Positions 1 through 47,964 of a DNA stretch of 47,964 nucleotides are shown piece by piece (the first letter of the stretch is position 1; every line of letters begins with the position of its first letter). The notes under the pieces were generated by a model, which saw only the letters and a list, made by a program, of their open reading frames with translations, made no database searches and was not told the DNA's origin. The translations under genes and the position numbers were made by a program. The DNA lies in the NCBI GenBank assembly GCA_002633005.1, contig NMRA01000377.1, forward strand, positions 388,657 to 436,620, written 5' to 3'. This DNA comes from Phoronis australis (Eukaryota; Animalia; Phoronida).

Positions 1-222
1 GTCTTTAGCAATTGCATATTGCCAGATCTTTCAAAGTTCTGAAATTGCTCAAAAGTGACCTGGAAGTAATACCTATCTTGTGATGGTAAAATATTTAAAT
101 TAAAAGTTGTTTTATGTGATTTTAAGCGAGTTTATGTCCACGTCAAATGATTTTTTGTTGCAGTACTGAAAAGTATTGGCACATTAGCTCTGGTGGCTTC
201 TTGTTTTTTGGCGAATTGACCA

Positions 223-951
223 TTTTATGGTTCCCATGGGTAATTTTGTTACTGGTCTAGTATGTATGTACAACTGTAATCGTAGGGCAATTGTAATGCA
301 AACCATGTTGCAAAAGTATTGTTTCATGACCATTTTATTGTAAAATGCTGCCTAACTGGAACCGACAAGCCAATTTTTCATATTGTGGTGGTTAGTTTTG
401 ATAAGAACATTGGTGTGGTAAATACAGCTACCTCAAGTTTGTGAAGAAAAGATTTCCAGTGTTGTCAGCGATATTGCGAAATTACTTTTTCGCAGTGAGA
501 CTACGTCACATTAAATGTAATTCCCTGACTTTATGAGCTTTGTGTGGTTGACTCTGTCCTGTAGCAATTAGAGTGTTGAAAAGATCTNTTATGGTTCCCA
601 TGGGTAATTTTGTTACTGGTCTAGTATGTATGTACAACTGTAATCGTAGGGCAATTGTAATGCAAACCATGTTGCAAAAGTATTTTTTCATGACCATTTT
701 ATTGTAAAATGCTGCCTAACTGGAACCGACAAGCCAATTTTTCATATTGTGGTGGTTAGTTTTGATAAGAACATTGGTGTGGTAAATACAGCTACCTCAA
801 GTTTGTGAAGAAGAGATTTCCAGTGTTGTCAGCGATATTGCGAAATTACTTTTTCGCAGTGAGACTACGTCACCTTAAATGTAATTCCCTGACTTTATGA
901 GCTTTGTGTGGTTGACTCTGTCCTGTAGCAATTAGAGTGTTGAAAAGATCT
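223..951. repeat. Near-identical ~363-bp direct duplication flanking a single N (probable assembly or haplotype overlap)
   Basis: 223-587 is repeated at 589-951 with only a few substitutions, and the junction is the N at 588. Confidence 0.85.
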
Positions 952-3900
952 AGAAGGCAACTTTTTATTAGAGTGATAACATTTGCACTTTTGACTGTAC
1001 AGTTATCTTTGCATTGTATTACGAAAACATATTTAGTAGTACACAAGTCTCTGGTTGGTATTTTATACTTTTTCACAAGGAATATTTTCAGCTTAGATGA
1101 GTTCTCTGTGAGGTAGGCAATTTTCAAATAAGATAATGAACAAAATTGTCAAACATTGTTTATTTTTTAGATGTGTGATCTTCCAATAAGTGATTACTTT
1201 TAAAAAACCTGTGCAGAATTTGATTTTTACTCTTCATTTGAAGGAGAATAAATCTATAAAACCGCATTGTCTAGAAATTTTACTCAAACTACATATTAGG
1301 GGGTTGGGGATTGGAATCTTAATACAACATAGTCTGAACCCCTACAATACAATACAATACACGGATATAAAAATTTGGTGTTTAGGTTCTACGGAAAGGA
1401 TTCGTGTGCGCGGTAATAGTTACTAAGGTGCGTGGTCATTGTTTGTGGATAGTTTGGGATTCCTCTTCTGTGGTCATCCACGGGAAACCAGCCTCCCGTT
1501 CAGTAATGCTAGGACCTAGCTTAAAAGCAAGACTTTGCGAGATAACGCGAGATATTGCCGTGTATTTTAAATACGAGCACGTGACCTTGACTAGCTTTTG
1601 GCTAGGTACTAGCGTAGGTCCTAGCGTCTACTGAACGCACGCCTGGTCGCATAGAGAACAATAGATTAGCATCTTCATTGTTTCCGTTGTTAAAATAAAG
1701 CTATAATGACGAGCACTTATCGGCAACAGTCTGATGTACGCAAGGTTCTATATCCATGCGACCTGTGTTGTTACATCCAACAATGACACAACAAAGGAAA
1801 ACAATGATAGGACCGATGGGCTAAAAACATGCAACGAGTTGCCATGGACAGTGGTGGAGTTTGTCTTGTCTTTCGAATGTTTTTACAGAACTGCAAACCC
1901 GGTATTTTGTCAGTAAAATTTCTGCGGTCTTTTGTTTTAAGTCGTGGGAAAAATTGCGGTCATGCAACCAAACTTATCCTTCATTTGATATTACAATGCA
2001 TTGCATGAACACTTGATCAACAGAAAATCTGATATGAGTATGTGTGAAGAAATACCCATGAGGAAATTGCAAAGTAAAACAACTGTAAATCAAAATAACC
2101 TACATTTGCCGAGTTCATGTCAAACCCTGTTCACTGTGGAGGACATAATCGGCTTTTTACAAAATGGAGCCATGTATGGTATGTAGCCCTAAGTGATCAG
2201 TAGTAAAACGTTCAAAACATTCAGGAGGAACTAACTTGTTGCAAAATATCGAAAAACATGAAGGACAATCGGAGTTTACGGTGCTCACGCATCGATCTCA
2301 GATATATGAAAATTTCCCATTTTAGTACATTTGAGGTGCCAAAATATATAACTAATAAACTGGCTGACAAAGTTTTTATTTTATGAAATGAAAATAACAT
2401 GTTTTGTCAACATTTTGGCTAAGTTTCATTCTCATAACAGTGGGGGCAGATTTGGTACACCAGTGTACTGAACACAACCTCAAAATGGCATAACGGGGGG
2501 GCAGTGTAGTAAAACTACTAAATGAGGGTGGTAAATCGGAATCGTGTTTCAAGACATCTGTGTAACAATCTACAGGCACCACTAAACAATGCCAAGTGAA
2601 TAATAAATCAATAGCTTTCATTCAAGAAAAAATATGAACAGTTAAAACTGGACAGTTTTTATACCGTGAAAACATGGCTGCGAAGCCGTAAAATGTGTTT
2701 GAGCCTATAACTTTAGAAAAATGCAATATTTTGAGGAAATATTTTACAGCTGTTTATAGATCCCATAGGACTACCTATGTGCCAAATTTGGTGAAAATCG
2801 GGTGACCCCCACCTTGCCGCTCATGGCTGGTGCTCTCGTGGACTAGTACTTAAATGTAGGGATGCAGGGGTCTCGAATTTTTTGAGTGTGTGGACCTTAT
2901 TACAAAAAAATCAAAAAACACTGACCGGGATTTGTTCAAGGCCCATGCCTTGTGCATTGCCCCCCCCCACCTGAGCCCCCTGGGTGTGCGCATATACTAG
3001 TCAGCAATTCGCACCCCCAACTGCCCAATGGTATCTAGGAGATTTTTAGGGCGGCCATGGCCCCCTTGCCCCTCCCTCCCTAAATCCGCCACTGGTTACA
3101 CACGCAATTCACTAACTGTGGGGAGACGGAAGTTGTACGCTGGAGAGTGGAATGCATATGCACAGGTTTTCGAATAGCGGGAGTTGTAGAGACAGAGAAC
3201 CAGTTTGTAGGTCATTGCACTTAGCGCAGTAGAGATGATCATTTTCGCCTTGCCCCAGTTTCGCTTTTAGACATATAATTAACACGGAGGAAGGTGTTCG
3301 AACGCAAGTTGCTCTACCTACCATTAACGGGTGGCAAAAGTTGTCACCGCGATGTCAATTTGCTCCGTGTCAGCGCGGTTTACACACTGGAACATCTCGA
3401 TCCGTGTCAGCTGATCCGTGTCAACTTTTGTAGTAACGGCACTAATGACTGACATAATCATGAGCTGGTGATTCAAACGGAGTCGAGTTGCCCACACAAG
3501 TGATCAATTGTAGCGCTGCATCCGAGGGACCTGTGCCGATTCTGAAAAAGGCAATTTATTTGAAAATGACTGATCACAAAGGTGCTGAATATGATCAGCA
3601 TTCAAATACAACATAACATTAAGTTAATGAATGTAAAGAACACTACCTTACGAAATCCCCAATTTCTTGCTGTAGAAGTCGCGTTTCTTTATCGTTTTTA
3701 TGGTTGTGACCCGCTGTATGTAGTGAGCCACTGCACCGCAGTATTAGCATTGCAATCGACCTCATTGCTTAGGATCCTATCAGATGTTCACGGTACTATA
3801 AGCCGACCTCGAGTCTGAAATGATGAGCTGAGAGTTAAACCCAATTCACTTATGAGAGTTGGGTGTTTTCTAAATGTCAGAGGCTGAACTATGTTGATAA

Positions 3901-4188
3901 ATCAGCTTAATGAGCTATTTATTATAACATATTTTTTTTCAGAAACATTTTAATCCCATGGCTGTTGTTAAATATGTCGCTGCATTAGAAATGTTGAGTA
4001 GTCACACTTTTGCAGTAACATGAAATCTTAGCTACTGTCATATTAACTCATATACTTAATGACTAATATGTTTGATTTAATGTTCTAGGAGATTGTTAAT
4101 GTGAATGGTGTGGATATATTATGGGAACACTCGTGGCAAGATATTGTACTTATTGATAATTGATATGACGTTGTATTTGCTGTTGTAG

Positions 4189-4266
4189 AGGTATATCGTG
4201 TGACACCTGTAGTGAAAGCGCTAACTTGGCCTTAACGGATCTCATTGGAGGGTGGGATGAAGAGAG
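4189..4266 (+). CDS. Tentative upstream coding exon of the Roco-protease gene
   Basis: Acceptor ttgtag at 4187-4188 and donor AG|gtatgt at 4267. One open frame (GISCDTCSESANLALTDLIGGWDEE-R) ends in phase 2, which matches the exon starting at 5448. Confidence 0.35.
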
Positions 4267-5447
4267 GTATGTCTCATTCAGTATCAAGTGCTTTTATGAG
4301 CTGCTATCTGATTAACTTCGAGCGTAAAAGAAATCTGAATTGATGGTGCAGCAGAGTAGAACTATATCTTGATGAAAAACAATGTGATGAAAAATGGAAA
4401 ATCAAAAAGCATTTTTCAAAATAAATTGTCACTCCCAAAATTTAACCAGCATCTAAATTTGGTTCTTGTAAATTGTTTTACTTTCTACAAAGAAACATGT
4501 TAACTCTCCCTTACAGAACATAACAGCACTTAAGTATTTTTCGGTAATATTCAAGTATTCAAAAAGACACTTTAGTAGTCTTGGCTGTTCTCATTCGAAA
4601 CTTGTTGAGGCGAATGATTTGAATGTCAACTTTTTTGCTTATGACATGGCTGTGGTTGTCGTGCATTTTAGTGAAGATATTTAGTTTTGATAATCGTGTA
4701 GTCGAGTACTATATGTATTGGCGATGCTATGTTGAACTACTATTTTCGGTCAGCCATTTAAATTTGTCAGAACATATTGATTGCAACTAGTAATAGCATG
4801 TCTTCATCCTAAGCTCATTTTAGAAATTACCACCATTGGACAATTAACAATTTGCTCATACTGTCTATAGAATGTGGGTCTGTTAGTAATGTGCTCTGTC
4901 ATAGCAAAGTGCTTCAGCAGTATGTGTCAGTGCGCACAAGATGTATTGTCAACTGGTCCATGTATCTCTGTGGTGATACTAACTATAATAAAAACATCTC
5001 CACAATGACATTGATACACATAATTATTTAGGCATCATTGTGATGAAGCTGTGCCTGTATGCAAATGTGGGCTCATTCCGCATACCACGATGTGTAAAAA
5101 CCCTGGCTTATATAATGAGTAAAATGAAAGTGCATATTTTAAAAATAACGTGAGAATGAAACTTTATTGCTTTGAAACCAGGAAACGGTGTCGAGTTTTG
5201 AATGGAGATGTTAGCTACGAATGAATAGATGATGCATATACAGAATGAGATATGCGTGTCTACAATGAAATGGAAAACTTACACCCATGTGCCTTTGTGT
5301 GAAATATGTAAGCAAAATATAGTTTCTGAAAAAAAAGAAATACAGTTATGGCACATGGTTCTAATTACTCGATTGTGCAGGAGAACATTATTTTGTAATT
5401 GTCTTTTCAATGTATTGCGATTAAATCGATTTTATTTTATTTTACAG

Positions 5448-8400
5448 GGGTGCGTTGTTTGGACCTGAAGCATTGAAATGTTTGTCAGCTGTGGGCAACT
5501 CAAGTCAAGATCAAGAACTGTTACAGAAATTGGGAATTTGCCAAGAGCTGCGCTTGATTTTGTTGAACTTAAAGAGCAAGGAGGTTCCTGGAGGACTGAC
5601 TCTTTGTCAAAGTTTAGTGAACCTTGATATGTCAAGTAATGAACTGACTTCTATTCCACATGGCATTTTTTCGCTGTCGCATCTAGAATCATTGAATTTG
5701 TCTCTCAACAAGCTTACAGAAATACCTTCTGACATAAAAGCACTGGCAGAATTGAAAGATGTTAACCTGTCTCACAATGAGAGATTAAGAGACATTACTT
5801 CAGTCTGTCAATGTATCAAACTGCAAAGGTTAGTGATACATGACATCCAGTTAGTGAATATTCCAGTTGAAGTAGTGAATTTAATAGAGCTGGAGGAGAT
5901 TGATTTATCGTGGAATAAGATCAGTGAATTTGGTTCACTGTTTACTTGTGCCAAACTGAGAAAGGTATCATTAATCTCTGACAAGTTGGAGAGTATTCCA
6001 GCCGAAGTAGGGAAGCTGAGTGAATTGGAAGAGATTGATTTATCAGAGAATGAGATCAGAGACTTTGATTCACTGGTTACTTGTGCCAAACTGAGAAAGG
6101 TATCATTACATCATAACAAGTTGGAGAGTATTCCAGCCGAAGTAGGGAAGCTGAGTGAATTGAAAGAGATTGATTTATCAAATAATCAGATCAGAAACTT
6201 TGATTCTCTGGTTACTTGTGCCAAACTGAGAAAGGTATCATTACACCATAACAAGTTGGAGAGTATTCCAGCCGAAGTAGGGAAGCTGAGTGAATTGGAA
6301 GAGATTGATTTATCAGAGAATGAGATCAGAGACTTTGATTCACTGGTTACTTGTGCCAAACTGAGAAAGGTATCATTACATCATAACAAGTTGGAGAGTA
6401 TTCCAGCCGAAGTAGGGAAGCTGAGTGAATTGAAAGAGATTGATTTATCAAATAATCAGATCAGAAACTTTGATTCTCTGGTTACTTGTGCCAAACTGAG
6501 AAAGGTATCATTACACCATAACAAGTTGGAGAGTATTCCAGCCGAAGTAGGGAAGCTGAGTGAATTGGAAGAGGTTGATTTATCAAGTAATCAGATCAGA
6601 GTCTTTGACTCACTGGTTACTTGTGCCAAACTGAGAAAGGTATCATTACACCATAACAAGTTGGAGAGTATTCCAGTCGAAGTAGGGAATCTGAGTGAAT
6701 TGGAAGAGATTGATTTATCATTTAATCAGATCAGAGACTTTGATTCTCTGGTTACTTGTGCCAAACTGAGAAAGGTATCATTACGTTTGAACATGTTGAG
6801 GAGTATTCCAGCTGAAGTAGGGAAGCTGAGTGAATTGGAAGAGATTGATTTATCTTGGAATGCGATCAGAGACTTTGATTCACTGGTTACTTGTGCCAAA
6901 CTGAGAAAGGTATCATTACATCATAACAAGTTGGGGAGTATTCCAGCCGAAGTAGGGAAGCTGAGTGAATTGGAAGAGGTTGATTTAATAAATAATCGGA
7001 TCAGCGACTTTGATTCACTGGTAAGTTGTGCCAAACTGAGAGTGGTGGTGCTGTGCAATAATCGTATCAATGTTATTCCACCCAGTATAGGGAATCTGAA
7101 GCAGCTTGAGCACCTTAAGCTGTCCAATGATGAGGTGAGAGGATTTGCTAGGTTGTGGAACATTTTCCATGATAAAACTGATGATACACGCAATGACATC
7201 TGTAGTCTCCCAGATGAAGTATGCCAGTTAAAGAAACTAAGAGTTCTTGACTTAACGAACAATTCATTACATCAACTTCCAATGCACATTGATCAGTGTG
7301 ATTCTCTTCAGGAGTTGAGCCTTGATGGTAACCCTTTAACAAGGCCACCTGTGGAAGTATGCAGAAGTGGTGTAAAGGACATATTCCAGTATTTCAAGGA
7401 TCTGCGACAAAGTGAAAGCAGGGTCAGAAAACAGCAGGTGGTCTTCCTGGGAGAGACCGGAGCTGGTAAAACTAGCTTGGCTAGAACATTGGTAAACAAT
7501 CAGTCATCTTTAGCTGATCCTACGGACCGCACTCGTGTCCTTGATCGATACGTTTTGAAAGTAAGCAATGATTTACAATTACAGATTACGGACTTTGGTG
7601 GCCACCATGTCTATGAGTTGGCTCATACATTCTTTTTGACGTCCGAAGTAATTGCTTCATTAGTTGTGGATTTGTCGCGGTATGATGACGACAACTACGT
7701 GAATTTCGCGGGTCGGTGGCTGGGTACATTAATGGCCATGTCATGGAAGTCTACTGTGATTGTTGTTGGAACTCACAGTGACTGTTGTGCTCAAGAGAAG
7801 ATTGAGAAAAACAAGAAGCTTTTGTTAGATCGCATCAAAGATCAACGTCGCAGGATGATCTCTGATGTTGAAGCGCAACGGGGAAGAATCATCTTGACAA
7901 TAAACCAGTATGATGACAAAACAAAGTTCCACGGTTACGTTCGATACCTTGAAGACATTCACAAGAGCAAGGAAAGGCACTTGAAATCACTGCAGTCAAA
8001 CTTCAATTTAATTGAGGACATTTTTGTGACGAGTTCACATTCTCTAGATGGTATTCCAGAATTCAAGTCTCAACTACTTACAGTTTGTGACAAAAAGGCA
8101 CCAACAATGCCTGATTCATGGCTGGCAATACAAGACATCATGGATGTGCAGAGTGATGAACCCTGCATAGAGCTCGAGAAATTCTATGAAATTGTGCGTC
8201 GAGGTTTCACTGTTCGTGAGTTGCCTACAGATGATATTCGGCACACTGCTGCAGTGTTACTTTCGTATCAACATCAGTGTGGTAATTACTTATGGTTTGG
8301 AGATGATGATCAGCTTAAAGGGTATGTCTTCCATCGACCTGATTTTGTTGTTGAGTTTTTGAAAGGCATTTTTCATCATAACATGGATAGTCAACTGGAT

Positions 8401-9154
8401 CAGAGTAATCAAAATTTTGACTTCACAACTTTCACCAACAAAGGTTTCAAGAAAGCAAAAGAGGATTTCTTGAAGTGTGGTCTCATTTCAACGGATCTTC
8501 TGCAGTGTCTCGTGAAGCGACATGTGAGCGATGAATCTTTGTTTGACACTTTGTTACATCTCCTGGAAAAATTCTGTCTATGTTTCCCTGTTCGCAAAAT
8601 AGACCATGGCATCATTCTTTGCTTTCCATGGTTCCTTGCCAATGACCAGCCTGACGAGATGAAAGTGAAGTGGCCAAAGAAGCCAGGCAAACATCAGTAC
8701 CAAATCGAGTTTCATTTCTCAAGGCAGTGTCCTGAAGCTTTCTTTGAGCTGGCCATTGTTAGGGTGCATCAGTGCTTTGGACCATTTTTGCGGGATGTTG
8801 TGACATGGAAAAATGGTGTTTACTTCCACAAAGGTCACGACAAGATAACGATGTCCAAAGTATGTGTTAATGACGATGTCATTCTACGACTCGCAGTGCG
8901 GGGTGAACAAGTTACTAAGTCGTTGTGGCCTAGTTTGATGAAAGCATACCACGCAGTTGTTGGTCTTTTAGTAAGTAAGTGGCCGGGAGCTTCGTATGAC
9001 ATCTTCTATGTTTGTCCTCATTGTCTATGCTCTGAAGTCGCTGAACCTACTTTGTATCCAGCACATGATCTGCAAAACTTTCTGTCTGATGAAGAATTCC
9101 TACCGTGTGACAACAGTGATGAAGGGGTTCTAAAAGTGGATGAGGTTGTACCAG
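5448..9154 (+). CDS. Large exon encoding LRR-ROC-COR (Roco GTPase, MFHAS1-like) of a spliced Roco-protease gene
   Basis: Acceptor ttttattttacag|G at 5447/5448 and donor CCAG|gtaata at 9154/9155. More than 20 LxxLxLxxN repeats. ROC motifs: G1 GETGAGKTS (7450-7476), G3 DFGG (7591-7602), G4 THSD (7771-7782), G5-like VTSS. COR-like segment (MPDSW, WKNGV) ending in CPHC. Confidence 0.93.
5854..7068 (+). repeat. Coding tandem repeat: about nine 135-bp units (45 aa, two LRRs each)
   Basis: The unit ESIPAEVGKLSELEEIDLSxNxIRDFDSLVTCAKLRKVSLHHNKL starts at 5989, 6124, 6259, 6394, 6529, 6664, 6799 and 6934, with a diverged first copy at 5854. Confidence 0.97.
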
Positions 9155-9899
9155 GTAATACACTAGTAAAGTCACTATTGATCAAGTTATCTAGTTAATG
9201 AAGAACTGACTTTGAAGTGTATGTACAGAAAAATATGGCCACCTGTTGCGATAAGTTCGGAGGACTTTAATTGGATGATTTAGAGCACCAATTGTAAGTG
9301 TCTTGACGATTCTATCTCAAAGTGGATGTAATTTCTGTGCTTGGAAAGACCTTAGAATTCTGGAGTTGGCTTGTCATGAAAGGCCATTATATTTGACAAA
9401 TTATATTGTCAAGGAAAAGTGAGCTGTCATTATATCCAAGTATAGAGGATCCTAACGAGTCTGTTTCATGAAAAGTGACTTAAATAATTTGTTCAAATTT
9501 TCACAGTAAACAACAGTTATGGATATAACACGAGTGTTAAGTATATTTCAGAAATAGTTATGTTGAGCATGAGACTAAATTTTTATCTTAAATCATTTTT
9601 CATAAAACAGATCTCAGTAGTATGGCAAAGGAAGTGGTTGAAATCAAAAGTCTAGTTTTAATCAAGTTGCTAAACTGTCAAGCAGTAAGATTTGGGTCGA
9701 GGGCTTACACAAAACATTTTTTCTGTGACTTGTGTGTGACCTTTGAGAAGTTCCAAATTCTCCCTCTTAATTCTCTAACTTTAATAATTTAGTAAAGGTC
9801 ATGAAGTTGTAAATATCTTGTAGCCTGTTTAAGAAATTAAACGCGTGTATCGACAAATTTAAATATGACCATGAACGTAAGGTTTTAATTTGTCTTCAG

Positions 9900-9970
9900 G
9901 TTCCTTTTCTGTACCAACTGAAGGACAGCTGTTTGAGGCACAGAAAGGTTTTGACATTTGTCAGCGAAAG
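9900..9970 (+). CDS. Roco-protease gene, linker exon (GSFSVPTEGQLFEAQKGFDICQRK)
   Basis: tgtcttcag| acceptor and AAG|gtaaga donor; phase 1 in, phase 0 out; open frame. Confidence 0.75.
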
Positions 9971-11890
9971 GTAAGAAGTAATTTAAACTGCACTAGTTTT
10001 TTATAAACGCTCTAGTTTCCTAGCCAATACTCGACCGTTTTAGGATTGATTTCCGATTCTAGTTTTCATGACTTGTAATGTTCGCTTCTTGTTTGATTTG
10101 TTTTTGCATTGTCCTACCTTGCAGTGTCGCACAAAGCAGGTCGAGATAACTTTTGGGCAGATAAAATTGAGTTCATAATTCTTCTTCTCAAGGTGTGTTA
10201 GATTACAGTTTGAAATCCTTAATGTGCCCGTCCCTGTTTGTATTTTAAAGACGGTATGTGGTGTGGTGAAATCATTGCACAATATTTTAAGTATCAGAAT
10301 TCCCATAATGTCCCTAATGTTTGTAAAGTTGTGTAGGAAGACATAATTCTGCGAACTTTTACCTCCACACGTAAATAACTTCTATTTCTACTAATGAATC
10401 AGTCAACCACTTAAAAATGTATGATAACATGCACCAGATTTGTGTTCCAACTCTCTCATTACATGCTGTATAGGTCAAAAGTGACAAAATGACCCGAAAT
10501 TCTCTGTCATAAGGGCTTAATTGGTGGAATTTATTGTAAAATTTATCGTGAGAGTAGTCTCATGACCGAGAATGAAGGGAAATGAACAGAAAGTTTGTAT
10601 GGTGGCTCGAAGTAAACAATTCTTTAATCAGATTTTTACCGCTTTTATGGTTATTACTATCATGACGGGGAAACGGTATTTTGTTTGATTAGTTTTGTCT
10701 TGCAGTGAGTGTACAACTGGTTATTATGTGCCCACATAATATTTATATGAGGTCGTATATTGCCATCATGTCTGTCTGGGCGTCCAGGCGTCTGGCATTC
10801 GGTGTCCGTAGTCGTATCTCCTAAACCCCTTAAAGGATCTTGATGAGATTTAGCAGATGTGTTTCTATGATACTAACGACAAATGACGACGAATTTCGGA
10901 CCTCTTCGACTACCGGTGTGCCCCTAGTGGCAATTTTAGTTTTTCATGCGTACCTCTGTATCTTCCTAGTCCTCAACGGATGTTCATAAAATTTGGCAGT
11001 TCGACATCTATTAAAGAGGTGGTGCCATCCTCCCATATTTCCGGATGGGTTCGAGGTACTTTGCGCCACCTAGTGGCCATTTTTATTGTTTTCAAGTCTG
11101 TTTTTTGGCATCAACCAAACCGCTCTATTGATGATTTTAAAATTTGGCTTATTATGTTCTTACTGTGAAGAGGGCAGCTGTCAATGATTTTCCGATGACT
11201 TCAATTACTGTGGTGCCTCCGAGTAGTAGTTTTGTTTGTTTTTGCACCCATGGCTGTATCTCTTAAATGCTATACAGGATCTTTAATGAATTTTGTTGGT
11301 GTATTTACATGAAGTTGACAACAGAGGACAACGAATATTCGACGTGTCAGGAGGGCTGAGGATGATTTTCCGACGACCTCGAGAACTGTGGTGCCGCCTA
11401 GTGACAGTTTTTTTCACGCCCATGACTTTATCTCTTACCCTCTGCAGTATCTTTATTATGCACCCACATATTTAGTTGTGGTCACATATTGCCGTTATCT
11501 CTGTCTAGGCGTCCGACGTCTGCGGCTGTATCTCCTAAACCCCTTGCAGGATCTCATTGAAATTTGGCACATGTGTTCCTGTGGGGATGATGACAGAGGG
11601 CGACGAGTTTCAGACCAACCTTAATACCACTGTGCCCCCTAGTGGCAATTTTAGTTTGCCTGTGTATCTTCAAAGGTCTTCAACTGATTTTCATGAAAGT
11701 TGGCACCTAAGCATCTTTTAATAAATTGATGCTATCCACCTGTTTTCGGTCAATTTTACTGTTTTCGAGTCCTTTTTTGGCATCTGCCCCTCTAATTAAT
11801 CAAACCAATCTAAGGATGATTGTGCAAAATGGCGTGTATGTTCTTACTATGAAAAGAATGGTTGATGATGATTTTCGAACATCGGTTACT

Positions 11891-12397
11891 CAGGGCTTGG
11901 AATTTTCCGCGGAAACGCGGATTTCCGCTATTTTCAAATCTGCTTTCCGCTTTTTTATAATATTTCCGCGTAAAAAAATCGGATTTGATATAAAATTTCC
12001 GCGGCAAATTCCTTTCTTACCGCGGCGTTGCAGACGAGGTTCACGTCGAAAAGCGGAAGTTGCTCTTTATGTTTCGGAGGAACGTAAATTGTCAACATTG
12101 CCGGGGCACCTGGGACAGCGTGGTGGGATTTTCAATGGCGTCTCGTGTTATTGTTAAGCACGGCGACAAATACTACCGCTCCGCAGCCAAAAATGTGTGG
12201 GTTGGGAGTGGACGGGCGAGCTAAAAGGACGCAGACGCATGCTACTGATGGTGGTAACGTTTTTTTTTTTTAGTCTTCCTGATTTTTGTCGGGGAAAGGT
12301 TCACATTGACCAATTCAAGGCTGGTTATCGGGCATGATTTGGGCCGTAAAAATTTCAAAGTTTCCGCGTTTTTTGTCATTGGTCATTCCAAGCCCTG
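11891..12397. mobile_element. Non-autonomous hAT-like MITE
   Basis: Perfect 13-bp TIRs CAGGGCTTGGAAT...ATTCCAAGCCCTG, flanking direct repeat GTTACT (11885-11890 and 12398-12403), and subterminal ttccgc repeats. Confidence 0.8.
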
Positions 12398-13253
12398 GTT
12401 ACTATGGCGCTTAGTGATGGCAGTTTTGTTTGTTTTTGCACCCATGGCGGTATCTCCTAAATGCTCTACAAGATCTGTTTTAAATTAAGCAATTGTATTT
12501 TTATGAAGTTGACAAAGGACGACGGTGACTGGTGTGCCCCCTGATGGCAATTTTAATTTGTTTTTTAATTTACTTCCGCATTAATCTGTATCTTCAAAGG
12601 TCCTCAACAGATTCTCATAAAATTTGGCAGATAGGCATCTATTAGTGTGTTGACGATATCCTCGGGTTTTCAGTTTGATTTGTGGTACTTTACTGCTTTT
12701 GAATCTTGTTATTTGGCGTCTTCCCCTCTGTCAACAGTTACCACTCTTAGGATGGTTGTGGAAATTGGCATGTATGCTCCTTAAAGGGGAAAAGGAAGTC
12801 TGATGATTTTCCGACCCCGTCATCTTCTGTGACGCCTCTTAGTGGTAGATGTTTTTAGCGCCTATAACCACCTAGTAGCAATTCCATTTTTTCCGTTTTG
12901 TTTGGTTTCTTAGAGGTTCCTTGATGGATTTTTATGAAATAGCCTTGATGTCACATACCTGTTTTTGGATGAATTCGGTGCATTTTGCTCCATGTAGTGG
13001 CCATTTTTATGTTCCAAATAAACACTCCTAGAAGCACACCATTTGCAGTGCATTCGTAGGCACATTTCAACACACCACATTGCTCTTGTTATCTTTAAAT
13101 GTGGTTGCACATTGATGTCATCCTTGGGTGTCCGGGTGTCGGTGTCTGCTATTGTATCGCTTAGACTCATTGGAAAATCTTTGGCATGTGTGCTGATATG
13201 AAGCTGATGACATGCTGTCGAATTTTCGAATTGACCTCCCATGTTCTGTAGTG

Positions 13254-15970
13254 ACAATTTTATTTTTTCGCACTTTCCGCTCTATCTTCCTAATTCTAGG
13301 ATGAATTTTCATGAAATTTGGCAGATAGGTTTCCATTATGAAGGCAACAACACCTTTCCATTTCCAGATGTTTTTGGTCATTCTGTGCCACCTAGCGGTC
13401 ATTTTTTTTAAAGTTTTCAATCTGGTTTTGATAAACCGCTTGAAGGACCATTATAAAAATTGAGGAGACTGCAGCTGACGTTCATTTTCGGATGTGTTCG
13501 ACAATTCTGGCACCCTCTAAATGTTTTTTGCGTCCTTAACCCTTCTCAAGAACACTTTGATGAAATTTGGCCGATGAGTTTAAGTCCATTCTGTTGATAA
13601 GTGTGCCGCCTAGTTGCAAAGTTATTATTACATTTTCTTGAGTTGTGTGTCTTCCCAATTCATGGATGTATTTGCATGAAAATTTGCAAATGAATCATTT
13701 CTATTTAAAGCTGGCAACAATGTCTTCCTATTGAGTAATTTTATCAGTTTTGAGTCCATTTTTGGCCTCAGCCTCTCAACTGCCAAATCATTTGAAAATT
13801 CATTGTGAAAATTGGCAGATGTGTTTCTGATGAGAAGGCCGCGACTGACATTGATATTCGAATAGACTCGACTACTTTAGCACCAGCTGGTGGCATTTTT
13901 GCACATGTGGGCTGTGTCTCGTTAACCCTCTGTAGGATCATTGTCAAATTTGGCGGATATGTTTCCATGGAGATGGCGTGTTATGATGAATTTCAGACCC
14001 TTTGTACTACCACTGTGCCAATAGTGGCAGTTTTAGTTTTTTTACTTTGGCCTCAGTATTTTCAGAGTTCATCGATGGATTTTTGTGAAATTCAGCAAGT
14101 ATAGCCTTCATTAAGGTGATGATCGTAGTCCTCCATTCCTTTATGGATTTGATGTACACCACGTAGTGGCTATTTTTGCATCTTGTTTTTGGCATCTGCC
14201 TCTTTATCCACTGAACTGCTTAATAAAGGATATTTAAAAAAAGCTTGAAAGATATGTGTTAGCGATGAAGACGTTGATTTTTGCATGAAAGTGACAACTG
14301 TGCCACCTCCTGATGGTGATTATGTCTTTTCTGCATCATTGGCTGTATCTTCTTGCTCCTTTTGAAGGATCTTTGGGAAATTATGCAAGTGTTTGATTTG
14401 ACCACCTGTGAAAAATCCTGCATCGAGTATTAAAGTCACGCAATAATTTCCCAGAAATTCGTCTCAATGGTTGTGGTGACTTTGAAACTTTAAATTGGCT
14501 ATACTATAATTGGCTATGACAGTGGTTATGACTTGGACGGTTCTCACTATGGCTGTACCCCCCAGTGGCAATTTTTGTTTTTGTATTTGCCTTTTTTTTT
14601 TTTTTTTTTTAANGACAATTTTATTTTTTCGCACTTTACGCTCTATCTTCCTAATTCTTGGATGAATTTTCATGAAATTTGGCAGATAGGCTTCCATTAT
14701 GAAGGCAACAACACCTTTCCATTTCCGGATGTGTTTGGTCATTCTGCGCCACCTAGCAGTCGTTTTTTTAAAGTTTTCAAGTCTGGTTTTGATAAACTGC
14801 TTGAAGGATCATTGTAAAAATTGAGGAGACAGCAGTTGACGTTCATTTTCGGATGTGTTCGACACTTCTGGCACCCTCTAATGTTTTTTGCATCCTTAAC
14901 CCTTCTCAAGAACACTTTGAAATTTGGCCAATGTGTTCCTGTGGACGATGAGTTTAAGTCCATTCTGTTGATTAGTGTGCCGCCTAGTTGCAAATTTATT
15001 ATTACATTTTCTAGAGTTGTGTGTCTTCCCAATTCATGGTTGTATTTGCATGAAAATTTGCAAATGAATAATTTCTATTTAAAGCTGGCAACAATGTCTC
15101 CCTATTGAGTTACTTTATCAGTTTTGAGTCCATTTTTGGCCTCAACCTCTCAACTGCCAAATCATTTGAAAATTCATTGTGAAAAGTGGCAGATGTGTTT
15201 CTGATGAGAAGGCCGCGACTGACATTGATATTCGAATAGACTCGACTACTTTAGCACCAGCTTGTGGCATTTTTGCACATGTGGGCTGTGTCTCGTTAAC
15301 CCTCTGTAGGATCATTGTCAAATTTGGCAGATATGTTTCTATGGAGATGACGTGTTATGATGAATTGCAGACCCTTTGTACTACCACTGTGCCAATAGTG
15401 GCAGTTTTTTTTTACTTTGGCCTCTGTATTTTCAGGGTTCATCAATGGATTTTTGTGAAATTCAGCAAGTATAGCCTTCATTAAGGTGATGATCGTAGTC
15501 CTCCATTCCTTTATGGATTCGATGTATTTGATATACACCACGTAGTGGCTATTTTTGCATCTTGTTTTTGGCATCTGCCTCTTTATCCACTGAACTGCTT
15601 AATAAAGGATATTTAAAAAAAGTTTGAAAGATATGTGTTGGCGATGAAAAGACGTTGATTTTTGCATGAAAGTGACAACTGCGGCACCTCCTGGTGGTGA
15701 TTTTGTCTTTTCTGCATCATTGGCTGTATCTTCTTGCTCCTCTTGAAGGATCTTTGGGAAATTATGCAAGTGTTCGATTTGACCACCTGTGAAAAATCCT
15801 GCATCGAGTATTAAAGTCGCGCAATAATTTCCCAGAAATTCGTTTCAACGATTGTGGTGACTTTGAAACTTTAAATTGGCTGTACTATAATTGTGGCTAT
15901 GACAGTGGTTATGACTTGGACGGTTCTCTTTATGGCTGTAACCCCCAGTGGCAATTTTTGTTTTTGTATT
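13254..15970. repeat. ~1.35-kb direct duplication joined at an N
   Basis: About 13254-14590 recurs at about 14614-15970 with scattered substitutions and small indels; the N is at 14613. Confidence 0.85.
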
Positions 15971-16296
15971 TGCCTTTGTATCTTCAGAGTTCTTTGGCAG
16001 TTTTGATTAAAATTTGACAAACCAGTTTGTGTTATGATGGCGATGGCATCTTTCCATTTAGGATGGATTTGACGTGTTCTGCATAACTTAGTGTTCATTT
16101 TTTGTTGCCAGTAAACACCCCTAGAAGCACACTGTGAGTGCATGCATTTCAACACTGTTCGTTGCCTAGGTCTGTTCTCTATCTCTGCTTACGATGGGAT
16201 TTTTATGAATTATGGATTGTATTCCAAATACGATACTTGTCATGCAGAAGTAATTTAGTGCTTATTGGTAAACTTTTTTTATCAATCGTGTTCTAG

Positions 16297-16369
16297 GTAA
16301 AGAAATGCTCCTCAGCAGAAGGTGGTACAATTCCTGGTTCTTCGAATATTGCTGGTACATCTACCTCAC
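16297..16369 (+). CDS. Roco-protease gene, linker exon (VKKCSSAEGGTIPGSSNIAGTSTS)
   Basis: ttctag| acceptor, phase 0 in. Donor C|gtttgt at 16370, with an alternative G|gtacat at 16355; both are phase 1. Confidence 0.6.
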
Positions 16370-17136
16370 GTTTGTATTTTTGCCTTTTTCTTTCAAATAC
16401 TGTGTGGGAGGTTGTCTTCTTAACAATAAACTATGGCTCATGGAGCGTTGCATTAGTTAATGCTAATTATAAGATCTCAGATTGTATGATATAAACCCTT
16501 ATGTTATCAAAAATAGGTATAGCTTCTTTAAATTTCTCCCTATGTATATATAAACATTATAATTGTAAAGTTGATTACTTGATTATTTTGTAAACAAAAT
16601 TTTGAGTTGGAGCGACACATAACTAAGTGTTAAGATCTTGCATATTTTACTTAGAATTTCTGTTGTACCTATCATACTTGGCATTTAGTGCTGTTATTTG
16701 TGACTAAGTGTGCACACGTACTATGTATATAATGTTTTGTAAATATGTTTTTTTCTGCAAAAATAAAATTAAATTTTTTTTTAAAAATCTCAGTTTTTGA
16801 AAGGTGAAACATACGCTGCTGTATCTTATCTTTGAGACATTCAATTTCAGTTTTCAACTAAATTGTGGTAAAAAGGTTTGTTAGAAGAATATGTGTGTCC
16901 AAAATTTGGTGGATATTATAAGCTTGGCAATGTGATTGGTCCATACTCAGCGTTCCTCTATCTCTTCAAGCCTGTTTGGCACCATTATTTCTCATCCTAC
17001 AAGAATAGTGGCCTTAGTTGGCATTAGCTCCCTAATTTTTGCTCTTTCACTGCTTCAATTTCGTCTGAATTTTCAAATTCCTAATCTAACGTTCAATTTT
17101 CATTATACTTAACTATATGTCGGTGCCAAATTTCAG

Positions 17137-17225
17137 ATGCTGTAAGTATGTCAAATCCATCGTTGTTAGGCAAAAGAAAATCTGCCGTTGACATGGACAC
17201 AGAAGCTGGTATTATTCCGCCTAAG
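17137..17225 (+). CDS. Roco-protease gene, linker exon (AVSMSNPSLLGKRKSAVDMDTEAGIIPPK)
   Basis: tttcag| acceptor and AAG|gtttgt donor; phase 1 in, phase 0 out. Confidence 0.65.
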
Positions 17226-17781
17226 GTTTGTCAAAATGAAATTATGAATTCGTCAGCTAGTGAAAATAAACCCAGTGACTTGAGTGTCTAACAGAATATT
17301 TATTGTAAGTTTAACAACTGTGTAATCCCAGCCGTGAGTTTAAGCCAGACTACAATAAACAGCAACTGCCCTGTAGTCATTTTAGAAGACCAAGCTTCAT
17401 GTTAAATTATGCTTTCCTTCGTATAATATCATATTGTATAACAAGGAGTGGTTGTTAACAACTCGAAAGGGAGATAATATGGAGACAATTTGCTGTAAGG
17501 AGTTCTTGTGCATAGTAAATGGTGCAAGCTGAATTGGTTCCGTGATTTTCAGTAGTTGTCACTTTTTATTGGTTATACATTTTATATTCCTTCAAAGCAC
17601 GACAGTAAAGTCATTTTCTGATTCTTTTTGTATAACCTTTCTTGCATATGAAGTGAGCCAGTTCATTGCTGCAAGTGAAGCAGAGAAATAGAACCCATTT
17701 ATATTTTTTATCATTCTGACTTATAAAAAATGAAGAGTTTGCAATACTCCCCCAAACATTAAAATCTTTTATAATTTCCAG

Positions 17782-17830
17782 ATTCCTGAGGGACTGGCCT
17801 CAACCAGCACTGATCCTTCCATGGACACAG
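17782..17830 (+). CDS. Roco-protease gene, linker exon (IPEGLASTSTDPSMDT)
   Basis: tttccag| acceptor and CAG|gtgtgt donor; phase 0 in, phase 1 out. Confidence 0.65.
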
Positions 17831-18311
17831 GTGTGTAATCTTATTCCATTCTTCAGTTGTTATGACCTTTTGTTATGTCTTGTATAATGTCAAGGTTGAA
17901 ACGCTGTTCAAGTGTTTTGTTTGTATACCGAATTTAGTGACACATCAGTGGATGAGATGTGACTTAACCTTTATTTGTATACTGAATGTAGGGACACATC
18001 AGTGGGTGCGATGTGACTTAACTTTTATTTCATTTGACTGCTGCTCCAACATTTTTATTTCTAATGTTGTGCTGTGTTAAATGCAAAAAATAGCATTGTC
18101 ATTATTTGAAAATACCAAATGTTGCCAGTACAGGGTTGGGTGTAAATATAGTATGGTCTATGACTGAATAAAACAGTTTTGAAAATGTTGCTTACTTAAG
18201 ATAATTTATGAAATTCTGTAGATAATGTTTTTGTCAAATAACACACTTGAAAATTATTGTATTCATTATAGTTTGATAACTTAGTGCATTCTCTCTCGAT
18301 GTTGCTTACAG

Positions 18312-18521
18312 CCACCACTGTTGGAGGAAAGTATGGACCAGCTCGACATGCTGGCAAGGATACATTGTCTGGACGTTTCCAGAACTGTTTGACCAAAGCT
18401 TACTCATCTGTTGCCAAGGTTACGTGGTCAAATGGCAAGATTGGGTCTGGATTTCGTGTAGGAACGCGTTACTTGATGACAAACTACCACGTAGTGCAAG
18501 AACCATCAGCCACTACTTTTG
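18312..18521 (+). CDS. Trypsin-like (FAM111-type) protease exon 1, carrying the catalytic His
   Basis: ttacag| acceptor and G|gttagt donor. Encodes SVAKV...GSGFRVGTRYLMTNYHVV; His codon at 18488-18490. Confidence 0.85.
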
Positions 18522-20872
18522 GTTAGTTTAGTAAACAGTGTCAGACTTAATTCTATTAAGCATCACTGGCCGCTATACCTTGCTAATTTAGTAAACAGTC
18601 TCAAAATTAGTTCTATGTAAGAATCACTGGCCAATACACCTGTTGGGTTACTAAACAGTCTCAGACTTAGTTTTATGAAAGACTGGATATTAGGGTTCCT
18701 GAACTTCATTGAGAATTAAATTTTTGATAGGCGGTGAGTTTTATGTTTGTGAACGACTTAGGTGTCAACTTTGATTGTCGTGATAGAATCTCTAACTCTC
18801 AACAAACTGACAATTTGGGGGTAAAACTATTTAGTAGTCTGGGTATTAGTAGTTAGACAAAACAGCCATTCTTACATCCAACCTTATCTTCATTATTTTT
18901 TATGGTTGCCTTGCCGTCCTTTTTCACTGACACACTGTTTTCGGTCAAGTGAAATAAACTGGTTACGTAATGTATTCTGGTATTTTGGCAAACTGTTAAG
19001 CTCAAGTTAAAGCTTAACTTGTAGACATTTACAGCTATGGATGTCTTGAGCAGGGTGCTATTGTGTAGTTTTTGTTAAATTTTTGCTTTTTAATTAGTTA
19101 AAGAAATAACAACCTGATTTACAAGTCTATGTAATTATATAGCCAAATATGTTTTAACTATAGATTTTTAACTTGGTAAAAACATGAATCTTCTGAAAGT
19201 AGAATGCCTGTAAAATTTCATTTTTGAATTTTTACCAATTTGCATAAAATTGGATCATGTGAACATGTCTTCTCAGTAAAACGGATTAAAAAGGAAAGAT
19301 GCGTTGATAGCAAAACAACAGATCAATAAGATAACGTTTTGTTTGATTTTGAGTCATTGTTCAAGATGAGATCTCAAAAACTTTGTTAGTTTCTGAATTA
19401 TCTTTTCATTATCATTTTGCAGAACTTCAGGAGTTTTATTGCAAGTCATCAAAGTTCTATTGTTTGACAACCTCTCATGCGAAAGTGCAACCGATTCCTA
19501 ACAACATTTAGTGCAAGTCATGAAGGCCCTGATTGTTCGATAACCTCTGATTCAAAAGCACAACAATTCATAACAGCATTTTGGAGAACAGTTGTAGCTA
19601 ATCCTAAGTTACTATGAATCTGATGACGGCCATTTCTGAGACATGAAGTTTGAGTGTTAGCCACGTTTTGGAATTTTTACTACATAACCTTAATTGAATA
19701 CACCAACATAACGGTTTTGTAATAGATACATCACTTTACAGCTGTTTTGAAATTTATAGATTTTACTCATTACAACGCCAAGTGTTTCCCTTTTGATTGT
19801 CTCCTGATGCCGGATACTAGCTCAGGTTTTCTTATAGAGGCATGAGTGTAAATACGCGCATATATGGTTACACGGAGACACAACCAATACACCTGTAAAC
19901 TGGATATTGGCATGCATGGTTCTATGACTTGTCACAGGATTACAGGTGATGGAATGACTGATACCCTTCCTCTGTGGGGTAAATTTCCCGGTTTCGGTGA
20001 TCGGGAACTCTGGTTACAGCAGTATCCTTATCTGTTTGAAAGCGATAGTGGGGGGAAAAATTGCCAAACCAATGTTTTCATAGTTCAGCACTCTCATTGT
20101 CTCCATTCATATGACAAGCTCATGTAATCCAGGGAAAAAGTTGTTAATATACAGCGTGCCTTACACTAAGCTGCTAAATATTGTTATCTGCTACTTACTT
20201 TCAACAAATGTTGTGAAGATGTGTTATACATAAAATTCAATCACCAAAAAACTTTGAATGGATAAAAACGGTCGACTTAGAGAAATCAGGCTTAACTTTC
20301 ACCTGCTAATTCATTTGTGTGGGTGTGAGGCCTGGCCCTTTGCGAATGGTTTTGAATTAATCCGCATATCGTTAAAAAAAATGCAAGTTAGTGTATATAC
20401 TCAACTCAAGTTGGGAAGTCATATCTGGGCCAACTACTTAACTAACAAGTTGAACAGGTTTGTCATTTTATGTGCTGAAAAAGCAATTTGTCGGGAAATC
20501 ATCTGAGGCGAAGTTTGATTTACTTCTGTTGTAACCAATCAGTTACAGCTGTGTCCGTGATATAAGGCAGGTTTAAGTGAGGCTTTAGTTTTTGTGAAAC
20601 AATGATTGAATTTTTCGCAGATGGCGCTTTTAACATCAAATTGCAAGTTAATTTTTTTCCAGGTCCCCTTCATGATTCTCAAGAAAGTCATTTGGCCACA
20701 AAGGTGTACATGTGAATGGGAGTTTTAAGGCGTCATTTTTGGAACCTTTCTGACTTGTTCAAGCTTTAAATTGTCTGAACTATTTTTGCTCGTCTCTTGT
20801 GCTACATATCACTGAAATAGACCACTGGTAAGAAGGATGGAGACTACTTGATTTTGTGCTTTTCTATTTCAG

Positions 20873-21177
20873 CTGAGGTTTTACATCGCCAGAAACAACG
20901 ATCCTGCCTATTCAACTTTGACAGAGCCTACCAGCCTGGAGATGAGGGAGACTACAGAGATTTTCGATTTACCCTGCTCCCCGTAGTTGCCTTTGACCCG
21001 AAATTAGACTACGCCATTTTGGAGATGGATGTTGACAGTGCAAACCCACCGCCAGAACCACTAACTATGTTTAAGAAGATAGTTGGTTATGAGAACATCT
21101 TCTTTGCAGGTCATCCAGGTGGACAGGCAAAGCTGGTGGACCCTGGGTGTAAAGTTGTCTATAAGACTGTGGCAGAG
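20873..21177 (+). CDS. Trypsin-like (FAM111-type) protease exon 2, carrying the catalytic Asp
   Basis: tttctatttcag| acceptor and GAG|gtttgt donor. Encodes KLDYAILEM (Asp codon at 21007-21009) and FAGHPGGQAKLVDPGC. Confidence 0.87.
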
Positions 21178-21644
21178 GTTTGTGGCAACAATGAAATATG
21201 TACAGAAAACTCAGTGAATGAACTGAAAAGCTATCAATTAAAGCAAACTCTGTCTATTGATGTACTATGAATGTACAGAGAACTGAGTGAGTGAACTGAA
21301 AAGTTGCCATTAAAACCAAGCTCACTGTGTTTTGATGTAGTAGACAGTATACAAAATGAACTCCGAAAATGAACAGAAAAGTTGTCTATGAAACCAAATT
21401 ACCTCTTTACTGCGCTTTACTTAAATTGGTTGATTTTTCCATTTATAGTTTATGATTTACTGTTTGCAATACTTATTTCAATTTTGTTAACAACATATAA
21501 TATGAATAGAAAAGAACAAGACGTTATGGTATTGGATTATTACTTCATTTTCTTAATAAGAGTACAGAACATGAACTCGTAGAAATCTTGATTTTGACAA
21601 AATGACCACATATTCTAAAACGAGGTTTGAATAAAAAATTACTC

Positions 21645-22874
21645 ATTTTATGCGCCCACATATTTATATGTTGACGCATTATGTCGTCATCTTCGTCTGT
21701 CCGGTGTCCAGTGTCTATTGCTTTATCTCCAAAACCCCTTGACGTATGTTCATGAAATTTTGCACATGTGTTCCTTCCGTGGATGGAACGGCATGAGCGA
21801 ACTTTCGGACGGATCCAACTACCGGTGTGCCCCCTAGTGACAAGTTTAATTTTCTATCTTTACCTCCGTATCTTCAAAAGTTCTTAGCAGATTTTCATAA
21901 AGTTTGGTATATAGGCACCTATTAGTGAGACGATGCTATCTTCCAGATTTCGGACAGATTCTACGTAGTTTGCGCCACCTAGTGGCCATTTTTACTGTTT
22001 TCGAGTTGTGTTTTTTGACGTCCACCGTTCTATCAACCAAACCGCTCAAAAGATTATTGTGAAAATTGGCATGTATGTTCTTGCTATGAAGAGGATGGCA
22101 GATGATGATTTTCTGCCGACTTCCACTGCTGTGACGCCTCCAAGTGCCAGTTTTGTTTTTTGCACCTATGACTGTATCTCCTAAACCTTTCACGGGATCT
22201 AGGATCTTTACTAAATTTAGTAGGTGTATTATATGATGTTAACAACGGACGACGACGACTTTCGGACAGATCAACTACTGGTGTGCCACCTAGTGGCAAC
22301 TTTATTTATTTACGCTTACCTCTATATCTTCAAAGGTCCTCGAGGTAGTTTCATGAAATTTGGCATACAGGTGTCTGTTAATGAGGCGACATATCTTTCT
22401 GTTTTCAGAGAGACTCGACCTAGTTTGTGCCGCCTAGTGGCCATTTTTATGCGCCCACATGTTTTTATCTTAACGCATTATGCCGTCATCTCCGTCCGTC
22501 CGTTTGTCCGTCCGGGCGGCGTCCGTCCGGCGTCCGCTGCTTTATCTCCAAAACCCTTTGACATTTGTTCATGAAATTTGGCACATATGTTCCATTCATG
22601 AATGGGACGGCATGTGCGAACTTTCGGATGGATCCGACTACCGGTGTTCCCCCTAGTGGCAATTTTAGTTTTTTACGCTTACCTTAGTATCTTTAAAAGT
22701 CCAGAACGGATTTTCATGAAATTTGGTATGTAGGCACTTATTAGTGAGATGACGCTATCCTCCCGTTTTCAGATGGATTCGACATAGTTTGCGCTTCCTA
22801 GTGGCCATTTTTAGTGTTTTCAAGTCTTTTTTGTGCGTCCACCCCTCTATCAACCAAACCGCTCAAAGAATGAT
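21645..22874 (+). mobile_element. DINE-1/HINE-like elements (two nested 5' ends)
   Basis: Subterminal motif ATGCGCCCACA at 21650 and 22449 after T runs, a (GTCC)n-like microsatellite at ~22490-22535, then the shared internal modules. Confidence 0.7.
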
Positions 22875-22875
22875 N

Positions 22876-23270
22876 GAAAAATTATAACTTAAAGGATACG
22901 TCTATCATACCATTTTATTCCACCACAACGACCTTGAAGAAAGTTCTGGGTCCTTCGGACAGAAGGATTGTTAGTTGTAATAACATTAGATTTTTATTTT
23001 TCAATAGTTCCACTCCATGGATCAAAAATACATTTATTCACAAGTTTTCTGTAAAATCAGATAATTATGCGTTTTTACTCAACTACTACGCAGACGCCGA
23101 AATTAAAGAAATATATAATCTCCCTTTTAATCTACCCATAAACCCTAATTTGTCAATGTTTAAATACTTTTTCATTCACAAAAGGATTTATACAAACAAA
23201 ATGTTAAAAATATTTGGTATTTCACAAACAGACCAATGTCCCTACTGTGGCGAAGTCCAGACTTTTCAGC
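22876..23270 (+). pseudogene. Non-LTR retrotransposon (L1/Tx1-like) ORF2 3' fragment
   Basis: FKYFFIHKRIYTNKMLKIFGISQTDQCPYCGEVQTFQH resembles the C-terminal zinc-knuckle region of LINE ORF2. It is cut off by the next element's TIR. Confidence 0.6.
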
Positions 23271-23271
23271 A

Positions 23272-26200
23272 TAGCGGGGAGGAAATATATGCAGATTTGC
23301 AAAAATTGGGCACTTTGTGACAAGTTTTTGAAGTTTGGTACAATGTTAGGTATAAGCAAAGGAAATTCAAAAAACACCGTAAACGAAGTGTGCTGGCCCC
23401 CTGGTGGTCGCTACCCGCAAAATTCAATATGGCCGCCGCCGAAATTGGAAATTGTCGTATCTCAGTAATTATTATCACTAAACCAAATTCTGATATCATA
23501 TTTTCATTACTTTTGGGGTACGGAGTTCATTNAAAACACCGCAAACAAAGTGTGCTGGCCCCCTGGTGGTCGCTACCCGCAAAATTCAATATGGCCGCCG
23601 CCGAAATTGAAAATTGGCGTATCTAGTAATTATTATCACTAAACCAAATTCTGATATCATATTTTCATTACTTTTGGGGTCCGGAGTTCATTTCTGGTGT
23701 TAGTTTTTATGTTTTGTGGCCAATTCCAATGCAAAATGATACTTTTAAGGCAAATGTCATTTACAAATAACTCAAATTTATGTTTGCCCTCACAGAAGTT
23801 AGTTTGCTTAATTAATGTCGTATATCGACATGATTCGCCGCACAAAATCCTAAAATTACCATTTTTCAAAACCAGATTTACACAAAATAGGACTTTGTCT
23901 AGCTGACAATGACAATACTTCTAGACTGAGATACATAGAAACATAGATAACAACTGAAGGAACACTGAGAATGGTCTACCAAATACTGCTTGCTGCTAGT
24001 TTGTATCACGAACTTATAAAGAAACCAGACATTGAGAAAGATGACATTTCAAGAGTCATTGCTGGTGCAGGCAACTTCACATTTGCACAATGTGGTACAC
24101 CGAAGTCCAGCTCGATGGCACTTACAATTGCCTTTGCAAGCAACAACACAGCCGCAGTGGAGAAGTAGGGAACACACACACCTGGCTAATATCTTCCAGA
24201 TCTGTCCATTATGGCACCCATTTTTTAGTTCTAGCATTCCATACCCAACCCCATTGACCTGGGTTTGGTATCTGGGTTTTTTGGCAAGCGACGTGCTTGG
24301 AGCGACTTGAACATCTTGGTGATGAAGCCCGTATTCGCTTTGGTACATCCCAGTTTGTCAATACCTTTCTTCAAATCAGTGAGTGTTCTGTTGGCGAAAG
24401 TAAAGGAGTTGGTTCTTGGGATGACGTCAGACTACAGTTCGGTAGCAATTTCAGTTTTGGTTTCAACATACCTTATGAATTAGGTTTGACCAATGTCGTT
24501 GCTGCTTAACGTACGTAGAGAAGCATGCATCCTCAAACTCATCAATTAATCTCAACACTTCTGGCTTTGAGAGCATAACCATTTCCGTCTCTCCTCGTTA
24601 GCCATAGAGTGTATTTGCCCCTTCAAGAACTTGATACTGTACTGTTGGCTCTAGTCAAGAGTCATCAAAGAAAACTTCCTGTCAATACGTTGAAAAACAA
24701 ATTCCCCCTTCCACGAAAGCTTTGTGCACTGAAGGGTGGGTCATATCTCTCAGGAAACAGGCAACCAGCGTGCGTGATTCATGTTTCCAAATGCAAAAAC
24801 CATGGACACATTTCTTCACAGGCTTCCGCACTCAATAGCCAATTTCCCAGCCTATGACCTCGAATGAAGCGTCAGTTAATGTGCAGGTAGTCTCTCATAA
24901 TTTTCTAGTAGCAAACTCTTGGAGCATTGCTGACTCGTTTTCCCACACATCAAAGCGTTCGTAAGGTCCATAGCCTTCATAACAGAACTCGTCGTATGCC
25001 TGTTTCTCTCACTCATTAAGCCAGACAAGCGTGATCTGGTATGCGTATCTGGTACGCTTGATATGTTTTCCACCCAGAAGAGATGATCCAACACCAGGAA
25101 TGAAGACATTGGCTATGGAGAACACGTGGTCTCGTCCAGATCCATCCAACAGTGTACCTCCACACTCTTGAGATGCCATTTCGATGTCGAACATGCCCAT
25201 GAAGCATACCACTTTTGATTCACCGACCTCATCAGGGTACATCTAATGACACCTTTTCTGCTGAGCATAGAAAAGACAGTTACCTTCTATGTCTGGAGCT
25301 TGACTAGGATTTACAAACTTTGGTGCCTTCTTGACCACAAGCATTGCGTGTTTCTGCATGGTCATTGTCAAGGCATTTTCATAGCAAATGGAAAAAAAAC
25401 AACTGTCGCCCTTGGCCTGATGTTTTCTGAAGGTTGGTAATGTGAAAAGAACCCAGAGTAGGTCACTGGAATCTTTTGTAGTTGTCCCTCATGTTCAGTA
25501 AAAACATTGTGCACATGAGTGAGCCATGCGTCATCAAGAATCTCTGCTCGGGCATTTTCAGTGAAGGAAGGTTTGGCTTTCCCATCTGGAGAAGGTTGGT
25601 GCGTGATATCTCCAACAAACTCACCAATGTACGGGAGAATGGCAAAGTCATCAGAAAGCTTGGTATTGGCGATATCAGCAGCATGCATCGTTAGGGGGGG
25701 GGGGGGGTNTTGTGTGATTGGGATGACTGGTTAGAGAAATGACAGTACCATGGAACTCAATGCGACGAGACTCATCAATATTATCAAGTGCGCCAGTGGT
25801 GAAAAATCCCCACTTGAAATTTGAAGGCATAACGACTGCATCTTCGGTAAACCGTTTTGACACTGATAGAGTAAGTTCCATTCTGATACGAATGGCACGT
25901 TCGTAAGAAACTGCATGGCATGCCTAACTCTTGAAAAGTTCCACTGATTCCCTTGTGAGGATAACTGGCAGGCAGCTTCAATCCCACATATAGCGGAAAG
26001 GGTGTCTCTTCTTTCGTTGATAGATGGTAGCTTGTTTTGCTAGCTTCGTTTGCGGCATTGCTGCATAACTGATGAGAGATAGTGCAAGCGATTTCATTCT
26101 GGCGCTTAGGTTCCGTTGGGTCTTCTGCCATTTTCTCCTCAATAGAGTTCGAACTCTGAAGTAAGACATCTAGAAGGGTCAGAAGAGGTTTCGGAACTGG

Positions 26201-27604
26201 CTCACTGGAACAGTTTGAATTCAATGACCCATTGAGTGGCACTTGTAGTAGAATACCTTCACGATGCAGGACACCAACTTCAGCAATCTTCTTAGCCTCG
26301 TCTTCCGTAACCTAGACATGTGCAGTCTCTGTCACAGCGGCGCTAACTTTGTTCTTATGAGAGATGTAAATATCTCCACCCATTGAGTATTCAGACCAAT
26401 CACACCTTAGCTTTTCTATAATATGTTCTTTGAATCTTTTGGGTGCACGTACACACCAATTCAATCAGAGTCCAGCTGCTCCAGCCGACGATCATGAAGC
26501 TTTCTCAACTCAGCAAGCTTGAAAGTGCAATGTCTGAACTTCACCAACGCTACTAGCTGAGCGATTACCAAAGGATCGTATTGCTGACTAACGTAAGTTT
26601 CCTTGGCATATGACGTTTGGGCTGTTCGAACATCGTTGTTCAGATTATAACATGATAAGTGATAATGGACATCACCAGCCTTAGGGTCAATAGCAGTGTT
26701 TAAAAGTACAAGAGTCACCCAGTTCTTGGATTCTGTAGCCTAGCTGTTCAGGTGTTTGCTACAGTTTTGACTTCTCGCTCTGTATATTTGTTCATGGTCT
26801 TCATCTTGAAACTTTTCACCGCAGGCGGCACTGCATATTGGTGCGATCCACCGTTTTTTCAGACTCGATTTCTTTTCACTATCAGAGATGTTCCTGGTCA
26901 TTTTTCCAATTCCCGCTGTATAATGTATGAGTGGAAGAGTCGTCGGCATCGGTTGTGGTATTTAGCTCCATTCTTTAGCAGTTTGTTTGCTATTCCTTAA
27001 CCATCACCCAGGCTCAACAAGTTCACTCTCATTGGTAAAGGTACACCATTGTCGGCAAAACGTTTCAAATTGTTTTCAGGGTTGGTACGCACTGTATTGA
27101 CCCTTCCTTTTATATAGGCATCGTAATTTTGTGTGAGATTGTTCTTGGCGAAGGCAACATAATGACCAGTTGGTGACCTTTCTTTTAGAAATTTTGAAGG
27201 GACTGTCGTCACTTATGTTGAGGTATTGTTATCAACCCAAATGGGCGGAGATATGTCTTAAATAAGTTAAAATAGGTAAAAATGATTACTAATTACCTTT
27301 TCAGGCATTATATTCGGCCTGATTCCAAGCAACAAAAATAATAGATGTAAGAGTGAAGCTCCCCGGGACCCAAAAATATTGAAAACATGGTTTTCAATAT
27401 GCTCTAGTGATAATAATAGCTGAAATACGCCAACTTCCATTTTCGGCGGCGGCCATATTGGATTTTGTGCGTAGCGGCCACCAGGGGGTTAGCATAGTTT
27501 GTTTGCGGTGTTTTTTTAGAAGTGTTTTACCTATCCCTAACATTATACCAATTTTCAAAAACTTGTCAGAAAGTGCGCGATTTTTATGAATTCCCTCTCC
27601 GCTA
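23272..27604 (-). mobile_element. Decayed DNA transposon with long TIRs, probably Academ-like
   Basis: Termini TAGCGG...CCGCTA with ~250-bp imperfect inverted repeats (23272-23530 vs ~27350-27604). Frameshifted minus-strand fragments include YHLSCY, ETPFPLYVGLKL, GALDNIDE..FHGT, MGMFDIEMA and a terminal CGC..CKGNCKC..GLRCTTLCKC cysteine cluster. Confidence 0.7.
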
Positions 27605-28750
27605 TTACGAAATTTAACAAGTGTATTTATATTATGTTAAAAACAGACGATGATGACTTGGACGGATCCGCCTACCAGTGTTCCCCTAGTGGCAATTTTA
27701 TTTTTTTACGTTTACCTCTGTATCTTCACTAGTCGTTAACAGATTTTCATGAAATTTACTATGTAGGCACCTATTAGTGCGATGACGCTATCGTCCCGTT
27801 TTGGGATGGATTCGACCTAGTTTGCGACACCCAGTGGCCATTTTTACTGTTTTTGAGTCTGTTTTTTGGCATCCACCCCTCTATCAACCAAACCGCTCTA
27901 ACTATGATTGTGAAAATTGGCATGTATGTTCTTACTATGAAGAGGACGGTTGACGCTAAATTTCCCTTGACTTTGATTACTGTGGCGCCTCCTAGTGGCA
28001 GTTTTTTTTTGCGCCCATGGCTGTATCTCGCAAACCGTTTGCAGGATCTTTACTAAATTTAGTAAGTGTATTTATGTGATGTTGACAACGAACGATGACG
28101 ACTTTAGGATGATTCTGACTACTGGTATGCCTCTAGTGGCAATTTTAATATTTTCATAGGTCTTCAGGTGTATACTTTTGTTACTTCGTGACTATGAAGG
28201 AAAAGTTCCAAGTAGAAATTTGTTTCTGGCATTCTAATGCTGTGCTAATCTCGTATGTTGGTAAATTTGTTTTTAATTCTATGTTTGTGTGGTGCTTTAA
28301 GCAACTGATGTATAGGATGTGCTTGTATTATGAAGATCACTCACATTTTGCCCCTAGCCTATTGAGGAGACAATGACCATGCCTTTCCATTTTGCAAAGT
28401 ATAACATATATATATGCCCTCTACTGGCCACTTTATGGTACCAATAAAGAACCCTAGAAGGATACCGTACACGGTGCAATTGTGGGCGCATTTCAACACT
28501 CTGCGTTGCTGTTGTTACTGTTTTCGAGTTATTTGGCATCCAACCGTCTTTCAACCAAGCCACTTTCATGGTAATTGAGAAAATTGGGATGTATGTTAAT
28601 ACTATGAAGCGGACATCTGACGTTGATTTTCCGACTACTTTGACTACTTTGGCACCTCCTAGTGGCAGTTTTTTGTGCTCATGGCTGTGTCTCCTAAATC
28701 GTTTGCAGGATCTTTGCTATGTTAAACTAGTCTATTTATGCATGCTATGA
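27605..28750 (+). mobile_element. HINE-like element continuation including a 3' end
   Basis: Same internal modules as upstream copies; 3' subterminal TGTGGGCGCAT at 28481-28491 followed by an imperfect hairpin. Confidence 0.65.
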
Positions 28751-28824
28751 ACATTCCCACTAAATAAAATTGGTTCTAACCCCGGTGGTTAAGGTAAACG
28801 GCGGGGTATGGAAAATTGAACTAG

Positions 28825-30441
28825 ACCGTATTTATCCACCTTGGCTGAGTCGCACTCGGCTCACGATCAAAGGGATGCCGCCAGGCTGCTCTAATCATCG
28901 AGTCACGAGCGAGGATAATTGGCTTCGCTCATGCGGATATGATCAGCTGATTACAATCTAGCTAGCAGACTGTACTATTTATGGTGAGAGTTTTACATAG
29001 TTTTTACTGTAATATTTGAAAAGAGGAGCGAAAACAAATATGAGTACAACTTTGAATTTTTCAAATCGGCCCAGGATAAGAGATTTTGCAACACAGCAAC
29101 ACTCACGATTACTTTCATTCGGCGCGCACTAATACAAAAATATAGGACCCAAGTTATTTAGATTTTGGAACACATGCATTGCAATATTCAAAATACTTTT
29201 ATTATGAATCTTACAAGCTGTAAAACGACGTTGTTAATTTCATTGTGTTCATTCATTGTCATCCGTCAAATCGGCAATTTCCGAGATGTGATCTGCGGCG
29301 TGCGCGTATGTGTACAAAACACGTGATTGTTATGTTCCTGGAGTACGAAAATTAAGAAGGCTTTAACATGCCGTTATTATTGACAGGGACACGATAAAAC
29401 GAATTTGGATTTTGACTATAGTCTTGATACAGCGATCTGACTGACCACTGCGTCAGTGTCTCCGTTAGACCCAGAAATTTCACACAGCCCGGGTAGTTCA
29501 TTTCGTCCCCAACATGTAGATCGAGCCTTGGACTATTAATACTCCACGGCAGAGCTAACGACAGTCGGCCTGTGCACACAAAATCTGTGAGTTAACCAGC
29601 ACTCACCTTGCACGTTACAGCCGTTTAAGTGAAAAACAATCTAGTAAACGCCATTTTCTTGCATAATCCTCCGCCTTTTGTAACAAAAAAGTCTATCGTC
29701 GATGACCCGCACACGCACGCTCACTCACTCTCATACACAGACGACCTTCAAAACAAACGTCACGTGACAACAACATGTGTGTTCATCCAGAGATTTTTCT
29801 CTTGTTGTGGAGTACGATGTAGCGCACATTTGGACTTAATCGCAATTAATCTGGACTCCACATGAACTTTAAAAATTGTAAAACATCAGGAAGATTTCAG
29901 GTAATTTGTTGAGTCGAAACTATATTTTTATTCAAGAGTACAAGTTTTCCTATTGACGATGGCGATTCAGCGGCGACGCATCAGTCGGCAAGTTTTCGCC
30001 CTGTGATGAGCACAATTTTTTGAAAAATTATCGTAATTTAACAACGGAAGTTCATAGCAATGCACCACAATTTTGTAGAAAGACTGTCATAGGCTAAAAA
30101 TTCGTCACAAAGCGTAAATTTTATGAATCCTAGCTTCCGATTTTACCCGTTTGGGAAACCGGCTTTCAACTGCCGTAGGCTACAATAAGAATCCCCTCCC
30201 CGTGAAATGATTTTTTCTAAGCGTTTATTAGAGCCAATACAATATACAGCTTTCCACCAAGGCTAGGTGATACTACGACAATATTCTTTGTTGCATTAGT
30301 AACTGGTCTTGGCTAATATCATTTTATGGCCTGGTCATCCTTTCAGCCAAAAGTAGTTCCAGAGGTGGCTTATCAGCCAATTATTCACGCATGCTGACTC
30401 ACAATAGAAGCCTGATAAGAGTGAAGGTGGATAAATGCGGT
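28825..30441. mobile_element. Possible non-autonomous TIR element
   Basis: 18-bp inverted repeat ACCGTATTTATCCACCTT / AAGGTGGATAAATGCGGT with one mismatch, interrupting HINE-like sequence. No clear TSD. Confidence 0.45.
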
Positions 30442-30459
30442 GTTCCTACAGTTTCTTGT

Positions 30460-30853
30460 TTTAGTGGATGTGTTCACGACATGTGTGATATTGACAACGG
30501 ATGACAACTTTCGGATGGATCTGACTTCTAGTGTGCCCCCTAGTGGCAATGTTAGTTTTTACATTTACCTCTGTGTCTTCAAAGGTCCTAAACAGATTTT
30601 CTGAAAATTTTGAATATAGGCATCTGTTGGTGAGATGACGCTATCCTCCTGTTTCCGGATGGAATAGAGGTATTTTGCGCCACCTTGTGGCCATTTTTGC
30701 TGTGTTTGAGTCTCCATGCCTTTCCATTTTGTAAAGTACAACATACTACATATATGCCCTCTACTGGCCACTTTATGGTACCAATAAACAACCCTAGAAG
30801 GATACCGTACACGGTGCAATTGTGGGCGCATTTCAACGCTCTGCGTTGCTCTT
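30460..30853 (+). mobile_element. HINE-like element 3' portion
   Basis: TGTGGGCGCAT (30821-30831) is the reverse complement of the 5' motif, followed by the perfect hairpin CAACGC-TCT-GCGTTG (30834-30848). Confidence 0.7.
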
Positions 30854-33290
30854 CCCGGGTGAGAATTTGACACGTTTGACACGCTCTAAAAACGTGGAGT
30901 ATTGGAACGCTCTAAAAACGTGTCGAACGTGTAAAACGTGGCGTGTCAAACGTGTAAAATGTAGCGTGTAAAACGTGTCAAGAACGTGTCAAAAACGTGT
31001 AATTTTCGTTCCAATACTCCACGTTTGACACGCTTAGCGTGTCAAACGTGGCGATAAGCGTGTAAAACGTGGCGATAGCGTGTCGAACGTGGCGTGCCAA
31101 AACGTGGCAAAAACGTGGCACTTTTGACACGCTAGCGTGTCAAACGTGGCGATAGCGTGTCGAATGTGGCTTGCCAAAACGTGGCAAAAACGTGGCACTT
31201 TTGACACCCTAGCGTGTCAAACGTGGCGCTTTTGACACGCTAGCCTGTAATCTGTGTCATTGCCATGGTAGCGACCCTACATTTAGCCTGAGGCCGTGTA
31301 CAAGCCATAATGTTCTTGTTTATAGCAGCTCACCATCCACCATGGGAATCCATACTGAAAGCAAATGTATAAAGGGATTTCTTCTTTAAGTTACAGTTTA
31401 TTGTTACTGTTGATGTAAATAATCCAAAATGTGATAATGATATAGAATCATTAAAAGGATAATGTAACTATCCAACTCTTACCACATACTGTTGTCACTA
31501 AATTTCATTTCATCTAGAATAACATTAACACAGAAATAAGAAAATGGTTCAACATACAAATTTGAAGTGCTTAAGCTGCTATATATATGCATATAAGTCT
31601 AAGCTTTTGAGTCAGGCCAGTTGCTTGAAAACAGTTTATGAAGTAAAGAACAGACGCACTTTGTAACATCTTTGAATTACCAAGAGTGATTCAACATTTG
31701 TCATAACATTGAGTTCATGTTGATTTTGCAGCCCAAACCTCTAAACACAATGTCTTATCCTCATTCAAGCTGACACAAAATGTGAGTTGATCCAATAACA
31801 ACAATATTATGAATTGATATACTACTGAAGATGAGAGGCGTTCCAACTTCATATATTAACTGCGTAGTCAACAGTTTCTACTGACTCTTGTTTTCTGTTA
31901 CAATCAAACTTACCTGTAAAAAGAAGGACCATTTGCAAGAAAAGTTTATCAAGCCAGTGTCAACCAGAGTATATACATACTAAACTTCTGTTAGAGCTGC
32001 ACCACACTCGAAAACCATACTTCATAAGTGCTCTCCTGAGAGGACTGCACTCTCTGACAGCTAAACCAACTCTAACTCAGTATTTGGATATTTCAATAGG
32101 CAGTGAAAACTTTTGTTGCAAACTCTTTGATGTTATTGAGGGAACATGTTTAATCATTCAAATTGGGTGATTACCTCCCAGTGGCCTTTTCAGAACTGCC
32201 AAGCCTATTTAAATTGTATCTTTATTGAAGAGTTCTATCATATTTTACACGTTTGACACCGTAGCGTGTCACATTTTACACGTTTGACACGCTAACGTGG
32301 CAAATTTTACACGTTTGACACGCTAGCGTGTCAAATTTTACACGTTTGACACGCTAACGTGGCAAATTTTACACGTTTGACACGCTAACGTGGCAAATTT
32401 TACACGTTTGACACGCTAACGTGGCAAATTTTACACGTTTGACACGCTAACGTGGCAAATTTTACACGTTTGACACGCTAACGTGGCAAATTTTACACGT
32501 TTGACACGCTAACGTGGCAAATTTTACACGTTTGACACGCTAACGTGGCAAATTTTACACGTTTGACACGCTAACGTGGCAAATTTTACACGTTTGACAC
32601 GCTAACGTGGCAAATTTTACACGTTTGACACGCTAACGTGGCAAATTTTACACGTTTGACACGCTAACGTGGCAAATTTTACACGTTTGACACGCTAACG
32701 TGGCAAATTTTACACGTTTGACACGCTAACGTGGCAAATTTTACACGTTTGACACGCTAACGTGGCAAATTTTACACGTTTGACACGCTAACGTGGCAAA
32801 TTTTACACGTTTGACACGCTAACGTGGCAAATTTTACACGTTTGACACGCTAACGTGGCAAATTTTACACGTTTGACACGCTAACGTGGCAAATTTTACA
32901 CGTTTGACACGCTAACGTGGCAAATTTTACACGTTTGACACGCTAACGTGGCAAATTTTACACGTTTGACACGCTAACGTGGCAAATTTTACACGTTTGA
33001 CACGCTAACGTGGCAAATTTTACACGTTTGACACGCTAACGTGGCAAATTTTACACGTTTGACACGTTAACGTGGCAAATTTTACACGTTTGACACGCTA
33101 ACGTGGCAAATTTTACACGTTTGACACGCTAACGTGGCAAATTTTACACGTTTGACACGCTAGCGTGTCATGTTTTTACACGTTTTACACGTTAACGTGG
33201 CAATTTTGACACGTATTACACGTTTTTTTACACGTCTGACACGTTTGACACGCTCAAAAGCGTGTCAAACGTGTAAAATTCTCACCCGGG
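30854..33290. mobile_element. Non-autonomous CACTA/EnSpm(CMC)-like element with subterminal repeats
   Basis: TIRs CCCGGGTGAGAATTT(G/T)ACACGTTTGACACGCT at both ends, TT on both flanks, and ACACGT/ACGTGG subterminal repeats in both orientations. No coding capacity seen. Confidence 0.75.
32243..33171. repeat. 31-bp satellite, about 30 near-identical copies
   Basis: Unit TTTTACACGTTTGACACGCTAACGTGGCAAA starting at 32243, 32274, 32305 and onward. Confidence 0.97.
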
Positions 33291-33990
33291 TTGTTTCCAT
33301 TTTCCTTTGCTTCTGTGAAGTTTCTTGACAGATTTTTATGAAATATGGTGAATAGTTTTCTATTAAAGAAGCAATAACATGTTCCCGTTTTTGTATGGAT
33401 TATACGTTATTGCGCCATCTAGTGGCCGTTGTTATGATACAAATAAACCCTTACAGCACACCATTTGCGATGCATTCGCGGGCGCAATTCGACCCTCTGC
33501 GTTGCTCTTGTTAATTTTATACCAGTATTGAAAGTTTGACATTTTATCAAACTTACACACAATACACTGCTAGCGTGACAGACTCGACATGTTCCCATTA
33601 CATGGTTGTCTGTTCTACTGGTAAGAATTAGCTGGTAGCCAATGCAACAGTCAAAAATAGGTCTCAGATATCGACCAATGTTCCGCTCTTGTCGTTATTA
33701 CTGTGAATGTGTGTTCAAATCTATGCAATTGTATTTGAAATAATCCATTTTTCCATGGTCTGGTACGCTTAATATCTACATTTTGTAATAAAAGTCAAAC
33801 TTCCCTCGCAAGCTATTTCAAATTAATAACTTTAGAACTTTCATTTTAATCAATCACTCAAGTGTTATAAAAGCAGATTAGTTTATTGTCTGAATTGAAT
33901 GCAGATGCAGCCTAAATATGTGTATGGTGGATACATGTCACTGATGCAATAAGGTTAAAAGTATATCGATGGTCATGTTATTTTTAACAG

Positions 33991-34329
33991 CACCATGAAG
34001 CGGTCAAGTGGTCTTACATGAACTTGGGAGTCGATGCATTTCCACATTTCTTGGACGAGCGCAGGGTTCTTTATCACGTGAGTGAGAAACTAATTGGAGG
34101 AAGTTCTGGATGTCCAGGACTGGTCAGCGATGGACAAGATAATGCTTGTGTGGCTGTGGTCAACACCTTCCAGTTTCCTGACGTTCCCCACCACTTAGTA
34201 GGCGTCGTCAATATCCCTAACGAATATATAGTGGAACAGGGTGTTCGCATCGAAGCCATCTATGGTGATTTGCATGACCGAAATCCTCGTCTTTGTGACG
34301 ACATATTTCCACATGGAATGCCCACCTGA
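33991..34329 (+). CDS. Trypsin-like (FAM111-type) protease terminal exon, carrying the catalytic Ser
   Basis: tttttaacag| acceptor, phase 0 matching the previous exon. Encodes GGSSGCP (Ser codon at 34105-34107) and EQGVRIEAIYGDL...DIF; TGA at 34327-34329. Confidence 0.87.
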   Translation, partial: HHEAVKWSYMNLGVDAFPHFLDERRVLYHVSEKLIGGSSGCPGLVSDGQDNACVAVVNTFQFPDVPHHLVGVVNIPNEYIVEQGVRIEAIYGDLHDRNPRLCDDIFPHGMPT

Positions 34330-35849
34330 TGCGTTATCTGGTGGATGAGTGTCAATCAGGTTAATGTGATGACATCACTATACAATAATGCAGGTTGCCT
34401 GACAAATATGCTGTATGTTGCGTATTTTACTTTTACTTCCATGCAGTTGATTTGATGTCAGTGATTTTCGGCACCGCTTAAGAAACTGTGTTCTCCTCAT
34501 TATAGTGGGATCATTTCTTGGACCTTGAAACACAGTGGTAACAATTGTTTATTGAGAGATGTTCTTGGGAATGGGAGACTGCTGTATTATGGCTAATTTG
34601 TTTGTGTTGGTGTGTAAAAGTGTGTTTGTATATGAGTGAAGTAAGTGTATTTACAGGAAACAGGTTTCAGTGATGTACTAAATAATTGATGTACTTAAGA
34701 CTCTAATGACATTCCTCAATTCCGATTAATATTGTAAACATATATAAAGCACTATGCTAGGACCATTCTGGATTACACTGTCAGACTTGAATTATGCTGC
34801 GTTCATCAACAATGGAATGGCCATCAAGCCGTAGCCTTGTTTTTGCCATTGGAGTTCTATGTTAGTATTTGTTGTCATCGTCGTATTATTTGCTTGGATA
34901 AACCTGACAAACATCTGTGGATGCATGGTGTTAATTAAGTTTTGGTTTTTGACATGACCTGTGAAAATATACCTGGCATTCCAAAATGAGGCCAATGAAA
35001 ACAACATGCTTTCTTGTTACCTCCAGGCCAAGGAAAGTTCTAGTGCCGTGTAATCCAGGACAACTGGTTGGTTCTTGTGTAAGCCCTTGGCCATTTGTTG
35101 CACAGTTGGTATGTGTAAGAGTGTGTATCTTTGGATGTTCATAGTTTAGCCTTGTATTCCCAAATGTTGTGCTACCTGATAAATATGATTTCCAACCCCA
35201 CGCACACCGCTTAGGACATTCGTTATAGTCGATGTTAAAATGTCATAAATTTTGACAGACCGTTTTAAAACGGATTATATCTCATGCAAACTGCAAACTT
35301 TACTGAGAAACACACTACAAGGCATCTCACCATTGAAGAAGGTGTGTGTCCCTGGACAGTTAAGTCTAAATTGTACATAGCGGTTACATTGGTGCATATT
35401 TATATCCACTGTCCTTCAATATACATATAGCCAGGTGATCACTTGGTAGTACATAAGGCTCCGGTATGCTACAATGAACTGTGTATCTGCATTCTCAATG
35501 TGGCTACTTTTGTCTGTATTTATATCAGCTTGAAGTGCCAGTGACAGGGTAGATGTACATAGTGGAACCATGTGTAGTCATTACTATATGATAAAGCAAA
35601 ACATATACCACGCCTATTGCTTTCTGAGTGTGATTTATTATGCTTGAAATGTTCAATGTGTATGAAACTTGAAGTGTTCCATTGTGTAATGTGAACTTTG
35701 AAATAGCCAGTTGTATGTTTGTAGCTTATCAAGTTTAGATTGAGGGTCTATGAAGTTTGAAATGGCATAGTGTATTTTATGCAGTTTGAAATGTCACCTA
35801 ATTCGTGTGTGAAGCTTGACATTATTATGAGGCTTGAAATGTCATGTTG

Positions 35850-37215
35850 TATACAGGAAACTCAATTATGAAAATTGAATTACTTTGGGCCTGTATTAGC
35901 AAGCTTGAAATGTTCTGCTGTGTGTGTGCGAAGCTTATAAACTTTACATTGTTCCAGTCTGTTTGAAGATTGAAATCCCATAGTATGTACTATAAAGTTT
36001 GAAATGTAACCTTTTTGTGTGTGAAGCTTATGAGGTTAGAATTGCCTCAGGCCTGTGTTATAAAGCTTGAAATGCCCTACTGTGTGTGTTAAGCTTGTGA
36101 AGTATGAATTGCCCTAGGCATATATTGTGGAGCTTGAAATGTATTATTGTGTGTGGGCCGCTTGTGAAGTTTGACTTGCCTTAGGCCTGTATTATAAAGC
36201 TTGACATGCCCTACTGTGTGTGTTAAGCTTGTGAAGTTTGACTTGCCCTAGGCATGTATTGTGGAGCTTGAAATGTATTATTGTGTGTGTTAAGCTTGTG
36301 AAGTTTGAATTGCCCTAGGCATGAATTATGGAGCTTGAAATGTATTATTGTGTGTGGGCCGCTTGTGAAGTTTTACTTGTCATAGGCCTGTATTATGAAG
36401 TTTGAAACGTTGTATTGTGCATGTGTGTGGAAGCTTATACATTTTGAATTGCTTTAGGCATGTATTACGAAGCTTGAAATGTTCTATACATGTCTGTGGA
36501 AGCTTATGAGTTGAATTGCTTTGAGCTTCATTTTTAACGCTTGAAATGTGTTATTGTTTGTGGGAAGCTTATGAAGTTTGATTTGCCTTAGGCCTGTACT
36601 ATGAAGCTTGAAATGTGTTATTGTTTGCGGGAAGCTTATGAAGTTTGACTTGCCTTAGGCCTGTACTATGAAGCTTGAAAACTCCCATTGTGTGTGGGAA
36701 GCTTGTGAAGTTTGAATTGCCTTTGGCCTGTATTATGAAATTTGAAATATCTTATCATGCATTGGAAGCTTATGAAGTTTGAATTGGCCTAGGTATGCAT
36801 TAAGAAGCTTTTAATGTTTTATTGCAAATGGGAAGCTTATGGAGTTTGAAATGCCATATTTATGTATCATGGAGTCTGAAATGTTCTACTATATGTGGAA
36901 AGCTTAATGAAGTTTGAAATGCCATATTTATGTATCATTGAGTCTGAAATGTTCTCTTATATGTGGAAAGCTTAATGAAGTTTGAAATGCCATATTTATG
37001 TATCATTGAGTCTGAAATGTTCTCTTATATGTGGAAAGCTTAATGAAGTTTGATGTGCCATATTTCTTATCATTGAGTCTGAAATGTTCTCTTATATGTG
37101 GAAAGCTTTATGAAGTTTGAAATGCCTGTGTGAATGAAGCTTGATAATGCACATGTGTATAATATGAAGCTTAAAGCGACTTAGTTTGATGTGAAACTTA
37201 TGAAGTTTGAAATCG
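35850..37215. repeat. Degenerate ~65-67-bp minisatellite
   Basis: gcttgtgaagtttga recurs at 36093, 36160, 36227 and 36294 (67-bp spacing). Each unit has two related halves containing aagcttg or aagtttg. Confidence 0.85.
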
Positions 37216-40200
37216 TGCGATGTGTGCAAAGTTTGAATCACCTTTACTAATAGTATGAACTTAGGAAGCTTGATATGTGCTAGGAGATATCTTTGTATGT
37301 AGCCCTTTATAATCCAGTCCAATGATTTGGGAAAAAGGAAGGCGAGTTATAGTTCTAATTTACGTATATATAGTTGTAATTTGCGTATAATTCTGACTAA
37401 AGTTATATTTGCTTAGTTCTACTTACCTTTCCTATTTCAAGGTAAAGATTGTCTAAACTGTTTACCCAGCAGTGAGTGTATTGAGTCCTATGTAGTTTCA
37501 TATCATGCAAGCTATGTAAATGATTTGCTCAAGTGCAGCATGAACAGTCAAGTGTAATGTGACTGCTGCACTTATACAGTGTGTCTGAAAACTATGCAAA
37601 CTGTATTAAGAAAAATCAAAAAGAAGGATATTGAAATTTAATATTGAGTTACAGAAGCATATTGCTTGCAAAATGTTGAATATTTGATGAAATATTCCTC
37701 CATGTATTGCATGAAATGTTATGGCATATTCTTTATGGGGTTGTTACCACCTGGTGTAAGATAGCTTTCAATGCAGGAGTTTGTATATTATGTACCTTGA
37801 AAAGTTTTTTTCAAGCTGTGCATGATGGAGGGGGAGGGCAGGGTATGTGAAAACAAATCTGATTGGCTTGATTGTTCCATTGTATGACAAGTACCAACAA
37901 ATCCACCAATCATCACCATTGCTGGACAACTATTGAAGGAGCTGCCTAAAAATCGAGAATTTGTATGGTTGGTAGGGAAGGATTGACTCGAAGCAAAGTT
38001 GCCAATCATTTTTTATAAGGACTTTTTAGAGTTTTTGTCTCATGAACCCTTTGGCAATACTTTGGAAAAGTGAGAAGTTGGCCGGTTATAAAAAAGTACA
38101 TCAGAGTTGTTTTCTTGTCATATCTACCTTGTAGAAATGATCTTGCACACGCTCCTGAAGTGATGTGTCTAAGAACTCAGTGGTGTTGGCTAGTAACTGA
38201 TACTTTAGGATTCTCCCTCCCTCTCACCTAAAATGCACTTTCTTAGTAATTAATGCTAATCTCATAGTTTTGTGCTTTGCACTTCTAAATTGTTTAATGT
38301 TTTGGGCTGTGGCCAATAACTGTGAAATCATAATGCCACTTGTATCAATCTTTGCTTAAACTCAATATCCTTACTTTTGTTGCCAACTATATTTCACAAT
38401 ATCATTAAAGTGTGTATTTTGATGAACTACGCAAATTATGCAATCATTAGAAATTAGCACGCCGATTGCTTTAGATGTGGTACATGAAATTATAGTCTCG
38501 AAGAACTTGCTTCAAATATTTTTTAATCTGTAATAAATTTTATGCATGTATGGTCGACAATTGCAATATTTCCCTCCTTTATATAAACATAGGCGAGTGT
38601 CATTACATTGTAATTGCAGGTCCATGGTATTCTTACTAGCAGTTTGAATCTAGAGTCTAGCGAGAGTGTTCAGTGTTTTCATGTAAAATCAACAACAGAA
38701 TGCAAATGACCCAGGCAATAATTCCATACTCTCGCCATATATGCCGAGTTAGAGTGTGCTCTTCAAAACTTTAAAAGTATAACGGGCCGTTTTTAAAACT
38801 CGCATGAAGATTATCAACGCATGTTAATCAATTGATAGTCCTAAAAATGCTCACGACATCAAAAGTACATTGTATTGAACACGATTATTGCATGTTTATT
38901 AAAATAGACACAGGGAAATATTACATGTACATAAACATTTGAAATATATTGGAAAAAACATGAAAAGATGTCATTTACAAAACTCAAGTGTACGTCACAT
39001 TTTGTTATACACAAATGAATCCGTGAATATAAAAGACATTTGAATAAAAGTCTGATCAGCCATGGTCAAATAAGTGTAAAATGTGCCTGGCCAACTATAA
39101 TGAATATAAAAATACCTCATCTGCAAATGCTATGTGCAATAACACAGACACGATTGTTTAAACTTGAATTGCTTCCCCCTTTGAATGATACAAAATTTGC
39201 CTATCGTCTACTATATATTGTTTTGTGATGACGTATAATAAATATGGACCCCCCTATCATACTTTCAAAAAATTCCTGGACATTTTTGGGATTCAGGTAA
39301 CCAGGTGGGCAATTCAGCACTTAAAATTTTTACAAAATTTGTGTTAGGATTATTTCCAAATTCTGTATTGGGATTAATTGTTGTGTTATGACAACAGTTG
39401 CACTAATCATGTGCTCTGGCCGTGGAGTTGAGAAGGATGGGATTAACCAGTGAAAATTATGAAGTGCTCAGTAATTTACAGAGCTCCTTAAATCTGGCCC
39501 ATTTACTGTTTTTAATTCTGGCATTTTCATTTTTTTCGACTGGATCTAAAACGTCAATATGACATGACAAAATAAACGACCCAAATGGAAAGCAGTCAGC
39601 CACTCAATCTTACGATGACTTAAAATCAGTAATTACACAAGGGGACAGCAAAGAGGTTCAATGCAACAATACAAGACTGTGAACTGAGGATTGTGGGAAT
39701 GATCAGGAAGGCTTTACAGATCTTAACCGATCTGGTAATGTCTTCATGAAAAGTCGTCCACATACATGGAAATATGGTATCACATAGTGTCCTGTGAAAC
39801 CAACATACTGCCCAAGAGAATGTTGCGTTTAAAGAGCCCGAGTGCAGGCTTGAGGTGAACAGTAGTCAGATAGTTGCCTCACCAATTCAAGAAAAATTCT
39901 AATGGGAACTGGTGAAAATGAAAAGTCAGTCTATGGACTGAAGGTTGGTTTGTAGCAGTATTATACAGAATAGGAACTTAATACAACAGTCATCTGCAAA
40001 TTATACAGAGCAGGTTCATTTAATTTACAGAACCACATTTCCACTAAACCAAATTAACTTTGCCTACGCAATATGTAATTAAACTGGTCTGTGTTCCAGG
40101 CTTTTTCATCCTAAGTAAAACATTAAGTATCGAAAAATAAATGCTACTTTGAAATTATTCGTAAGTATTAAGCAACAAAATTGTAAAAATTACAACTAAT

Positions 40201-42159
40201 CATAAAAATGCCGTGGAGCGCATGAGCAAAACACTTTTTCCACAAAAGCATCATTATTATATAAACAATTGTAATACACCAAAACTTTGCGTCTGGCTGC
40301 ACATGCAGGAACTATACCATGTCATTCAAGCTGCAAAGCTATCGTTTACGATATTTTCATCGATGACTGAAACTAGCTGTTACTGTTTGTAACCTCGTTA
40401 TAAACAGCAATAAAAACACATTTAACTAAAATAATTTACACCTTCTCACAAGGTACGCTACCATTAGGTTGGAAATCACATGAGGCGCTATGAAAATTAA
40501 ATCATTTGATTATTGCTCCCTCTGGTGATCCATCAGAAAGGTATTTTCGAAAGCGGCTCCCTATAACAGATCTGTACAATGTTCAGGAGTAAATCGTCCA
40601 CTGTTCTTATCTCGACCGAGCCCAAATCTATGGCATCTGTAAACAATGTACAATAAACTGTAATACGATCAAATGAACATAAACTTGACAGCATGAAAAT
40701 TCAAAAAAGTTTCGGTGCCCAAAACGGTGATAAAATTTCTACTATTTCTTTACACAACATGTTTCGATTGCAGCAAATTCTCGACAAAATCTCGACAGAT
40801 GTAGTTCCATGTACTTTGTCAACATTGCAACAACTGAGCATTGCGAGTCCATTCACAAATGAATATGTAATTATTGGCCTGGTCACATTAAACAGTCTGG
40901 AAAAATATTATCCAGGTTTGGCAGAGTCTGATAGAATTCTATCGAAGTTTGTCAAGACTATTTTGAAAGCCTCTAAGTACATATACCATCAATATGTCTT
41001 CCAAATCATCAGTAAATTTCACGAGAACAAAAAGCAAACTTGACGCATGCACTAACAGTGGTTTCCTGATTTCATCAGATTCTCGCTGTACTCAGTATTT
41101 CAGGGATAGTTTCACACAGAGTGCGGGATTTCACTTTCCATTTGACCATATCTGGTTACAAAATTAAATGAAAACTCTAGAAATCCACCGAACTATGGGA
41201 TCGAGACAACTCAAATCATTTTGGCTACTTTTTTGATTTTTCCTAATTGGCTTCATCTCTTCAACAAATCTATACCGTAGTTTCGAAACTTGGAACTTAA
41301 GGCACAGAAATGATAAAGTTTTAATGGCATGCTTGCACTAAAAGTTGTATGTACAGAACTTAAAAAAACCTGGTAATTTACGACACCAGAAAAGTAAACC
41401 GTGTTTGTTATATGCCAGACCAACAGGGTGAACAAGGTTATTTATCATTGTTTCATGTTTTCTCGTAAAAAATTGTAATTGATAAACTCCCGCATTTGAT
41501 AGGCTCAGAGAAACTATTAGTCAAAAATGGAATAACAAGAGACAAATTGGCCTTCGGAACACCTTTTGTAAAATTATTACTTGCAGAGAAAAAGGGCAGA
41601 AAAAATGATGCCAGTTACAGCTTAACCCACACTTCAAAAGTATTATGGTGGGGAAAAGGCCTATTTTGTGGACTTGACACGAACGATTTATGATTTCAAT
41701 TAAAACTGTCCCATCAAAAACAAAAGAAATAGAAAATAGCTGACATTAGAAAAAGACTGTCACGCAAAATCATCCATTCGAATGAATATTTGCTAACCAT
41801 CATGTAAATGCCTTGTAAATTACGGAAACGGAATCTTCGACCTTAGTTGTCCTTGCCTCTTGAAGTGGAAAATAAAAAGGTAAATAAAAAACCTATCTGC
41901 AGTTTGACAAAGAAGCAAATGTTTCAAATAATGAACTTGTATTTTCATAACAAGTCTTTCAAGCCCAGTGACCTACCATAAGATTGACCTCTCAAAAGCA
42001 CATCCTCCGTTTTCTTGCCCATCTGAAGTTCTTGGTTAACATCAGCACTTCCGTTACTGCATATCTCAGACCTAAGTGAAATTACGTCAAGAGTCAAAAC
42101 AATAATAAGAGCAACGTGGAGCATTGAAATGCATCCACAAATGCATGACAAATGGTTTG

Positions 42160-43070
42160 TTTTTAAGGTACCGTAATTGGTTATTTGTTTCATAAAAATG
42201 GTCGCCACTTTTCAAAACCATCCTTAGAATGATTTGGTTGATAGAGAAGTAGATACCAAAAAGCAGACTCGAAAACAGCAAAAATGGCCACTAACTGGCA
42301 CAAAGTACCTTGATTCCATCCGGAAATGGGAGGATAGCGTCATCTCACCAATAAATTTTTTATGAAGATACAGAGATAAACGTAAAGCTAAAATTGCCAC
42401 CAGGGGGCATACCAGTAGTCAGATGCATCCCAAAATCATCGTCGTCTGTTGTCAACATCATATAAACACACTTTTTAAATTTAGTAAAGATCCTGCAAAC
42501 GGTTTAGGAGATACAGCCATGGGTGCAAAAAAAAAGAGACTGCCACTAGAAGACACCAGTAGTCGAAGACATCGGGAAATCATCCTCAGCCGTCCACTTC
42601 ATAGTAAAAACATACAAGCCAATTTTCACAATTATCCTGAAAGCGGTTTGGTTGATACAGGGGTGGACGTCAAAAAACAGACTCGAAAACAGTACAAATG
42701 GCCACTAAGTGGCGCAAACTACGTCAAATCCATCCGAAAACGCGAGGATGCCGAAGATACTGAGATTAATGCAAAAAGTAAAACTCCCTATAGGGGGCAC
42801 AGTGGTGGCCAGATACACACCAAACTCTTTGCCGTTCCCCTGTGATGGGTTTAGGGATACAGCCACCGAAACTAAATGGCCACAAAGCGTACCATCCAAA
42901 ACAGGCAGACCCATTCAAAAATTAGAGCAACATGTGCTACATCGTTTCACAAGGAATATACTCCGAAATTTTCACAAATATCCTTCAGGCGGATAAACAA
43001 ATGGATGCCGAAAAGAGACTTAAAATAATAAATATGACCACTAGGTGGCACAAAATACACCAAATCCAAA
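42160..43070 (-). mobile_element. HINE-like family copy, reverse orientation
   Basis: Reverse complements of the intronic modules (aattgccaccagggggca, ggagatacagcc, ccactaggtggc). Confidence 0.6.
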
Positions 43071-43458
43071 TACTGCTGTTCAAACAATGAACAAGTTTTA
43101 CTTTCAATAACAAATTAAATGTTATATACAAAGTGTTTAAAATGGGAGGGAATGATTGTTGCCACAAACAGGCAACGGCTCTCAGTGACACACACATCTA
43201 CATTCCCGAAGTCGATCACCTGTGAAGTTCAGGCACAGTACAGGTAGGTGCTTACAATCACAACTGGTATGAAGCATGCACAGTCGCATGGTTGGCACGA
43301 GATGCAGGGCGTAATGTTGTACGGCATGCTAGTCAGCAAACCACCTTTGATATTAAAACACTCTGAGAAAATATTGAAAAATAAAAATTTTTATATTAGT
43401 CTTTTACATTTTCCAAGGAAGAATTTTCACATGATACTCAACAATAAATGGGACCTAC

Positions 43459-45940
43459 CAAAGTGTGCCTGGTGGCATTAATTGCGATGGTCGAAGAAAC
43501 ACAACGTTCAAGTCCATGCCGACTGCTTTGAGACGAGAGGAGAAGGTCACAACGTCTTGAACATCAACATCAGCAATGCAAAAGTAGTTCTGAAATTATA
43601 TAACTGAGTAAACCTATTGTTTAGTTAACACGTGTCATGGTGTTGGTTCTTATCATCTATTCTAGTCAATATGACACAGAACAAATGTCCATAACTTAAA
43701 ACGGAATTAAGACAATTGGTCATCCATAACTAAAGTCATACTCAATAAGACCCGTTAGCAAGTGTCCATCACTGAATTTGCAGTCAATAAAGGTCTTGGT
43801 CATCCATAACTACAGCCATACTCAATAAGACCCGTTAGCAAGTGTCCGTCATAAAGTTGCAGTCAATAAAGGTTTTGGTCATCCATAACTAAAGCCATAC
43901 TCAATAAGACCCGTTAGCAAATGCCCATCACTGAATTTGCAGTCAATAAAGGTCATGGTCATCCATAACTAAAGCCATACTCAACAAGATGCTCAGTAGA
44001 TGTACATTGCTTAAGTCCGAGTAAATAACACATTCAGCAGATGACCATTTACTAAACTTTAGTCAGGAAGACACTGAGCAGGAGTCCATTACAACAAGAC
44101 ACTCGGGCAATTGTCCATTGCTACAGTGTATCCATGCACAGAGGTCACAACTTCTTTGCTCATGAATTTAAAAAAAAATTGTTGGTAAATAACACAATGA
44201 AGAGAAAACGCTACAGTACTGTACCCAATACATGGAAAAACTGAAGCACTGACCATCATGAAGTCAATAATGTAATCCATCAACTTTCATGAGTATATAT
44301 ACTTACTCGAACAGGCTACAAGTACTTACAGTGCACATTTAACTTCATGCAACTTACTGATTTTAATATTCATTGATGCACACATTGACATCTGAAATCT
44401 ATCCTTCATGATGCCAACAAATTGTTGATGTTCTAGAAATTGCAGTCATGAACAAGGTCAAAAATATTATTCGGAGTTGAGTATATTAACCCAGCTAAAT
44501 AATGTTGAACAACAATGCACAGAGACTACAGCAGCATTTTTTCATTGTTTACCAAAGCATTCTTTTTCACAGATTCTGTTGCTAAGGCGCTGAAGTTAGA
44601 CACTCCACATTTCACGCAGTGTAGAATTTCATTCTTCAAGATCCAATGCACAACTTCCTGCTCAGAACATATTCGGTTTTCTGAAATAAAACAAAAAGTA
44701 ACTCAGTAAAATGTAAATCACAAAACAGGAAAATCAAAATAAAAAAGTTAACCCACTAAAAACAAATGGGAGGAAAGAAACTCCAGATTCAAATAATGAA
44801 ACTAATTAATCAGACTCTAATGATTCAGAAACTTTTACACTCCACGTGACTGATGCACTTTTAAAAAGTTACCGCATTTAAGGTTTTTTTTCACATTATT
44901 TTACAATCGCATTCATTGCAATCGTTCTAACACAGCAACACGTGGTCACTGACAAGCGCCCGGATTTTGGGAACCAATTCGATGTTCTCAAAATAAGGGA
45001 TCCCCTTTGCCCACAATGGAATACAATAAAAAAACAACCCACTTGGTGCTGTAAGCTTCACAGCATACTTAGCGCTAACTCATCATACTTTCAGATGCCT
45101 GGATGAATCCTTGTCCATATTTTCATACAGGAATTTTCAGAAGCAATCACCAATTATGACAACTATTGAATTGTTCAAAAACTGAAACATTATGTTTTTA
45201 AGTCTCTGCACAGCCACCACTGGTCGTAAGTTACGGCTTTCAGAGTTGTAAGTATTACATTTGTCGGCAGCAAACGTCAAATTTTAGGAGATACTGAGAA
45301 AGTTCAACCAATAATTAATGATTTCAAGCTGTGTGTCTCATGCAACTAATGTTAATAACAAAGGGCTCACCCAGCGTACACTCCAGAAAGTCATGCTTCA
45401 ACCGGAGCTCCTGCTGTACTGTGTGCCTTAGCTGACAAGGTCCGTAGATAACAAGAAGCTTCTTGTCTGCATTAAATCAATGTAGTAAACAAAGCAGGGG
45501 ATTCCACCACACAAGACACTGGAGAGAATGGTCACGTGCTTCATTTGTAATGCATGGAACTATCTGGCGAAGACTTGCGTGAACACATATCTCTCGAAAG
45601 AACCTTGCTCTATGGATAAACATCTACACAATCTCATAATGTGAACTTTGAAGTCAGTGAATGAATCTGATATTCAGTTCGAAGGCAAAAAGTCTATGAA
45701 AAGGGTCACAATGGATGGCAGCAACAACCTTCATCAGAATGATTCATTTGAATACTCATGATGAGGCATGACAAGTTGTTTATTTAATATATATTACGGG
45801 TCAAGGGCCAAATGGCATAATTGACACCAAGGAAGGTCCGAGTCACAAACCACACCATAAACAAATTTTAGAACTACAGGATGGTACAAACTCACATTGA
45901 TGCAGTCTTTGGTATGGAACTTCCCTGATACTCCCCTCAC
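43459..45940 (-). CDS. Tentative multi-exon gene of unknown function (exons 45940-45896, 45466-45371, 44680-44553, 43589-43459)
   Basis: Four segments with (t)cag acceptors and gt donors join in compatible phases into an open ~130-aa peptide. No recognisable domain. Confidence 0.35.
43716..43985. repeat. ~80-bp tandem repeat, about 3.4 copies
   Basis: tggtcatccataact...gcagtcaataaagg recurs near 43716, 43796, 43875 and 43955. Confidence 0.9.
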
Positions 45941-47964
45941 CTGTAAAGCAATAATATTGATTTTAATGATAATCATGATGCAAGCCAAAGAAATGATGAC
46001 ATCTTCATTACTATTATGGTGTCACAGGCGCTCGGGTTTCCAGATCACTCATAACCATATATCAGAAACATAAAGGTTGGACACTTAAAGTTTGCCAATC
46101 TGAGGCTCCCAACTTCAAGCGTCCAAAATCCAAATAAAATCTACGTGCACCTCCCTCAGTCTGGTGTTGCACAAACCTTCGAAGCCTTTTCTTCCCTAGA
46201 TCCCATTAACGGTCTTCGTGAGTGGTGAATTGGCAATGGAATTTCCAAAATAATCTCAAAACTCTGAATTCAAGGACCTGAAATAGTAAGCATGGCGGAT
46301 TTCAGTTGTGCTTCAACTTGTACGCCTGTCGTAGATGAAACTTCGAGTTTGACCAAGCAAACTATATTTCAAATTCAATAATTCTAATCCAAAACTCAAC
46401 TAATTGAGAATGTTAAAAGTAGTATTTTAATGATTATTTGTAACTTTACTCCACTGACGGCTCATTTTAGCCCTTAACTTAGAATTTTATTACATAAACT
46501 GGCGTATTTTGTTTCTCATCTTAACATGACGCACTTTCTTGATTGAAGCACAACACACACACGGCCAGGAAACGCAGTCCATGCAAGTATTACAATGCGC
46601 GTTGCCTACGAGTTAACTCAACGGTTTTGGCCAAAAGTAAAACCTTCATAAGAAATCACAGTACACAAAAAAATTCGCATATCAATACAGTATCAGGATA
46701 ATTTATATTTGACACAAATATGTGAGTAACTACATTTATTTGGCAATAAAGTGCTCTCTGCTTCTCATGATCAAGTAGTCGATGGATTGACGGCGAAAGC
46801 CGCGTGAAATTAGACTTTCGGATTTAGCTTGGGAGCGTCCGTCATGTGCGAAGACCATCTGCCATGACATCACGGAATCACTTCCTTGAATTTGTGATTT
46901 TGGCATTCTTTTGGCATTTTTGTCGCCAAATCACCACTTGAAGGCAATTTGAAGAGATCGAATGAAAGAAAGTATTCTAAGAGTTGTTCGATGCTAGTTT
47001 CGTGGAGTTCCATGCACATTTGAATAGAAAATTCTGAGCAAACAGATTTTGAGTGTCCAACCTTTATGTTTTCTTATATGTATTATTGAGTGACATCATT
47101 TGCGATCGAGGAGCAGATAAACCCAAGCGCCTGTGTATGGTGTTACAATGTCTGTCTGTTAGTATCTGTCTGCTGGAAAAACTTTCCACAGCGCAATACG
47201 TGGGAGTGGTAACTTCACTAGAAAACACTTAACTTTTTGTGGGCTAAGTTTTGTGCTTCAAAAATGAAATTAGAAGATTTTCTGTAATAAAGACAGACAT
47301 GCACAAATTAATTTCAAAACACATCAAAGCAAAATCAACACAATCATAAGTAAAGCCAGGCGACTGTGTGGTCTGCACTTTGAATAACAAACCAGCACTG
47401 AAAGATTTTAAATCAAAGACAATAAATGGATGTTTCTTCTAACATTAGGAAACCTGTAGAATTTGATCACCTTATACTAATCTGCAACTAAATGTCATGT
47501 GACTAAGTCCTTTTAGAAGTCTTTACTAGCAAACTAGAAACAAATAGCCAAATAAAAACACCAATAACGACACCCAAACTTCATTTGATAATAATAGTCA
47601 AGATAAAATCTCAAAAAAAAGAATTCAAATTTTTTTAAAATAAAGTTAACTTGCTTTCATTTAATGAAACTTTTGAGTCCTATCTTTGATCGTCAAAGTG
47701 GAACATTAAAACAAAATATCTAACAGCGATCTGGAAAACAGTGCATAAAACAGACTGTATTGTGTACCTTTCATAGATCCTATCGGTCATTTGGGAGATA
47801 ACTTGACCAGCTTTCGACACTATTCTCAGGTGCTACACAACCTTATGCAATAAGTGACGAGAATATGCAACTTTAACTAGAGTTACTTAACTTACCAAAA
47901 GGCATGTCCAAGGTACTTTTGCCTAACAGTTTAAGTGGAGACGTGGTGCATTTTGACAATAGTT

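Follow-up and report, generated by a model that had tools for sequence, protein, structure and literature searches.

The role of the Roco GTP cycle is still debated. Bacterial conflict proteins that combine LRRs with an AP-GTPase (Roc) and COR are reported to carry at least 24 alternative effectors, including trypsin and caspase (PMC8195603), and a purified Roc-COR-CHAT protease of Runella is reported to cleave gasdermin (bioRxiv 2021.06.07.447441). PMC11378527 describes ROCOs of group 3 from brown algae/SAR that carry a peptidase (IPR009003) at the C-terminus; these are unstudied. Vertebrate MFHAS1 is described as having LRR and RocCOR only (PMC6337361). The initial annotation of the locus reported here knew of no characterised Roco with this effector, yet in view of these bacterial and brown-algal/SAR fusions a Roco-protease cannot be regarded as unique. 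Published Roco-protease fusions cover bacteria and brown algae. Among the openly available papers searched, leaving aside Figure 2 of PMC11378527 with its animal Roco architectures (up to forty), none describes a Roco-protease from an animal or one of FAM111 type, and no match was present in the supplements of PMC11378527 (one file) or PMC8195603 (one file left out).

The window, i.e. the whole analysed stretch of 47,964 nucleotides from Phoronis australis, very likely harbours one spliced gene coding for LRRs, an intact-looking Roc-COR module, a flexible linker of 110 residues and a FAM111-like serine protease. Like the bacterial AP-GTPase conflict proteins, it combines a repeat sensor with Roc-COR and places a protease where the effector stands, and this layout of LRR, Roc, COR and an exchangeable effector may be likened to theirs in manner of working only. 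Unlike them, it is a spliced animal gene with an animal-type Roc-COR (∼21% identity to two bacterial/metagenomic matches), its protease is of the FAM111 type and not a CHAT protease as in Runella, and no substrate gene was seen in the window. The group-3 ROCOs have the same combination of LRR-ROC-COR and PA-clan peptidase in a eukaryote but belong to another kingdom, whereas here a single large exon holds the LRRs and the protease resembles FAM111. The invertebrate proteins named “MFHAS1 homolog” (Lingula XP_013379138.1; Branchiostoma XP_019641751.1, XP_078688182-5) belong to the same LRR-Roc-COR subgroup, to which MFHAS1/MASL1 itself would belong, with the nearest relatives of the window Roc-COR being only 25–30% identical. 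MFHAS1 has no catalytic effector, while here protease exons follow Roc-COR in frame.

Gene model

The features of the locus are as follows.

5448..9154, plus strand: exon 1; ∼23 LRRs, Roc, COR-A, COR-B; phase-1 donor; RNA on 7100-9154
5891..7041, plus strand: tandem LRR array; 8.5 copies of a 135-base unit that holds two LRRs; 91% matches
7438..7782, plus strand: Roc GTPase; G1 GETGAGKT (7450-7473), G3 DFGG (7591-7602), G4 GTHSD region (7765-7782)
8110..9129, plus strand: COR-A (8110-8598) and COR-B (8695-9129); CxxC motif 9013-9024
9900..9970, plus strand: exon 2, linker; splice score; bin depth matches its 62-base share of the bin
16297..16369, plus strand: exon 3, linker; splice score; X4 bin depth 5.39 vs 5.3 expected
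17137..17225, plus strand: exon 4, linker with KRK (basic cluster); lowest-ranking acceptor; RNA bin depth
17782..17830, plus strand: exon 5, linker; splice score; RNA bin depth
18312..18521, plus strand: exon 6; helix matching FAM111A alpha1 (18368-18406); putative catalytic His1389 (18488-18490)
20873..21177, plus strand: exon 7; putative catalytic Asp1445 (21007-21009); GHP motif (21109-21117); thin RNA in X2 and X4
33991..34329, plus strand: exon 8; putative catalytic Ser1540 (34105-34107), EQG motif, C-terminal helix, stop

The eight-exon GT-AG model with matching phases was borne out. When joined, the exons comprise 1,613 codons and meet their sole stop at codon 1614; acceptors are AG in 8/8 and donors GT in 7/7 cases, and the frame starts at 5449, base 5448 being the last of a codon begun upstream. 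Ranked by a crude home-made score among the AG/GT sites of 5000-34400, all splice sites but one (14 of 15) fall in the top 10%; the exception, the exon-4 acceptor (17137), is in the top 24%. For the four small linker exons the precise boundaries are putative, being those indicated by splice scores together with RNA depth in bins of 477 bases; since exons 2–5 sum to 282 bases and both the exon 1 donor and the exon 6 acceptor are in phase 1, the frame is robust to errors in the linker as a block. The motifs TNYHVV, LDYAIL, GHP and GSSG are located at aa 1386, 1444, 1479 and 1538 of the spliced protein. The model contains no start codon, its earliest Met in frame being aa 61 (position 5629); the 5' end of the gene is missing from it and exon 1 is internal. 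Neither an upstream exon nor a second protease exon was detected by tblastn with 53 proteins or with the model itself, and an Rfam search gave no match. With regard to the predicted intracellular location, no hydrophobic segment of the model, from which the N-terminus is absent, scored above 1.49.

LRR-Roc-COR region

The assignment of LRR-Roc-COR to exon 1 was confirmed by Pfam matches to LRR, Roc (46.4 bits, cut-off 27), COR-A (36.8/35.3) and COR-B (33.4/27), as well as by the predicted structure of 7402-9153 (pLDDT 78.8), whose top folds were LRRK1, LRRK2 and CtRoco. The Roc motifs GETGAGKTS, DRT (switch-I Thr), DFGG and GTHSD are intact and the matching columns are conserved in 8/8 aligned rows; the module is an intact-looking, putative GTPase. 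The exon 1 donor coincides with the precise end of the Roc-COR module in the Lingula and amphioxus relatives.

The array at 5891..7041 is a recent internal expansion. Comparison of seven units placed 51 of 104 pairwise differences in six columns beside the conserved Asn, a pattern that would suit a sensor, but these columns were picked after the table had been seen (p 0.011, post hoc), and pN was not above pS in any column set. Among the exon-1 read differences listed, a selected set possibly derived from paralogs, 21 of 26 are non-synonymous.

Protease domain

FAM111A is a human antiviral enzyme. The initial expectation of an FAM111-type protease with an intact His/Asp/Ser triad is supported by a family profile, a modelled fold and aligned rows, though the domain scan itself was only partly as foreseen: LRR, Roc and COR exceeded their cut-offs, whereas Trypsin_2 was sub-threshold on exons 6 and 7 and exon 8 had no Pfam match. 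A profile built from 11 relatives only matched 3 of the 1,585 six-frame window segments, namely exons 6, 7 and 8, in profile order and with 25.5, 43.0 and 81.7 bits, respectively (top score of 60 shuffled-window controls, 7.1); as the relatives had been retrieved with exon 8, only the scores of exons 6 and 7 are independent. The spliced model scored 161.5 bits on this profile. His1389, Asp1445 and Ser1540 align with 13/13 other full-length rows, and none of the 14 full-length rows has lost His, Asp, Gly or Ser at these sites.

The family profile retrieved FAM111A with an E value of 2.5e-22 (next entry, 1.7e-4), and the modelled relative P0008 (30% identical; about 20% identity to FAM111A) gave FAM111A chains at Foldseek ranks 1–6. 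Exons 6–8 form a single colinear protease, and the closest solved relative of the family is FAM111A. The structural likeness to FAM111A anticipated earlier was recovered through the family profile and the stand-in P0008, while exons 7 and 8 queried singly against PDB found neither FAM111A nor other proteases. A cyclic dinucleotide synthase of bacteria was matched weakly seven times by exons 7/8 in PDB, with E values no better than 0.15, and these matches were attributed to chance. In the relative search, P0015 (one of 12 matches) was dropped as a Cys-rich repeat protein, and exon 7 as a query recovered 0 of 33 longer candidates. As leads only, ESM Atlas returned protease-like clusters with exon 8 (0.89–0.93; Trypsin_2 on 26% of the members of the first) and, with P0036, scores ≤0.81, headed by a 70-member cluster with Trypsin_2 in 100% and Roc in 26%.

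The window protease has in common with FAM111A/FAM111B (PDB 8S9K, 8S9L) the Trypsin_2-type domain, the N-terminal helix, His/Asp/Ser, GHP, E-x-G and the C-terminal helix. Unlike FAM111A, it lacks the PIP box/UBL pair and has a Roco as its regulatory part. No Pfam match to the UBL or PIP regions was found on exons 1, 6, 7 and 8, the other 110 residues being Ser/Gly-rich; marine invertebrate relatives of FAM111 are likewise devoid of UBLs (PMC9798293). The FAM111A dimer residues V347 and V351, placed by an ungapped register from a conserved S-V motif (numbering of PMC10920703), align to Gln1353 and Thr1357.

Relatives and phylogeny

The layout search suggested by the initial annotation was positive. 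Six of the ten long matches to the protease profile carry Roc, COR-A and Trypsin_2, and three of these six, all from Branchiostoma, also have LRR and COR-B. The Branchiostoma gene models have an LRR-Roc-COR-Trypsin_2 layout identical to that of the window, with intact triads; they are automatic annotations on which no study was found. The three bivalve models (Mercenaria XP_053382036.1, Saccostrea XP_061182384.1 and XP_061170562.1) combine Roc-COR with the same protease family and an intact triad (Roc-COR-Trypsin_2), but their Roc-COR is of another subgroup: the Roc has large insertions, Pfam detects neither LRR nor COR-B, and the trees set them apart from the window gene.

In the Roc-COR tree, which contains no vertebrate MFHAS1, LRRK, DAPK or SAR sequences, the window, the amphioxus protease-Rocos and the Lingula CARD-Rocos group together with a support of 100/98, and the window Roc-COR clusters with proteins auto-annotated “MFHAS1 homolog”. 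All four Lingula matches end in CARD, which occupies the place of the protease here; the FAM111-like protease is thus likely an exchangeable effector. The trees point to at least two pairings of Roc-COR with this protease (AU tests, p 0.014 for Roc-COR and p 0.009 for the protease, in small samples with groups named after the first trees were seen). On a possible shared origin of the window and amphioxus fusions the trees are divided: the two were joined at 93/92, where long branches meet, and after removal of amphioxus the window joined another row.

Possible function

The proposed reading, a one-chain intracellular danger sensor whose Roc-COR cycle gates the FAM111-like protease, is drawn by analogy and has, in our estimate, an even chance of being correct. 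The expanding LRR array would read a ligand that signals pathogen or stress, nucleotide cycling in Roc-COR would set monomer versus dimer, and two protease domains brought together would have their active sites ordered, as by dimerisation in FAM111A; the targets of the active protease would be unfolded linkers, either in death/defence proteins of the host or in proteins of an invader. GTP-switched dimerisation as originally put forward is not supported, since the Roco of C. tepidum is reported as a dimer when empty or GDP-bound and as a monomer with GTP (PMC5714945), and the sign may be the reverse: if the window protein behaved likewise, activity would belong to the GDP-bound or empty dimer, and the monomer with GTP would be inactive. 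The toxicity of MASL1 is reported to rise on loss of GTP (PMC3995007). Among the points against the sensor reading are the Ser/Gly-rich linker, which may uncouple the GTPase from the protease, and the Gln/Thr pair aligned to the coiled-coil valines of FAM111A.

If true, a Roco with a dimerisation-dependent protease output would offer an enzymatic read-out of the monomer-dimer cycle, for which amphioxus and bivalve proteins are already public. It would also mean that animals share the defence design of bacterial Roco-effector proteins, and would hint at an origin of FAM111 proteases as immune effectors, to which vertebrates later added the UBL and PIP parts. A broader proposal is offered only tentatively and is doubtful as a whole: unrecognised one-chain “inflammasomes” of invertebrates, in which MFHAS1-type Rocos swap CARD and FAM111-like protease, Roc-COR and protease were paired more than once in bilaterians, an LRRK2-type cycle gates a dimerisation-dependent protease, the effector exon is strongly allele-variable and FAM111 is ancestrally an immune effector.

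It is unlikely that the Roco of a genuine fusion serves as a restraining pro-domain or anchor, and that a trigger causes self-cleavage in the linker and frees the protease to act elsewhere (e.g. in the nucleus), with no Roc-COR-driven dimerisation. FAM111A is reported to autocleave just before its protease domain without need of a dimer (PMC10920703), so the initially suggested test of GTP-dependent autocleavage would not read the switch. The linker is long, with 19% order-promoting residues vs 35–37%, Phe/Leu/Met/Tyr sites and the KRK cluster, and the dimer positions are polar; yet cleavage of the linker is putative, the basic cluster is short, and FAM111A is reported to require dimerisation for cutting other substrates (PMC10920703).

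The sensor reading also presumes an immune role, which is plausible by analogy. A housekeeping or stress role of the fusion, such as removal of protein obstacles or vesicle/membrane quality control, seems rather unlikely: FAM111A is indeed reported to act at DNA-protein crosslinks (PMC10920703, PMC9798293) and the gene is expressed in all three raw-read RNA libraries, but the recent LRR expansion, the swapping of CARD for protease at one and the same place, the non-synonymous share of the listed exon-1 differences (with the reservation as to selection and paralogs), the low identity to the nearest relatives and the lack of a UBL or PIP region in the model argue otherwise.

Transcription of the locus

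Stranded RNA mapping with three raw-read libraries (X2, X3, X4; 90% cut-off, 477-base bins) took in the 3' half of exon 1 and exons 2–7; exon 8 and the LRRs lay outside. RNA covered all of this exonic range and fell off at the end of exon 1. In X4, the depth of bin 9008-9484 was 9.55 vs 10.66 expected if the RNA ends at 9154, so that RNA running on to the stop at 9198, or into a 3' UTR, is not a major fraction. The implied exon depth in X4 was 25–46 on exons 2–5 vs 35 on exon 1, with 0–0.16 in three repeat-free intron bins, and in X3 exons 1–7 all had a depth of 4–16. A 695-letter contig of X1 aligns to 8509-9151, leaving 52 letters over.

The depth of exon 7 relative to exon 1 was 0.06 in X4 and 0.24 in X2. 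Across three libraries, window-like allele shares in exon 1 of 0.53, 0.40 and 0.00 stand against exon-7 depth ratios of 0.77, 0.24 and 0.06; the shortfall tracks the allele share, as would be expected if reads of diverged alleles or paralogs did not pass the 90% cut-off. The proposed LRR-Roc-COR-protease fusion is upheld by the depth pattern and by gene models from elsewhere that independently show this layout, whereas none of its junctions is among the 15 of 322 RNA joints listed, all of which lie within an intronic repeat family. We infer with high confidence that all exons reside on one mRNA.

Two adjacent genes or alternative ends, with exon 1 spliced to another last exon and a separate protease with a disordered N-terminus, or with exons 7–8 in some alleles only, are improbable: the lack of the junctions among the joints listed, the transcribed repeats that could conceal a last exon in intron 2, the Met codons in exons 4–5, the almost bare exon 7 in X4 and the stand-alone protease relatives with long disordered N-termini in bivalves are outweighed by matching depth and strand across exons 1–6, no read-through past exon 1 or 2, compatible phases, the same fusion in Branchiostoma and bivalve models and the way the exon-7 shortfall follows the allele share. 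The 24 of 1,391 loose RNA ends listed fell in intronic repeats only, and intron 2 is full of transcribed repeats.

Gene model and protease domain

The gene lies on the plus strand and comprises eight exons:

5448-9154, plus strand: exon 1, LRR-Roc-COR
9900-9970, 16297-16369, 17137-17225 and 17782-17830, plus strand: exons 2-5, linker
18312-18521, 20873-21177 and 33991-34329, plus strand: exons 6-8, FAM111-like protease

AG at the acceptors and GT at the donors are present for all eight exons, and the joined exons, read in the frame from 5449, give an uninterrupted 1,613 codons plus one terminal stop, which bears out the model proposed in the initial annotation, including the motifs claimed for its spliced translation. 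With a crude home-made score, 14 of 15 splice sites fall in the top tenth, and the exon-1 frame, if left unspliced, stops at 9198. The model contains no start codon (the earliest in-frame Met is residue 61); the 5' side of exon 1 is a strong acceptor, and homology searches gave no exon ahead of it. The likelihood that the gene is real is high.

A search with exon 8 matched 12 representatives; nine of them contain Trypsin_2 with an E value no higher than 0.01, and one, a spurious repeat protein, was dropped. Bivalves are named in six of the ten clusters looked up. The profile built from the 11 kept relatives selects, among 1,585 segments of the window, precisely exons 6, 7 and 8, in order, and its alignment crosses the exon 7/8 junction without a gap; shuffled windows scored 7.1 bits at best. 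The claimed catalytic triad (His1389, Asp1445, Ser1540) agrees with 13 of 13 other full-length aligned rows. Against solved structures, a family profile that contained the three window exon peptides matched FAM111A at E 2.5e-22, the next structure being at 1.7e-4. P0008, a relative folded on the family alignment (pLDDT 82.8), had FAM111A as its best six structural matches; the FAM111-like fold of the window protease is predicted through this stand-in. Three bivalve-type stand-alone proteases from outside the window (P0007, P0012, P0013) have Gly/Cys motifs at the N-terminus, followed by long disordered tails; such motifs would suggest lipid anchoring.

LRR, Roc and COR domains

The LRR, Roc and COR expected in exon 1 were recovered there, as 23 LRR-type starts followed by Roc, COR-A and COR-B, all three above Pfam cut-offs. 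The G1, switch-I, G3 and G4 motifs of Roc are intact, and the structural matches of an AlphaFold model of 7402-9153 (pLDDT 78.8) are LRRK1, LRRK2 and C. tepidum Roco. Of six sequence matches to the Roco part, the closest are four Lingula proteins labelled MFHAS1 homolog (25-27% identity), all with a CARD at the C-terminal end; the other two are one cyanobacterial and one metagenomic protein. The end of exon 1 coincides with the end of the Roc-COR module in these relatives, and is followed by a linker of ~110 Ser/Gly-rich residues from exons 2-5 and the beginning of exon 6.

Transcription across the probable fusion

Three strand-specific RNA libraries (X2, X3, X4), labelled as this same species, supplied the depth from the 3' half of exon 1 through exon 7. 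The 3' half of exon 1 is covered on one strand, at 32-38 in X4 and 3-7 in X2 and X3. In X4, the bin with the exon 1 end has a depth of 9.55, against 10.66 expected if RNA ends at 9154; the implied depth on exons 2-5 is 25-46, and that of three repeat-free intron bins is 0-0.16. Judging from these bins, RNA quits exon 1 at its donor and resumes on the linker exons at an equal level, which speaks against transcripts ending after the Roco exon, part of the outcome initially named as contradicting a fusion. On the opposite side, the 15 listed of 322 RNA joints include no junction of the model.

A further point against is the depth of exon 7 relative to exon 1, which is 0.77 in X3 but 0.24 in X2 and 0.06 in X4. 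Truncated or differently spliced transcript forms could produce such low values; their order, meanwhile, tracks how large a share the window-like alleles have at eight sites in exon 1 (0.53, 0.40 and 0.00, respectively), which fits diverged alleles or paralogs missing the 90% cut-off. High polymorphism of this protease exon is one possible reading, a Roco part common to paralogs another. A fused transcript from the Roco exon to the protease exons is considered very probable.

Related architectures and their origins

The architecture search across invertebrates proposed at the outset yielded further fusions. Among 3,288 candidate proteins of 913-2,605 residues, the protease profile found ten matches, eight of which were covered by a domain rescan. 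Six, all automatic gene models, combine Roc, COR-A and Trypsin_2 (Mercenaria, one; Saccostrea, two; Branchiostoma, three), and the Branchiostoma models share, in addition, LRR and COR-B with the window gene. Judged from such sequences, the window-type fusion is not unique among animals. The other four, including three oyster models, show Trypsin_2 only. The oyster models P0029-P0032, from outside the window, are long proteins that carry the same protease. The oyster model P0029, Trypsin_2 only by Pfam, clusters with the Saccostrea Roc-CORs in the tree; it has a P-loop-like stretch not called Roc by Pfam, and its branch is possibly a decayed GTPase.

In Roc-COR trees the window groups with amphioxus protease-Rocos and Lingula CARD-Rocos (100/98), away from the bivalve fusions. 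Constraints uniting all protease-bearing Roc-CORs (p 0.014) and all fused proteases (p 0.009) were rejected, in both cases on small samples and with groups defined once the trees had been inspected. Since both forced groupings are rejected, the trees indicate at least two pairings of Roc-COR with protease, or a replaced effector.

Comparable designs have been described: bacterial proteins that combine LRR, AP-GTPase and COR with effectors including trypsin and caspase (PMC8195603), ROCOs with a C-terminal peptidase in brown algae and other SAR (PMC11378527), and a Runella gasdermin protease labelled Roc-COR-CHAT (bioRxiv 2021.06.07.447441); PMC4104024, PMC6337361 and PMC9334734 were also consulted. 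The available text of a FAM111 review (PMC9798293) names relatives that lack UBLs, from amphioxus and a soft coral, and no mention of an LRR, GTPase or fusion was found in it. No animal Roco with a FAM111-like protease was found in the literature text available, the forty animal architectures in a figure of PMC11378527 lying outside this check. The window gene is a fresh variation on an already described Roco-effector design, with a predicted function.

Predicted mechanism and immune role

The predicted role is that of a sensor-switch-protease, in which the LRRs would act as sensor, Roc-COR as oligomer switch and the protease as output. FAM111A is reported to require dimerisation via its first helix for cutting substrates, though not itself (PMC10920703); C. 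tepidum Roco is a dimer when empty or GDP-bound and a monomer with GTP (PMC5714945), and MASL1 toxicity rises upon loss of GTP (PMC3995007). The simplest combination of these precedents would be off with GTP and on in the GDP or empty state; by analogy with C. tepidum Roco and MASL1, the GTP-on sign of the initial annotation would thus be reversed. Unlike FAM111A, which has V347 and V351, the window protein has Gln and Thr at the aligned positions, which can mean that pairing of the protease depends on Roc-COR, or that the protease acts without dimer gating.

Support for an immune role is circumstantial. The gene contains a recent array of 135-base LRR units, in which variation is concentrated beside the conserved Asn (columns chosen post hoc) and pN is below pS. 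The relatives show CARD/protease exchange. Among exon-1 read differences, 21 of the 26 listed are non-synonymous, these coming from the best-supported 40 of 819 and possibly including paralogs.

Repeats and assembly

The surroundings of the gene include:

10721-12900, 21646-22883, 27585-28740, 30484-30853 and 42204-42750: dispersed repeat copies
225-951 (99% alike), 13253-15977 (93%) and 23371-23692 (96%): head-to-tail duplications
22877-23317: zf-RVT remnant in intron 7 (sub-threshold match, E 6e-5)
24049-26311, minus strand: region of higher GC content whose reading frames are broken, one of them rich in Cys
32242-33222: satellite array 5' of exon 8, 31-base unit x 31.6 (97%)
35986-37166: satellite array downstream of the gene, 67-68-base units

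A single N interrupts each duplication (at 588, 14613 and 23532, respectively); the duplications are likely assembly joins of two haplotypes, so that intron lengths are perhaps inflated. Pfam gave nothing notable for the frames of 24049-26311, which presumably resembles a DNA-transposon remnant; 22877-23317 is likely, from its sequence, a decayed non-LTR retrotransposon. The dispersed repeat family, 65-85% alike, occurs inside introns and downstream of the gene, and RNA depth on it reaches 300-500 per bin, well over the gene level.
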